Below, piece by piece: positions 1-64,000 of a DNA stretch of 64,000 bases. Below the pieces are notes generated by a model, which had not been told where the DNA came from, did not search any database, and saw only the letters and a program-made list of their open reading frames with translations. Position numbers and translations under genes: made by a program. Location of the stretch: NCBI GenBank assembly GCA_039621445.1, contig CP154954.1, forward strand, positions 25,060,954 through 25,124,953. Direction: 5' to 3'. Source of the DNA: Euglena gracilis (lineage: Eukaryota). Position 1 is the stretch's first letter, and each line of letters begins with the position of its first letter.

Positions 1-611
1 TGACCCGTTATACGGCCTGTATACGGGTTATGCCCACGATTTTTATATAGTTTCAAGGACATCAGACAGGTTGGTACGACGGGGCATTTTTCCACGTATC
101 CCGGGGGGGCAATTATTTGGGTTTTTGTTGAAAATCCTTGGGGAGGCTTTTATTCAGGGGGGGGGGGCTATTATTTGGGGGGGTTTGACGGGTGGATTTC
201 GCCGACATTTAACCCCCCTTGGACAAAATCCTAGCTGACTAGTCGACGGTCGTAAAGATGGTGTCTGGCTGGGTCAAATCACCCAGAAATGGTTTGAATA
301 GTGTCAAATGAGTGCTCTTCACCATATAAGCATCCAGAGGTAAAATTGCAGGGTCCGTGTGTGGGTCAGTGGGGCTCGGTGAGGCTCCAGAAGGGTAAAG
401 TACCACTGGCAGACAAGGGTGAAAATGAAAATCCCTTACAAATATTTTGCATTTTGAGGGGGCAGAATACTCCCCCCTGACCTGGGCCTCAATTCGGGCT
501 ATTTTCTGTGCAAATAACGTTGTGAAGTGGCCTCCTCGGGGGGGGGGGTGCCCCCGCACCCCCATCAAATAGCAAACTCCTGTTGTGCTGACAACCCTCT
601 TGGGGGGTCTG

Positions 612-1053
612 ACCCCCCCCCCAAAATAAGACCCCGGTCTTATTTTTGGGTCCGTTGCTGGAAACCTCCAGGGGGGGCCTTATTTTGGGGGGGGTCTTAT
701 TTTTGGATTTTTTCTTGACCGACCTGCTGGGCCCGAAAAAGCACCATTTTTCAGGTTCCCGCGAGTTCTAAATTTTTTCTTTTGGCGCTTCGCGCCATGT
801 GTAAATTGGTGTAATTTAACATTTACCCTGTTTTTTTTTCCACTTCAAAAATCTGAATTTTTTTGAAATTTCATCATTTTTGTGCATGAAATTGGGGTTT
901 TGGGTAATTTTTCATGGAAAAATTTCACCGTCCCCGGCGCTTCGCGCCGTCAAGGGGGGTCTTATTTATGGGGGGGTCTTATTTTTGGATTTTTGCTCAA
1001 TCGGACCAGGGGGGTCTTATTTTTTGGGGGGGTCTTATTTTTGGGGGGGGTTT
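612..1053. mobile_element. MITE family A copy (subterminal AAAATAAGACCCCC repeats, C-rich/G-rich inverted ends)
   Basis: Ends cccccccccaaaataagaccc ... ggtcttatttttggggggggttta are inverted repeats. The body is the reverse complement of 27067-27523. Confidence 0.8.
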
Positions 1054-1562
1054 AGTCCTTGTTGTGGGTGATTTTGACTGGGTTGTGCTTGCCGCTATAT
1101 GGAAAATCTCACGGGCAGAGGTAAAATTTTGCTAAAAAGTGGCAAAAACGGATATTTTTATCCAAAACTATTGCAATATTCACCCCGTCTGGGGGAGGCG
1201 TTTTTCGGGGGTTTTATTTTTTGGGGGGGTTTACATTGTAAGGTAAATGCCATCAAGTAAAGATGCATCCCATGCCCTCATTCACAAGAAATGTGAAGCT
1301 CAAGCCAACACTGCAGCATATTCACGGTGCCCTGGGTTTAAGGACGAGAATCGACCAAACAAAGAATTCCGAGGGGAGCGGATCACACTTAAGGAGTCCA
1401 CCGCATCTTTCTGGTTTTGGATCTACAAGATTTATTTATTTGTGCGCAGAAACAAGAAATATTTTTGCTTATGCTTCCTCTTTTCCTTTTGTAAGTGGAG
1501 CGTGACTTTGATGAATGACCAAAGCCGATGTCATTTTCAAAGCATCATGGATGGAATGTTTC

Positions 1563-3156
<1,594 letters not shown>

Positions 3157-3170
3157 GTCTCTGTTTTCAG

Positions 3171-3379
3171 AGGAAGCGGTGCCAGAGTTCAAAACGCCTT
3201 GTATTTTCGAATTGTTTGCTGAGAAGTGTTTACTGATCATCAAGAAGAGTTCACGAATCGAGGGCCACAAAACGACCAACGTCTCCATCAAGACTCTGAA
3301 GGTGGTGGCGGTGGACCCTGACAGAATTGAATTGACATATGATAGCAAATGCCGACTCTACCGGCTGGAAAATCGTACA
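3171..3379 (+). CDS. Isolated coding exon of unknown protein ([25 protein letters not shown]...LYRLENRT)
   Basis: Acceptor tctctgttttcag ends at 3170, donor gtgcgt at 3380, open frame with protein-like composition. Link to other exons is unresolved. Confidence 0.55.
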
Positions 3380-4479
3380 GTGCGTGTCGGTCATCTTGCT
3401 TCATTTCTCAATGCTTGTTTGAGAAGGGTGTGGAAGGAATAAATTTAGTATGGAATTCATCCTGTTATTATTAACTCGTGTTGACCTATTTTTTTTCATT
3501 GTGGGAATGTTTGCATTTCCGCTTGAATTGTGGGTGTGTTGCCATACTTTTTGTTCTCATTCCCCCCTTTTTTTCTCAGCTTGGTGTCGCAGTAGTGTTG
3601 TCTGATCATCTAATAACCTTTTGCTTTTCCACATGATGGTTTCTGTGCGGTCTTTCTTCTCAAACCCCTTCCAGATGTATCCCCACTTATTATTTCAGAA
3701 AGTCAGCCGACCCCCCACCTTTATTTCAAACCCAAGCAAAGGACAGTGATGATTCCCTTTTTGTCCATGCCAACACCATTCATTTGCTTTGGCTTGAAGC
3801 TTCTTTTTTCCCAATGAAGTGGAAGAGCAGGGAGGCATGGAAGACTCTTTCTTATCATGCCTTGCAAATATCAAGGAGGCCTTCGGACGTCCTTTTCCTC
3901 TGCGTGTCAACTCTGCCGGTTTGGACTTTGCTCATTTGAAACGTGGATTGTTTCATTTTGGCACGTCCTTGCACATTGTAGTCATTCAAATGGAGTTGTA
4001 TGCACATCAGCCCTCAACGAAGCACCATGTCGAAGCACAGATCTTCTTTTCCCTTTGTGGTGATAGAAATAAAGGATATCATATATGTCTAAATGGCGGT
4101 TGGTTCCAGCCAAAAGCCATTCAAACTCACTGGGGGGAACTTCAAACTCAGCAGTGTGAAATGAACGTCCAACAGAAGATGCTTCGGATGGGTGCTTCGT
4201 CAGGTGCCCAAAGGCATTTGAGCCCTTCAAGCCCTGGATGTCTGGCTGGGCCCGTTTGGATACAGAACGGGGTATTTTTAAGTTGGCAGGCCCCCGACTG
4301 GCTGGCCATGGATCCCCGGGGTCTAAAGAAATCCGCTTAATCATATGAAATTTCCCAACCCAAACCCAACTTGGTGGTATATTTAAACCAAAGTTTTATT
4401 GCATCATTTTGCTCAGCCCAAGGGATGCGTTTCACGTTTTTTCCGCATTTTTTCCCGCATTTTTTTGCAAATTTCCAAG

Positions 4480-4783
4480 CTGGCTGTATTTTAGTCTGGT
4501 GCCGACCCCACCCCGGGGGGTGGTGCCTGCAGGCACTCCAAGGCACTCCCAATCCGACCCCCCCTCCGGGGGGGGAGGGTAGGGCACACGCCAAAAGTGC
4601 CCCAGCACAACCCCGGCGCCAAAGGCACCGGGGAACCAAAAATAGCCTATTTTCAAAGGAATGCGTCTGGGCACAGGCCCAAATCCGACCCCCCCCATGG
4701 GGGGGGTGTAGTGCCTGCCTGAGCAGGCACTCACAGGTACTCCGGACCCCCCCCTCCCCCCGGGGTTGGTAAAAAACAGCCTG
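4480..4783. mobile_element. hAT-like MITE, family C, 8-bp TSD TTTCCAAG
   Basis: TSD at 4472-4479 and 4784-4791. Ends ctggctgtatttta / taaaaaacagcctg. Closely similar to 14588-14897. Confidence 0.9.
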
Positions 4784-5632
4784 TTTCCAAGTACGATTTT
4801 TGAGCATGTTTTTTGCATTTTTTTGCGCGTTTTTCATTTTTCTTTCCAGCACATTTCCTTTTTTTTTTTCCTTTTTGACGCATTTTTTTTCATGATTTGC
4901 CAAAATTTCGCAATGTCAATTTTTTTTTGCCATTCCCCCATTTTTTTGCATTTTTTTTGTATTTTTTGAGCTGACATTTTGCTCATAATTCAATACGTGA
5001 GCAATTCGATTTTCAGACTTTTGCACTTTCTGCCAGAATTTGCACATTTTTGCGCATTTTTTTCGAGGCTTGGCTGGCGCATTCCTGCCTCCCCTCATTT
5101 GCCACAGCAATCTTGAAAGTGTGCGCTGCGACTGTCGCACCCCCATTCAATTTCTTCTTGATTTTTTTTTGTTGTGTAGTTTTTTGTAAGTTTTTTTCAG
5201 TTTGTGTCGTTCTTCGCCATGTCAAAGAAGTTCTGTGCCGCATCCACCGCAACAAAATGCTCATATTTTTTTTTAGAATAATGAGAATGATTGTGCACAC
5301 TACATTACAAATGAAACATAACTTCCCCAGGCAGTCCCCTGATGCAGAAAACTGTCTGGGAGGTTGAAAAATGGAATTTCTGCACATCCCAGTCATTAAT
5401 GACATTTGCACTTGCGGACACCTGAAGAATGGCAAAGCCATTCGTTGGGCAAAGCCCGATTCCAGTACCCTGCCCAGTCCGTCTTCATCAGGAAACAGTG
5501 GCAAGAGGATGGCCTTGGTTTGTTCTGTAACCCTATGCGGATGCTGGCACCCTTGATTTCCCACCAACCTGCCCTTCCCAATGACTTTCTTCGCATTGTG
5601 ATCTTCAAAACCTTCAGTAGGATCCGTGTCGA

Positions 5633-5634
<2 letters not shown>

Positions 5635-5672
<38 letters not shown>
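5635..5672. repeat. (TG)n microsatellite
   Basis: Direct reading. Confidence 0.95.
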
Positions 5673-5673
<1 letters not shown>

Positions 5674-5833
5674 ACCCCCAAGGCAAGGGTGTATTCCAAA
5701 GGTGTATACTTTCACCCCAGCTCATTACCCCCCCCCCCCCAGGTTGCTGGGGCCAGTATCATCATCCCCCCCCCTTTAAGGGTTTGGCTTGGCTGCTCCC
5801 TTGGCCATTGGTGGCAACATGCCCCCCCCCCCC

Positions 5834-6100
5834 CAGGGCTGTGCGGAAATCCCTGAAACCCTATGGGCGGTGGTTGGGGAGTCGACCCCCCCCTCCCTGC
5901 TGGGTGGGGGGCGACCCCCCCCCCACCAGCACCAGGCCTTGTTATATTTTCTGGCGCCGATTTTTAGGTCACAATCTTCCTTCGGCGCCGAAGGAATTCT
6001 TGTGGGTTGTGTGGTGGGTGGGTGGGGGTCGACCCCCATTTTGCCAGAGGGCCTGATGGCGAGGTCGACTCCCCTCCCCAGACCTTCCCGTACATCCCTG
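5834..6100. mobile_element. hAT-like MITE with TIR CAGGGCTGTGCGGAAA / TTCCCGTACATCCCTG in a poly-C tract
   Basis: Imperfect 16-bp TIR, CAG...CTG termini, poly-C on both sides (compatible with a C8 TSD). Confidence 0.75.
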
Positions 6101-6304
6101 CCCCCCCCCCCCAGTTTGACCACAGTGGTTTCCCCAATCGATCCCCCCCCCCCCGAACCAGCATTCCCCTCTTTGGCCGAGGGTAAAAGAACTGTCATTT
6201 GGGGGGGGGGAGGGTACGTCATGTTGGGGAGTGAATGTGGTGCATGACTTTTCAGCCCTGCCTTGTGCTGTCGTGGTGGGCCTGTGGCCAGTCCACACAA
6301 TCAC

Positions 6305-6625
6305 CTGGTCACTGGCCGACCCCCCCCCCCCCCGAGGGTGGGTGACTGGTTTTATCAGAGTGATTGACTGGTTTTTTTTTTGCCCCGGACCCCCTTCCCG
6401 GGGGGGGGGGGTCGGCAAAAAATCACTAAAGTGACCCGGGGCCGAAGGCACTGGAAAACTTTTTTTTGGCTTTTTTTTCACGTTTGTGGTCAAATTTCCT
6501 TTGGATTCCAGAGCGGCCGACCCCCCCAGGGGGGGAGTGACTGACTTGTCTTCCAAAAAAGTGACTTACTGGTTTTGGAAAGAGTTGAAGTGACCCCCCT
6601 CCTCCCGGGGGTCGGTAAAGAACTG
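6305..6625. mobile_element. Dispersed repeat family D (gggtgactggttttt...gagtgactgactgg), probable MITE
   Basis: Related sequence at about 16740-17020 and 43940-44020. TSD not identified. Confidence 0.55.
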
Positions 6626-7486
6626 TATGGGCCAGCCTCTTTACTCAGTAATGGATCAAACTCTGTACATGGCCTGACTACCGTGGCTTCTGTGTCATTC
6701 ACGCAAACAAAAACGCCCCTCAACCATGCAAAAGCGTCGATTACTTTCATTTCTAAGAAAACCAGCAAACAATTTTAAACAAAAGAATATATGGTGTCTC
6801 CACTGTTCTCATTCATCTTTTTTTTTCATTCGCAGCCCAGAAACAAAAAGCCTGTTCCTCAATACAGCTCCTAAGGTTATTGGATGGGCAATTTTAATAT
6901 TTGGGCGGTCTGCAGCGAAATTGAAATCAATAAAACACCATTTCCAATAAAGGAAACACGCAAAATTTGAAGAAGAAGTATAAGAAAGTGGAGGCAGTGA
7001 TTTGGTCAAGGTGACCAATTTGGGCTATAAACTGGCCAAACATGGCCCCAAATCAACCAAATTGGTCATCTTGACCAAATCACTGCCTCCACAGCCAGCG
7101 CTGACAGGGTGCGTCACCCACCCAGTATTGACCACCTCGCCCCCTTGCATGGGCTGTGGATAGTGACAAACAAAAGTCACAAATTGGAAAAGTTTACAAC
7201 TTGCTTCAGATTTGCACAAAGCCCTGTGGCAGTGGTGCTGTGCGGGGCAGGGCTGTGCTGGTGAACACACCATCACCACAGCCCATGGGCTAACATGGGC
7301 TTTGGGCTTGGGGTTGAGTACCACCCACAAAGTCAAGGGGGTATAAAAATGATTCGGCACACTGTGCAAATGCAACCACATATGCATATGCAAATACAAA
7401 TGCAAGTGCACATACAAATACAAACCTGGACACAAACACAAATGGAAATACAAATTGCAGACACAAATGCAATACACCACAAGTTC

Positions 7487-9330
7487 AGTACAGCACAGCA
7501 CAGCACAGTACAGTACGCACACAGCACAGTACAGTACAGTACAGTACAGTACAGTGCAGTGCAGTGCAGTGCAGTGCAGTGCAGTGCAGTGCAGTGCAGT
7601 GCAGTGCAGTGCAGTGCAGTGCAGTGCAGTGCAGTGCCGTGCCGTGCCGTGCCGTGCCGTGCCGTGCCGTGCCGTGCCGTGCCGTGCCGTGCCGTGCCGT
7701 GCCGTGCCGTGCCGTGCCGTGCCGTGCCGTGCAGTGCAGTGCAGTGCAGTGCAGTGCAGTGCAGTGCAGTGCAGTGCAGTGCAGCACAGGACAGCACAGC
7801 ACAGCACAGCACAGCACAGCACAGCACAGCACAGCACAGCACAGCACAGCACAGCACAGCACAGTACAGCACAGCACAGCACAGCACAGCACAGCACAGC
7901 ACAGCACAGCACAGCACAGCACAGCATAGTACAGCACAGCACAGTACAGCACAGCACAGCACAGTACAGTACAGTGCAGTACAGTGCAGTACAGTGCAGT
8001 ACAGTGCAGTGCAGTACAGTACAATACAGTACAGTACAGTGTACAGTACAGTACAGTGTACAGTACAGTGTACTGCGTACAGTACAGTGTACTGCGTACA
8101 GTACAGTGTACTGCGTACAGTACAGTGTACTGCGTACAGTACAGTGTACTGTGTACAGTACAGTGTACTGTGTACAGTACAGCGTACTGTGTACAGTACA
8201 GCGTACTGTGTACAGTACAGCGTACTGTGTACAGTACAGCGTACTGTGTACAGTACAGCGTACTGTGTACAGTACAGCGTACTGTGTACAGTACAGCGTA
8301 CTGTGTACAGTACAGCGTACTGTGTACAGTACAGCGTACTGTGTACAGTACAGCGTACTGTGTACAGTACAGCGTACTGTGTACAGTACAGCGTACTGTG
8401 TACAGTACAGCGTACTGTGTACGGTACAGCGTACTGTGTACGGTACAGCGTACTGTGTACGGTACAGCGTACTGTGTACGGTACAGCGTACTGTGTACGG
8501 TACAGTGTACTGTGTACGGTACAGTGTACTGTGTACGGTACAGTGTACTGTGTACGGTACAGTGTACTGTGTACGGTACAGTGTACTGTGTACGGTACAG
8601 TGTACTGTGTACGGTACAGTGTACTGTGTACGGTACAGTGTACTGTGTACGGTACAGTGTACTGTGTACGGTACAGTGTACAGTGTACGGTACAGTGTAC
8701 AGTGTACGGTACAGTGTACAGTGTACGGTACAGTGTACAGTGTACGGTACAGTGTACAGTGTACGGTACAGTGTACAGTGTACGGTACAGTGTACTGTGT
8801 ACGGTACAGTGTACTGTGTACGGTACAGTGTACTGTGTACGGTACAGTGTACAGTGTACGGTACAGTGTACAGTACAGTGTACAGTGTACAGTACAGTGT
8901 ACAGTGTACAGTGCAGTGTACAGTGTACAGTACAGTGTACAGTGTACAGTACAGTGTACAGTGTACAGTACAGTGTACAGTGTACAGTACAGTGTACAGT
9001 ACAGTGTACAGTACAGTACAGCACTGTGTACAGTACAGTACAGCACTGTGTACAGTACAGTACAGCACTGTGTACAGTACAGTACAGCACTGTGTACAGT
9101 ACAAAGTGCAGTACAGTACAGTACTGTGTCCAGCACAGTACAGTGCTGTGTACAGTACAATACAGTACTTTGTGCAGTACAATGCACTACAGTGCTGTGT
9201 ACAGTGCAGTACAGTGTTGTGTCCATTACAGTCAGTACAGTACAATACCGTGTACCGCACAGTACTGGATACAGCACAGTCAGGCTGGGGGTAAGGGTTA
9301 GGGTCAGTGCTGTGTACAGCACAGTACTGT
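7487..9330. repeat. Compound satellite: pentamers CAGTA/CAGTG/CCGTG/CAGCA grading into 19-bp units TACAGTACAGCGTACTGTG and variants
   Basis: Direct reading. Source of the spurious long Cys/Thr/Val/Tyr ORFs. Confidence 0.98.
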
Positions 9331-10332
9331 GCTTCTGGACCATTTTGGCCAAGACCGCCAATTTTTTTGTCCCCAATTTTCTTGCCTCCAATTTTTTTTG
9401 GCACCAATCCCTCCCCTGTACGCTCGCTACGCTGCACCACACTACCAGTGCAGTTCAGGTTTCTTTTTCAGTCTGGAGCCCCCTGAGGGGGAGGGGTGGG
9501 TGGGTGGGTAGGTTTTGGGCTGGATCCCCCCCGGGGGATCCCAGGCCGGAGGGTTTGTGAAATTCTTCTAGTCCCCTCCAGCAAAAGTGCACTAATTCCC
9601 AAAACCACAATTTCCGCATTTTTTTCTGCAGTTTTCCCGCAATTTTTACGAAGCCTTCCGATATCGATTCCCTCCTACCTGAACTATGTTTCTCACAATA
9701 TAATGTACATACATAAGCCATATAATATACACTACAATAAATTTTGCAATTACAACTTCAATTACAATCATTATTACAATTGCAATTGCAATGAAGTACA
9801 ACACAATTGCAATAACAAAAACAAGCACGCGAGCACGCGAGCAAGCAAGCAAGCAAGCAACCAAACAAACAAACAAATGAATGGTGATGGAGGCAAGTCA
9901 TTCAATAAACAAGGATTTTGGGGGCATCTCCCTCCCTGTGTCAGACCACCCAAAGCCTTTTCTTTCTAGTGATGTCCTTGGTGTTTCTGCTCACACATGC
10001 ACACAGTCAAACCCATGCACATTTTTTCCCATGATAACTTGAGAACTCCCTAATACAATGTTTGAGCATCCTGGCGCATTTTCTGTGCCTCAAGAACCGT
10101 TGTCTTCTCACCCCCGCCGAAGGCTTTATCAGATCCGAAACCCTCGCCTTTGGTCTCTGCCCCCTCCCTCATTGGCTGGGAGGGTTCGACCCCTATGCTT
10201 TGCATTTAAGACGATCGACATCCAACCCCGAGCAAAAAAGACCGAAAAATAAATCAAACAAAAAACAAAAAAATAAACAAAACAAAAAATAAATAACAAA
10301 CAAAAAAATCCAACCCCAGTCGCACTGAACGC

Positions 10333-10558
10333 AGTGGAGACACCCCACCGGGAGGCGAAGCCGGGCCCTGGCAGCCACGTGTCGCCCACCGGGGGCAGCT
10401 TCCGCAGCAACGTGAAGGTCCCGATCCCCGGCGGGTCGGGAGGCCGGCTGTCGCCGAAGGCCCCGCCCTCCCCCCAGCCGGGACGGGCGCCAGTCACCCC
10501 CAGCAACCGCCTTTCCCCGAAGTCCCCGCCTTCCGACCAGGGGGACACAGGTCTCTGG
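10333..10558 (+). CDS. Pro/Ser-rich exon, probably upstream part of the alpha-kinase gene
   Basis: GC-rich island in AT-rich flanks, open frame VETPHREAKPG...SPKSPPSDQ. Boundaries uncertain. Confidence 0.6.
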
Positions 10559-11615
10559 GCTTTGACATTGCATATGAACACCGCTCAAAAAAGAGCAGAA
10601 AAAGGTGGAATGACTGGGGGGGGGTGTTCGGGGTTCCTTTGACGCTGGGTGGATACCCAATAAAAATGGTAGATTTGTTTCCAATTCCAAAGTGCAAGTA
10701 TGACCCCTCGAGGGCGTTTTCGCTAGGTATTGCTGACTGCCCATTGACCGTTCATTTTTGGGATAATTCATGTGCAAAATTTTTGGGTAAAATCCTTTTG
10801 AAATAATTTCAGAAGTTTTTAAGTATTACCCTGTGCTGTCGTCCAGTTGGCTCAAGATGCTTATACATCCCAAAAATCATTTTGTATTTTATACATTTGG
10901 GTTGGATTCCTTTTTTCATTCCATGGCCCTGTGGATTTGCCCAACCTCCGTGGGACTGCTCTCAGGCATCTGCAGGTAAACACCATTTTCCATGCACAAA
11001 ATACAATTACCCCCTTCCCCCCAAATGAACATCCCCCCCTCCCCAGTAAAGTGCAATGTCAAACTACACCCCCGTCCCCCCCTGCCCAGACAAGTTAGCC
11101 TGGGATGAAGCTAGTGGGACAGGGTTATTCTGATGTTGGCCATGCGCCGAAGGTTGCTCAGATTAAGAACCCCTGGCACGCGGCCTAATTTTGGGTCCGA
11201 ATTTGTTTTAATTGTGGCTTACGCCCAAATGCAATTCCTGACAGGGTTGCATTTTGCATTACATGCAAAGCGTGTCTTTTTTTTGGTCGCTCTAAACAGA
11301 AATGGCTTTATTGTTTTGGCACAATTTATAAATTGGCCTGAACTTGACCAGTTCATATGTTACAAATGGAACATCACCAAAATTTCCCGGCCTTGTCCTG
11401 AATGGTTCTATCGACAGGCTTCACATGGCATCTCCACACTGCTGCCTCCACCCCCATGGGGACACCAACAGTGAGAAATGGGGGTGATTTGTATTTTGGG
11501 GAGAGATTTATAATCTGGAGGTTATTTTTTTTTTGCAGAGACTCATGAAAAGTTGCCAAGCGAAATCAGCGCCAAAAAGCATTTTTACTCCAGGCACACC
11601 CTTCATATTGTCGTT

Positions 11616-11676
<61 letters not shown>

Positions 11677-14600
11677 CTTTTTCTTTCACGTTGTTTTTTT
11701 TTGATTTCACAATGCTTCTCCGTTCCTTTTTTTGAGCTTGCGTGCGTCTGTGCGCGTGTGCCCGGGTGCGCGGGTGCACCTGCCTGCCTGCAAGGCCTGC
11801 ACCTTCGCCAACCCCCCGGACAAGGACGCCTGCACCATGTGCGCCACCAAGAAAGGCTCCTCTGGGCCACGTCGGGAGAGCCCCTCGCGGCCGCTCCCTT
11901 CCGCCCCGCCGCTCCCCGCCAGTTTGCCAGGGCCGGCGTCGAGGGGGGCTGAGCCACCCAATGGCAGTGAGCGAATGGAGGAGCTTTGGGCCCCTGGGAG
12001 TGCCCGAAATGAATCTAAAGGTGACCGCCACCTCAGGCACCGGGTGGTGCGCTGTTATTTGGACCTGTCTGATTTTTGTTGATGTTCTTCAGAGTGGCGC
12101 CCCGACGTACAGTGGGGGGGGGTACTGGCTAGTCGACCGACTAGTCGGTCGACTAGTTCACCGACTACTAGTCGACCGACTAGTCGGTGGGGGGAACTGG
12201 CTAGTCGGTCGACTAGTCGACCGACTAGCCACTCTAATGTACCAAAAGGGGGGGGTCACCGACTTTTTAAGCCCCCCCCTCCAATACTGATTTGCCTTGT
12301 TTGGCCAAAAATTTCGTTGAACATATTTCAAACAGCGAAAAACGCACCATAAACATCCCTTTTGTTGCTCAACTGTCCCAGGGCCCCAAAATAACAAAAT
12401 CCCTTGTGTTGCCAAACCGTTTTGGAAGCCAATCCCTTTTGTTGCTCAATTGTCCCGGGGCCCCAAAATAACAAAATCCCTTGTGTTGCCGAACCGTTTT
12501 GGAAGCCAATCCCTTTTGTTGCTCAACTGTCCCAGGGCCCCAAAATAACAAAATCCCTTGTGTTGCCGAACCGTTTTGGAAGCCAATCCCTTTTGTTGCT
12601 TAATTGTTCCGGGGCCCCAAAATAACAAAATCCCTTGTGTTGCCAAACCCCTTTGGAAGCCAATCCCTTTTGTTGCTCAATTGTTCCGGGGCCCCAAAAT
12701 AACAAAATCCCTTGTGTTGCCGAACCGTTTTGGAAGCCAATCCCTTTTGTTGCTCAATTGTTCCGGGGCCCCAAAATAACAAAATCCCTTGTGTTGCCGA
12801 ACCGTTTTGGAAGCCAATTCCTTTTGTTGCTCAACTGTCCCAGGGCCCCAAAATAACAAAATCCCTTGTGTTGCCGAACCGTTTTGGAAGCCAATCCCTT
12901 TTGTTGCTCAACTGTTCCGGGGCCCCAAAATAACAAAATCCCTTGTGTTGCCGAACCGTTTTTGGAAGCCAATCCCTTTTGTTGCTCAACTGTTCCGGGG
13001 CCCCAAAATAACAAAATCCCTTGTGTTGCCGAACCGTTTTGGAAGCCAATCCCTTTTGTTGCTCAACTGTCCCAGGGCCCCAACATAACAAAATCCCTTG
13101 TGTTGCCGAACCGTTTTGGAAGCCAATCCCTTTTGTTGCTCAACTGTCCCAGGGCCCCAAAATAACAAAATCCCTTGTGTTGCCGAACCGTTTTGGAAGC
13201 CAATCCCTTTTGTTGCTCAACTGTCCCAGGGCCCCAAAATAACAAAATCCTTTGTGTTGACAACTTTGAAGGCTTTAGACGTGTTTTCTTTGAGATTCTA
13301 GTTCAAAGCAAGTCAAATCAATGTTGGGGGGGGGGCTTAAAAGGTCGGTGACCCCCCCTTTTGGTACATTAGAGTGGCTAGTCGGTCGACTAGTCGACGG
13401 ACTAGTCGACCGACTAGCCAGTTGCTCCCATAGCCAGTACCCCCCCCCCCCCCTGGTACCGACTAGGCCACCGACTAGTCGGTCGACTAGTCGGTAGGGG
13501 TACTGGCTAGTCGACCGACTAGTCGGTCGACCAGCCAGTACCCCCCCCCCCCAGTCTAAATATTGGGGCCCTTCAGAGTTACCATTAAAACTTTGGAGGT
13601 GAACTTATTATGTTATAAAATTGGGATTGGGACTGCTTTGGACAACCGGGGCTGTGGTTTTATTTAGACTCTGCGCTTGTGGCACCCTCCTATTGGGGGG
13701 GCGGGTTTAGCCGGGTTCAGGGGCTGCGAGTTGACATTTTTTTCTGTTGGACATTTCCCCCCCATTTTTCGTCACAAACCTCAGTTGGGGCGAACTGGGT
13801 TTTCAGGCCGCCCGGAATTCTCCCTCTTTGACTGCAGCTTGACACCTTCGGCTGGTCTGAGGGATGCGCTGACCTGATTCGACTGCAGCTTCCTATTCGC
13901 TTTCCAGCAACCTTTGGTAGGCGGGCGAGAAGGATCCTGCCTTTTGGCCATCGCTGGAGGCCACCCCTGCTCCGTCGGCGGAGGGGCCGTGGGTGTGCGA
14001 GGTCTGCACACTGCGCAACCCGGCGACGCTGATGCAGTGCAGCGCCTGCCTCGCGCCCTGCCGGAGCAAAGACCCGTCGCAGTCCCTCGCAGGCCCCCCC
14101 CCCCGAAATGGGGATGCTCAGCCCGGAATGCAGGTGGGGGGATGTGCAGATTTGTGCATTTCTTCAAATTGTACAAGAATCTTGCGCTTTTAACACGCTT
14201 TTCGGCATTTTTTTCTGCATTTTTGAACACTTTTTGGTTTTTCAGGTTTGTTTGTGCATTTTATTGTATTTTCCCCAATTTCACACATTTTTGCCTGTGT
14301 ATTTTTTTAAAAAAAAGTTATATTTCCTTGTTTTTTTCTGTGTGATTTTTTTGAAAATTTTTTTTTGTATGTTTTGGGATGATTTTTACATTTTTTTTAC
14401 ATTTTGATTTTTTTTTTTGCATCCCCCCCAAATGCACAGTTTGTGCATTCTTGCGCCTTTTGAGCATCATTGCCAGGGTACCGCATATCTCTGCAGAATG
14501 GCTTTCACTCCCTGTGCTTTCTCCCTCACAATTGACTTCTGCAACACTGCACTTTTTTCTGACCCCCCCCCCCAAATAAGACCCCACCAGACTGTGTTTT

Positions 14601-17600
14601 AGTCGGGTGCCGACCCCACCCGGGGGGGGGGGTGCCTGCCTGGGCAGGCACCCCAAGGCACTCCAAATCCGACCCCCCCAGGGGTAGGGGGGTAGGGCAC
14701 ACGGCCAAAAGTGCCCTAGCACAGACCCGGCGCCAAAGGCGCCGGGGAGCCAAAATGGCCTATTTTCAAAGGAATGTGCCTGGGCACAGGCCCAAATCCG
14801 ACCCCCCCCCATGGGGGGGGAGTGCCTGCCTGGGCAGGCACTCATAGGCACTCCGGACCCCCCTCCCCCCCCCCGGGGTTGGTAAAAAAACAGCCTGGAC
14901 CCCACCCCAGGATTTCCGGGAAAATCCAACAATACACACCACCGAAAACAGCAAAAGACCCCAAAATGGGTGATTTTTCCACATTTTTTGGGTTTTTTTT
15001 GCTCCTTTCAAATGTGTTGCAATTTGCATTTTTTGGGGACAATTTTCATTCATTGCCAAAAATCACCTTTTTTGACGTATTTTTGGGCCATCCTACCGGA
15101 AGGTTTTTTTCGGCTGAATTTTTCAAAAAAAATTCAAAAAGTAGATAGCCCCCCAAAATAAGACCCCCTGGGTCTTTTTAGCAACGGACCCAAAAAGCAG
15201 ACCCAGGGTCTTTTTTTGGGGTGGGTTTTGTTGCAAGGACGCTATAATCTCATGAATTTTTGGACGTCAACGCCACAACTGTAGTGTGATCAAGGAAGTT
15301 CGAAACGAAAAGTTTCAGGGCTTCTATTTGGTACAGTTACGAATTTTCCTCTTTGAGGTGAGACGTTCCAATCACACTTTGGTTAAATTGCTGAGGGAGT
15401 ATGTGGTTTCTAAATCTTGCCCCATCCCCTGCCATGGGGGGCTGCTGGCGAACTTCAACAACGACGCCGAGATCCAGAAGTACGTCCAGGCCAGGGTTGT
15501 ATGGGAAGCTCCGCAGACATGAGGTAGGTGGTAGGGGGGGTCACCCCCCCCCCCTAGGGGGGTAAGGTCTAAGGTGGTAGGGGGGGGTCACCCCACCCCC
15601 CCCCCTAGTTTCGGAAGGGGGGTCCCCCACCCCCCAGAGATTCCCATACAACCTTGGTCCAGGCCCAGAAGGATTTGCTACAGTTGCTGCGTGCGGGACG
15701 TCTGACGCAGGGCGCGTACCAGAAGATGGCGCCCAAGGCCTCTGCTCAATCCGAAACCATCCCCAGTGGGAGGGGGGTTCTCCATCCACTCGACAGGGAG
15801 GGACAGGGTATTACGTGAGCGTTGGCTTTGTACAGGGTTTTTTTTTATTTGTGGACCCCGGGGGGGGGAGGAGGTCCACGACTAAAAGGGGGGGTAGGGT
15901 GGGTGGGTCCGGCCGAGACCCCCCCCCCTGAGGGGGTCCCCCCAGGGAGGAGTGGGTTATATTTTTCGGCGCCTTTGGCGCCGAATTTTTTTGAAAAGGT
16001 GCTATTTTTAGCAATCTTTGGCCATTTTCAGGGAAAAGAAAGTGGGTTCCCCAGGACCCTCCCCGCGGGGGGGGGGGGACCCCGGGGCCCCAGGGGGTGG
16101 GTGGGTGGGGGGACCCCCCCTCCCCCCAGTCTTTAAAAAAACCCCTGTCAGGAGAGGGGAAGGGCCTCTCCCGCGGACCCCCCTGGAACCAAAAGCATTT
16201 CTTCTCCGGGGCTTTGTGCCGGAAGACTGCTTTTTTATCACATTTCTTTGTTCATTTGTTGAAAAGATTGCGAGTTCGGCCACTTTTTGAAGCCCCCCCC
16301 CCCAGAATTTTCTTGGGCAGAAGGGGGAGGGGGGAAGGGGGCACCAGATCCCCCTTCCCCCCTAGAAGGGGGGGGGTGCAACCCGGGGGGTAAAAAAAAA
16401 ACCTGCGCAAATCACTCTTCTTCTCCCGGGGAGGCGGGGGGTTCCGAGCAGGGCTTTGGCGGCGCAGGGGCTGCAGGCCTCCTCCTCCAAGCCGGGCCAC
16501 CCCGGCGCGGCCAGCCCGGCGGCGGTGAAGGACGCGTTCGAGCTGCCGCAGGGCGTGTCGGAATCGGTGCTGAGGTCCGCCTCCCTCCGCCCGCCTTCCA
16601 GCCAACCAAGCATCCCTCCCCCGGCGGTGGGAATGTGTTTGTGGAACAGACTTCCACGAAGCACTTGGCCGAAAACGTGACCGAATCCAATTTTTTTCCT
16701 GGCATGCTGGACCAAAAGCTAGAATCCATGAAAGGTCAGTCAAACCCTGTAGGTTTATTTCCGGAGTGACTGACTGGATTTTTTTTTTTGCTCCGGACCC
16801 CACCGGGGGGGGGGGGTCGGCCAGGACTGGCCTAAATTTCGGCGCCGAAGGCCCCAGAAATTTTGGGGTATCGACCAAAGTCTATTCATTTTTGGCCGTT
16901 ATGGCCGAAATGGCCAAGTGACCCTCAGGGTCCTCCCCGAGGATGGGAAGTGGGTGACTGGTTTTTCAAAAGTAACTGACTAGTTTTTTGGAATGAACTC
17001 CCCCCTCCGGTGAAGACCTCCCTTCTGGAGATAAATTCTTTTCTTTTCCTGTGCTTTGTGCCCCATCCTGAAGAACGTCATTCTCCCTCAACCCTCTGTT
17101 ATCCTGTGGCGCATTTGCTCAAAACGCCCACACTGGCCTGTTTCGATATCAGCAGTCTCCACCACATATGTCGCCTTGTGGCCCCAAATACCACCCTCCC
17201 TTGCTGAAAGAACACCACCCTTGTGTGGTGAACAACGGATAAACCGTCATTTCCCAGTCGCTGGTATTCCAGAGGTGAGGCATTCTTACCTTGGCATGTT
17301 CCTCGACCGCGAGGCGCATTGCCCCAGCGTCGATCTGGAACTCACAGGCCATTCCCGTGTGGGGGCAGCTTGCTACCTGCTTGAAGTCGGAGTGCTTCAG
17401 GCGGCCTTCCACCTGCTTGTACTCCTTCTTCCATTTTTCCAACGTCTCCAAGTCATTGACCACGGGACAGCCCCCCCCCCCCCACCCACCACGGGTTGTT
17501 GATCACAGCTTAGTGGTCTTGGGACAAGCGAGGGTATGATTATGACACGGGGTCCTGTCTCTCGCAGGCAGTGGTATGACTGGGACACCAAGCGGTGGAT

Positions 17601-20600
17601 GGAGGAGCACGTGCAGGTGGTGGTGGACTGGCAGCCCCTGGCCCAGGGCAACCTCCGCGTGGCGGTGCGGATGCTGGACCTCTCCCGGCCAGGGTTAGAC
17701 GGGGGGTTGGGGGTGGGGGGTGGCTGTCCCCGACCCCTTCCGCCTGCAAGGGATGTTCCTCTGAAGAAAGACTTTCCCGTTGGTGCCTCGTGCATCGGTC
17801 CAATTCAGCCCCGAATGATTTCCACAAAGTGCAACGCTGTCCTTTTTGGCAAGGTCGGAGGCAAAAATCAGTGATCCAGACTGCATTATTGGCCAGGTCG
17901 GGCTGTTCTCTGAATTCCACCCCCTGGGACTTGCGTTAAACCCTGCTCCTGGCCCAAGGGGCAACGGGCTTGTGTGGCAAAGTACCTGAAGGTGTTGCCT
18001 TATCTTGTGCCACGTGGCTCAGTCAAATTATCAAGTTGCTGAATGGTTTTTCTTTTCAATCAAGTGTATTTATCTTTATTCTAATTCATTTATATGTCTG
18101 TAGATTTTTCAATTAACCAATACCTGCGAAAAGAGCACCTTATGATTCAATGTGGTTGTATTTTTCAGAGAGCCTTATTTTAAAAATCCTGTTTTTTTGA
18201 AAGCAGGAAAAACGAAAAGTTTAATTTTTAACAATGTTTGAGGGTGGCAGAGTACTTCCTGAATTGATATATCCCATTGCCGAAAGGAACTGGGAACGGC
18301 ACAGTCCCTTCAGACGAGGGTGTTGCAGGCCCTCCTGAATACCACATATCTCGATTATCGATGCCTGGAGTTAGAGTCCAAGGCGTTTTTTTTCCCTTTC
18401 TGTTGGGTGTATTTTCCAAACTCAAAAAACTTCCAAATCCAAACCACTTCACCAGCTGCTGTGGGGTAACCCTAACACTCACCCCACATGAAATTGAAAC
18501 CCTTCCTGAAATTCTGGTAAATCAGAGATGCCCCTCTTTTCAACGTACCCCATCGTTGTGTCATTCATGAACCTTGACCTCATGAACCTTGTCAACCTGT
18601 GACCTTGAACTTGTGTCATTCATGAACCTTTCAATCTTCAAATGGTTCCCAATAAAATTAAAAAAAATGCCTGCTCCACAGAGAGCCTTGCGTGACAACC
18701 TGAAGAAGAAAGGTTTGGAGATAGGCTTAGGGTTACGGTGAGTTCTGGGTGGAGGAGTGGTTCTTTGAAGGAGGGAATAGATCCCGGAGTTACGTCAATT
18801 TTCTCTAGGGTTTTTTTTTAAAAAGTATGATGCCTGCTTCCGCTGTGGATGTGTCAGCCGAAGTTGGTCTTTTGTGGGGGGGGGAGCTGGTTACCGGGAA
18901 AATAAAATTTGAGCAGGAAAGAACGTTTCGCAAAAAGTTCTCGTATTTTTGTCAGGATTTCCAACGTGGTTGATGCAGAATTTTCAACTCCAACTTAACT
19001 CTGCCAAGGATGTGATGATTGCTGTTATGATTGCTCCAATAAGATAGCAAAAATTTCAGTCCCCTCCCCCACAGTGTTGCAAGGAGTTTTCTGTGTTCAA
19101 AATCTCAGGGCTGGGAAAATCATAAGATTTTGGAGGTAATTCTCATGGATATTGCCAGAAGAGCAATTTTGGAATTTTTCAATCCAGAATCTTCCGGACT
19201 TTTTCCAGTTTTGTCCAATATTTCCTTCTTTTCTTGTCATTGATCATTGATCGCCCCCATACAGATTTATGCCCCCAATCACAGTTTTGAAAGGGGGACA
19301 CACACCTTTGTTCACTGCTTTGCGGAAACGCTGGAGGGCACTCCCCGACCCCTCCCAGATTTCTTTTTAATCAAGGTCGCAGGTGGGTGGGTGCTCTGTG
19401 CAGGAGGGGAGGCAAGCACTTTGGACCCCCCTGGGGGGTCGGGTTTTGGGGTTGGTAATGTAATAGCACACCCCCTGGCACCGAAGGTGCTGGGGGCCAA
19501 AAGTGGCCATTTTCAAGGGAAATTGACTTGGCCGGGTCCCAAATCCAACCTCCTGGAGGGAGGGTTGCTTTGGGAGGCGCCCCATAGGGCAAGGCACCCC
19601 TCCCCCCCCCCCTCAGGGTTGGTAAACAGAAGCCAGACCCCTCCTCCACGGGGGAGGGTGGTGGATTTTTGAGAGCGGGTGGGTGGGTGGGTGGATCGCT
19701 GGCCAACCACACCTCGGTCCACCATGGGTCAATCTGGCCCGGCCAAAGGCCAGGCCGGATAGTTTTTCAAGGGTTTCCGGCCAATTTTTTGGTGGTTGGG
19801 TGGGTGGGTCGACCCCCGGGTGGGGGGAATCGTGGGTGGGTGGGTTTTCAAAAGGGGGTGGGTGGGGTTGGGCCCAGGAAAAGTGCATTAGTGAAACTGT
19901 GGTCGGGATGTGCGCCACCCCAAGTTCCGAGTTGCACCACAGGACCCCCCCCCCCCCAAGCGGCGCCTGGGGTTTCCGTCGCTCTGCACAGCCGGAGCAC
20001 TACGACCCGAAGGAGGGGGACCAGCAGTACTTCGTGGACGTGGAGATGCAGGCGCACTGTCGGGCAGTGGCGGACGCCTTCAACGCTGCCCGGCCGCCGA
20101 AGGAGGTCTCCTTCTTGGAGGCCGGGCCTTTCTCTCTGGGAGCTCACTCCCCCCCCCCTTCCCCCAATGGTTCGGTCGGTCCCCACCGAGGACGGTTTGC
20201 CTCCAGTGGCTGGGATGCTCCACACCCGGCTCCGTCAAGATAACCCATTTCCCCACCTATGGGGGTCCTTCCTTTTGGCTCGCTGGCCAAAAAACCATCC
20301 GGACAATGTCACCTGGTCTCAATCTAGGGGCAGAGTGAATGGAAAGATGCCACCATTCACATTTCACATTAAAATGGATATGATGTCAGGTGCCATTTGG
20401 AATCCGTCTGGGCATTGGCGGTGCTCCCTTTTCGCCAACAGATGAACCCTCATTCGCACTTGTGCCGTCACTTGCTCTGGGCTGAATTTCAAGGTGCGGC
20501 CGACCCTACCCTACCCTGCTGGTACCCCAAGGTACTCCAATACCCCTCTCCCCCAGGGTTTGCCAAATCCAGCCTGCCCCATTGTTGTGGTTGGTACCCT

Positions 20601-21948
20601 GTTTTTGGAGGCCTGTCGTTTTGGGCAGAGGCCAGTGTTACCCTTCCCATTGACGTGTGATATGCCATCGTTGGACAAACTTGTCAGCTGGCTGTAGGTG
20701 TCTACCTGTTTGGGGTTGCTAGGAAAGAGGAACAGGGCTCGTCGCAGGCATGGGTGATCTGCCGCTCTGGCAACGTGCTACCAAACCAACGGGTGTGCTT
20801 TGTTTGCCTTCGTGCATTTCTCGGAAGAGCTCAAAGTTCCCCAAGAAAGAGTATGATTATCAATTCAGCCTTTTAACCTTTCTCTGATAATTTGGCTTAT
20901 ATCATACTTTCATGTTTTGGATAAGTTGGATTATATTTCATCTTACAAATTTGGGAAAGCGCTATTTCCCTTCATAAAATGTCTAATGGAGTTTATTATT
21001 TTTTTGTGCTCTTCCGTAAGAGGTTCCTATGTGTCCCCCCTCTGATGGTTTCCTGCCTCTCTGTGTGGCCTCAGGTCCTCGCAGCCGAACCGTATATTGA
21101 CCCCACAAGCTACTTGAAGCACAACAACAACCACACATCACCCCCCGTTTTGCCTCTGTGCCTCACTTCACGCACAGGGGAGCACACACCAGCCGGTGGA
21201 CCAGCCCCAGGATGGGGTGATGTGTGGCCCCAATTGGGGGTTTGTTCATCCCCTGGCCCGGAACACGCCGCAGGCGTTCTCCCATTTCTCCTGGGAGTAC
21301 ACCCAGCACCGATTCATGATCGTCAGCCAGGCTGTCAGGCAGATGGATATCCGCCCGATGCCGCAATTTTTTTTATTGGCATCCCTGTCCCCCAGATGAC
21401 CTCCTGTCGCCTCATGTCTGCCCGCTGTGGTTTCAGTGGCGCATTTCCCCTCCGGCCTCATTCTGTTTTGTCACCCGAGCCTTTCGCCGGCAGCCTGCCT
21501 GGGATATCCAGGGAGTGGGGGACGTGTACACGGACCCCCAGATCCACAGTGCGACCCATGCAGTTGCTTTGTGCCTTCGGTGTCGATTACTTACGCCGCT
21601 CCTGGGTGCGGGGTGGTTGGCGGGCAGGACCCTGGGGGATTCTCCGACTACAACAAATGGTAATGGCTGGGGAAGCTGTTTTGTCAACATTGGGGGGAGG
21701 GTGGTATCTGAGTTCCTTTGGGTAGTACGAAGGTACTCATCACCCATTCTGCAGTCCGCAGGGTTGAACGCCATTTTGCCCAAACATCAGCTGAATTTGC
21801 TGTGCAGCCCAAATTTTCATTGGAATGGCCTGGGGGGGGGTGGGCTTGACGGAGGGGGATCAACTGCATGCTTGAAAAGGACCCTGATATTTTCATTTTG
21901 ATTGAGGAAGCACCCACCTCCCATTGGACAGAAAAAAATACACTGTGG

Positions 21949-21986
<38 letters not shown>

Positions 21987-22233
21987 CGCTGAGCTTGCCT
22001 CGACCCTCTCCTGTGGTGGGCACATGTATGGCGCTGACGACGATGGAACGGGGAAGGGACCCTGGGGGATGGGCAACTGCGGCATGGAGGCCAGGCTTTG
22101 AGCACCGTATTATCACCCCACCTGCAAGTGCACGAAACACCAATGAATACTCAGCACCCAGCAAGCAAAAAGAACACAGACAATACCCCCCCCCCCCACA
22201 CACACCCACCCACCCACCTGACGCACCTACACA

Positions 22234-22293
<60 letters not shown>

Positions 22294-25200
22294 AACGCAC
22301 TCACTCACTCACACACACACGCACCCACACCCACACCCACACACACCCACACCCACCCACACGTGTGCAATTTCGGATGGATGAAAATGCATGCACAATT
22401 CTCAAATAAAAAAAATCCATAAAACAGGGCATTTTAGAAACAACAAGAAAGTGGGTGTATCTTCGTTCAGTTTTGGATTGAATATGAATGAATATTGCTT
22501 TCTGATGCTATTTTAATTTTGGTCGGACAGGACATTAAAGTTTGCAAAAAGCTGGTGTTTTGTGTGTGTGTGTGTGTGAAATGTTTTCCTGATCTGATGA
22601 ACGACGAATAAAAGGACAGCCCACATCTCTTGGCTCCCCCGGTTGTGTGGAGGCCATGCAAGTAGGACACCTCTGATTCCCTGGATCCGCCGCAGGATAT
22701 TCTGACATTTCAACCCCACCCCCACTGATACCCCCCCCCCCCACTTATAACCCCCCCCCCCTCGGGCCGACCAACCAAACCGGATCCTATAACCCCCCGG
22801 GGAAGAAAAATGGAAACCGCCGGGGACGATTTTTCCAGCCCCAAACCACCCAAATACTGATTTTTTGGCAATTTTTTTTTGAGACCGACCATCATCAAAA
22901 ATGCCATTTTGACGAAATATGCCGAAAATTGCCAATTTGGGGGGTTTCGGGTCATTTTGGGGGGGGGTCGGATTTTCACCAACAATTCCGGATCCTATAA
23001 CCCCCCCCCCCCTGCCGGCCGACCGGCCGACCAACCTGACCAGAACCTATAAACCCGGGTGGTTTATGTTTGTGTTGTGTTTGATCTTGATGTTAGGATG
23101 TTAGTTGATGTTGGAGTTTGAGTAGGGTTACAGTTAATTTTGGAATGTGGTTTGGGTTGTGGTTTAAGCGAGAAATTGGGGTGGGTTGGGTGTATCATGC
23201 CTAAATTTAGCCTGAATTAAGGCCAAAAATGTGGCTTTGAACTCCGACCAAAATTTTCGTCAAATTTTTGTGTTAATTTGCCAGATCTTTGAATACAACT
23301 TCTCACCCCAACCCAACTTCTATAATTAACCCTAAATCAGAATCGTGGGGAAGGTGGCCTCCAAAATGTTCTCCCGACACGGATTGCCTTCAAGGATCAA
23401 ACAATATTATTTTTATCATTGTTCATTTTCATCATTTTATTGAAGGCAACCATCTGCATTTCTTCTGCCAAGAAAATTCTCTCGCCAGAGAATGCCTTTT
23501 CAAACAATTATTTTGGGGGTACAGTTTTTTTTTTGGCCTGGTGTTGCTCCACCAGAAAACTGCTGTTATGGTCGTTGCGGCTGTTCAGATGGGGTCACCC
23601 GCGCCCCCATAGGGTGGAGGTGAGGTCCTTACCGACCCCCATGGAGGGGGGGTCGGTACGGTCGGTACGACCCCCTCGATGACGGCTGCCCCCTCCAAGC
23701 CTGCCGCTGGGCATCAACAAGTTCCTGGAGACCCACCACTGCAACGCCGTCTGCCGCGCGCTGGGCATCGCCCGGCCCTCCAAGGTCGCCGTCGCGCAGC
23801 CCACCACGTCCTCCGGCACGCAGGTCGGCGGGCGACTCTCCGATGAAGAAATACAGAGGAATGGCTGCTGGCCGTTTGCCACCCACGCAGAAGTGTCCGC
23901 AGCCTATTTTGCGCGCGGGAGGTTTGCTCAGCAGGACGTTGGAAGAAAGAAATGGACGCGCTGCTTTAATAGCCCGCAAAGTTGTAGTTTTGGGTGCTGC
24001 CCTTATGGTTCAAAGGGCGTGGAAAGTTAGATTTGTAAAGTAAGTTAGTTTTCATTTCTTTTTTTTAAGAAATGTATTCTGTGCATTTTGTGTCACCAAC
24101 GTTGGATCAATTTCTTTCCCTTTCTCTACCTCTTACATTTCAGGTACCGTTGAGGGACAACAGGAGCACTCCGGCGTGGAATTTCAAGCTTCATGACTTC
24201 GACCAGCGAAACCCTCCTTCCGCATGCCGCCGTCATCTGGCCTCCCTGGCATTTCAAATCAAGCACCAAGCCTCGTCATTGGAATTAGAGGTTGGTTATG
24301 TATCTGAAACTTCACACAAAAATTTCCCCCTCCCTGTTTTTGTCCTGTGTTTTTATCATGTATTATTTCATCTGTCCACAAACTTGACTTCAGGGCAATT
24401 TTGGTCCAGGTGTGCCCTAAGCACAAACTCTACAACTCTGCCTTCATTTGACAGCCTGGGCCGACCATGGTCCTTGGCTAAAGGAAGCCCAGACGATACC
24501 AGAGCTCCCAAAGAAGGTGCTCGCCTCCCTGTACAAGCTTTCTGGAGGCAAACTTGTTTAAGTGGACTCAGTGCACTAAATTGTTTTCTTCTCAAGTTTG
24601 CTGCCAAAAAAGCCAAAAAACTTGTTCCGTGCAATACCAATGGGTTGGGTTTTTTTCTTCTGTCCGCAAATTGTGTCTTTCCGTCAACACGGGGGGGTGC
24701 TTAACCCCCCCCCCCCTGTGTCAACGCCACATTCCCTGAAAAATGCCGTGTGTTGGATAGGGATGAGGTTGGGGATTTCTTCGCGATTCAGTGCCCTGAT
24801 CAACGGCTGCGTGTCTCCAGACCAATGAGCACAGGCGGTCCCTCAGTTTGCTAACGGGGCCGGGGAGCTTTCGCTGTGACCATCCGTGACCTGCGGCCGG
24901 TGCGGGACGGCATGGACAGGGGCGGGTTCCCCGTTGTCTCAGGCAGAACTCTGCGGTGGCCGGCCACCACGGACCGGAAATGGGCAGGCAGCAGCATTTG
25001 AAGAACTGGGGCAATGGAATGGGGCCATCCATAGCCGCCAGGGAAACTGAACACTGACACTGAAAGACAGGGGCAGAGGAAAAGCGGTGTTGAGGAACAA
25101 CGGTTTGAGCTTTGAAGGGCGGGGCAAAAAAGGAGCACAAACGGAAATTGGAGTAACCCCCCTCCCCCAGTAGAAGCACGGGTGCGCTTATAGCGGACCG

Positions 25201-26349
25201 CCGCCTCTGGCAGCGGGGGTTGCCTTCTATTTGGACCCTACCTCCGCGATTTTTTGCTGGTTTTCTTCAGAAATCCCATGGGGGGGTGTGCTTGTAGCGA
25301 ACCGCCGCTTTTGGCGGCGGCGGCGGCAGGGGTGTACTCTTTTATTTCGACCCTGTGCTTGTAGCGGCCCCGTGCTTCAACATGCTGTTTGAGCTTATCG
25401 TGCCATCATCATCACAAATCAATTGTGTGTTTTCCAGACTTGATGACTTTAGGGGGGGCGTGGCTTGCTCTCCATGTGCTCCTCCCTCCCCTGCGGCCCA
25501 ACGTTGGAGGATTTGTCCTTGTTGAAGATGGAGATGGAGGAGTTCAACCACATTGTGGACCTTTTCAACGGCCTCGATAAGGATGGCAATGGCGTGGTAT
25601 GGTCCCCTTGCCTCGGCTTTCTGTACCTTTGCATGTGGCAGGGGGCGGATGGCCCACACCCCATCACCATTTCAGCCACATCCTTGAGTACCGGCTGAAA
25701 AAATGAGTGATATGTGGGGGATGATGGGAGCGGCGCGGCAGGGGAGCATGTTTGGTTTTAGCTTTCAGTTTCAGTTTCAGTTTGAGTTTTCCCGACGTGC
25801 AGTCAAGAGGACCGGGGCTGGGGTTGTGGTCCCAGCAGGGGTTGCTCTTCGGGCATTGGAACTCCCGAATGATGGGCAGGGGTCTGTGCGCAATTCAAGG
25901 GTGATGAGGATAGCCTGCAAATGAAACTCATTTTTATCAAGGAAACAATCCATAGAAAACGAACGCTTACAAAGTGCCTTTTTTTTGAGGGATGGGGTCG
26001 AGGGATTCATGGCATGATAATATTTTTTTGTGTTTTATGACTTTTTTGATTGATGTCTGATTTTGTGGTCATTTGTGCAGTGGATGGTTTCAGCCACCCT
26101 CGAAGCTTTGCAGTGGCCGCTCGACGCTCTGCAGCCGGCCACCTCGCTTTTCTGCCTCTCTTCCGCGCCACCCCCATCCCCCCTCCCGCGCCACAGCTGA
26201 CGCCGGACGAGGTGGTGGCGATGCTGTCCCGCATGGACTCCGCCACCTTCGCGTTCAACCGGGAGAACACGCAGTACCTCCTGCAGCTGGCCCAGAGCTC
26301 CGAGATCTCGTTCAAGCAGTTCCTGCTGTGGTACAAGGGCGTGGAGTGA
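10333..26349 (+). CDS. Multi-exon gene, 5' end unresolved: RanBP2-type zinc finger x2 + alpha-kinase (eEF2K/MHCK family) + EF-hand protein
   Basis: Exons about 10333-10558(?), about 11786-12046, 13921-14086, 15437-15488, 15662-15730, 16464-16574, 17568-17686, 17951-17991, 19992-20119, 20747-20792, 21075-21128, 21232-21324, 21503-about 21547, about 22024-22088, 23709-23823, 24144-24200, 24882-24898, 25500-25596, 26197-26349. From the zinc-finger exon onward they join in one frame and give ordered alpha-kinase motifs: PLAQGNLRVA, CVAKY, YFVDVEMQ, AEPYI, KHNNNWGFV, TPQAFSHFSW, IVDIQGVGDVYTDPQIH, GMGNCG, HHCNAVC. Confidence 0.9.
11624..11680. repeat. (TTTC)n microsatellite
   Basis: Direct reading. 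Confidence 0.9.
11786..12046 (+). CDS. Exon with RanBP2-type zinc finger 1 (ACKACTFANPPDKDACTMC)
   Basis: C-x2-C-x3-N-x6-C-x2-C pattern. Phase-0 donor gtgcgc at 12047 is compatible with the acceptor at 13920. Confidence 0.8.
12114..13553. mobile_element. Foldback-like element with long palindrome-rich TIRs enclosing a 77-bp tandem array
   Basis: 12114-12293 is inverted relative to about 13315-13553 (ggggggtactggctagtcgacc... / ...gaccagccagtacccccc). AGT directly flanks both ends. Confidence 0.8.
12354..13259. repeat. Tandem array of about 12 near-identical 77-bp units
   Basis: Unit aatcccttttgttgctcaactgtcccagggccccaaaataacaaaatcccttgtgttgccgaaccgttttggaagcc. No unique spacers. Confidence 0.95.
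13921..14086 (+). CDS. Exon with RanBP2-type zinc finger 2 (WVCEVCTLRNPATLMQCSAC)
   Basis: Full W-x-C-x2-C-x3-N-x6-C-x2-C motif. AG acceptor at 13919-13920. 3' boundary inferred. Confidence 0.85.
14588..14897. mobile_element. hAT-like MITE, family C, 8-bp TSD GACCCCAC
   Basis: TSD at 14580-14587 and 14898-14905. Termini cagactgtgtttta / taaaaaaacagcctg. Confidence 0.9.
15489..15661 (+). other. Nonconventional intron (173 bp) that is also an intact TIR element with 8-bp TSD GTCCAGGC
   Basis: Removal gives YVQ-AQKDLLQLL in frame. cagggttgtatgggaa (15492) pairs with ttcccatacaaccttg (ends 15656). GTCCAGGC at 15484-15491 and 15657-15664. Confidence 0.85.
15731..16463 (+). other. Nonconventional intron (CAA...TTG variant)
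   Basis: gcccaaggcctctgctc pairs with gagcagggctttggc. Removal gives QKMA-QGLQ in frame. Confidence 0.7.
15833..16147. mobile_element. MITE related to 31495-31765, nested in an intron
   Basis: Termini cagggttttttt / aaaaaaacccctg, shared gtggaccccggggg body. TSD not recognisable. Confidence 0.7.
17687..17950 (+). other. Nonconventional intron (264 bp), CAG at +4..+6, CTG at -8..-6
   Basis: ggccagggttagacg pairs with cgttaaaccctgctc. Removal gives DLSR-PKGQRACVAKYLK. Residual TSD ctcccggc / ctcctggc (7/8). Confidence 0.85.
19356..19636. mobile_element. hAT-like MITE related to family C, 8-bp TSD ACCCCTCC
   Basis: TSD at 19348-19355 and 19637-19644. Ends cagatttctttttaa / ggtaaacagaagccag. 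Confidence 0.75.
20120..20746 (+). other. Nonconventional intron, or GC-AG intron if shifted by 1 nt
   Basis: ggccgggcctt pairs with agggctcgtc. Removal gives SFLE-AWVI. Residual TSD ttggaggc / tcgcaggc (6/8). Confidence 0.7.
21129..21231 (+). other. Nonconventional intron (103 bp) with a perfect 14-bp terminal stem
   Basis: ccacacatcacccc / ggggtgatgtgtgg. Removal restores the kinase motif KHNN-NWGFV. No GT-AG. Confidence 0.9.
21325..21502 (+). other. Nonconventional intron (178 bp), CAG at +4..+6, CTG at -8..-6
   Basis: agccaggctg / cagcctgcct. Removal restores the catalytic motif FMIV-DIQG. Confidence 0.9.
22089..23708 (+). other. Nonconventional intron (1620 bp), CAG at +4..+6, CTG at -8..-6
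   Basis: ggccaggctt / aagcctgccg. Removal gives GNCGME-GINKFLETHHC. Confidence 0.85.
22198..22365. repeat. (CA)n/(CACC)n microsatellite. A (CT)n tract lies nearby at 21951-21983
   Basis: Direct reading. Confidence 0.9.
24201..24881 (+). other. Nonconventional intron (681 bp), CAG at +4..+6, CTG at -8..-6
   Basis: gaccagcgaaaccctcc pairs with ggagctttcgctgtga. Phase-0 join LHDF-IRDLR. Confidence 0.7.
25500..26349 (+). CDS. Last two exons: EF-hand region (loop DKDGNGV-LTPDE) and stop
   Basis: GT-AG intron 25597-26196 restores a canonical 12-residue loop ending in Glu. A second, degenerate hand ends EISFKQFLLWY. TGA at 26347-26349. Confidence 0.85.
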
Positions 26350-27066
26350 GAGCGCCCCTGACCCCTCACACCCGCACGAACCGGAGGGAGGGCCGGGGGG
26401 ACTGTGGGGCTCCGCCTGGCTGACTGACCAGGCCCGGAGTGCCCCGCACCTCCCGTCCCGCGTTGGACGTTGGCCGCCCCTCCTCCTGCCCCACCCTGAA
26501 CTGCCCACCCCTCAGCCCCTCGACCCGCTGCGATGGCAACCGCTCTGCTTCCTGGGGTTGTGCTGACACCAGACGAGGTCAGCAAGAGGATTAAGGGGGG
26601 GGTGGCCGACTGTTACCAGACCACACTCTCCCCCAATCCTTTGGCTGCAATTTGGACTGTTCATGCACGTATCAGGGGGGGATGTGTTTCGCATTTTTTA
26701 ACACATTTTTTTGCGCATTTTTTTCCCCCTCAAAGCTGGGCTACCGCATTCCTCCAGCCTGCATGTATTTGAGCTTTGGGGCAATTGGAGGAAAGCAATT
26801 CGGGGCAGTGTTTCCCAGGCCGCAGCAAGAGGCCCTGTGCCCCCACCACACTCGTGCACCTTCCCTGTGTTGCTTCGAAATGCTTCTCCAGCGACAAACC
26901 TGTCTTGTCTGCGCCGGTTGCCAACTCCTTGCATGGCAACAGCTTTCCATGTTCTTGTGGCACAGTCAACCGTTCACTGCTGAAATGGGATTGGCCATCA
27001 ACCCCATCTTGCCAGGCGGTCAACTGATCTTTGGGTTTGACCGTCTTGGGTGCATGAAAATAATCT

Positions 27067-27523
27067 TACCCCACCCCAAAATAAGACCCCCCCAAAAATA
27101 GGACCCCCCCAAAATAAGACCCCCCCTGGGCCGATCGAGCAAAATTCCAAAAATAAGACCCCCCCATAAATAAGACCCCTTGACGGTGCGAAGCGCCGGG
27201 GACGGTGAAAATTTTCCCTGAAAAATTACCAAAAACCCCAATTTCATTCACAAAAATGATGAAATTTCAAAAATTCTCAGATTTTTGAAGTGCAAAAAAC
27301 ATGGTAAATGTCAAATTACACCAATTTACACATGGCGCGAAGCGCCGAAGGAAAATTTTTAGCACTCTTGGGAACCTGAAAACTGGTGATTTTTTTGGGC
27401 CCGGGTCGGTCAAGAAAAAATCCAAAAATAAGACCCCCCCCCAAAATAAGCCCCCCCCACCTGAAGGCTTCCAGCAACCGACCCAAAAATAAGACCCGGG
27501 TCTTATTTTTGGGGGAGGGTTTA
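27067..27523. mobile_element. MITE family A copy
   Basis: Reverse complement of 612-1053. Further full or partial copies at about 15148-15228, 35916-36235, 38172-38500, 41480-41884, 46387-46640 and 49188-49543. Confidence 0.85.
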
Positions 27524-28061
27524 TGAAAGCTGTTCAAATACACAATTCCTGTGATCAGAGGAAAGTCCTACCAAAATGGAAGGCCTGAACAAATCAAGTA
27601 TCATTAGTGTCATGCAATTTGACACTGTGGAAAATAGGAGAGTAATTTGTGGGATATTTGTTTGACAATAGTTTATATGTCACATACATATTTTTCCGGG
27701 CATGCTTTTCGAAACAAGGCCTCTTTGATTGCTTTGTTTATGTCTTATTCAAACCATTTTCTTTCGAGTTTCTTTTCTTGTCGAAGGGTATTGTCGCTCT
27801 TAATGTGCGCGATTTCGTGCGAACTCGGCACAACTGCACTCAGCTAGTGGATGCACTTTTTTTGCTACTGGTGGCTGCTGATTTTGTCAGTCTTTGTGTG
27901 CAGATGGTGCTACCCCCCAACCCCCAATTAGAAGCCCCCCGGGGGCCTCAATTCGGTCAGTCTGCAGAAAACCCAAAAGGAGGGGGGCTTCAAATTGGGT
28001 ACTCTTTGTCTAAAGGAAAAACCGTCGGCTGGCGGCCGATCCGGGGATCGAACGGGGTCCA

Positions 28062-31000
28062 CTTAGACGGCCGGGAATGCACTTTTCATTTTTGGTGGTT
28101 TTTTTGCGCACCTGCGCATTCTTTTGTGACCAAGTGTGCCGCCATCACTTGACGGGGCGGCCGACCCGTCAGCTGAAACCCCTGGTACCAAAATGGGTAC
28201 CACTGCTTTCGACCCCCGGGTTTTTTTTCTGGGCAAACCGACTTTTTTCGTTTTGAAAATGACGGTTTAGCACCTCCGCGGACCGAGGGAAAACCCCCGT
28301 CTGCCGAAGTAGGTGCGACACAAAACACTGTTTTACGAGGACGAACCCTCGTCAGGTGAAGGCGTTGTACCTGTCGCTGTCCCCCCCCGTTTTGTGGTTC
28401 CGAGTGAATGCGCAGGTGCGCATTCACCCCCCTCCCCGTCCCGGCCTTTTCCTGAAGTTTTGGACGGTTATTGTGGCTCCCGGGGGTGGGTGTGGGAAGG
28501 GGGTACCGTGGTCTCTGCGGTTTGAGTGGAGAGGAGGTTCTGTGCCCTGTGCTGGAAGCAGGGCACGAGGGGGCTCTGGCGACTGTTTGGTGTGTGCGTG
28601 TAGTCTGCATTCAGAGAGTGGTGGGGTGTGTGTGTTAAAATCAAGACCAGATGTCTGTAGGGGAGGGCTCGTTACCCTCCTCAGGCTGCCTGCTGTTTGC
28701 CATCCCACACGGTGCACTGCACCCCTCCTTGACACTTGCAGGCACAGCATCCCTCCAGTGGCGCACGCAGTCTGCTCCGCATGTGCCTTCTCATAGGCAC
28801 CACGGTACATCACCATGTGCGACCACCTGTGTTCAGGTCTGACGTTTGTGATGGGGTGCTGGGTATGGAATGGGGGGGGCTGGCTTGCACTCCTCTGTGT
28901 GTCACTGGTTTTAAAAGCTACGGAGCGGAGTCCCACTTCAACCCTTTTTTGCCACAGACAACACCCTCCAGAACAGCCCTCACAAACGATGTAAAATGGC
29001 TCCTCTCCGAGGTTGCATGAGGCTCAAGAATGCGCACGTGCGCACTCTTGAGGCCATTCCTTCGCTGGCTGGCTATGATTCTATCTGCAGGAGAGCAGGA
29101 GGGGAGCAGCGCTGGGCATCCACAAGAGTGCGCACCTGCGCATTTCATGAGGGGGAGTGCGCAGGTGCGCATTCTCTGTGTTGTGGGGAGCTGTGTCTCG
29201 CACTCCTGAACCCAGTGCCAGCACAGCATTGTGGCAGGGTCACCCCCATGGTGCACTGCTGGCCTTTTTGTGAGCGATTTCAGAGGCATCTCATTGCACA
29301 GGTGGATGCTGCCAGAGTAGGGTGAACGTCTCCTCGGGGCTGCCTCGTTCTTGGACACCATTGGATCCTCACAGGGAGATCTGCACTTCAACCGTGTGGT
29401 TTCAAACCTATGCCATGCGGGGGGAGTTGGCGTGGGTGGTGGCATACCCACCTGGGAGCGCAAATATTCGACGGTGTGGCTGTCATTCAAAGAAAGGCAC
29501 AGGACGATTTTTTGCGCATGTGCGCATTCACCGGCTTTTCTCTCATGCCATGAAGGACTGCTAACCACATTCGGGAATTAGGGTGCCCGTCACTGAATAA
29601 TTTCCTCGGGCACTGAAGTCCCTTTCTCATCCGTTTTCCCTTGGTACGACACAGTGGAATACACAGAAAAAGCAGAACGAAAAAATTCCTGGGTTTATCG
29701 GCAAGTTTTTGTTGTGATGTGCTTGTGCCTGTCTCACGATCTCAAGGGCCTGGAGAAAATTTGGGGCAAGGACTGACCAGTGGTGTTCGCTTCTTTGAGT
29801 CGGTTTGGATTGTGAATTAATTCTGTGTTTACAGACCGTTTTTGGGAATGATGCCGAAGGTGGTGACAGGTGTGTTTCGCTCTCGAGGTGCCAACCCCGT
29901 GAGCACTGTGTGTGGAACCAGACACAACCCCCTGCGTTGACCCTGACTGTGGGGCACAGTCCTCCTGGCACCGTGCACTGCAGCCCAACATAAGGTTGTT
30001 CAGGGTGACCATTGGCTGTGTGCTGCCATGCACGCTCTGGGGCGTGGGGTCGGACAACGCTGGCAGCAGCCTCCCTCTCCCCCAGGTGGTGGACGGTTGC
30101 ATGTGCGTTGTGACTTGCTCCACACGTTCATCAGAGCAGTGTGACTCGGCTGGGCACTGGATGCAGCGGGTGAAGTGGAATGCGCAGGTGCGCATTCTGA
30201 TTTGTTCGGTGACTTGCGCTGCAGGGGGTTAGTTCCCCTGTCACTGAAGGACATCAATTCGTGCTTTGACACCTGCCGTCGCCGAGCCCAGGGTTTTTGA
30301 TGCTGCAGCAGGTGTTGTGTTTCAGGGTGTGGTCTGGTGCAGCGACATGGTTGCCCAGGGTGATTCTGTTGGTTCATCTCCCCCTCACACACCCATGTTC
30401 CGCAAGCCCGAAACAACATCATAACGGTGCACAGCTCGCATTCAAGGCAGGCAAACAACAGGCCATACCCAGTGTGTCTTTCAACATCAATGCGCGTGTG
30501 CGCATTCCCCCTTCCCATAGCCTGTGTCCATACCAAAAAATGCGCAGCTGCGCATTCTTTTGGGTTCCCAAAAAATGCGCAGGTGCGCATTCTTCGGCCC
30601 TGATACTCAGTGACACCCCCATTGTTTTGACCTTGGGGGGGGCTGTGTCTCTGTGGCTGCAAGGTGTTCCCTCCCATGCTCATCCCAGGTTCACCAGGCC
30701 CTGCCCCCAGAAGCCATCAGCACCCATCGGTGAACACAAGGTGTCACACCCAGCCCCAGGCTTCCCTGCGTCGTCCGTGTTCCGCATGCTGTGTGGAGTG
30801 TGCCCACTGTGTGTCCAGCCACGCACTGTACCACAGTCGTCGTGAAACAGCTGTAAACAGCATGATACGTGGTTGAAGCAGAATACTGGGGGGTGGTTCC
30901 TGGGGTCGCGTTAAATCCAAACAGCTCATTTTTGTGGTGTTTACCCCCTGTCTGGAAGAGGCATCAAACCATGCAAAATGCGCACCTGCGCACTCCGCGT

Positions 31001-31083
31001 CCAAAATGCGCGGATGCGCATTTTCACTAAAACTGCCTAAATTTTGTGACTCAACAAGAAAAGTGCACTCCCGGCCGTCTAAG
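28062..31083. mobile_element. 3.0-kb degenerate TIR transposon with 5-bp TSD GTCCA
   Basis: TIR cttagacggccgggaatgcactttt / aaaagtgcactcccggccgtctaag (24/25). GTCCA at 28057-28061 and 31084-31088. About 12 internal AATGCGCAGGTGCGCATT-type palindromes. Confidence 0.85.
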
Positions 31084-31494
31084 GTCCAAATTTAAAAGTT
31101 CGCAAGACGCATTTTTTCGAATTTTGGGTGGATAGGCCATGTTTCATGGAGACCAGACATCAATTTTTGTTCCCATGTCGACCTTCTTTCGTAGAGTTTT
31201 TTCGATTTTTTTTACTATCGTTCGTAAAATTCTTGGTCAACTTTGTCGGCCGGCTTGGTCGGGGAGGAGCTGTTATTTGGATTTTTGAACCTGAGGGGGG
31301 GTTCCATTTGGGGGAGTTGTCATTTGGGGGGGGGGGGCTTCTAATTGGGGGGGGTTACGTTGTGGACATCGCGCCGTTGCCTTTCTGAATCGCCCTGGGA
31401 GGGCCACCCGCCAACCGATTCCCCAGGTGCTTCCCCTCCACCCCCTGCCAAGCAAGGGTCCTGCTCACAGATTCACTTGACCTCTGTTTGCCTC

Positions 31495-31765
31495 CAGGGG
31501 TTTTTTTTAGTCGTGGACCCCCGGGGGGGGTAGGGTGGGTGGGTCCGGCCGAGCCCCCCCCCCCCCCCAGGGGGGTCCCCCCGGAGGGGGGTGGGATATA
31601 CTTTTCGGCGCCGAAGGCGCCGAAAAAGTGCTATTTTTAGCACTTTTCGCGATTTTTGGCCATTTTTTTGTGGGTCCCACGGGACCCCCCCCCCCCCCCC
31701 GGGGGGGCCCCCCGGGGGGGGGGGGGGTGGGGGGGACCCCCCCGGTCTTAAAAAAAAACCCCCTA
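31495..31765. mobile_element. hAT-like MITE, 8-bp TSD TTTGCCTC
   Basis: TSD at 31487-31494 and 31766-31773. Ends caggggtttttttt / aaaaaaaaccccccta-type. Confidence 0.85.
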
Positions 31766-33306
31766 TTTGCCTCCCCGGGGGGGGGGTGCTCTTGAGAGTG
31801 GGTGGGGTCATCGGGACCCCACACGGGTTGGCATGGAACCCACATGGGTCAATTCAGCTCGGCCTGGCTTGAATTTTTTCAAGGGTTTTTTTTGGAAAAT
31901 TTGGGGTTTTTTTTGGTGTGGGGTTGTGAGTGAGTGGGTTGGGCTGGGGAAAAGTACCTCAAGGGGCCATTCAGTGAATCTACAGTCCTGCTGCCTTTCC
32001 ATCTGCTGCCCTTGGCCAGGAACGGGGCGTGCATCGGGTTTTCATTCAGGACATGGGAATCCTCCAGGGAACACAGGGCAATCCTACAGGAGTTAGGTAA
32101 CCTGTTTCATGGTCCCTCGTGATATTTTATGGGGATTGTTGCTATTGATGATGCAGTGAACCCTGCCCAAAAGAGATAAGACAACATATTCGCCGTTCTT
32201 CCGAACCTCAAAACAAAATGGTGGAAAATGATCTCCATTTCCGTTGTCATCTGCCCCCCCCCCATGCCGCCCTGAATTTGTCACTGTGCAGTCAGTGATG
32301 CCTTGACCCTCCCTCCCGCCCTCTGCGTGACTCCTCCCTCTGACCTGTGGCTACCGATTGCTGGGCGGGCGCCTCCGTTGTGTTGCACTGTAGACTGTCT
32401 CATTCTGATGGAGTCTGAGTGCCAACCACTCACCACTTGGTGCCAAGGTGGTGGATTGGCGAAGAAAGGAGGCGCCAGTTCATAAACGCCATTAAGCAGG
32501 TCCTCCAAAGGCAATGCCTGGCGGGGGGGGGGGCAATGAATGAATGCAATCACACGTTGCAACGGCTGCCTCACTGTGTAGGACAAATCATCATCTGTGG
32601 CTCCCTCCATCAGCCCAGTGCTGTGTTTCTGGAGAGCTGAGTAGAAGGCCAGCCAGCTGGCAAAAGAAACTTGCTTTTGCAGAAGTATCCGTGTTCGTAG
32701 ACGGAATTCTGTGGAAATCTGAAGCAGTTACAAGCGGTTATTGCTGACTTGCAATCCAAAGATGTGTACGTGTCCGTCGAGGGGCCAGTGTTCTTCATGT
32801 GGTCGAACATTGTTTGCTGTGGTTTTCTCTCATTGTCAATGGAGACCCAAATTTTTGATTTTTGGGTACCCCCAAAGATTTTGGGCCGATTTTGGGACCC
32901 CCCCCCCAAATACAAAAACAAAACCCAACCTTGTTTGAAGAATCCCTCATTTCAACTCAGTTTTCTTCTGAGACAAAAAATTGTGAATTGTCATTTTTGC
33001 ATTTTTTTGTCAAATTGCATTTTTTTGCTAATACAAGGGCAACCCCCCCCCCCGTCCGTGAGCTTGGCCCAGGGCATCGTTGAAGGTAAGGCCAGGGTCC
33101 CAACCTTAGGGGGGCCAAGTCTGCATGTTAAGAATTTTGGCGGCCATGTGCAAAAGGCGAAAGGCTAACTTTAGGGGGGCCGAGGTTGTATGAAAGGAGG
33201 AGGGGGGGCCAAGCGCCTTGGGGGGCCACCAGGCCTTCCCGTACAGCCCCCCAGGGCGATTGCATACCGTTTCATTGTCCCCCGCCCCTCCCCCCAGAGG
33301 CGTCCG

Positions 33307-33718
33307 ATGGGCTGTGCCATCTCGTGCCCCAACGCCCCCGGCCCTGCGGAGGCCCCCCCGGCCCCCCCGGTCGCCGACCCCCCGGCCGGGCCCAACCCCA
33401 CCACGCGGCCCCGCCTCCCGACCCGGCGCGGCACCGAGGGAGGCGCCCAGAGACCGGAAGAGAGCGGAGGCCGGTGGGGGCGACTGTGCGGGAGGAAGCC
33501 GGGCGACACCGCGGGGGACCGGCGCGGTTGGTGCCGGGCTGTGAATTGTGGCTGGCCTGCCTCCCCCGGCGTGCAGTCCGCCGACCTCGGCCTCGGTCCC
33601 TGGCCACAGCTCCGGCGACCCCGTCTTTTGCTGGCGCGCCTCCGCCCTGCGTGGGCGATCAACGAAGCGCCGCCCCGCCTCGTTCGACGAGCTGGAGCAG
33701 GTGGAGGTGCCCTCTCCC
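33307..33718 (+). CDS. Probable first exon of a second gene (MGCAISC..., possible N-acylation signal)
   Basis: Very GC-rich island. Pyrimidine tract + AG (cccgcccctcccccag) just upstream of ATG. Ends at a nonconventional 5' junction ggccaggca. Internal frame or intron structure is ambiguous. Confidence 0.55.
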
Positions 33719-33984
33719 GGCCAGGCATTTGGGCCGCGTGTGGGCAAGACCCTCTTTGCCCCCCAGGGATCATTTTCAAGGCAATTTTTTTTCAAAATGT
33801 TAAGGCTAAGGCATTTTTAAGGCTTTTTAAAGGCGCTGTTTTCCAGAACGGTCAAAGGGCTGTCTGGGCATCGAACCAACGTTTTCGAGCAAAACAAAAA
33901 GTCAAAAAAAAACACTTTTTTTTTGAGTTTGGGTAGGATAAACAATGTTTCAGCGACGCCAAAGATCGTTTTCCCCCCAGAGTT

Positions 33985-36900
33985 CTCCTGTTTTTGCCCA
34001 GGTTTTGCGTTTTTCTTTTTTTCTCGGTCGGAGAAATTTGTTCCCGCCAAAAATTTAAGGAATGTTAAGACATTTTGGTCAAAAAGAATTAAGGCCCATC
34101 TTAAGGCATTTGAATGCGTTTTTTAGGCGTCTGAAAAATGCCGTCCCACCCCAATCCAATTTGGATTCCCTCCCCCAATGCTTTGTGTATATTTTAGGGG
34201 AAGGCTGTTTCCTTTCATTGAAGGTCGGCCGCTGTGGTGAGTTTGGTTGCCAAGAGCTTTGGCAAACAAGCTCGCGCTCAGTGTGATGGTAAATGCTGAG
34301 GTTCTTGGTTGGACAAGTTTCATTCACAAGCACAATTCACAAGCAAAATGCTGCATTTCATTACTCGATTGAAAGACCAGGGAGGTGAAGCGTTCTTAAA
34401 TTCTTTTCAAAAAAATGCAACCTTTCGCATTCCATCTGCACAATCACATTCCAAAAATACGACTTTTTGGCGTTTAATATTTTCTGAGATTTCTGGTGTA
34501 AAACATAAAATTTTTGTGTTTGACAGGCCACCTGCTTGTGCTTGCGATCGAGAGAGTTCTTTTTCCAATGTCTTAATTTATATATTTTACCGCATTTTCA
34601 TCCTTGCGCGGCTTTGCAAATGCCCCATTAAACAAAGTTTCAAAAGTCAGTAGTGCATAATTTTTTTGGGATTAGGGCCCTTCCCAAAGTTTTATCTACC
34701 TGTTTTTTTTGTTTGTGTATCACACAAAATTGTTCAAGAATGCTTTTTCAAAAATAATTTTTCAAATGGAAATGAAGTTCAAAAGGAACTTCAACAGTTT
34801 GTTTGTTTTATGGGAGAGCCACATGCACGGCGCTGACACAGATGCAGAAATGAGTGCGGGATCACAAGGATGACTCATCCCGATGCGGCGTTTCATTTCG
34901 AGTTTTCCCCCGGTGCGTTTTTGTGCTGTGTTGAAACTGAAACAGATTTCGTGCTGCAGCAGAAATTCTTTTTCGAATTATTGGCTTTTTTGGGACTTTC
35001 CGTTTCCAACAAACCTTTAGTGGTTGTGCTTTTGAGTGTGCGTGCGTGCGGCACGGCTGCCTGCCCCATCAACCTCCGCCTGGTGTGCCAGGAGGAGGAG
35101 AGGATCCATTCCCCGGCGACCCAGGGTCCCCCTCCTCCAAAGGAGCAGCGGAAAGCCGTCTCTTTTGTCCTCCCTGCGGAGCCCGGGCTCCACCGGACCA
35201 AGGGGTGCCGCGACCTCCCGTTCGCCTTTGCCAAGGTTGCTGCCGTGGGCTTTGCTGCCATAAACCCTGGGAATTATGTCTCTGATTGAGTTTCTAAGTG
35301 TCTAAGTGTTTTTTTGGGCCCCCTTTGCTGGTTTTCTTTTGGCACGCCTTGGGAGGTTATTGAAGTATTGAAGTATGGTGATTTGAGTGTGGACGGAATG
35401 GCCAAACTTCACTCCATCTGACGTTGCGCTGTTCTTTCCCCCTCTTTGTTCAATTTAATTATGCAGCATCTTTGATCATATGCACCCATCGTATGCCGAG
35501 CCTGAAAGAACGTACCATTAGAAATTGTGAGAAGTGTCAAAACTGTCACTTGTGGACATCGTGTATTCCTATGACCGATTGCGCTGTGCTTTCTGGACCC
35601 TGGGCACAGGGTTTCTTCCTGACTCTGGCTGGGTTGCACTTGGGACGGGTAAGCAGTGCCTTCCCCCCAGTTACAAACCATTCTTGTCTGCTTATGGCCA
35701 GCGCCAACTTCACTTCTGGCCCAGTTTGTGTGGTGGTGGCAGTATACCCCCCACGGGACCCCCCCCCCAGTGCCCCAGCAGAGGCCACCCACCTCCGCTG
35801 TGGTGCATGTCCCGCAGAACTGGGCCGAACCCCGACTGCTGCCCCACGCCAGCCACATCGTCCCAGGCCATACAGTTGCTAGACCATTGCCAGTGTGCGC
35901 TACACCATGGGTCATTAACCCCCCCAAAATAAGACCCCCCCCCCCTGGGCCGATCGAGCAAAAATCCAGACCCCCCAAAAATAAGATCCCCCTGACCCGA
36001 AGCACCGAAGGCGGTGAAAATTTTACTTGAAAAGTTACCAAAAAAACCCAAAAAATGATGAAATTTCGCACAAAAAATGATAAAATTTCAAACATTTTTG
36101 AAGTGTAAAAAACATCCTAAATGTCAGCTCTCACCAATTTACACATGGTGCGGAGCGCCAAAGGAAAAATTTTAATGCTTTTGGGAACCTAAAAATGATT
36201 TTTTTTTTCGGGCCCGGGTCGGTCATAACCCCACCCCCCCTGTTTTTGCCCAGGTTTTGCGTTTTTCTTTTTTTTCTCGGCCGGAGAAATTTGTTCCCGC
36301 CAAAAATTTAAGGAATGTTAAGACATTTTGGTCAAGAAGAATTAAGACCCATCTTAAGGTATTTGAATACGTTTTTTAGGCGTCTGAAAAAATGCCGTCC
36401 CACCCCAATCCAATTTGGATTCCCTCCCCCAATGCTTTGCGTATATTTTAGGGGAAGGCTGTTTCCTTTCATTGAAGGTCGGCCGCTGTGGTGAGTTTGG
36501 TTGCCAAGAGCTTTGGCAAACAAGCTCGCGCTCAGTGTGATGGTAAATGCTGAGGTTCTTGGTTGGACAAGTTTCATTCACAAGCACAATTCACAAGCAA
36601 AATGCTGCATTTCATTACTCGATTGAAAGACCAGGGAGGTGAAGCGTTCTTAAATTCTTTTCAAAAAAATGCAACCTTTCGCATTCCATCTGCACAATCA
36701 CATTCCAAAAATACGACTTTTGGCGTTTAAATATTTTCTGAGATTTCTGGTGTAAAACATAAAATTTTTGTGTTTGACAGGCCACCTGCTTGTGCTTGCG
36801 ATCGAGAGAGTTCTTTTTCCAATGTCTTAATTTATATATTTTACCGCATTTTCATCCTTGCGCGGCTTTGCAAATGCCCCATTAAACAAAGTTTCAAAAG

Positions 36901-38490
36901 TCAGTAGTGCATAATTTTTTTGGGATTAGGGCCCTTCCCAAAGTTTTATCTACCTGTTTTTTTTGTTTGTGTATCACACAAAATTGTTCAAGAATGCTTT
37001 TTCAAAAATAATTTTTCAAATGGAAATGAAGTTCAAAAGGAACTTCAACAGTTTGTTTGTTTTATGGGAGAGCCACATGCACGGCGCTGACACAGATGCA
37101 GAAATGAGTGCGGGATCACAAGGATGACTCATCCCGATGCGGCGTTTCATTTCGAGTTTTCCCCCGGTGCGTTTTTGTGCTGTGTTGAAACTGAAACAGA
37201 TTTCGTGCTGCAGCAGAAATTCTTTTTCGAATTATTGGCTTTTTTGGGACTTTCCGTTTCCAACAAACCTTTAGTGGTTGTGCTTTTGAGTGTGCGTGCG
37301 TGCGGCACGGCTGCCTGCCCCATCAACCTCCGCCTGGTGTGCCAGGAGGAGGAGAGGATCCATTCCCCGGCGACCCAGGGTCCCCCTCCTCCAAAGGAGC
37401 AGCGGAAAGCCGTCTCTTTTGTCCTCCCTGCGGAGCCCGGGCTCCACCGGACCAAGGGGTGCCGCGACCTCCCGTTCGCCTTTGCCAAGGTTGCTGCCGT
37501 GGGCTTTGCTGCCATAAACCCTGGGAATTATGTCTCTGATTGAGTTTCTAAGTGTCTAAGTGTTTTTTTGGGCCCCCTTTGCTGGTTTTCTTTTGGCACG
37601 CCTTGGGAGGTTATTGAAGTATTGAAGTATGGTGATTTGAGTGTGGACGGAATGGCCAAACTTCACTCCATCTGACGTTGCGCTGTTCTTTCCCCCTCTT
37701 TGTTCAATTTAATTATGCAGCATCTTTGATCATATGCACCCATCGTATGCCGAAGCCTGAAAGAACGTACCATTAGAAATTGTGAGAAGTGTCAAAACTG
37801 TCATTTGTGGACATCGTGTATTCCTGTGACCGATTGCGCTGTGCTTTCTGGACCCTGGGCACAGGGTTCCTTCCTGACCCTGGCTGAGTTGCACTTGGGA
37901 CAGGTAAGCAGTGCCTTCCCCCCAGTTACAAACCATTCTTGTCTGCTTATGGCCAGCGCCAACTTCACTTCTGGCCCAGTTTGTGTGGTGGTGGCAGTAT
38001 ACCCCCCACGGGATCCCCCCCCCCGGTGCCCCAGCAGAGGCCACCCCCCTCCGCTGCGGTGCATGTCCCGCAGAATCGGGCCGAACCCCGACTGCTGCCC
38101 TACGCCAGCCACATCGTCCCAGGCCATACAGTTGCTAGACCATTGCCAGTGTGCGCTACACCATGGGTCATTAACCCCCCCCAAATTAAGACCCCCCCCC
38201 CGATCGAGCAAAAATCCAGACCCCCCAAAAATAAGATCCCCCTGACCCGAAGCACCGAAGGCGGTGAAAATTTACTTGAAAAGTTACCAAAAACCCCAAA
38301 AGATGATGAAATTTCGCACAAAAAATGATGAAATTTCAAACATTTTTGAAGTGTAAAAAATATGCTAAATGTCAGCTCTCACCAATTTACACATGGTGCG
38401 AAGCGCCAAAGGAAAAATTTTAATGCTTTTGGGAACCTAAAAATGATTTTTTTTTTTCGGGCTTGGGTCGGTCATACCCCCCCCCCCCTG
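33985..38490. repeat. Tandem duplication, period 2254 bp, near-identical
   Basis: ORFs 34870-35289 and 37124-37543 are identical and offset by 2254. Junction near 36240. Confidence 0.95.
35068..35235 (+). CDS. Exon of second gene (NLRLVCQEEERIHSP...DLPFAFAK), duplicated at 37322-37489
   Basis: Upstream tgcggcacggctgcctgcccc pairs with ggccaggcatttgggccgcg at 33719. GC3-rich codons. Donor gttgct at 35236. Confidence 0.6.
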
Positions 38491-38788
38491 GAGGTTTCCA
38501 CCAATGTTGGGCTCGTTTTTGACTTGGGCTGCCGCCTTTCCCACCGGGCACTGTGGTTTCCCCAGGGTAGGGTGCACGCGATTGACGGACCACCCTCTGG
38601 TCGTGCGAGTCAGCCCCCCGCCACTGGTAGCAAGTGGATGCCCCGCCTGCACTGCCCTCGACGGCTTCACGCTGCCGCGAGTGCAGTGTTTCCTCTGAGG
38701 AGGCCTTGGCCGCTGGCTGGCTGGCTGGCCCGGGCTATGACCCCCGTTCCCTGCTTCAGGGGAACCTCCATCCCCTTGCCACCTCCAG

Positions 38789-38829
38789 GCCAAGCAGCTC
38801 CAGCGACAAATCCTGACGATTTTGCCAAG
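38789..38829 (+). CDS. Possible small exon (AKQLQRQILTILP)
   Basis: AG at 38787-38788, GT at 38830, phase-compatible with the preceding exon. Confidence 0.35.
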
Positions 38830-41800
38830 GTGTTCGCAGCAGGGAAGAGACTGGATTATGCCGCACCCAACCCAACAAATGACGAATCACAACTAATCAA
38901 GACTGAGCCTGAATTTACATCAAAAGAAAGGAGGGATGAAGAATGTTCCTTTTTTGATAACGATTTGACACCGCTTGTCCAAAACCTTTTGGATTTGCAG
39001 TTTCTGCAGTTTCTGTCAGTCTGTCTCGTGCTTCTTTCCCTAAGAGTGTTGTTTCTTTTCTCTTCACTGGCGTTTCTGTGTGGTTCTTTGAATGGACCCG
39101 TCCTGTTTCTGTGGGAGTGTTACCCCCCCCCCTCAAACTCAAATCAGCCCCCAAAATCCTACATTGTTCACCGTCAGGGCTGTTTTCCTTTCTGGCGTGA
39201 AAACGTATCCCCCAAAAGTTAGCCCTCAAACCATGGCTCAAGCAAAGCCTGGGGAGGGTTGGCTGACTTCAAGCCCTGGCACTCAACCGGACCTTTCTTT
39301 GGCGTGGTGGGGCCCCTCCCTCCTGGGTTGTTGGAGATTGGTTGGTGGTTTTGTGTCGTTTGGCAAAAGACCGGACTGTCAATTCCGTTTTACGATTTTA
39401 ATGTTGTGGGTCGGCAGGGTGGGTAAATCAGACTTCTTTTAAACTCAGAAGACCCCCCCCCCCGGAGGGGTTGGGCCCACGTGGGGTTCCCGCACCAGGC
39501 TGGGTGGGTGGATGGGACCTCCCCTGTTTATATCTGCACAGTTCCGTAAGTTTGCATCCGCCAAAGTTCTTGACACATCTGAGATGCATGTTATGTCTGC
39601 CCTCTCACCCCGAGTGTGCCTCCACTCCCCCAGTGGACGTTGGGGATGCACCCCACCTGCACCCAATTTGCTGGGAGGCAACTCTCAGCGGTGGCATATG
39701 TTTTGTGCTGTTCTGGCACTTCAAGATTTTGCTGCCTCAAACGCAGCTGTAAACATAAGTGCAGAATCAAGCCCCATTCACCAGGTCAGGCAAAACAGGT
39801 GTCAGCCTCCTGGGCTGCCTCCCTCCCCCACCCCGCCATGGACACAGGCTGTATTTTTTTGAGGTGGTGTTGGGACCACAGGGTTCTGCTTCACGTCTCT
39901 TTAGTCACCATTGTCCCACACCAGGGTTTGTCCCTGGGAAACAGCGTTTCGTGTCGCATCTACTTCCCCCGGTGGGCGGAGGTGGTAAACCGTCATTTTC
40001 AAACTGGGAAAAGTCGGTTTGCCCAGAAAAAAAAGCCCGGGGGTCGAAAGAAATGGCAACTTCGGTACCACCAGATTTCAGCTGATGGTGCTCCCACCAC
40101 TGGTGACTAGCAACGTGCTTGCTTCCGGCCCCCGAACCGCTTTCTGTCCCAGTTCCGCCTCTGCCCCCCCAACCACATCTGCCTCTTCCGTCTCTGGACG
40201 GAGAGAGGTGTGTGGGTGCCCCCCCCCCCAGCCCCCGATTGACGTGCCCCTCTCTGTCACTCATGACAGCATGACAATTATGTCAAGGTTCCGACCAGGC
40301 TGCAGTTTAACGTGAGGTCGACCCCATCCAGGGGGGCTGGTGGGCACCCACACCGACACCCACACCGACACCCGGGGGGGGGGGAGTTGGACACATGGCC
40401 TTGGTTGTGCCAGAGCCGCCAAGAATAAATAATGTATTTTTGGGCAAATTTCCACTTAAACCTAGGCAGGCACGACCCCCCTCCCGAAAGTAGTTCCTGC
40501 GCTATTGAGGCTCCCCCACCCGTGGGGTTGGTCAAGTTCAGCCTGACTCCAACAGCCAGTGGGCCGCTCATCGGTTGTGTGTGTTCAGCGGTTGGACAGG
40601 TTCTTGGTGGGGAAGGAACCCACTTGCAAACCAGCCCCACTTACAACTCCCCCTATTTATTTATTTAACCCCCCTCGGGCCGACCAACCAAACTTTGGCT
40701 CATAATCTCCCCCAGGGGAAAAAAAGAAAGACGCCGGGGATGATTTTTGGGTCGCAACACCCCCAAAAACATTTTTTTTTTTACGTGACCGCATGCATTC
40801 TCCGGACATTAACCACCCCCAAAATGGCCGTTTTGGGCCACAAATCCTAGCTGGAACATCGGCAACCAAAACGGCGTATGGAGGGCGACATCTTGTGGAA
40901 TATAGCCTCTCCAGGGACACACTTGGTTTGGCATACACTTTCGGAAATAATGTAAAAAACATAATGGAAAAAATGATTTTTGGACCGAAAATCTCACCCC
41001 GGTGTAATGTCGAGTGGAAACTGGGGGGGGGTTGGCTAATCCTACTCAGTTTGGGTCCGTTATCGGCTGAACAACTCAGGCCTGGCGGGGAGTTGGGTCG
41101 GAAAGCCAGGATCCAGTCGTTCACGGCGGGAAAAAAATTCCGGGCACAGGCCATGGTGATAATCCACAGACCTACCCCCCCCTTTCCCCAGAGGTGAGCT
41201 CTGCTCTTACTCTGAAGGTGGAGGGGGAAATATGCAAGTTTGCATAATTTACATTTTTTGCCTAATCTAAATCTTAAAAATTTGCGCTGTTTTGCATGGT
41301 TTGCATTTTTTGTCGCATTTTAATAAAAAGTCGCATTTTTTTTGCGTTTTTCTGTATTTTTTTGTGTATTCAGGTATGCCCATGTTTGTTGTTGCATTTT
41401 GCACATGCAAATTGCTCCACTTTCAGACAGGCCATACAATTGCTAGACCATTGCCAGTGTGCGCTACACCATGGGTCATCACCCCCCCCCCCAAAATAAG
41501 ACCCCCCCCCCCTGGGCCGATCGAGCAAAAATCCAAAAGTAAGACCCCCTAAAATAAGATCCCCCTGACCCGAAGTGCCGAAGGCGGTGACAATTTTCCT
41601 TGAAAAGCTACCAAAAAAACACCGAATTTCACACAAAAAATGATGAAATTTCAAACATTTTCGGATTTTGAAGTGTAAAAAACATGCTAAATGTCAGCTC
41701 TCACCAATTTACACATGGTGCGAAGCGCCAAAGGAAAATTTTTAATGCTTTTGGGAACCTAAAAAATAATTTTTTTTTCGGTCGGTCAAGAAAAAAAAAT

Positions 41801-44800
41801 CCAAAAATAGGACCCCCCCCCCTGGAGGTTTCCAGTAACGGACCCAAAAATAAGACCCGGGTTTTATTTTTGTGGGGGGGTTTACACCATGGGTGGGCGA
41901 ATGCCTGAGTGTTCCCCTTATCAGGGTCCCTCCCCGAGACAAAGGCAGATTTTAAAAAAGTATGTTGGGCTCTTTTTTTTGACTTGGTCTGCCGCCTTTC
42001 CCATGGGGCACTGTGGCTTCCCCAGGGTAGGGTGCACGCGATGCTCTTTGGGTGTAAATGTTCTCATTTACACCGCTCGTTCACTTTCTCAGACAGGGTT
42101 TTATTTCTTTCATTCATTTTAACTCATTGGGCGTCGTGGCTGTGAGCAGTCCAGATCGCCCCTCTTCTGGTTCAGCGTTTTGTGTTGGGTTAAATTGTGT
42201 CCGCATCGATGCTGTTGCCTGGAATACGCCCAACTGCTGTGTTTCCAGCCGCCCCATACACCAACCCCGGCCTAACTAACGCACGTCGCCTCACCTTAGA
42301 CCTTTACCGCTCCTCGCAGCGACGCTTGCTGCCCCCTGCATGACGTCCCGTCTGTGGTTGGGGGCAGGGGTCCTGCACCAGTATATGGGTGACATGCTCG
42401 TCCCTCGTATTCATTCTTCAATGCCCCGCGCATGTTATGTCCCTCATGTGCCCAACTTCCACAGTTGCCCATTCGTTTGAAGTTCTCTTGTTGACCGACA
42501 GCACAACTGGTGTGGTGCTTTCATGAATTGTGCAGGATCCAATCAAGCAAAAACCGCAACCTCATACCCTTCCGATGCACAACATGAATCACGATATTGT
42601 TTGAGATTGTTCAGCTGCAATAATTTAATATTCAGGTCAGCAAGGATTCCTCTTTTGGAAGTCTCTGAGGCAAGCCTTCCCTCCCAAGGAGATTGAATTT
42701 ACAAAAAGTTTGGCCAAATTTCTTAGTGCAGGTTTTTTCCCGCTTGTCAGATTTTGGGGTTAGGGGTGTCCTCACCAGCCCCTCCACCCCTCCTTTCCCT
42801 CAGGGAGGGGGTTTACTCCCTGACAAAGGGCGGGAGGGGGGATATGCGGAGCGCATACTTTCCGCATATTCCGCATTTTAGCGCATCACTTTTTTGGCCA
42901 AAAAGCGCAAATTTCGCTTATTTTGCACATTTTCAGCACATATTCCGAGGGTTGTCAGGATTTTCCCGCTGTGTATTTTCTTCGTTCCCACATATATTTT
43001 TTGCTTATTTTCCGCATCTCATTGGGCCATGTTGTTTTTATTCAAACCATTTTATGCCATTTGCTCTCATTTTGGGGCCATTTTGGGCCCTTTTTTTTGC
43101 CAAATTTGGCCCATTTTGGTCCATTCTGAGCCACAGGGGTTTGAGTCGTTTTGACCACTGTTGGCCATTTTTGGTCATTTTTGGCCATTGTTGGCGATTG
43201 TTTTTTCAGCTCAAAGTGGACAAAATTGGTCCAAAATGGCCCCAGAATGGCCCGAATGGCTCGAAATGGTCATAAATGGTCCGTAAATGGTCTAGACCCG
43301 GGGGGGGGGGTTCTGGAGCCAAAAACCAGCCACTATGAAAAAGCAGTTAATCATCCCCCGGGGAAACACTCAAGCAATGATATGGAACCTGCTCCCTCCC
43401 CCCCGAAGGCCAGCTTTTTCCAGCCAGCAGCTCCCAGCCGGGCTGAGGACCTCACCCGGGTCCTATAAAATAAAATTCAGGCCAGCCCGACGAAGCTGTG
43501 CTGGACGACACGCGGGGTGGGTGGGGGATGGGATCCCAATGGCGTGGCAAAAGTGCCAAAATGAAATTGCCCCAAAAAGGTGAAACGCCGGACCAAAGGT
43601 AATAAAATATTTACATTTGGCATTGTTGGGGAAAGGGCCACCTTCTGGATGGTTTTTTCTGGAGGTCCAAGGAGTTCGGTCTTTTCAGACCCCTTTGCAG
43701 GGGGGATATGCGCCAAAAGGTGTGCGTTAAAATATGTGGGAATATGCGCTAAACATTAGGAAATTATGCGGAAAATATGCGATTTTTCGAAAATCAGGCC
43801 ATATTTGGCTTGTTCAGGTGATCCAATCAGCAAGTCATTTCAACCCATTATGGATCATTTTAGGACCATTTCTGTCCATATCTGGCCACAATCGGCTGTT
43901 TTCGAACGGTACCATTTTACCATTTTTGGCCGAGTGGCCAAAGTGACCGACCCCCCCCCCCGGGGGGAGGAAGTGGGTGAATGGTGTTTTTGAAAGTGGG
44001 AAGTAACCCCCGTCCTGGTAGTCAATGGTATGGTAGGGTCCCCTCTATCCAAGCACTTTCGATGCAGGGCGATGCAAGAATATTGGAGGCCAAAGGTGGG
44101 GTTCCAATGCAGGGCAATGCAGGCATTTTTTGGCTATCGTTGAACATTTTCCAGTGATTGGCCGCATTGGCGGCTTTTTTTAGCCTGGTTTTTTTTAAGG
44201 CACTGACTTTTGGCATTTTTGGGGGGTGATTTTTGGCCGTTTTTTGGACATTTTTGGCCCATTTTGACAATTTGACCATTTCTCCATTCTGCAAGGCTTC
44301 ATGCTGACATGTGATTCAGCCAGCGGATGCGGGTATTAGAGTGGATGCGGAATGATGGCATGTGGGAATTGGAACGGATGCGGACTGTTGACACTTGAGC
44401 AAATGCGGGGATGTGGCTACCGGATGCGGCTTCTGAAGCAGATGCAGCTACATGGCTGGATGCCAGCCAGTGTCGGGATGCGGGAACTGGAGAGATGCGG
44501 AAATGCATGTACTCCAGCATATGGGGGTCAAAATCAGCCAAAAGTGGCCAAAAGTGGCCAAAAGTGGCCAAAAGTAGCACAAAAGGCCAAAGTGGCAAAA
44601 AGCAGCAGAAAGAAACAGGGCACCATTTGAGCATTTCAAAGGCGATGCGGGGCGCTGCAGGCCGTGCGGGACCCAAAGGGGTGGGTGACCGAAGGCTTAT
44701 GAAAACCCCTGGCAGCCTCATAAATTTTTTTCGTGCAAAGAGCCGCAGCCCGTGGGACCCCCGGGTCCTTAAGAAGAAAATAACAACAACAAAACTACCT

Positions 44801-44870
44801 CAGGCTGCTTCAGGCGTTGCTCTGACTGGTGTTCCTGGTTGCTTCCTCCTGCCCCCCCCCACTCCTTCAG

Positions 44871-45110
44871 GTTCCAAGTCTGCCTCTGAGGAGAGGGAGA
44901 CTGGACGACCTCGGTTGTGTTTCTTCCCCAGCACCAGAAGGATCCTCCTTGTCACTTGTTCCGTGGCTGTTGCCCCGCGGAGTGGCACGTGAGGCCCCCC
45001 AGCACTCTTCTGCCCTGCAGCGAAGCAACCTCCCTCCTCGCGCCGGGTTACATATGGCCAAGCCCTTCTCGGGCGAGGAGTTGGGTGAGCCGAGGACATA
45101 TTGGATGAAG
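44871..45110 (+). CDS. Possible exon (VPSLPLRRG...EPRTYWMK)
   Basis: Pyrimidine tract + AG ending 44870, donor gtcagc at 45111, open phase-0 frame. Confidence 0.45.
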
Positions 45111-48100
45111 GTCAGCCAGATCCTGGTTCGACAGGAGGGTGTTGGGGATTGGGGGGGGGTCCCTGCCCTTGGCCAGGGAATCAGCCAAACAGCCAGGCCT
45201 GGGAGCACCAATTTTTGACCCCAAATTTTTTTTCCCGGCGCTTTGGGTGCCTGGTGAAAATCAGTGAAATGCTGTGGTGGGTGGGGGGGGGGTCGACCCC
45301 CCCATCGTTCTTTCCCGTTCTGCCCTGCCCTTGACCATCGTGGGTCCAGACCATCCCACCTGCCAGGAGCCCATTTCCTGGGGCAGGCCCTCTGAACATT
45401 TTCCAGCATGCCACGCTGGCCGGTGTGGGTCTTAGGTTGGCGTATGCCTTTTATTTCAGGGATGTTCATTCGGATCTCCAGGATGATGCCTCCAGGAGAA
45501 TGATGCTACTGACTGGAAAATGGTCCACACAGGGCAGGGTTTAAACACCACATACAGGGCACCCCACTCCCAGTGGGAAGGGGTCTAACCAGCAGCCTTT
45601 TTCCACCCCTGGTCCCCGACACTATTTTACTGCCATCTCACGATGATGATGATAATAATGATAATACTTTTTTGAAGTAACCATGAAGAATACTAGAATT
45701 GCCCCTGTTCATAACTTCTTTTTGTGTTTTATGTAGTCCTCGCTTAAGGGATAAGAGCCTCCCACCACAGTTGAGAAAGAGGGGGTACAAGTGGATATTT
45801 CCCACCGTCAATGGAGAGGGGGTGGCCTTGGGGGGCAATACCAGCTGAGGCCAGAGGTCTGTCCCCCCAAGGGGGGAGTCCAGTCACGTACATGTACAAA
45901 AAAGGACAGAGGCAGACTGTGGGCCCTGGCGTTCGGTCACAGTGGCCAACATGGTTCTGGACCCACTCTTTCAAATGTTTCGCTTTGCACCGACAATCTT
46001 TCGATTCGGCTCGTCAGGCTGCAAACCTTCACCTTGAAGGATAGCCTTGGATGGACTTGTCTGGTTGGGCGCGTTGCGCCTTACCTCTCCCTTATCAGAT
46101 CCATTCTTGTTTGACTGAGTTGTATGGTGCTCGCTTCTGCCATCACTGCGCATGCGCTGGCTGAAATCAGTTTCCAAAGAGAGGTCAGAATTGTATTTTT
46201 GGGTTTTTTTTGGTGTTTTGCTCAAGAAACCTAATGATCCTTTGCGTGTTGGCCCCTTCTTGGGACAATTTTGGGAGCAAGCCGAACGTTGGTTTGCTCA
46301 AGGTCCCGTCAACCTTTTCAAACCACTGGCTGCCAGCTTTTTTACGTGGAAACAGATAGACAGCAGGGGAATTGTGCAAAAAAAATAAAACCCCCCAAAA
46401 TACTCCCCTGAAGCGCTGGGTATGGGTTCAATTTTCACTGAAAAATCACCCCAAACCCCAATTTCAGATGCAAAAATGATGAAAATTTTAAGGTTGCAGA
46501 TTTTGAAGCACAAAAAAACATGCTGAATGTCAACTTACTCCGATTAACACACGGCACGAAGCGCCGAAGGAAAGATCTTGGAACCTGAAAAGTGGTGTGT
46601 GATGCTTTTTCGGGTTTTTTTTCTGGGCCTGGGTCGGTCAAAAAATAAGACAGGTTTTGTGCAGTTCTAAGCGCTTCACGTGTGTGATGGTGCCATGCTG
46701 CAGCAAATGTTTGATGCGTGCGGCAGATGTTTGAGGCGGTCGGTGGCCCAGTGCCCGGCCCGGCGGCCTATCCTGGCCGGCAGCCCAGCTCTGGTGGCCC
46801 GGCAGCCCGGCCCAGCCCAGCAAATGGCTGAAAAATGGCTGTGACTCGGGCTACACAAAGATTTGTGGAAAAAGTAAAGCATGGTTGGATTTGGCATTCC
46901 AAGGGATTTAATTATTTTTGAAGCCTGTTTCTGAAGCCTGTTTCATCAGCAATACAATGCACCAAGTTGCAGAGCCCAGCTCCTCGGGGTTCCTGACTTG
47001 TGGCACATTTTTTCTTACCACCACATACAGCCAAGCACAAGGTTACATTGGTTTCGGTCGGGCAAAAAGTAGGGGACCCTCGTAAAGATTTTTGGACCAG
47101 TGCGTCGTAAAGATTTTGCCGTCAAGGACCCACAGGGGGGTCCCCCCGGTCCTCTCAGAAACGTCTGTGTTGCGTGCTCTGCTATTGTGGAAACGCCGAC
47201 GAGTGCCATGATTGCGGCGCCCCCTGATTGTGGAAGTGGCTACGCGGCCAGGCTCCTGTGTCTAAAACAGGGCTTAAAATGACTTCCCAACCCTTGTTAA
47301 TCCTTGTCAATAACACTTTCGGGAATATTGCTGTGTCTCGGACAAGGGCTGGGTGGGAATGTAAAATGAAATAACTGCCTGAATTAATTGTAATACACAG
47401 GTATTGTCATGAGTGGCAAAAATGGCACGAAACTCGGAACACACGCGTAGAGCATCCACAAAGATTGCTTTTTGCAGCTTCGTGTTTTTTTAATCAAATT
47501 CTTCCGACAATGTAATGATTTTGTACAGAAACAGCAATTGTGGTGTAATCATCGTTGATTCTATCCTTCTTTGTAGTGCGTGCTTTCTTAAAAAAGTCTC
47601 CTGAAAAATGGGTGTTTTGAAAAATCGCTCCAGAGTTTTTGAATTTCAGAACAAAGGTGTCTAAATTGGTGGTCTCCAAATTCAGCGGAGATGACCAGGT
47701 CTCACCCCACCCCCCCGCTGACCCCTCCCTGTGGGGTCAGGTTTTGGGGCAGGGAGTGTAGCGTTGTGCCCCCCCCCCCCCCCGAGCGCTTGGCCCCCCT
47801 CCTCCTCACATGCAAACCTGGCCGCCCTGAAGCTGACTTCAGGAAAATATTTGACTGTTGGCTTGCGCTGGACCCAAACCGCCCCCCCCCCCCCCCCGGG
47901 GATTATGCGCAGCAGAATCTCTTCTGTCAGGATTTTCCCTTCCCACGGATTTTTGAACAGAGCCTCAACTAGATTTGATCAGTTTTCATGAATACGTCCC
48001 TGCTTCCTTTGACATGGGTTTCTGATTGAAGACTTGTGAACGTCTGATGAATCATTGGACTTTCAGAAAAACCCAGTTTTGGTCAAGAAAAAATTTTGGT

Positions 48101-50405
48101 GGAAACAGCCCAAGGGTGTGAAAATGGGTGTCTGCACCCGACCCCTCTGGCTGCAATGCCATGGAGGTTCCAGCGTGTCGTCCGTGTTGGCCCCTCCTGT
48201 AGCTCTGCAGTGACTCATGCAGCGCCGTGCCCCACTTCCTCGCCCCTCCCGATGCGTAGGTTTGCGCTGGTTGGCATTGCTTGCCAACCTGCTCGCAGGC
48301 TGTATCGGCCCGCCTTTTGGAGGTTCTTTTCTTTGGGTATTGTGGAAATGGGCTTTCTGGGCTTCTGGCATCTTCAGCGCCGAAGGCACCTTGGCCAGGG
48401 GTTTTCTTAAGCCGGAGGGTACCATCCCCCGGGGGGGGGGTTCCAGCCAGCTAGCAGCTCAAATCCAGCCAGCAGCCCAAATTCGGGCTGGGAGCCCCCC
48501 CCCCCCCCCGGGGTCGAGTGAAATTAAGTTGGGTTCCAGCCCGGCCAGAGGCCGGGCCAGCCGGCCACAGGCTGTCCAGCCAACTGGGCTGCTCAGCTCA
48601 CCCATCCCTACATTTTCCCCCCTCATCACAGCTTCCTCCATCACAGCCCCTCCATCCATCAAAATGTCGAAATGGCAAAAAAGTTTTAGTTTTTTTCACC
48701 GACCCAGCCCAGCCCAGCCCCCTCCAGCCCGGGACTTGAATAGTGCTGAGCTCTTAATAAGCGCGCACCCACCCCTTCATTGATAAGCGCGCACACACCC
48801 CTTCATTGACCCCCCCATTTACACCGGCCCACTCTATGGAGCTCCTTTGACTGAAATGCAAGGGTTTTGTGCCCGAAACGGGGCGCCGAGACCCACCCAC
48901 CCTACCCCCTCCCCCACCGGGATCCAAACTTTTTAAAAATTTCCTTGGTTGGGACCTTGAACAAGGAAAATCTAACATGAAGAAAAGAATGGTGGCTTCA
49001 AAAATGTCAGAAAATCGCCAGAATTTTTTTTTAATTTTTTATAATTTAAAAAAAGAGGAAGAAAAAATTTATTCAAATTTCGTCCCCACCCCAGCCACGG
49101 CAACGCCCACTGGGGATGCTGCTAGCCCAGATTGCCAGCCTGAATTTCAAGGTGGGGTCGACCCCACCCTGGGGGGGTGTCCCAAAGGAACCCCCCAAAA
49201 TGAGACCCGGGTCTTTTTTGGGGGTCCGTTGCTGGAAACCTCCAGTCGGGTCGTATTTTGGGAAGTTTTATTTTTAGCTTTTCTCTTAGTCGACCGGGGC
49301 CTGAAAAAATCATCATTTTTCAGGTTCCCAAAAACACTAAGATTCTTCCTTCGGCGCTTCGCGCCATGTATGTACTGGTATAAATTGACATTTACCATGG
49401 TTTTTTTGCACTTCAAAAATCGGAAAATCTTTGAAATTTCATCATTTTTGTGACCGAAATTGGGCTTTTTGTTAATTTATCAGGGACATTTTTCACCGTC
49501 CCAGTGCTACGCATCGTCAGGGGGGTTATTTTGGCGGGGGGTTAGCACATCGGCCAAGGTCAGGAGCTTCTGAAGGGCCCCCCGGGGGGGGGGGGGAGCC
49601 TCCGGCTGGCAAAAAGGCTGCTGGCTGGAAATGAGCTGCTACCCCCTGGTCGTTGACCTCTTATCCCTTTATGGATAAGAGCGAAGCTTACACCCGGCGA
49701 AACCCCCCCCTCGACCCCCCCCTCCCCCCCCCCGGGTCGGGGCCACCAGGAGAACCGACGGATTATCACCATGATCCTGGCCCCGTTCCCGGAATTTTTT
49801 TTTCAGTCGCGAGCGACTGGATTTCTAGTTACCGAATCACCTGGGTTTGACCCCCAACTCCCTGCCAGGCCCGAGTTATTCACGCGCAAAGGGGTCCAAA
49901 ATGGGTAGAATCAGCCCGCCCCCCCCCCCCTGGTCAAGCCCCCCCCCCCCTTTGGACTCTGCCATTTCGGCCAAAAAATGTCAATTTTCAAAATATCTTT
50001 AAAATGAAGCCAAGTCAAAGAAATGTCTGGTGACCTAATTTGAAACCCTTGGAACGCCCCATCTACCGGTATTTTGATTTCCCCGCAACTCCCGCCTGGC
50101 CCGAGATACGGCCGTTTTCGGCGCAGATGGCCGTTTTGTACACTTTTCCCACTGTTCAACTTGGCCATTTTCGGGGGGTGGGCGGTCAAAAAATCGATGT
50201 TTTCAAAATTTCTCGAAAATGATTCAAAATCAACGGAAATGTCCGGAGACATAAATTGAAGCCCTTGGAACGCTCTAGCTACTGGGATTTTGGTTTCCCC
50301 GCAACTGCCCGCCCAGCCCGAGATACGGGCGTTTTTTGGCCAATTTAGGCCATTTTAGGCCATTTTGTACCCTTTTTCCACTGTTCGACTGAGCCATTTT
50401 CGGCC

Positions 50406-50835
50406 AAAAAAGTCGAAAAAGATCGAAAAAAGAAATTCCCCGAAACGATGTTTTTGGGCCTCCCGGACCCAGAAAAACTGTTTTTGAGCCGAAAACGAGC
50501 GTTTTTCGACCCGCTGGCGCCCCGTTTTGGGCCGCCGACCCATTGACTTTGGGTCAAAACCAGGTCAAAAAAGTCGAAAAAGATCGAAAATTTTTTTTTG
50601 CCCGAAACGGTGTTTTTTGGCCTCCCGGACCCAGAAAAACTGTTTTTGAGCCGAAAACGAGCGTTTTTCGACCCACCGGCGCCCCGTTTTGGGCCGTCGA
50701 CCCATTGACTTTGGGTCAAAACCAGGTCAAAAAGGTCGAAAAAGATCGAAAAAAAATTTTGCCCGAAACGATGTTTTTTGGCCTCCCGGACCCAGAAAAA
50801 CTGTTTTTGAGCCGAAACCGAGCGTTTTTCGACCC
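50406..50835. repeat. About 162-bp tandem repeat, about 2.7 copies
   Basis: aaaaagtcgaaaaagatcgaaaa recurs at about 50406, 50568 and 50729. Confidence 0.8.
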
Positions 50836-51015
50836 ACCTGCCAGACACTTTCCCGGCCTGACGGCTGTCACCGCCCACCGCCTGGGCGGTTCCCCCTTGA
50901 GAGCCCCTGCCGCAGACGGGGGTTTTGACCATGGCCATTTCCGCTTTTTTTTTGACCCCAAAGTGATCCCCAAAAATGTGGGTCCCCTGAACCGCCCCTC
51001 CCCCCCCCCGAAGGT

Positions 51016-51418
51016 AAACCCCAACCAAATATTACCCCCCCCCCAAATAATACCCCCCCCAAATAATACCCCCCCCCTTTGGTGTCTGACTTTGGCCGCC
51101 GAAATAATACTCCCCCCCGGATTTTTACCTGAAAATGAAGGTAAAAATCACAATCTCTGACAACATATTACGAAAAAAATCGATTCTTCTGGCTCATCAG
51201 ACCTCCAAAAAATGGTAAATTTCACAAGAAAGTGCAAAAAATGACCCCAAAGGGGGGGTTTTGGGTGCTGTTTTGGGGTTTACGGGACTTCGAAAAATTT
51301 CGAAAATTTTGGAAAAAATAATACCCCCCCCCCAAATAATACCCCCCCCCCCTCGGGCCGGGACTTCGGGCGAAAAAATAATACCCCGGGGGGTATTGTT
51401 TGGGGGGGGGTGGTATTA
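51016..51418. mobile_element. TA-flanked MITE (AAATAATACCCCC subrepeats) found only in triplication copy 1
   Basis: Absent at the homologous sites near 54495 and 57577. Inverted C-rich/G-rich ends. Confidence 0.75.
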
Positions 51419-52762
51419 CCAACCTGGATGGATGGGTTGGAACCCCCCAACTCCTCCGCGGCCTTAAAAAATGGGGGCTTGGAGCCCATTGAGCACCTCC
51501 GACCCGTGTCCCAAGCCTTCTGGCCTATCCCACAGTGCCACGTTGCTCTGCTATTGTGGAAACGCCGACGAGTGCCATGATTGCGGCGCCCCCTGATTGT
51601 GGAAGTGGCTACGCGGCCAGGCACCTGTGTCTAAAACAGGGCCTAAAATGACTTCCCAACCCTTGTTAATCCTTGTCAATAACACTTTCGGGAATATTGC
51701 TGTGTCTCGGACAAGGGCTGGGTGGGAATGAAAAATAAAATAACTGCCTGAATTAATTGTAATACACAGGTATTGTCATGAGTGGCAAAAATGGCACGAA
51801 ACTCGGAACACACGCGTAGAGCATCCACAAAGATTGCTTTTTGCAGCTTCGTGTTTTTTTAATCAAATTCTTCCGACAACGTAATGATTTTGTACAGAAA
51901 CAGCAATTGTGGTGCAATCATCGTTGATTCTATCCTTCTTTGTAGTGCGTGCTTTCTTAAAAAAGTCTCCTGAAAAATGGGTGTTTTGAAAAATCGCTCC
52001 AGAGTTTTTGAATTTCAGAACAAAGGTGTCTAAATTGGTGGTCTCCAAATTCAGCGGAGATGACCAGGTCTCACCCCACCCCCCGCTGACCCCTCCCTGT
52101 GGGGTCAGGTTTTGGGGCAGGGAGTGTAGCGTTGTGCCCCCCCCCCCCCCCCCGAGCGCTTGGCCCCCCTCCTCCTCACATGCAAACCTGGCCGCCCTGA
52201 AGCTGACTTCAGGAAAATATTTGACTGTTGGCTTGCGCTGGACCCAAACCGCACCCCCCCCCCCGGGGATTATGCGCAGCAGAATCTCTTCTGTCAGGAT
52301 TTCCCCTTCCCACGGATTTTTGAACAGAGCCTCACCTAGATTTGATCAGTTTTCATGAATACGTCCCTGCTTCCTTTGACATGGGTTTCTGATTGAAGAC
52401 TTGTGAACGTCTGATGAATCATTGGACTTTCAGAACAACCCAGTTTTGGTCAAGAAAAAATTTTGGTGGAAACAGCCCAAGGGTGTGAAAATGGGTGTCT
52501 GCACCCGACCCCTCTGGCTGCAATGCCATGGAGGTTCCAGCGTGTCGCCCATGTTGGCCCCTCCTGTAGCTCTGCAGTGACTCATGCAGCGCCGTGCCCC
52601 ACTTCCTCGCCCCTCCCGATGCGTAGGTTTGCGCTGGTTGGCATTGCTTGCCAACCTGCTCGCAGGCTGTATCGGCCCGCCTTTTGGAGGTTCTTTTCTT
52701 TGGGTATTGTGGAAATGGGCTTTCTGGGCTTCTGGCATCTTCAGCGCCGAAGGCACCTTGGC

Positions 52763-54086
52763 CAGGGGTTTTCTTAAGCCGGAGGGTACCATCCCCCGGG
52801 GGGGTCCAGCCAGCCAGCAGCTCAAATCCAGCCAGCAGCCCAAATTCGGGCTGGGAGCCCCCCCCCCCCCGGGGTCGAGTGAAATAAAGTTGGGTTCCAG
52901 CCCGGCCAGAGGCCGGGCCAGCCGGCCACAGGCTGGCCAGCCAACTGGGCTGCTCAGCTCACCCATCCCTGCATTTTCCCCCCTCATCACAGCTTCCTCC
53001 ATCACAGCCCCTCCATCCATCAAGATGTCGAAAATGGCAAAAAGTTTTAGTTTTTTTCACCGACCCAGCCCAGCCCAGCCCCCTCCAGCCCGGGACTTGA
53101 ATAGTGCTGAGCTCTTAATAAGCGCTCACCCACCCCTTCATTGACACCCCCATATAAACCAGCGCACTCCATGGAGCTCTGTTGACTGAAATGCAAGGGT
53201 TTTGTGCCCGAAACGGGGCGCCGGGGGGTGAAGAAACACTCATTTTTGGCTAAATACACCTTTTCCGGGTCCGGGAGGCCAAAAAACAGCGCTTTTAGCG
53301 AAAATTTTTTTTGGATTGTTTCGAATTTTTTGACCCAAAAATGACCGGAAGTGAGTGGGTTGACAGCCCAAAACGGGGCGCTGGCGGGTCGAAAAACGCT
53401 CATTTTCGGCCCAAAAACAGTTTTTCTGGGTTCGGGAGGCCCGTATCTCGGGCTACGCGAACAGCTGCGGGGAAATCAAAAATACCGGTAGATGGAGTGT
53501 TCCAAGGGCTTCAAATTAAGTCTCCGGACATTTCCTTTAATTTGGCTTCATTTTGGAGATATTTTGAAAATTGACATTTTTTTCGCCGAAATGGCAGAGT
53601 CCAAAGGGGGGGGGGGCTTATCCAGGGGTGGGTGGGCCAATCCTACCCAGTTTGGACCCCTTCGCGGGTGAATAACTCGGGCCTGGCAGGGAGTTGGGGG
53701 TCAAACCCAGGTGATTCGGAAACTCGGAATCCAGTCGCTCGCGACTGAATTTTTTTTTTCGGGAACGGGGCCAGGATCATGGTGATAATCCGTCGGTTCC
53801 CGAGGTGGCCCTGAGGGGGGGGGAGGGGTGGGTTCGGGGGTTTCCCCCAGGGGTAAGCTTCCCTCTTACCCATAAAGGGATAAGAGCTCAGCGACCCCCC
53901 CCCTATACCCCCCAGGGGGGGGGGTAGCAGCTCATTTCCACCAGCCCAGCCCAGCCCCCTCCAGCCCGGGACCCTCCCCCCCCCCCTAATTCCCCTGGGG
54001 GGGGTAGCAGCTCATTTCCAGCCAGCAGCCTTTTTTTGCCAGCCGGAGGCTGGACCCCACCCCGAGGATCCTTAAGAAAACCCCTG
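52763..54086. mobile_element. 1.3-kb composite hAT-like non-autonomous element, perfect 16-bp TIR, 8-bp TSD ACCTTGGC
   Basis: caggggttttcttaag / cttaagaaaacccctg. TSD at 52755-52762 and 54087-54094. Confidence 0.9.
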
Positions 54087-55837
54087 ACCTTGGCCGATGT
54101 GCTAACCCCCCGCCAAAATAACCCCCCTGACGATGCGTAGCACTGGGACCTCTTTTTTAAATTATAAAAATTCAAAAATCTGGCGATTTTCTGACATTTT
54201 TGAAGCCACCATTCTTTTCTTCATGTTAGATTTTCCTTGTCCAAGGTCCCAACCAAGGAAATTTTTAAAATTTTTGGATCCCGGTGGGGGGGGTGTGGGG
54301 GGGGTGGGTCTGCCAGACACTTTCCCGGCCTGACGGCTGTCGCCGCCTCTCACCGTCTGGGCGGTTCCCCCAAGGACCTTGAGAGCCCCTGCCGCAGACG
54401 GGGGTTTTGACCATGGCCATTTCCGCTTTTTTTTTTGACCCCAAAGTGATCCCCAAAAATGTGGGTCCCCTGAACCGCCCCCCCCCCCCCCGACGGTATT
54501 CCTGGGTGGATGGGTTGGAACCCCCCAACTCCTCCGCGGCCTTAAAAAATGGGGGCTTGGAGCCCATTGAGCACCTCCGACCCGTGTCCCAAGCCTTCTG
54601 GCCTATCCCACAGTGCCACGTTGCTCTGCTATTGTGGAAACGCCGACGAGTGCCATGATTGCGGCGCCCCCTGATTGTGGAAGTGGCTACGCGGCCAGGC
54701 ACCTGTGTCTAAAACAGGGCCTAAAATGACTTCCCAACCCTTGTTAATCCTTGTCAATAACACTTTCGGGAATATTGCTGTGTCTCGGACAAGGGCTGGG
54801 TGGGAATGAAAAATAAAATAACTGCCTGAATTAATTGTAATACACAGGTATTGTCATGAGTGGCAAAAATGGCACGAAACTCGGAACACACGCGTAGAGC
54901 ATCCACAAAGATTGCTTTTTGCAGCTTCGTGTTTTTTTAATCAAATTCTTCCGACAATGTAATGATTTTGTACAGAAACAGCAATTGTGGTGCAATCATC
55001 GTTGATTCTATCCTTCTTTGTAGTGCGTGCTTTCTTAAAAAAGTCTCCTGAGAAATGGGCGTTTTGAAAAATCGCTCCAGAGTTTTTGAATTTCAGAACA
55101 AAGGTGTCTAAATTGGTGGTCTCCAAATTCAGCGGAGATGACCAGGTCCCCCCCCCCCCCCCGCCCGCCCCCCCCCGGGGGGTCAGGTTTTGGGGCAGGG
55201 AGTGTAGCGTTGTGCCCCCCCCCCCCCCGAGCGCTTGGCCCCCCTCCTCCTCACATGCAAACCTGGCCGCCCTGAAGCTGACTTCAGGAAAATATTTGAC
55301 TGTTGGCTTGCGCTGGACCCAAACCGCACCCCCCCCCCCCGGGGATTATGCGCAGCAGAATCTCTTCTGTCAGGATTTCCCTTCCCACGGATTTTTGAAC
55401 AGAGCCTCACCTAGATTTGATCAGTTTTCATGAATACGTCCCTGCTTCCTTTGACATGGGTTTCTGATTGAAGACTTGTGAACGTCTGATGAATCATTGG
55501 ACTTTCAGAACAACCCAGTTTTGGTCAAGAAAAAATTTTGGTGGAAACAGCCCAAGGGTGTGAAAATGGGTGTCTGCACCCGACCCCTCTGGCTGCAATG
55601 CCATGGAGGTTCCAGCGTGTCGTCCGTGTTGGCCCCTCCTGTAGCTCTGCAGTGACTCATGCAGCGCCGTGCCCCACTTCCTCGCCCCTCCCGATGCGTA
55701 GGTTTGCGCTGGTTGGCATTGCTTGCCAACCTGCTCGCAGGCTGTATCGGCCCGCCTTTTGGAGGTTCTTTTCTTTGGGTATTGTGGAAATGGGCTTTCT
55801 GGGCTTCTGGCATCTTCAGCGCCGAAGGCACCTTGGC

Positions 55838-57161
55838 CAGGGGTTTTCTTAAGCCGGAGGGTACCATCCCCCGGGGGGGGGGTTCCAGCCAGCTAGCAGC
55901 TCAAATCCAGCCAGCAGCCCAAATTCGGGCTGGGAGCCCCCCCCCCCCGGGGTCGAGTGAAATTAAGTTGGGTTCCAGCCCGGCCAGAGGCCGGGCCAGC
56001 CGGCCACAGGCTGTCCAGCCAACTGGGCTGCTCAGCTCACCCATCCCTACATTTTCCCCCCTCATCACAGCTTCCTCCATCACAGCCCCTCCATCCATCA
56101 AAATGTCGAAAATGGCAAAAAGTTTTAGTTTTTTTCACCGACCCAGCCCAGCCCAGCCCCCTCCAGCCCGGGACTTGAATAGTGCTGAGCTCTTAATAAG
56201 CGCTCACCCACCCCTTCATTGACACCCCCATATAAACCAGCGCACTCCATGGAGCTCTGTTGACTGAAATGCAAGGGTTTTGTGCCCGAAACGGGGCGCC
56301 GGGGGGTGAAGAAACACTCATTTTTGGCTAAATACACCTTTTCCGGGTCCGGGAGGCCAAAAAACAGCGCTTTTAGCGAAATTTTTTTTTGGATTGTTTC
56401 GAATTTTTTGACCCAAAAATGACCGGAAGTGAGTGGGTTGACAGCCCAAAACGGGGCGCTGGCGGGTCGAAAAACGCTCATTTTCGGCCCAAAAACAGTT
56501 TTTCTGGGTTCGGGAGGCCCGTATCTCGGGCTACGCGAACAGCTGCGGGGAAATCAAAAATACCGGTAGATGGAGTGTTCCAAGGGCTTCAAATTAAGTC
56601 TCCGGACATTTCCTTTAATTTGGCTTCATTTTGGAGATATTTTGAAAATTGACATTTTTTCGCCGAAATGGCAGAGTCCAAAGGGGGGGGGGGCTTATCC
56701 AGGGGGGGGTGGGCCAATCCTACCCAGTTTGGACCCCTTCGCGGGTGAATAACTCGGGCCTGGCAGGGAGTTGGGGGTCAAACCCAGGTGATTCGGAAAC
56801 TCGGAATCCAGTCGCTCGCGACTGAATTTTTTTTTTCGGGAACGGGGCCAGGATCATGGTGATAATCCGTCGGTTCCCGAGGTGGCCCTGAGGGGGGGGG
56901 AGGGGTGGGTTCGGGGGTTTCCCCCAGGGGTAAGCTTCCCTCTTACCCATAAAGGGATAAGAGCTCAGCGACCCCCCCCCTATACCCCCCAGGGGGGGGG
57001 TAGCAGCTCATTTCCACCAGCCCAGCCCAGCCCCCTCCAGCCCGGGACCCTCCCCCCCCCCTAATTCCCCTGGGGGGGGTAGCAGCTCATTTCCAGCCAG
57101 CAGCCTTTTTTTGCCAGCCGGAGGCTGGACCCCACCCCGAGGATCCTTAAGAAAACCCCTG
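55838..57161. mobile_element. Segmentally duplicated copy of the 52763-54086 element
   Basis: Same TIRs and same TSD (55830-55837 and 57162-57169). Confidence 0.9.
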
Positions 57162-58847
57162 ACCTTGGCCGATGTGCTAACCCCCCGCCAAAATAACCCC
57201 CCTGACGATGCGTAGCACTGGGACCTCTTTTTTAAATTATAAAATTCAAAAATCTGGCGATTTTCTGACATTTTTGAAGCCACCACTTCTTTTCTTCATG
57301 TTAAATTTTCCTTGTCCAAGGTCCCAACCAAGGAAATTTTTAAAATTTTTGGATCCCGGTGGGGGGGGTGGGGGGGGGTGGGTGGGTCTGCCAGACACTT
57401 TCCCGGCCTGACAGCTGTCACCGCCTCTCACCGTCTGGGCGGTTCCCCCAAGGACCTTGAGAGCCCCTGCCGCAGACGGGGGTTTTGACCATGGCCATTT
57501 CCGCTTTTTTTTTGACCCCAAAGTGATCCCCAAAAATGTGAGTCCCCTGAACCGTCCCTCCCCCCCCCCCCGAAGGTACTCCTGGGTGGATGGGTTGGGA
57601 ACCCCCCAACACCTCCGCGACCTAAAAAAAATGGGGGCTTGGAGCCCATTGAGCACCTCCGACCCGTGTCCCCAGCCTTCTGGCCTATCCCACAGTGCCA
57701 CGTTTTGATTGGCCACTGCCACTGAGGTACGTCTCCCACTGGGTCTCTTGGGAGCGGGGTTGCTGCGATACCGATGGCTCGAGGCCTGATGGGAGGGTAG
57801 GTGGGACGGCCGCGTAATGGGTGAATCTGACCTGCCAGCCAGAGGCTGTTGTGTGGCAATGCAGCCCTTCAGCAAACGAACCAAGTGGCTCCTCACATTT
57901 TCCCAGTGCCTCGGTCATCTTTGTCACACCCAAAACGAGCTGGAGGTCAACCCAGTGACAGTGAGTTGCAGCAATGTCTCGAAATATTTAGCCAGAAAAC
58001 TTCATTTTTTTAAAAAAAAGCCCGGGGAAGTACTGAAAAGAAAACATGACGACATGGCATAAATTTTGTGAATATGCTTCTTGCTAAATTTTGTGAATAT
58101 GCTTTAAGGACATTTTTGTTTTTACAATGACGCAACACGAGGCAGCAAGCAGAAAGACTTAATAAATTGGCCACCTCTCCCAAGGCACCACATTGGCACA
58201 GCAAATGCACTGTTGAAATACGGCATGGGGTGGTTCCTTCAACAGCAAACGCCGGGTGTCGTCCCAGAAAAGCGTCTTTGACGTGGGAGGGGGTGGCAAA
58301 TACATTCTGTACCTTGGGCAAGGGGGTAACTGGTTCATATGCACGGTGTTTTCCTGAGCTTTCCCCCTAACTGATTTTGTCACCAGCGACCAATCTGCCG
58401 GAGGGGACTCGTGGAATGCGTTGGTTGAGTGAGAGATTCTCGTTTCCCCGAAATTTCAACCCCCAGCGCCACCTTTTGGCCCGAAACCCATGGATTTTGA
58501 GTCAAAACTGGGTCAAAAAAGCGGAAAAAATAATGTAAATCTGCGAAATTCGCAGTCCTAGTCTTTTCCAACGTCCATTACGTGCAGCTCCCTTGTGGTG
58601 AACCCTCCGGGTGAACTGCCTCCGGCCACCCGGCCTTCCCATATTGCACGAGGGGGATCTGGGGAGGACGCCGTGTTTGATTTGTGCCTGTCCCGGCGTT
58701 GCACCACCACCAAAGCAGCCAGTGAGCTGGGCCCGACTGAGCCAAGGCTTGCCCCCCCCGACCGGCACCTGCCCCGTCCCGTCCCCGTCTGTCCCGGCAG
58801 CCGACCTCCCTCCAAAACGTGATGCACCCGATGGGCCCCCTGGGCTT

Positions 58848-58948
58848 CTCCGTCAACCTGCTGGCGACGGGCCCTCTGGCGGTGATGGGGCTCGCCTGCG
58901 GCGTCTACATGGCGGAGGAGGCCGCCGCGGCGCGCCGCTGCCTCGTCC
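58848..58948 (+). CDS. Exon encoding a hydrophobic helix (SVNLLATGPLAVMGLACGVYMAEEAAAARRCLV)
   Basis: GC3-rich open frame. The downstream intron end gcgcccgcagcctgccccttgg pairs with ccaaggtgccgcacggggcgc (about 59840-59860), joining in frame to VLLELL at about 59864. Confidence 0.65.
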
Positions 58949-59035
58949 GGCGCCCGCAGCCTGCCCCTTGGTCCCTCCCAGAGGGACGAGCCCTCGTGCA
59001 CACTCCCCCTCAAATAACAGCCCTCCCCCCAAATA

Positions 59036-59297
59036 CCGGGGGGGGAAAAATTTTGCCCTAGAGAAAATTTGCACGGACAAATTTCGCGGAAGCAAATCCC
59101 GCGAAATATTTCCGGACATTTTTAAGGAATCCCGCAAAATTTTTGTCCATGTATTCCCTTTCAGGCCATTTTTGCTTCACAGAAAAAAAAATCCCGCAAA
59201 ATATTTCCGGACATTTTTAAGGAATCCCGCGAAATTTGTCGTCCGCGAAATTTGTCGCCGCAAAATTTCTCTGGCACAAAAATTTCCCCCCCCCCGG
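59036..59297. mobile_element. Tc1/mariner-like MITE with TA TSD
   Basis: ta-ccgggggggggaaaaattttg ... caaaaatttccccccccccgg-ta, with an internal direct repeat aaatatttccggacatttttaaggaatcccgc. Confidence 0.8.
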
Positions 59298-60992
59298 TAA
59301 TAACACCCCCCATCAGGAGCCATTTCTGTGCAAAGCAGCTCAAAAATATGCACCCTTTTCCACCCAAAATAAATAACACCAACAAAAATCTGTCATATTT
59401 TCATGGGTATCATCATCATCAGCCCAATCGAAGGTAGGTGCAAATGGTTCGTCCTGGAATCTCGAGGACGCAGGGTACCCTTTTTCTGAGGCAACACCTC
59501 GAGAACCAGCCACATCCCATGATTTTAGCCGCCTGTCTGAATAGCAGCCGTAGAGGACAAGTGTGGGGGGGTTTATGGGACAGGATTCTTCCATGGTTGG
59601 ATCCAGTGCTTGGTGGTCAGTTGGGTTCGTAGACCCTGACAGCTTGTGGAAACACCCTGCAGTGGACCTCTGGTGCTCTGGTGCTGACTCACAGAGGTCA
59701 GCACCCCGTCCCGCTCTTCTTGGCTGGTCCGACGTGTTCGCATTGCATTTTTTCCAACACTACATCTCATGCGTTGTTCGGAATGGGTTCAGATTTTTTT
59801 TTAGCGAGATTTTTGTAATTTGACAAAAAAAGACGGTGCCCAAGGTGCCGCACGGGGCGCACAAGGTCCTCCTTGAACTCCTCGAAAGGGACCCTCTGGA
59901 CTCAACACAAAATCCTAATGATTGGAGCGGCCATGCCATCCACAATCCTGGTGGGTGGCTCCCCCCATCTGTCCAAGGCACAATGTCGTTGACGCCCCCC
60001 CCCCCTCTGCCAACTCCGCATTTCTTGAACTTTTTGAACATGCGCCATTTCCAGAAAAAAATCTGCCAAAATTTGAAACTAAACCGGTTGGATCCTGCCC
60101 GCAACCCCACTTTGCCCAAACAGCACCAAACTTGCATAAAAGAATTTTATGTATCATTGCTGTCCCCGAATAATGCCGTTCCATTGACACACCGTGTCGT
60201 TGAGACCCCCCCCCCCCCGATGCCAATGCCACAGTCCTGGTACATTGGCATGCCTAGGATGAGGGGGGGGGTATTAATGTCAAATAATTCGAAGAGTGCT
60301 GGGAAATCCAGGCATTAGTTTAAAATGTGTATTTTTGGCTCTTTACCTTGAGGTGAGATTCACCCAAGTGATGACGTCTCAAACGATACACCCCTGCCAG
60401 GTTCACTATTAGGGGGGGGGTTGTTTCGCAGATCCTTTTGAGGAACTGAAACAGTTCACTAACAAAAGGAAGTTCGTACCCCAAAGAAAATCACCCCTCT
60501 CCGCTCATATCCATAAAATTCAACAAGGAATCATTCAGATATCAAAGGAGAAAAGGGAAAGAACGACAAGTGCGTTTTTTTGGTGCGCATTTGCGTGTTC
60601 TTTTGGCGATTTTTTGAGTGCTGGGAACAAAATTGACATCTACATTTTTGATATTTCTCCCTTGCCGTTGAAAATTTCGAGCAAATGAACGGACCCCCCC
60701 CCCCCAGCCCACTGAAAACGACACCTGAGAAGTGCTGTTTTGAACCACATTTTTTCTGCTGCCCATCCTGGACAGTTCTGCCTTGCTGTGCCTGTCATCC
60801 CCCCCGGTTGATGTCGGACCGTCTGCCGTCCAATGCAAGAAACAATTTTTTTTCAACTTGATTTAGTTCCTGCGGGATCGCGATCCCGCTGCCATTCATC
60901 CCGAGTCCGTCCTCGCCCACCCACCGTGCCACTCCCCTGCCCCGGGGCCCCTCCATCCGGGAGGCCCGACCCCCCCTCGCCCCTCTGCCGCC

Positions 60993-61062
60993 GCGGCCTG
61001 GACCGGCAGTTCGTGTGGCGCCTCATCCAGAAGCACCCGCTGGCCCTCACCGCCAACCTGTA
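60993..61062 (+). CDS. Exon near the 3' end of the second gene (GLDRQFVWRLIQKHPLALTANL)
   Basis: Strong GC3 codon bias, CTG 8 nt upstream of the start. It ends either at TAG 61061-61063 or at a small stem intron at about 61063-61147. Confidence 0.6.
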
Positions 61063-63140
61063 GAGCCGCCCGCGGAGCTGGCCGAGCCCCCCCCCCCCCC
61101 CTCGCCCAACAGGAGTGTCCACACGCACCAGCCCGTGGAGGGGGGAGTGTGGACCTTCTCATCTATCTGGCAGGGGCACCTTCGTCTCCCTCCTGGCAGG
61201 GCAGTCCATGTGGGACGGGGATTTTTTTTTTTCGCTAAGGACTGCCCCTTGACGACCGCCCTTTGGCCATACACCCGGGCCCGTCTGCCTCGCCGCGCCA
61301 CCCTCTCCATCGGTGCGGTGCAGCCGCCGTGGTTCGTCGCCGCCGCTCACCGCCGTAGTGGCCGACCTCCGCAGTGGCTGCCTTTCGCAGCCAAGCGCCT
61401 TCAGTGACAAATCCCGACAATCCCGACAAATCCCGACACATCCCGACAAATCCTAACAACGCCACCAAAATATCAAGTGTGTGGAGGTGCTTGTTCATAG
61501 CCAAGTAGCACCCGCTTCCCAATCCCTGCTTGTTGATCCGTCCACTGGCTCACTGGTGAGCAGCGAGCCCAGCGTCAAGCACAAACTCACCAAAATCAAG
61601 CAAAAATGCTTAATTCGCCGAAATCACGTTTGAAATCATGTGGAAATATGTTTCTAACAGAAGTCGAAAGAAATAATTCAGGAAAAAAGATATAAAAAAA
61701 GCGCACACAGCTTTTTAATTGTTTTTTTTGAAAAAAATCTCCACCAAAAAGCCAGAAATCGTGTTCCATCTTTTACTTCATTTTCCCTGAACCCCCGAAA
61801 ATGCATGAAATCGATTTTGGCTTTTTCACCTGCTTTTTTTGCCTTTTGGTTTTTTGATTATTTATTTTCTGCGGCCTTTCTAAGGTCAAGAGTGCTCGCT
61901 CAATAGCTCCCCCAAGGACCTTTTTTTTCTGTTGCCTTTTTGACTGAGATTTCTGTTCAAATGAAACGAGTTTGCCAGTTGAGAGGGTCCTTCCCCCTCC
62001 CCACTCACAGTGAGTCCAGTGCCGATACCGCGGCCCTCATTTAATATATGTGGATGCACCGTGCTCAGCACAGGTCGAGCCTTTAGCTTTTGACCTGGCA
62101 CACAATATCAGTCCCATCCACCCCGCCCCCCCTCCCCCTCCAATCGATGCCTCCACCACTACTCTGCCACGGCCCCATTCCAGTCCATTTCCATTTCAGA
62201 AGCATCAGATTCCAAAGATTTTTTTCACATTCAAAAACCTCCAGTCAGGAACATCACAGAATCAAACAAGCAAAAGATGCAATACATCGACATGGATTGA
62301 ACGTGTCATTACGGTGCAAAAAAATAAAGTTTCGCTTTTTAAAGCTTTTCGGCATTGGATAGTCACTCAATCTCGCTCTTAATCTCTTTCTTGTTCCTTT
62401 GTGCATTTGTGGAAAGGAACGTCGAGTTTTATTTTGGGTAGGTTAGGGTCCAAATCCTGGCCGGGTGACAGGCCCCTCCTTTTGGTTGCTTTTGGATTTG
62501 CCGTAGATGAGCACCAATCACAATCCTCGCCATGCGTAACAGAGAAGGGGATCAAACACATCATATATTTTCTTTCAAGAAACGGAAGCATGTAAAAACA
62601 AACAAAAAAGAAACTCCCGGAGAAGAACTTGAGGTCTCCACCGCGGATGCGAGGTAATCCTTGCATCTTCCCACCCAAACCCAAACCTTTACGAAGGTCC
62701 CTCTGATGTCTCCCATACCCCCCCCCCCCCAAGTTCTTGGACAGGGAAGAGCAGGCTGCTATTTGGCACAAATATTGCATCTGTTTCTTATTGCAAATCC
62801 TTTGCGTTAGTGACTGTTTTTGCATCAGTTTTTTTCTTCTTCCTCGGAAAAGGTAGCCTCTGCACTGGTGCATTGAGAGGGTACAGAATGGGCGTGTGCC
62901 TGTGTGGGTCAGTTGGGATGTTCATTTCTGGCACCAAGGAAGGGAAATTTGAGTTATTTATATTTGGTTCCTCCGTGGAACTCTGCTTGTTGGTCTACAC
63001 TTTCCCATCCTTGTTTCATCACTGTCATGGCATCACCTGCCACCTGCAGGTATTTGATCCTTTCCTCACCCTCTTTTTTTTGCTTTATTCTCTATTTAAA
63101 TTGTGTAAATCTTGGTGTAAAAGAAGAAAAGAATCAAGAG

Positions 63141-63343
63141 TAACCCCCCCCAAATAACCTGGCGGGGTGCCAGGTTATTGGAACCAACTTTTGGCCCTGC
63201 CCCCGCTAGTTTATTTGGGCCCTTTTTTTCAGCACCATAAAGGAATTTTGCCTCTTAAGGGGTGCCAAGTTACTGGATCCATCTTTTTTGACCCTCCCCC
63301 CGCCACGAGCAAGGACCCCGCCAGGTTATTTGGGGGGGTTTTT
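63141..63343. mobile_element. Short MITE with long TIRs
   Basis: taacccccccccaaataacctggcgggg / ccccgccaggttatttgggggggtttt. Confidence 0.7.
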
Positions 63344-64000
63344 AGTGCCTTTTTATTGCTGAAATCCATTTTCATACACACTGGATTATTCCTGTATAGT
63401 TCTTTCGGCTTTTATTTGTGCCTGCCGAGCTTTGGTTTGACTCCCAACTTAAAATTTTTTTGCCAATCTACTCAGAGGGAACAGTGTAATGGTGAATGGT
63501 CGCTTTTTCCGCGGTTGAACTTTTTAGTCCGTATTGAAGTAACCCCCCCCCCCCCAAATGTAAAGCCCCCCCCCCGCCGCTTTATATTTGGGTGTAATTT
63601 CAAGACCCTCAGGGGGGCTTCATCTTTGGGAGGGGGGGGGCTTTACATATTTCTGGGGGGATAATTCAAAGTTTCTGGGTGAATTCCACAAACTGCCATT
63701 GCTTACTAATATTGTCGAATGCCAATTTTATACAAATTTCTGTCTTCTCCAAAAATGAAGATTTTATTAACCCGAAAATTTTGGTCATTTCCGGTGGAAA
63801 GTTGCTGTGTGCACCCAAAATTTTTCTGCTTTTGCCTCAAACCTGTGAATTGCTTCCTTGCTCTCCTTTTTTTCCGGCAGCAAAATCAAACCCATGGGGG
63901 TAAGGCTTTATATTTTCATATATAAAGACAGGTTTTTTCATTTGGGGGTTTATGTTGGCAGTTCGGAGGTGATACCTTGCTGGGACATGGAACAAGGATG

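What the first reader, a model, noticed from the sequence alone, without database searches (positions are those of the whole stretch)
4472..57169. hAT-like MITEs as an intron source: element plus one 8-bp TSD matches the nonconventional intron geometry
Seen: free elements at 4480-4783, 14588-14897, 19356-19636, 31495-31765 and 52763-54086 have CAG...CTG-type termini (three of them with one terminal substitution) and exact 8-bp TSDs. Seen: several non-GT-AG introns of the kinase gene have CAG at +4..+6 and CTG at -8..-6, so 3 nt lie outside the left TIR and 5 nt outside the right TIR, and 3+5=8. Established: 8-bp TSDs with short TIRs are typical of the hAT superfamily, euglenid nonconventional introns have this CAG/CTG stem consensus, and a transposon origin for them has been proposed in general terms. 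Inference: splicing removes the element plus exactly one TSD copy and restores the pre-insertion mRNA. Any such MITE landing in an exon, in either orientation, would be a ready-made intron, an introner-like system that does not use GT-AG.
Basis: partly seen in the sequence, partly recalled or inferred. Interest (0 to 1): 0.95.

Follow-up and report, generated by a model that had tools for sequence, protein, structure and literature searches.

The report
Transposon-born introns in a Euglena gene
In a Euglena alpha-kinase gene, two of the odd non-GT-AG introns are visibly small transposons plus one copy of their 8-base insertion scar, which gives concrete support to the long-held idea that such introns begin as mobile DNA.

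Summary
All five elements have exact 8-bp target-site duplications (TSDs) and CAG...CTG-type ends. "Free" is loose, though. E1, E2 and E3 sit inside introns 3, 9 and 14 of one alpha-kinase gene, and E5 and its twin are a single insertion copied by a 3.08-kb tandem duplication.

A transcript-derived protein (eukprot EG_transcript_3313) maps to 25 exons and 24 introns. Eighteen introns are non-GT-AG. In 11 of these 18, intron length minus the inverted-repeat-bounded element equals 8, two of them ambiguously.

Intron 10 is a 165-bp element with a 15/16 inverted repeat plus a perfect 8-bp duplication. Intron 13 shows 7/8. Both are in the 3+5 register. Permutation p = 0.0009.

The remaining nine introns show weak or no TSD signal. 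No sequence family is shared between introns and MITEs beyond CAGG ends. No transposase was found in the window. hAT versus Merlin is unresolved.

MITE origin, TSD-like repeats, one 8-nt repeat in a young intron, and the 3-nt/5-nt spacer code are already published. The new part is the link 3+5 = 8 = TSD, with real examples.

The parts
1280..26349 (+). Alpha-kinase gene (C1 + RanBP zinc fingers + alpha-kinase domain). Residues 41-745 of the transcript protein map to 25 exons separated by 24 introns. The 5' end lies outside the window.
   Evidence: Pfam PF02816 and PF00641 hits. P0001 (eukprot EG_transcript_3313) is 100% identical to the query exon.
15489..15661 (+). Intron 10 (173 nt). It equals the element 15492-15656 (165 bp) plus one copy of the 8-bp TSD GTCCAGGC. 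The inverted repeat is CAGGGTTGTATGGGAA / CAAGGTTGTATGGGAA (15/16). A GC-AG register is also possible.
   Evidence: Ten protein-consistent, mRNA-identical registers. L8 = R8 = GTCCAGGC at d=15488/a=15662. Termini. The RNA fold has a 19-bp terminal stem, z = -3.2.
17687..17950 (+). Intron 13 (264 nt). It equals the element 17690-17945 (256 bp, ends CAGGGTT...AACCCTG) plus one TSD copy. The left copy is CTCCC|GGC and the right copy CTCCT|GGC (7/8). The mismatch is in the intronic copy.
   Evidence: The terminal stem appears in the fold, although the overall z-score is not significant.
4480..4783 (+). E1, a 304-bp MITE nested in intron 3 (3918-5463). TSD TTTCCAAG. Ends CTGGCTGT / CAGGCTGT.
14588..14897 (+). 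E2, a 310-bp MITE of the E1 family (87% identity), nested in intron 9 (14077-15450). TSD GACCCCAC. Ends CAGACTGT / CAGGCTGT.
19356..19636 (+). E3, a 281-bp diverged relative of E1/E2 (72%), nested in the GT-AG intron 14 (17992-19991). TSD ACCCCTCC.
31495..31765 (+). E4, a 271-bp MITE. TSD TTTGCCTC. Ends CAGGGGTTTT / TAGGGGGTTT. No gene evidence around it.
15833..16147 (+). E4-like copy (72% identity) nested in intron 11. Ends CAGGGTTTTT...ACCCCTG. No TSD is left (2/8).
52763..54086 (+). E5a, 1324 bp, with a perfect 16-bp inverted repeat CAGGGGTTTTCTTAAG and TSD ACCTTGGC. No Pfam hit in its ORFs.
55838..57161 (+). E5b, a 98.9% copy of E5a with the same TSD and flanks. It is the product of a 3.08-kb tandem segmental duplication, not a second insertion. 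A third, partial unit lies at 47175-48783.
10960..11791 (+). Intron 7, nonconventional, in the 3+5 register. Ends CAGGCATCTGCA / CAGGCAGGTGCA. TSD identity 4/8.
21325..21502 (+). Intron 18, nonconventional, in the 3+5 register. Ends CAGGCTG / CAGGCTG, the same 7 bases as the E1/E2 ends. TSD identity 1/8. The spliced product reads FMIV|DIQG, as in the transcript protein.
22089..23708 (+). Intron 20, nonconventional, in the 3+5 register. Ends CAGGCTTTGAG / CAGGCTTGGAG. TSD identity 3/8.
24201..24881 (+). Intron 22, nonconventional, in the 3+5 register. Ends CAGCGAAA / CAGCGAAA. TSD identity 2/8.
43483..44807 (+). Candidate element only. Ends CAGCCCGA / CAGCCTGA, flanks ATTCAGGC / CTTCAGGC (7/8). 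It could be chance.
   Evidence: Control gaps gave 0-2 hits each.

Best explanation
The window is Euglena gracilis nuclear DNA. The organism name is read from the source label of the matching transcript protein. The window carries an alpha-kinase gene with at least 25 exons.

Non-autonomous DNA transposons are scattered through it. They have CAGG...CCTG inverted ends and make 8-bp target-site duplications. Four copies have landed inside existing introns (E1, E2, E3 and an E4-like copy). The others lie downstream of the gene.

At least two of the gene's nonconventional introns (10 and 13) are such insertions into what was once continuous coding sequence. The nonconventional splicing machinery recognises the stem formed by the inverted ends. 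It cuts 3 nt upstream of CAG and 5 nt downstream of CTG. What is removed is therefore the element plus 8 nt, which is one TSD copy, and the pre-insertion reading frame is restored.

Shown here: the elements, their TSDs, the exon map, and the exact equality of intron = element + TSD for introns 10 and 13.
Taken from print: the 3-nt and 5-nt spacer rule, which was tested there with synthetic introns.
Inferred: that the older introns in the same register (1, 4, 7, 11, 17-20, 22) arose the same way and have lost the intronic halves of their TSDs; and that the mobilising enzyme is a hAT-type transposase.
For: Elements and their reality.
- Exact 8-bp TSDs on five elements. E1 and E2 are 87% identical with different flanks.
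- Directly at the element ends the scan gave 7 hits, against 0-2 at control gaps.

Gene model.
- P0001 is a transcript-derived protein. All 24 introns have protein-consistent junctions.

Geometry.
- Intron length minus the inverted-repeat-bounded element equals 8 in 11 of 18 non-GT-AG introns (two of them ambiguous by one extra pair). It is 6 in one intron and 9 in another.
- Intron 10 has an 8/8 TSD and a 15/16 inverted repeat. Intron 13 has a 7/8 TSD with the mismatch on the intronic copy.
- Flank identities for the 11 introns are 4,1,4,8,5,7,4,1,4,3,2, or 43 of 88. Mismatched pairs average 2.43 of 8. Permutation p = 0.0009, or 0.044 without introns 10 and 13.
- The first base of the downstream exon is a purine in introns 7, 10, 13, 18, 20 and 22, as the published code requires.

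Literature, passages seen.
- 3-nt and 5(-6)-nt spacers proven with synthetic introns (PMC12501133).
- E. gracilis intron consensus CCAGG ... CCTG (PMC11170887).
- An 8-nt direct repeat at a recently gained E. agilis gapC intron (PMC4770533).
- hAT hallmarks are 8-bp TSDs and YARNG ends (PMC3014272).
Against: - Nine of the 11 introns in the 3+5 register have flank identity of only 1-5 of 8. Without introns 10 and 13 the excess is marginal (p = 0.044).
- Five of the 18 non-GT-AG introns (2, 3, 5, 6, 9) show no clear terminal inverted repeat at sum 8.
- No intron shares internal sequence with a free MITE apart from nested copies.
- No transposase domain was found in any of the 522 ORF translations scanned.
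- Junctions rest on one protein, not on reads.
- Intron 10 can also be drawn as GC-AG.
- The sample is one gene, 64 kb.
- The E1/E2 ends (CAGGC) fit YARNG at only 4 of 5 positions.
Confidence: 0.7

Rival explanations
1. Partial overlap only. Nonconventional splicing is an independent RNA-processing system that accepts any CAG/CTG stem with 3-nt and 5-nt spacers. A minority of such introns (here 10 and 13) are MITE insertions that happen to be competent substrates. Most nonconventional introns have other origins, and 3+5 = 8 is a coincidence or a later fit.
For: Nine of 11 introns in the register have no convincing TSD. Five of 18 lack a clear inverted repeat, and spacer sums of 6 and 9 occur. 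Synthetic introns with arbitrary spacers splice (PMC12501133). No shared families were found.
Against: The two clean cases sit in exactly the 3+5 register. TSD halves inside introns are unconstrained and should decay. The published consensus CCAGG...CCTG equals the MITE ends. A weak residual excess remains (p = 0.044).
Confidence: 0.2
2. The 8-nt repeats are scars of double-strand-break repair or staggered-break filling that captured foreign DNA. This is how the E. agilis gapC intron was interpreted. They are not transposase-made TSDs.
For: PMC4770533 proposes this for the one published 8-nt repeat.
Against: Break repair does not explain a constant repeat length of 8 on seven independent elements (E1-E5, introns 10 and 13). 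It also does not explain inverted ends of 7-16 bp starting with CAGG directly inside the repeats, or the 87%-identical copies E1 and E2 at different sites.
Confidence: 0.04
3. Reverse direction. The 'MITEs' descend from excised nonconventional introns that re-entered the genome, for example via circular RNA and reverse transcription. Introns would then be the source of the repeats, not the other way round.
For: Circular excision products of such introns are reported, as cited in PMC11282704. The element ends and the intron ends share CAGG.
Against: Re-inserted circles would carry the 3-nt and 5-nt spacers, and nothing known about them would produce a fixed 8-bp TSD. E1-E5 start exactly at CAG/CTG with the TSD directly outside.
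Confidence: 0.03
4. Same mechanism, but the elements belong to Merlin or another 8-bp-TSD superfamily, not to hAT.
For: Two Merlin families with 8-bp TSDs are reported in E. gracilis (PMC8101967, passages seen). No hAT transposase was found here.
Against: Merlin ends carry a conserved terminal 5'-GG (same paper). These elements start with CA. CAGGG fits the hAT motif YARNG (PMC3014272).
Confidence: 0.3

Closest known systems
Euglenid nonconventional introns (Milanowski et al. 2014, 2016; PNAS 2025 splicing code)
   Same: Non-GT-AG borders, CAG at +4..+6 and CTG at -8..-6, a terminal stem, and a purine at the start of the downstream exon. MITE origin and 'TSD-like' junction repeats are already proposed. 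One young intron with an 8-nt repeat is on record.
   Different: In the passages I read, print does not state that the two spacers add up to the TSD length. It names no superfamily. In 2013 it said that no transposable element was known in euglenids. Here real 8-bp-TSD elements with the same ends lie next to introns that equal element + TSD.
Introners (Micromonas, Aureococcus, dinoflagellates, Fritillaria): transposon-derived introns
   Same: A DNA transposon with inverted ends and a TSD becomes an intron on insertion. The TSD takes part in defining what is removed.
   Different: Introners are removed by the spliceosome, using GT/GC-AG or relaxed sites partly supplied by a 3-5-nt TSD. Here the borders are set by distance from an RNA stem, the machinery is unknown, and the TSD is 8 bp. 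Multi-copy intron families are not shown in this window.
hAT-superfamily MITEs, and Ds elements spliced from maize transcripts
   Same: 8-bp TSDs and short inverted ends starting CAGGG (YARNG). They are non-coding and 0.17-1.3 kb long. A hAT element can behave as an intron (Giroux et al. 1994, seen only as a reference in PMC3935182).
   Different: No hAT transposase was found. The E1/E2 ends fit YARNG at only 4 of 5 positions. Ds is spliced through cryptic GT-AG sites and imprecisely, not by a stem-and-spacer rule.
Merlin transposons of E. gracilis (PMC8101967)
   Same: Same organism, 8-bp TSDs.
   Different: Merlin ends begin with GG and the inverted repeats are 24 bp or longer. The elements here begin with CAG.

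Membership tests
MITE (non-autonomous TIR transposon) | Short, non-coding, with terminal inverted repeats | tested here: met
   Lengths are 165-1324 bp. Inverted ends run from 7/10 to 16/16. The ORFs overlapping them have no Pfam hit.
MITE (non-autonomous TIR transposon) | Fixed-length target-site duplication on independent copies | tested here: met
   Exact 8-bp TSDs, all different, on E1-E5 and the intron 10 element. Intron 13 has 7/8.
MITE (non-autonomous TIR transposon) | Multiple copies at unrelated sites | tested here: inconclusive
   The E1/E2/E3 family has 3 copies and the E4 family 2. E5 is one insertion plus duplicates. The elements of introns 10 and 13 have no second copy in 64 kb. 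No genome is held.
hAT superfamily | 8-bp TSD | tested here: met
   The feature is defined in PMC3014272.
hAT superfamily | Terminal motif YARNG | tested here: inconclusive
   CAGGG in E4, E5 and introns 8, 10, 13, 23 fits. CAGGC or CAGAC in E1-E3 and introns 7, 18, 20 fits 4 of 5 positions.
hAT superfamily | Autonomous partner encoding a hAT transposase (DDE fold with the hAT dimerisation domain) | not testable with these tools
   None found among the 522 ORF translations scanned against Pfam.
Merlin superfamily | Inverted repeats with a conserved terminal 5'-GG | tested here: not met
   All elements start with CA or CT. The criterion comes from PMC8101967.
Euglenid nonconventional intron | No GT/GC-AG; CAG at +4..+6 and CTG at -8..-6 (or complementary variants) with 3-nt and 5(-6)-nt spacers | tested here: met
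   Five of 18 are exact, and 11 of 18 have a spacer sum of 8.
Euglenid nonconventional intron | Terminal RNA stem bringing the ends together | tested here: met
   Shown in the folds of introns 10 and 13.
Euglenid nonconventional intron | Removal from mRNA at those borders | tested here: inconclusive
   Supported at codon level by the transcript protein.
Introner-like system | Families of near-identical introns, shared with non-intronic copies | tested here: not met
   In this window no intron matches another intron or a free element, apart from nested insertions. This is a test on 64 kb only.

The most novel reading that the evidence does not exclude
Euglenid nonconventional splicing is an RNA-level eraser matched to one kind of transposon. 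Its cut sites lie 3 nt before and 5 nt after the inverted-repeat stem, and they add up to the 8-bp target duplication of CAGG-ended (hAT-like) MITEs. Any insertion into an exon, in either orientation, is therefore born as a precise intron. This would account for most of the roughly 70% nonconventional introns of Euglena. Families still active would keep creating introns today.
Probability: 0.4. Interest if true: 0.85.

Novelty: new variant of a known kind. Interest (0 to 1): 0.62.

Why it matters
The origin of euglenid nonconventional introns has been an open question since the 1990s. A 2018 paper still asks whether the transposon theory is correct (PMC6221363). The 2025 genome-scale study calls the origin unclear (PMC12501133).

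If the spacer rule 3+5 is the RNA mirror of an 8-bp TSD, the hypothesis becomes quantitative and testable on existing data: more than 600,000 mapped E. agilis introns and 28,000 E. gracilis introns. It would explain why the spacers can be any sequence but must have fixed lengths. It would explain why most such introns are 'slidable'. It would also explain why a genome can tolerate massive transposon insertion into exons.

It would add a non-spliceosomal case to the introner phenomenon.

Tried and rejected
There are therefore no read-level junctions, no test of whether E2 is spliced as a nested intron, and no empty-site alleles.
- Whole genome. None is held. No genome-wide 8-mer test, family clustering or transposase search was possible.
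- Earlier findings.
- More genes in the window. Pfam scans of 522 ORF translations (150, 150, 138 and 84) gave only the alpha-kinase and RanBP hits, plus repeat or sub-threshold noise. These came from 906 stop-to-stop ORFs of 45 aa or more, of which 543 passed a composition filter; a few long ORFs were added. A dozen tandem-array ORFs and about 15 near-duplicate ORFs in 55.4-56.8 kb were left out.
- Protein searches with the two best-scoring other ORFs (58741-58998 and 33301-33672) found nothing. E4 and E5 stay without gene context.
- Kinase motif regexes found nothing, because the gene is an alpha-kinase.
- Other copies elsewhere. A 26-base block shared by E1 and E2 had 0 exact matches in metagenome contigs. 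A protein-guided scan for orthologous loci confirmed none of 55 pattern matches.
- An unmasked repeat scan was swamped by tandem arrays. It was redone with masking.
- The CAGGTGCGCATT cluster at 28.4-31.0 kb looked like a further CAGG-ended family. It is a 20-bp palindrome without TSDs, with flank identities of 1-4 of 8.
- GT-AG introns are not a clean control for the 8-mer test. Their own AG|GT...AG|G consensus gives 2-5 of 8.
- J Mol Biol 2021 (circular intron RNA) is not held. Supplements are closed, including the junction tables of the 2016 and 2025 papers and the sliding-distance figure, and these may already show an edge at 8.

Full report
**What is in the window.** Each has an exact 8-bp direct repeat directly outside CAG...CTG-type ends. 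E2 and E5 have intact CAG/CTG. E1 and E2 are 87% identical over about 300 bp yet sit in different flanks with different TSDs, so they are independent insertions of one family. E3 is a 72% relative. E4 has a 72% relative at 15833-16147.

As a chance control I scanned 78,027 CAG..CTG pairs outside three tandem arrays. I asked for an inverted repeat of at least 5/7 and flanking 8-mers of at least 7/8. Directly at the ends there were 7 hits. With the 8-mers moved 1-12 nt outward there were 0-2 per gap. The 7 hits are E2, the intron 13 element, E5 twice, one candidate at 43483-44807, and two that look like chance.

**Corrections to the observation.** The copy at 55838-57161 has the same flanks and the same TSD as E5. 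Both lie in a 3.08-kb tandem duplication (51423-54622 vs 54501-57704, 98.2%). A third, partial unit lies at 47175-48783. This is therefore one insertion that was later copied.

The 'kinase gene' is an alpha-kinase, and it is much larger than a reader without tools could see. Pfam found PF02816 at 21.1-21.9 kb and a RanBP zinc finger at 13.9-14.2 kb. A 42-residue exon translation retrieved a 745-aa protein labelled eukprot:EG_transcript_3313, at 100% identity over the aligned 74% of that query. From that label I read the organism as Euglena gracilis.

Residues 41-745 map to 25 exons between 1280 and 26346 on the + strand, and every one of the 24 introns has protein-consistent junctions. E1, E2 and E3 therefore lie inside introns 3, 9 and 14 of this gene. 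They are nested insertions, neither intergenic nor introns themselves. E4 and E5 have no gene evidence around them.

**Intron geometry.** Six introns can be drawn GT-AG or GC-AG (12, 14, 15, 16, 21, 24). Eighteen cannot, counting intron 10, which also allows a GC-AG register. Five of the 18 (7, 13, 18, 20, 22) have CAG at +4..+6 and CTG at -8..-6 in one register.

A measure that does not depend on the register is intron length minus the length of the element bounded by the terminal inverted repeat.
- It is 8 in introns 1, 4, 7, 10, 11, 13, 18, 20 and 22.
- It is 8 or 6 in introns 17 and 19, depending on one extra pair.
- It is 6 in intron 8 and 9 in intron 23.
- Introns 2, 3, 5, 6 and 9 show no clear terminal repeat at that spacing.

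This reproduces what is in print. The E. agilis study defined 3-nt and 5(-6)-nt spacers and proved them with synthetic introns (PMC12501133, passages seen).

Intron 10 is 173 nt. Its core, 15492-15656, has ends CAGGGTTGTATGGGAA and CAAGGTTGTATGGGAA (reverse complement of the 3' end), which match at 15 of 16. The one mismatch becomes a G-U pair in RNA. The core is flanked by GTCCAGGC on both sides, and 165 + 8 = 173. The transcript protein reads KYVQAQKD across the site, so it contains the repeat once.

Intron 13 is 264 nt. Its core, 17690-17945, has ends CAGGGTT/CAGGGTT. The flanks are CTCCC|GGC and CTCCT|GGC, and 256 + 8 = 264. The single difference lies in the copy that is inside the intron. 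The protein (DLSRPKG) uses the exonic version.

Both folds pair the two ends. Intron 10 has a 19-bp terminal stem with z = -3.2. The overall energy of intron 13 is no better than shuffled sequence.

**Statistics.** For the 11 introns with a spacer sum of 8, the flank identities are 4,1,4,8,5,7,4,1,4,3,2, or 43 of 88. The 110 mismatched left/right pairs average 2.43 with a maximum of 6. None of them reaches 7, and 1 of 440 shifted 8-mers does. The permutation p is 0.0009. It is 0.044 when introns 10 and 13 are left out.

So two introns carry the signal strongly and the rest only faintly. This is expected if the three and five intronic bases of the TSD are free to drift, but it is not proof.

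**What does not fit or is missing.**
- No intron shares internal sequence with another intron or with a free element, apart from the nested copies. More sensitive searches with the cores of introns 10, 13, 17 and 18 found only homopolymer-rich scraps.
- The likeness between introns and MITEs is therefore limited to the ends: CAGGG in E4, E5 and introns 8, 10, 13, 23, and CAGGC in the E1/E2 3' ends and introns 7, 18, 20. This agrees with the published E. gracilis consensus, CCAGG at the 5' end and CCTG at -9..-6 (PMC11170887, passages seen).
- No transposase domain was found in the 522 ORF translations scanned.
- 'hAT-like' rests on the 8-bp TSD and the YARNG end motif (PMC3014272, passage seen). 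Merlin elements with 8-bp TSDs are reported in E. gracilis, though their ends begin with GG (PMC8101967, passages seen).

**What is already known.**
- MITE origin was proposed in 2013, when no euglenid transposon was known (PMC3935182, passages).
- A review draws the CAG/CTG motif as an inverted repeat with TSD repeats at the junctions (PMC11282704, passages). It has no occurrence of 'hAT', '8 bp' or '8-bp'.
- A recently gained gapC intron in one E. agilis strain has 8-nt direct repeats, which the authors read as double-strand-break repair (PMC4770533, passages).
- The 2025 study finds 84% of introns 'slidable' and calls the origin unclear. It has no occurrence of 'TSD' or 'target site dupl'.
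- Full-text searches for Euglena with nonconventional intron and target site duplication, and with introner, hAT and MITE, turned up no paper that makes the 3+5 = 8 link. I saw passages only, not whole texts or supplements. One relevant paper is not held.

**Verdict.** The central inference (element plus one TSD copy is what is removed) is supported by two clean introns in this gene and by the published spacer code. The wider claims are open: hAT, an introner-like system, most introns, either orientation. This refines a standing hypothesis and gives it evidence; it is not a new kind of system.

Noticed in passing
window 28413-30988: A roughly 20-bp palindrome, AATGCGCA-SS-TGCGCATT, occurs 10 times (up to 1 mismatch in its 12-base core) within 2.6 kb. 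About 0.35 would be expected by chance. It has no TSDs. It may be a binding site or the hairpin of a repeat unit.
   Followed up: partly
window 1565-3158, 7482-9238, 12355-13259: Large tandem arrays sit inside introns 1, 5 and 8 of the kinase gene: ATATGT x265, 5-nt and 19-nt units over about 1.7 kb, and a 77-bp unit x11.7. The 77-bp array is bracketed by inverted 190-240-bp arms (12114-12302 vs 13306-13549), so it looks like a composite foldback element.
   Followed up: partly
window 47175-57704: A tandem segmental duplication with a unit of about 3.08 kb (two full units at 98.2% and one partial unit) carries E5 along. Inverted E5 fragments lie at 49568-50841.
   Followed up: partly
P0002 (ENA contig, not fetched): A 68%-identical alpha-kinase homologue reads straight through the positions of introns 17 and 18 (…KHNNNYGYV… and …MIVDIQG…). 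It then runs into apparent intron sequence after DIQG. The positions of nonconventional introns therefore differ between homologues.
   Followed up: no
window: base before CAG in 11 introns and 6 elements: The base just 5' of CAG is C in 10 of 11 introns in the 3+5 register and in 5 of 6 independent elements. The base after CTG shows no matching G. This fits the published CCAGG consensus and hints at a one-sided target or recognition preference.
   Followed up: partly
window 17290-17463 (-): A 58-aa open frame on the opposite strand inside intron 12 scores as high as real exons on codon usage. It has no Pfam hit.
   Followed up: partly
window 4480-4783, 14588-14897, 19356-19636: All three copies of the E1 family lie in the same orientation as the host gene's transcription. 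With n = 3 this may be chance.
   Followed up: no

What the first reader, a model, noticed from the sequence alone, without database searches (positions are those of the whole stretch)
15484..15664. Young intron with a perfect 8-bp TSD and a TIR shared with a free MITE
Seen: GTCCAGGC flanks both sides of a 165-bp insert with TIR cagggttgtatgggaa / ttcccatacaaccttg (15/16). Removing 15489-15661 restores the frame YVQAQKDLL. The TIR closely resembles that of the element at 5834-6100 (right end reads cagggatgtacgggaa, 14/16) and a remnant at about 33181-33250. Inference: a recent transposon insertion now working as an intron.
Basis: partly seen in the sequence, partly recalled or inferred. Interest (0 to 1): 0.9.

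Follow-up and report, generated by a model that had tools for sequence, protein, structure and literature searches.

The report
Transposon insert spliced out as intron
A 165-base miniature transposon sits inside a coding exon of a Euglena kinase gene and is missing from the mature transcript, making it a very clean example of the long-suspected transposon origin of Euglena's unusual introns.

Summary
GTCCAGGC stands at 15484-15491 and 15657-15664; the exact repeat is 9 nt. It flanks a 165-bp insert (15492-15656) whose 16-nt ends are inverted repeats, 15 of 16. The flanks are exons of a 25-piece alpha-kinase gene (1280-26346, + strand). A transcript-derived protein (P0001, EG_transcript_3313) matches them exactly and reads ...EIQKYVQAQKDLL... 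with one VQA, so insert plus one repeat copy (173 nt) is absent from mRNA. DNA contigs of two runs show dozens of unlike flanks meeting the insert at 15491/15492 and k-mer depth about 10^3 times the flanks, so it is a multi-copy mobile family. The intron fits the published Euglena nonconventional-intron code (N3-CAG ... N5|purine, paired ends), except that the 3' trinucleotide is TTG, not CTG. One of 10 equivalent registers is GC-AG, so the removal pathway is not settled. The MITE origin of these introns is a published hypothesis, so this is a new member of a known kind. My own inference: the code's 3+5 spacer equals the 8-bp duplication. Intron 13 of the same gene (7 of 8) and a 1324-bp element (8 of 8) show the same geometry. 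"Young" is relative. The "free" MITE lies in intron 4 of the same gene.

The parts
1280..26346 (+). Host gene: alpha-kinase with a C1 domain and RanBP2-type zinc fingers. 25 exon pieces were mapped; the first 40 residues were not placed.
   Evidence: P0001 (745 aa; precomputed Pfam PF02816, PF00130, PF00641) maps in 25 exact pieces. Pfam on window exon 13975-14130 gives Zn_ribbon_RanBP, E 3.4e-8.
15451..15488 (+). Upstream exon (P0001 residues 328-340, NFNNDAEIQKYVQ...). Its 3' end can slide within 15483-15492.
   Evidence: Exact match of residues 328-341 to 15451-15492. RNA reads lie on it (bin 15386-15479).
15484..15491 (+). Left copy of the 8-bp target-site duplication GTCCAGGC. The identity runs one base further, to 15492.
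   Evidence: D10.
15492..15656 (+). 165-bp non-coding MITE-like insert. Retention would give an in-frame TGA at 15520-15522.
   Evidence: (ORF 15256..15522 ends inside it). No Rfam family reaches its gathering score.
15492..15507 (+). Left terminal inverted repeat CAGGGTTGTATGGGAA.
   Evidence: It is the left terminus of the family: contigs with unlike flanks begin to fit at 15491/15492 (table 7).
15641..15656 (-). Right terminal inverted repeat (CAAGGTTGTATGGGAA on the - strand), 15 of 16. The mismatch is G15494 against T15654, a G.U pair in RNA.
15526..15600 (+). Internal tandem pair, spacing 46 nt, of G-run/TCAC/C-run hairpin modules.
   Evidence: D1 copies at 15526-15554 and 15572-15600 (83%); I22 and I25.
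15657..15664 (+). Right copy of the 8-bp target-site duplication GTCCAGGC.
15489..15661 (+). The 173-nt intron in the register that fits the published nonconventional code (GGC-CAG ... TTG-GTCCA | G). Nine other registers give the same mRNA; 15490-15662 is GC-AG.
   Evidence: donor registers 15483..15492. (19-bp terminal helix 15489-15507 / 15641-15659). Code from PMC12501133.
15662..15732 (+). Downstream exon (residues 341-363, ...AQKDLLQLLRAGRLTQGAYQKMA). It ends at 15732, not at the TGA at 15816.
   Evidence: 339-363 = 15657-15731. table 7: 9 + 7 RNA reads run on from 15732 into letters found at 16466 onward.
17690..17945 (+). Second MITE-like element acting as an intron (intron 13, 264 nt removed). 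Ends CAGGGTT.../...AACCCTG. Flanking 8-mers CTCCCGGC / CTCCTGGC, 7 of 8.
5834..6100 (+). Related 267-bp element with the same kind of ends (13/16 to each other; right end 14/16 to the target). It is flanked by C runs and lies inside intron 4 of the same gene.
   Evidence: Position.
33183..33250 (+). Short remnant, about 68 bp, with related ends (GGTTGTATG... / ...CCCGTACAGCC).
52763..54086 (+). 1324-bp non-coding element with perfect 16-nt ends CAGGGGTTTTCTTAAG and an exact 8-bp duplication ACCTTGGC. It sits inside a unit of about 3075 bp that is repeated (copy at 55838-57161; left end also at 48396).

Best explanation
A 165-bp non-autonomous DNA transposon (MITE) with CAGGG-type terminal inverted repeats inserted into a coding exon of a Euglena gracilis-type alpha-kinase gene and duplicated 8 bp of target (GTCCAGGC).

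In the pre-mRNA the two ends pair into a 19-bp helix. Most likely the euglenid nonconventional-intron machinery then cuts 3 nt before CAG and 5 nt after the paired TTG. That removes the element plus exactly one copy's worth of the duplication (173 nt), and it rejoins the exons to the sequence that existed before the insertion.

Shown: the anatomy, the exonic flanks, the absence of the insert from a transcript, and the multi-copy family.

Inferred: the pathway (nonconventional rather than spliceosomal), the superfamily (hAT-like by 8-bp duplication and CAGGG ends; Merlin is the alternative), and the relative youth.
For: Anatomy.

Transcript: P0001 (EG_transcript_3313) matches 25 exon pieces exactly and holds ...QKYVQAQKDLL... 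with a single VQA. Residues 328-341 map to 15451-15492 and residues 339-363 to 15657-15731.

RNA reads. Summed depth in X21 / X24 is about 3.0 / 2.8 in bin 15386-15479 and about 6.8 / 4.9 in bin 15668-15761. It is only about 0.8 / 1.0 in bin 15574-15667. Six of 7 RNA reads at 15483 carry T, the allele that the DNA contigs link to the insert's left end (contig 15183-15515 in X1 and X2).

Mobility. Contigs fit from 15491 or 15492 onward with unlike letters before (agreement 0.41-0.51): 26 in X1, and 19 + 12 in X2. Word depth is 100070 in bin 15480-15573 against 25.9 in the flank (X1), and 632072 against 170.9 (X2). No position within 15492-15656 shows another letter in 5% or more of depth.

Code fit. 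N3 is GGC, followed by CAG at +4..+6. There are 5 nt after the paired trinucleotide, and the first exon base is G. This follows PMC12501133 (abstract, sections 8 and 11). Positions +3..+7 read CCAGG, exactly the E. gracilis consensus (PMC11170887).

Fold: a 19-bp terminal helix, MFE -111.2 kcal/mol, z -3.05, and 0 of 200 shuffles fold as well.

Same geometry elsewhere. Intron 13 has CAGGGTT ends, 8-mers matching 7 of 8, and fits the code fully. A 1324-bp element inside a repeated unit has an 8 of 8 duplication.
Against: No read spanning the junction was displayed. The joints table showed 15 rows, all repeat joints in DNA contigs, and 202 rows were not shown. Splicing therefore rests on the transcript-derived protein and the depth profile.

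The 3' trinucleotide is TTG, not the CH'G of the published code. In that study each single substitution tested within CAG or CTG of one test intron abolished splicing (PMC12501133, section 7).

One of the 10 equivalent registers is GC-AG, so a spliceosomal route is open.

Depth in bin 15480-15573 is as high as in the exons (2.9 in X21, 5.3 in X24). I attribute this to other copies, because 5 X24 reads have unlike letters before 15492. Some retention cannot be excluded.

No second close copy lies in the window, no whole genome was held, and summed word depth is not a copy number.

The parse is not unique. A 6-bp duplication (TCCAGG) with ends one base longer fits this locus equally well.

No transposase was looked for, so the superfamily is not established.
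Confidence: 0.72

Rival explanations
1. Same transposon insertion, but removed by the conventional spliceosome as a GC-AG intron (15490-15662). Both splice sites would be supplied by the duplicated target (CAG|GC), as in the introner elements of Micromonas.
For: Register 15490-15662 starts GC and ends AG. E. gracilis has 659 annotated GC-AG introns in which only G at position 5 is prominent (PMC11170887), and this intron reads GCCAG. The 3' trinucleotide TTG departs from the nonconventional code (PMC12501133).
Against: GCCAGG matches the E. gracilis 5' consensus GTGTG poorly (PMC11170887). The ends form a 19-bp helix that would bury both sites. The spacer geometry 3 + 5 and the purine at the exon start fit the nonconventional code exactly. 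Hybrid introns in E. agilis were judged likely to go through the noncanonical machinery (PMC12501133, section 11).
Confidence: 0.16
2. The insertion is a null allele. The spliced-looking transcript comes from another allele or paralogue with an empty site, and the insert is never removed from RNA.
For: No junction read was displayed. A protein sequence cannot tell alleles apart. The window differs from the DNA contigs at 11 of 333 bases nearby, so several haplotypes exist.
Against: The left-flank contig runs as one piece from 15183 to 15515 in both DNA runs, with no branch at the duplication (table 8). RNA reads carry 15483T, the allele linked to the insert in those contigs (6 of 7 reads). No empty-site joint was among the rows shown. 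Contigs drop rare variants, so this is not proof.
Confidence: 0.04
3. Not a DNA transposon. The element would be an intron that spreads through RNA, by reverse splicing or reinsertion of the circular intron. Its paired ends and flanking repeat would then be requirements of the splicing code rather than marks of transposition.
For: Nonconventional introns leave as circles (stated in PMC11282704 and PMC12501133). CAG...CTG ends and fixed spacers are demanded by the splicing code itself.
Against: An RNA route gives no reason for an exact 8-bp duplication. A 1324-bp element with the same kind of ends and an 8 of 8 duplication sits in a repeated unit with no mapped exon. The related element at 5834-6100 lies inside another intron, where no splicing selection acts on it.
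Confidence: 0.05
4. Chance arrangement of repeats in a repeat-rich, G/C-run-rich genome.
For: The window is full of G/C-run hairpins. The 16-mer search alone is not significant: 11 of 100 shuffles reach 3 matches.
Against: I estimate about 3e-5 such arrangements expected by chance. None of 40 offset controls exceeds 6/8. The arrangement coincides exactly with a transcript junction.
Confidence: 0.01

Closest known systems
Euglenid nonconventional introns (code 5'-N3CDG-/-CH'GN5-6|R of PMC12501133; CCAGG at +3..+7 and CCTG at -9..-6 in E. gracilis, PMC11170887)
   Same: It is absent from mRNA. Its borders can slide. CAG is at +4..+6 and +3..+7 reads CCAGG. The spacers are 3 nt and 5 nt, and a purine starts the next exon. 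The ends pair strongly, and repeats that look like a duplication flank it.
   Different: The 3' trinucleotide is TTG (a G.U pair), not CTG. The end pairing is far longer (19 bp) than the usual few pairs. The flanking repeat is intact at 8-9 nt, against 0-5 nt in the other 23 introns of this gene. One register is GC-AG. The intron body belongs to a high-copy repeat family.
Introner elements (MITE-derived spliceosomal introns of Micromonas, Aureococcus and dinoflagellates; as summarised in PMC11282704)
   Same: A short non-autonomous element with inverted ends and a target duplication lands in an exon and is removed precisely, with the duplication taking part in defining the borders.
   Different: Introners use GT/GC-AG and the spliceosome. 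Here the best-fitting signals are the paired ends and fixed spacers of the euglenid nonconventional system. No family-wide survey of intron use could be made.
SOS splicing of DNA transposons from animal mRNAs (PMC12779559)
   Same: It works alike. Pairing of a transposon's inverted ends in the mRNA marks it for excision that seems independent of the spliceosome, and this rescues the interrupted gene.
   Different: SOS splicing is described there as imprecise. Here removal restores the pre-insertion sequence to the base. Its factors (AKAP17A, CAAP1, RTCB) were not looked for in Euglena, and that paper does not mention Euglena (0 occurrences).
hAT-superfamily MITEs (8-bp duplication, ends beginning YARNG; recalled, not from a call), including Ds elements spliced from maize transcripts (Giroux 1994, seen only as a citation in PMC3935182)
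   Same: An 8-bp duplication, ends beginning CAGGG, small and non-coding. It behaves as an intron after insertion.
   Different: No transposase or autonomous partner was seen. An alternative parse gives a 6-bp duplication. hAT elements were not found reported for Euglena in the library searched.
Merlin transposons of E. gracilis (two families with 8-bp duplications, PMC8101967)
   Same: The only DNA transposons I found reported for E. gracilis. They also make 8-bp duplications.
   Different: Merlin ends are said to finish with 5'-GG. This element ends with CA (or CCA).

Membership tests
Euglenid nonconventional intron | Sequence present in the gene, absent from mature mRNA | tested here: met
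   The P0001 junction ...KYVQAQKDLL... maps to 15451-15492 and 15657-15731.
Euglenid nonconventional intron | Borders not GT/GC-AG | tested here: inconclusive
   There are 10 equivalent registers. Nine are non-canonical and one (15490-15662) is GC-AG.
Euglenid nonconventional intron | 5' N3 then CDG (CAG at +4..+6) | tested here: met
   GGC then CAG at 15489-15494. Positions +3..+7 read CCAGG, as in PMC11170887.
Euglenid nonconventional intron | 3' CH'G (CTG) followed by N5-6 | tested here: not met
   The trinucleotide at -8..-6 is TTG (15654-15656), so the first letter is T, not C. The spacer of 5 nt (GTCCA) is met, and pairing is kept as G.U.
Euglenid nonconventional intron | Purine as first base of the downstream exon | tested here: met
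   G at 15662.
Euglenid nonconventional intron | Ends pair and bring the two junctions together | tested here: met
   19-bp helix 15489-15507 / 15641-15659, present in both the MFE and the centroid structures; z -3.05.
Euglenid nonconventional intron | Excised as a full-length circular RNA, after the conventional introns | not testable with these tools
MITE (non-autonomous TIR transposon) | Terminal inverted repeats | tested here: met
   15 of 16; 19 of 21 (I3).
MITE (non-autonomous TIR transposon) | Target-site duplication abutting the ends | tested here: met
   8 of 8, with 9 nt identical. None of 40 offset controls exceeds 6/8.
MITE (non-autonomous TIR transposon) | Short, no coding capacity | tested here: met
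   165 bp. The ORFs across it are read-throughs of G/C runs. No Pfam hit for the read-through ORFs.
MITE (non-autonomous TIR transposon) | Many copies with the same termini in different flanks | tested here: met
   Left terminus only: 26 contigs in X1 and 19 + 12 in X2 with unlike letters before 15491/15492, and word depth about 10^3 times the flank. The right terminus and full-length copies were not seen, and there is no second copy in the window.
hAT superfamily | 8-bp duplication and ends beginning YARNG (recalled definition) | tested here: inconclusive
   GTCCAGGC with CAGGG fits. So do ACCTTGGC with CAGGG at 52763 and CTCCCGGC/CTCCTGGC with CAGGG at 17690. The target alone also allows a 6-bp parse.
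hAT superfamily | Autonomous partner encoding a hAT transposase with the same ends | not tested
   No genome was held, and no transposase was sought in the window.
Merlin superfamily | 8-9 bp duplication; ends finishing 5'-GG (PMC8101967) | tested here: not met
   The duplication length fits, but the ends begin CA or CCA, not GG.
Introner (spliceosomal, transposon-derived intron) | GT/GC-AG borders used by the spliceosome | tested here: inconclusive
   A GC-AG register exists. Which machinery acts cannot be told from sequence.

The most novel reading that the evidence does not exclude
The euglenid nonconventional splicing code may be the RNA-level mirror of one transposon superfamily's insertion geometry. 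Its fixed spacers (3 nt before CAG, 5 nt after CTG) add up to the 8-bp target-site duplication of CAGGG-ended (hAT-like) elements. Cutting at the same point in both duplicate copies removes element plus one duplicate and restores the pre-insertion mRNA exactly.

On this reading, most of the hundreds of thousands of nonconventional introns are old insertions of such MITEs. Their machinery would be a precise relative of the transposon-excising SOS splicing of animals, and families like this one would still be making new introns.

Predictions:
- Repeat lengths of the 'slidable' introns should show a tail ending at 8-9 nt.
- The 8-mers around CAG...CTG should match above chance.
- The preferred target should end in GGC, which would explain the conserved C at +3.
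Probability: 0.4. Interest if true: 0.8.

Novelty: new member of a known kind. Interest (0 to 1): 0.55.

Why it matters
The origin of euglenid nonconventional introns is still called unclear, and the machinery that removes them is unknown. These introns are 71.8% of all introns in E. agilis (PMC12501133). The MITE idea has stood as a hypothesis since 2013 (PMC3935182, PMC12621601).

This locus shows the whole chain in one place. It holds a multi-copy element with intact ends and an intact 8-bp duplication, inside a coding exon and absent from the transcript. Beside it in the same gene is an older sister, intron 13, whose duplication matches 7 of 8.

It also points to the class of introns that the genome-wide study set aside, the 'slidable' ones with flanking repeats, as the place where the youngest insertions should be found. 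Finally, it offers a natural test case for the code, because TTG stands in place of CTG.

Tried and rejected
- **Whole genome:** none is held for this window, so no genome-wide copy count was possible.
- **Run index:** no RNA holder was listed. Raw RNA runs of the same species label were offered and two were laid.
- **Laying reads:** I mixed two DNA contig runs with two RNA runs. Repeat joints then filled the 15 rows shown (202 not shown).
- **Protein search with 16467-16679, longer proteins:** 1991 candidates, none at E 0.001 or better. The piece runs past the true exon end at 16575.
- **blastn of the insert against the window:** no second close copy, only weak end matches to 5834-6100 and G/C-run hits.
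- **My own guess of the exon start:** I placed the upstream exon start at 15437 from the CTG rule. That was wrong; the transcript puts it at 15450/15451.
- **First two inverted-repeat scans:** these were swamped by tandem arrays and missed the target, because the seed demanded an exact first 6 nt. The scan was redone.
- **Metagenome scan:** 0 hits for the first 24 nt of the element.
- **Rfam:** 15 matches with E up to 1, all far below gathering scores, so no known RNA family.
- **Pfam on read-through ORFs across the insert:** nothing.
- **Merlin as the superfamily:** considered and set aside because of the terminal letters.
- **9-bp duplication:** considered. Both informative elements have a ninth matching C, but it coincides with the first base of the inverted end.
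Full report
**Observation.** Reading the window and the repeat finder confirm the anatomy. GTCCAGGC stands at 15484-15491 and again at 15657-15664. The exact identity is 9 nt (GTCCAGGCC, 15484-15492 / 15657-15665). Between the two copies lie 165 bp whose first 16 nt (CAGGGTTGTATGGGAA, 15492-15507) are the reverse complement of the last 16 (15641-15656) at 15 of 16 positions. With looser matching the arms run 21 nt at 90% (I3). The inside holds two hairpin modules of G-run, TCAC and C-run, 46 nt apart (D1).

The right end of the element at 5834-6100 matches the 16-mer at 14 of 16. The core TGTAYGGGAA occurs 4 times against 0.33 expected, and 0 of 100 shuffles reach 4. The 16-mer search with up to 3 mismatches is not significant by itself: 3 found, 1.21 expected, 11 of 100 shuffles reach 3. 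What is far beyond chance is the arrangement. I estimate about 3e-5 such inverted pairs with an abutting exact 8-mer expected in 64 kb. Among 40 CAG...YTG pairs with at least 13/16 inverted ends outside tandem arrays, four have an 8/8 flanking repeat. None of the 40 offset controls exceeds 6/8.

**The flanks are exons and the insert is missing from a transcript.** A search with the zinc-finger exon 13975-14130 found one protein, P0001. Its source names it EG_transcript_3313; it is 745 aa and carries alpha-kinase, C1 and RanBP2 zinc-finger families. Its sequence maps onto the + strand of the window in 25 exact pieces from 1280 to 26346. The window is therefore Euglena gracilis or something nearly identical; that is my inference from the exact matches.

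Residues 328-341 (NFNNDAEIQKYVQA) map to 15451-15492. Residues 339-363 (VQAQKDLL...QKMA) map to 15657-15731. The three shared residues VQA are the 9-nt repeat, and the protein holds them once. So exactly 173 nt, the insert plus one copy of the duplication, are absent from the mRNA. Retention would run into a TGA at 15520-15522 (ORF 15256..15522).

**Reads.** Two RNA runs of the same species label cover both flanking exons. Summed depth for X21 / X24 is about 3.0 / 2.8 in bin 15386-15479 and about 6.8 / 4.9 in bin 15668-15761. In bin 15574-15667 it is only about 0.8 / 1.0. Bin 15480-15573 has 2.9 / 5.3. I attribute that mostly to other copies of the element, because 5 X24 reads fit from 15492 onward with unlike letters before it. 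Nine X21 and seven X24 reads leave the stretch at 15732 and continue in letters that lie at 16466 onward, which fixes the next intron.

I must say plainly that no row for the junction itself was displayed. The joints table showed 15 rows, all from repeats in the DNA contigs, and 202 rows were not shown. Six of 7 RNA reads at 15483 carry T. In both DNA runs that allele sits on a contig running unbroken from 15183 to 15515, through the duplication and 24 nt into the insert. This argues against an empty-site allele as the source of the transcript. It does not prove it, because contigs drop rare variants.

**It is a mobile, multi-copy family.** In the two DNA runs many contigs begin to fit at 15491 or 15492 and carry unlike letters before that point (agreement 0.41-0.51): 26 in X1, and 19 plus 12 in X2. 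Summed word depth is 100070 in bin 15480-15573 against 25.9 in the flanking contig (X1), and 632072 against 170.9 (X2). The tool warns that this is not a copy number, and part of it may come from the G/C-run modules. No position inside 15492-15656 shows another letter in 5% or more of the depth, so this copy is close to what the abundant copies read, among those at least 95% alike.

In the window itself there is no second close copy. Elements with related ends exist: 5834-6100 (about 65% alike at both ends), a 68-bp remnant at 33183-33250, and others aligned (consensus CAGGGTTGTACGGGAAG). The 5834-6100 element is not intergenic. It lies inside intron 4 of the same gene.

**How it is removed.** Ten registers give the same mRNA (donor after 15483 to 15492). 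In register 15489-15661 the intron reads GGC-CAG ... TTG-GTCCA | G. That is the published, genetically defined code for Euglena nonconventional introns: 5'-N3CDG-/-CH'GN5-6|R (PMC12501133: abstract and sections 5, 7, 8 and 11 read). It fits in every respect but one, because the 3' trinucleotide is TTG instead of CTG. The base that differs is the single mismatch of the inverted repeat, and in RNA it is a G.U pair.

Positions +3..+7 read CCAGG, exactly the E. gracilis consensus. Positions -9..-6 read CTTG against CCTG (PMC11170887, passages read). As RNA, the ends form a 19-bp helix (15489-15507 with 15641-15659) in both the MFE and the centroid structures. The MFE is -111.2 kcal/mol, z is -3.05, and 0 of 200 shuffles fold as well.

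I therefore think removal by the nonconventional machinery is the most likely route. That machinery is still unidentified, and its products are reported to be circles (PMC11282704, passages read). The rival is the spliceosome acting on register 15490-15662 (GC-AG). Its 5' site GCCAGG fits the E. gracilis consensus GTGTG poorly, and both sites would lie inside the helix, but I cannot exclude it. In E. agilis, 0.8% of introns carry both kinds of signal and were judged likely to use the noncanonical route (PMC12501133, section 11).

**The 8-bp geometry.** This part is my own inference. The code's spacers, 3 nt before CAG and 5 nt after CTG, add up to 8, the length of the duplication here. Cutting at the same point in both copies of an 8-bp duplication is exactly what restores the sequence that existed before insertion.

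In this gene I could place 24 introns. Their flanking repeats are 0, 0, 2, 0, 1, 0, 4, 0, 2, 9, 5, 0, 4, 2, 4, 3, 3, 0, 1, 2, 0, 1, 0 and 1 nt. The target (9) is the longest, and at 173 nt the intron is the second shortest. Nine introns have CA...TG-ended helices that leave 8 nt outside the helix; four others leave 6, 9, 9 and 10 (introns 7 and 18 placed by hand).

Intron 13 (element 17690-17945, ends CAGGGTT.../...AACCCTG) has 8-mers CTCCCGGC and CTCCTGGC, 7 of 8, and fits the code fully. Over the eight such introns other than the target, the two 8-mers match at 26 of 64 positions against 45 of 192 in shifted controls. A binomial test against 0.27 gives p 0.012, largely driven by intron 13.

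A 1324-bp element with perfect 16-nt ends CAGGGGTTTTCTTAAG and an exact duplication ACCTTGGC sits in a repeated unit of about 3075 bp, where no exon was mapped. This shows the same geometry where splicing plays no part. All three informative duplications end in GGC. That would explain both the conserved C at +3 and why more contigs begin to fit at 15491 than at 15492.

An 8-bp duplication with ends beginning CAGGG is what I recall as the mark of the hAT superfamily. Merlin elements with 8-bp duplications are the only DNA transposons I found reported for E. gracilis, but their ends are said to finish in GG (PMC8101967, passages read). No transposase was looked for. The target alone also allows a parse with a 6-bp duplication and ends one base longer.

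**Age.** The duplication is intact and the ends differ at one base. Intron 13 has lost one of eight positions, and the remaining introns keep 0-5 nt. So this is the youngest-looking intron of the gene. It is not a private insertion, however. Contigs of two DNA runs that differ from the window at 11 of 333 bases (15183-15515) also carry the duplication and the left end of the insert.

**What is known.** I found the following in the papers read.
- Nonconventional introns with paired ends and duplication-like repeats are well described.
- A MITE origin was proposed in 2013, when no transposons were yet known in euglenids (PMC3935182, abstract and section 12 read as passages).
- It is repeated as a likely origin in a 2024 review (PMC11282704).
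- It is still given as a suggestion in 2025 (PMC12501133, discussion: 'origins ... remain unclear'; PMC12621601: 'plausible to assume').
- The 2025 genome-wide study excluded introns with flanking repeats ('slidable', 84.4% of all introns) from its motif work. Those are exactly the class to which this one belongs.

In the library searched I found no paper joining 'nonconventional introns' with 'hAT'; one irrelevant hit came up. I found no report of hAT in E. gracilis. Neither '8 bp' nor 'hAT' occurs in the 2024 review, and 'duplication' does not occur in the 2025 study.

The closest system by way of working is SOS splicing in C. elegans and human cells. There, pairing of transposon ends triggers excision that seems independent of the spliceosome, and RTCB ligates the pieces. 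That paper calls the process imprecise and does not mention Euglena (PMC12779559, passages read).

**Verdict.** The kind is known, so this is a new and unusually clean member of it, not a new system. Its value is as direct evidence for the transposon origin of euglenid nonconventional introns. It is also a natural variant (TTG) with which to test the splicing code. Still open are the removal pathway, the superfamily, the true copy number and the date of insertion.

Noticed in passing
window 17687-17950: Intron 13 of the same gene is a second MITE-like intron: a 256-bp element with CAGGGTT.../...AACCCTG ends. Its flanking 8-mers are CTCCCGGC / CTCCTGGC (7 of 8), and it fits the published code fully (GGC-CAG ... 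CTG-CTCCT | G).
   Followed up: partly
window 52763-54086, 55838-57161, 48396 onward: A 1324-bp non-coding element with perfect 16-nt inverted ends and an exact 8-bp duplication ACCTTGGC lies inside a unit of about 3075 bp. That unit is repeated at 99-100% identity, so the three sightings are one insertion event copied with its surroundings.
   Followed up: partly
window 14540-14915 (intron 9): A repeat far more abundant than the target family. Summed contig word depth is 228,000-604,000 in X1, against about 26-40 in single-copy flanks, with several variable positions and many internal joints.
   Followed up: no
window 11924-13974 (intron 8): RNA reads give two junction forms one base apart (loose ends before 13973 and before 13974, 4-5 reads each in both RNA runs). 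This is either a one-base alternative register or an allele. The intron holds a 77-bp tandem array (about 12300-13260) bracketed by long inverted GACTAGTCGGTCGAC-type repeats (12100-12260 and 13370-13560).
   Followed up: no
window 15655: In both DNA runs the right-flank contig starts at 15655, only 2 nt inside the element. That is further out than repeat content alone would force. A variant at 15654, the TTG/CTG position, in those strains would explain it, but nothing shows it.
   Followed up: no
window 15733-16465 (intron 11): The next intron (733 nt) has a 5-nt flanking repeat GGCGC and paired ends (CCCAAGGCCTCTGCTC / GAGCAGGGCTTTGGCG), but no CAG...CTG in the code's places. It may belong to the share of nonconventional introns outside the published code. 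It also holds a G/C-run stretch 74.5% like part of the target insert (16067-16120).
   Followed up: no
window 7000-9500 (intron 5): About 2.4 kb of CAGTA/CAGTG-type short tandem repeats lies open in all six frames. It gives very long spurious ORFs (up to 809 aa).
   Followed up: no
GC-AG class of E. gracilis introns (literature, PMC11170887): The only prominent position in the 659 annotated GC-AG introns is G at +5. That is what a nonconventional intron reading N-GC-CAG gives when slid by one base, as here. Part of that class may therefore be nonconventional introns in another register.
   Followed up: no
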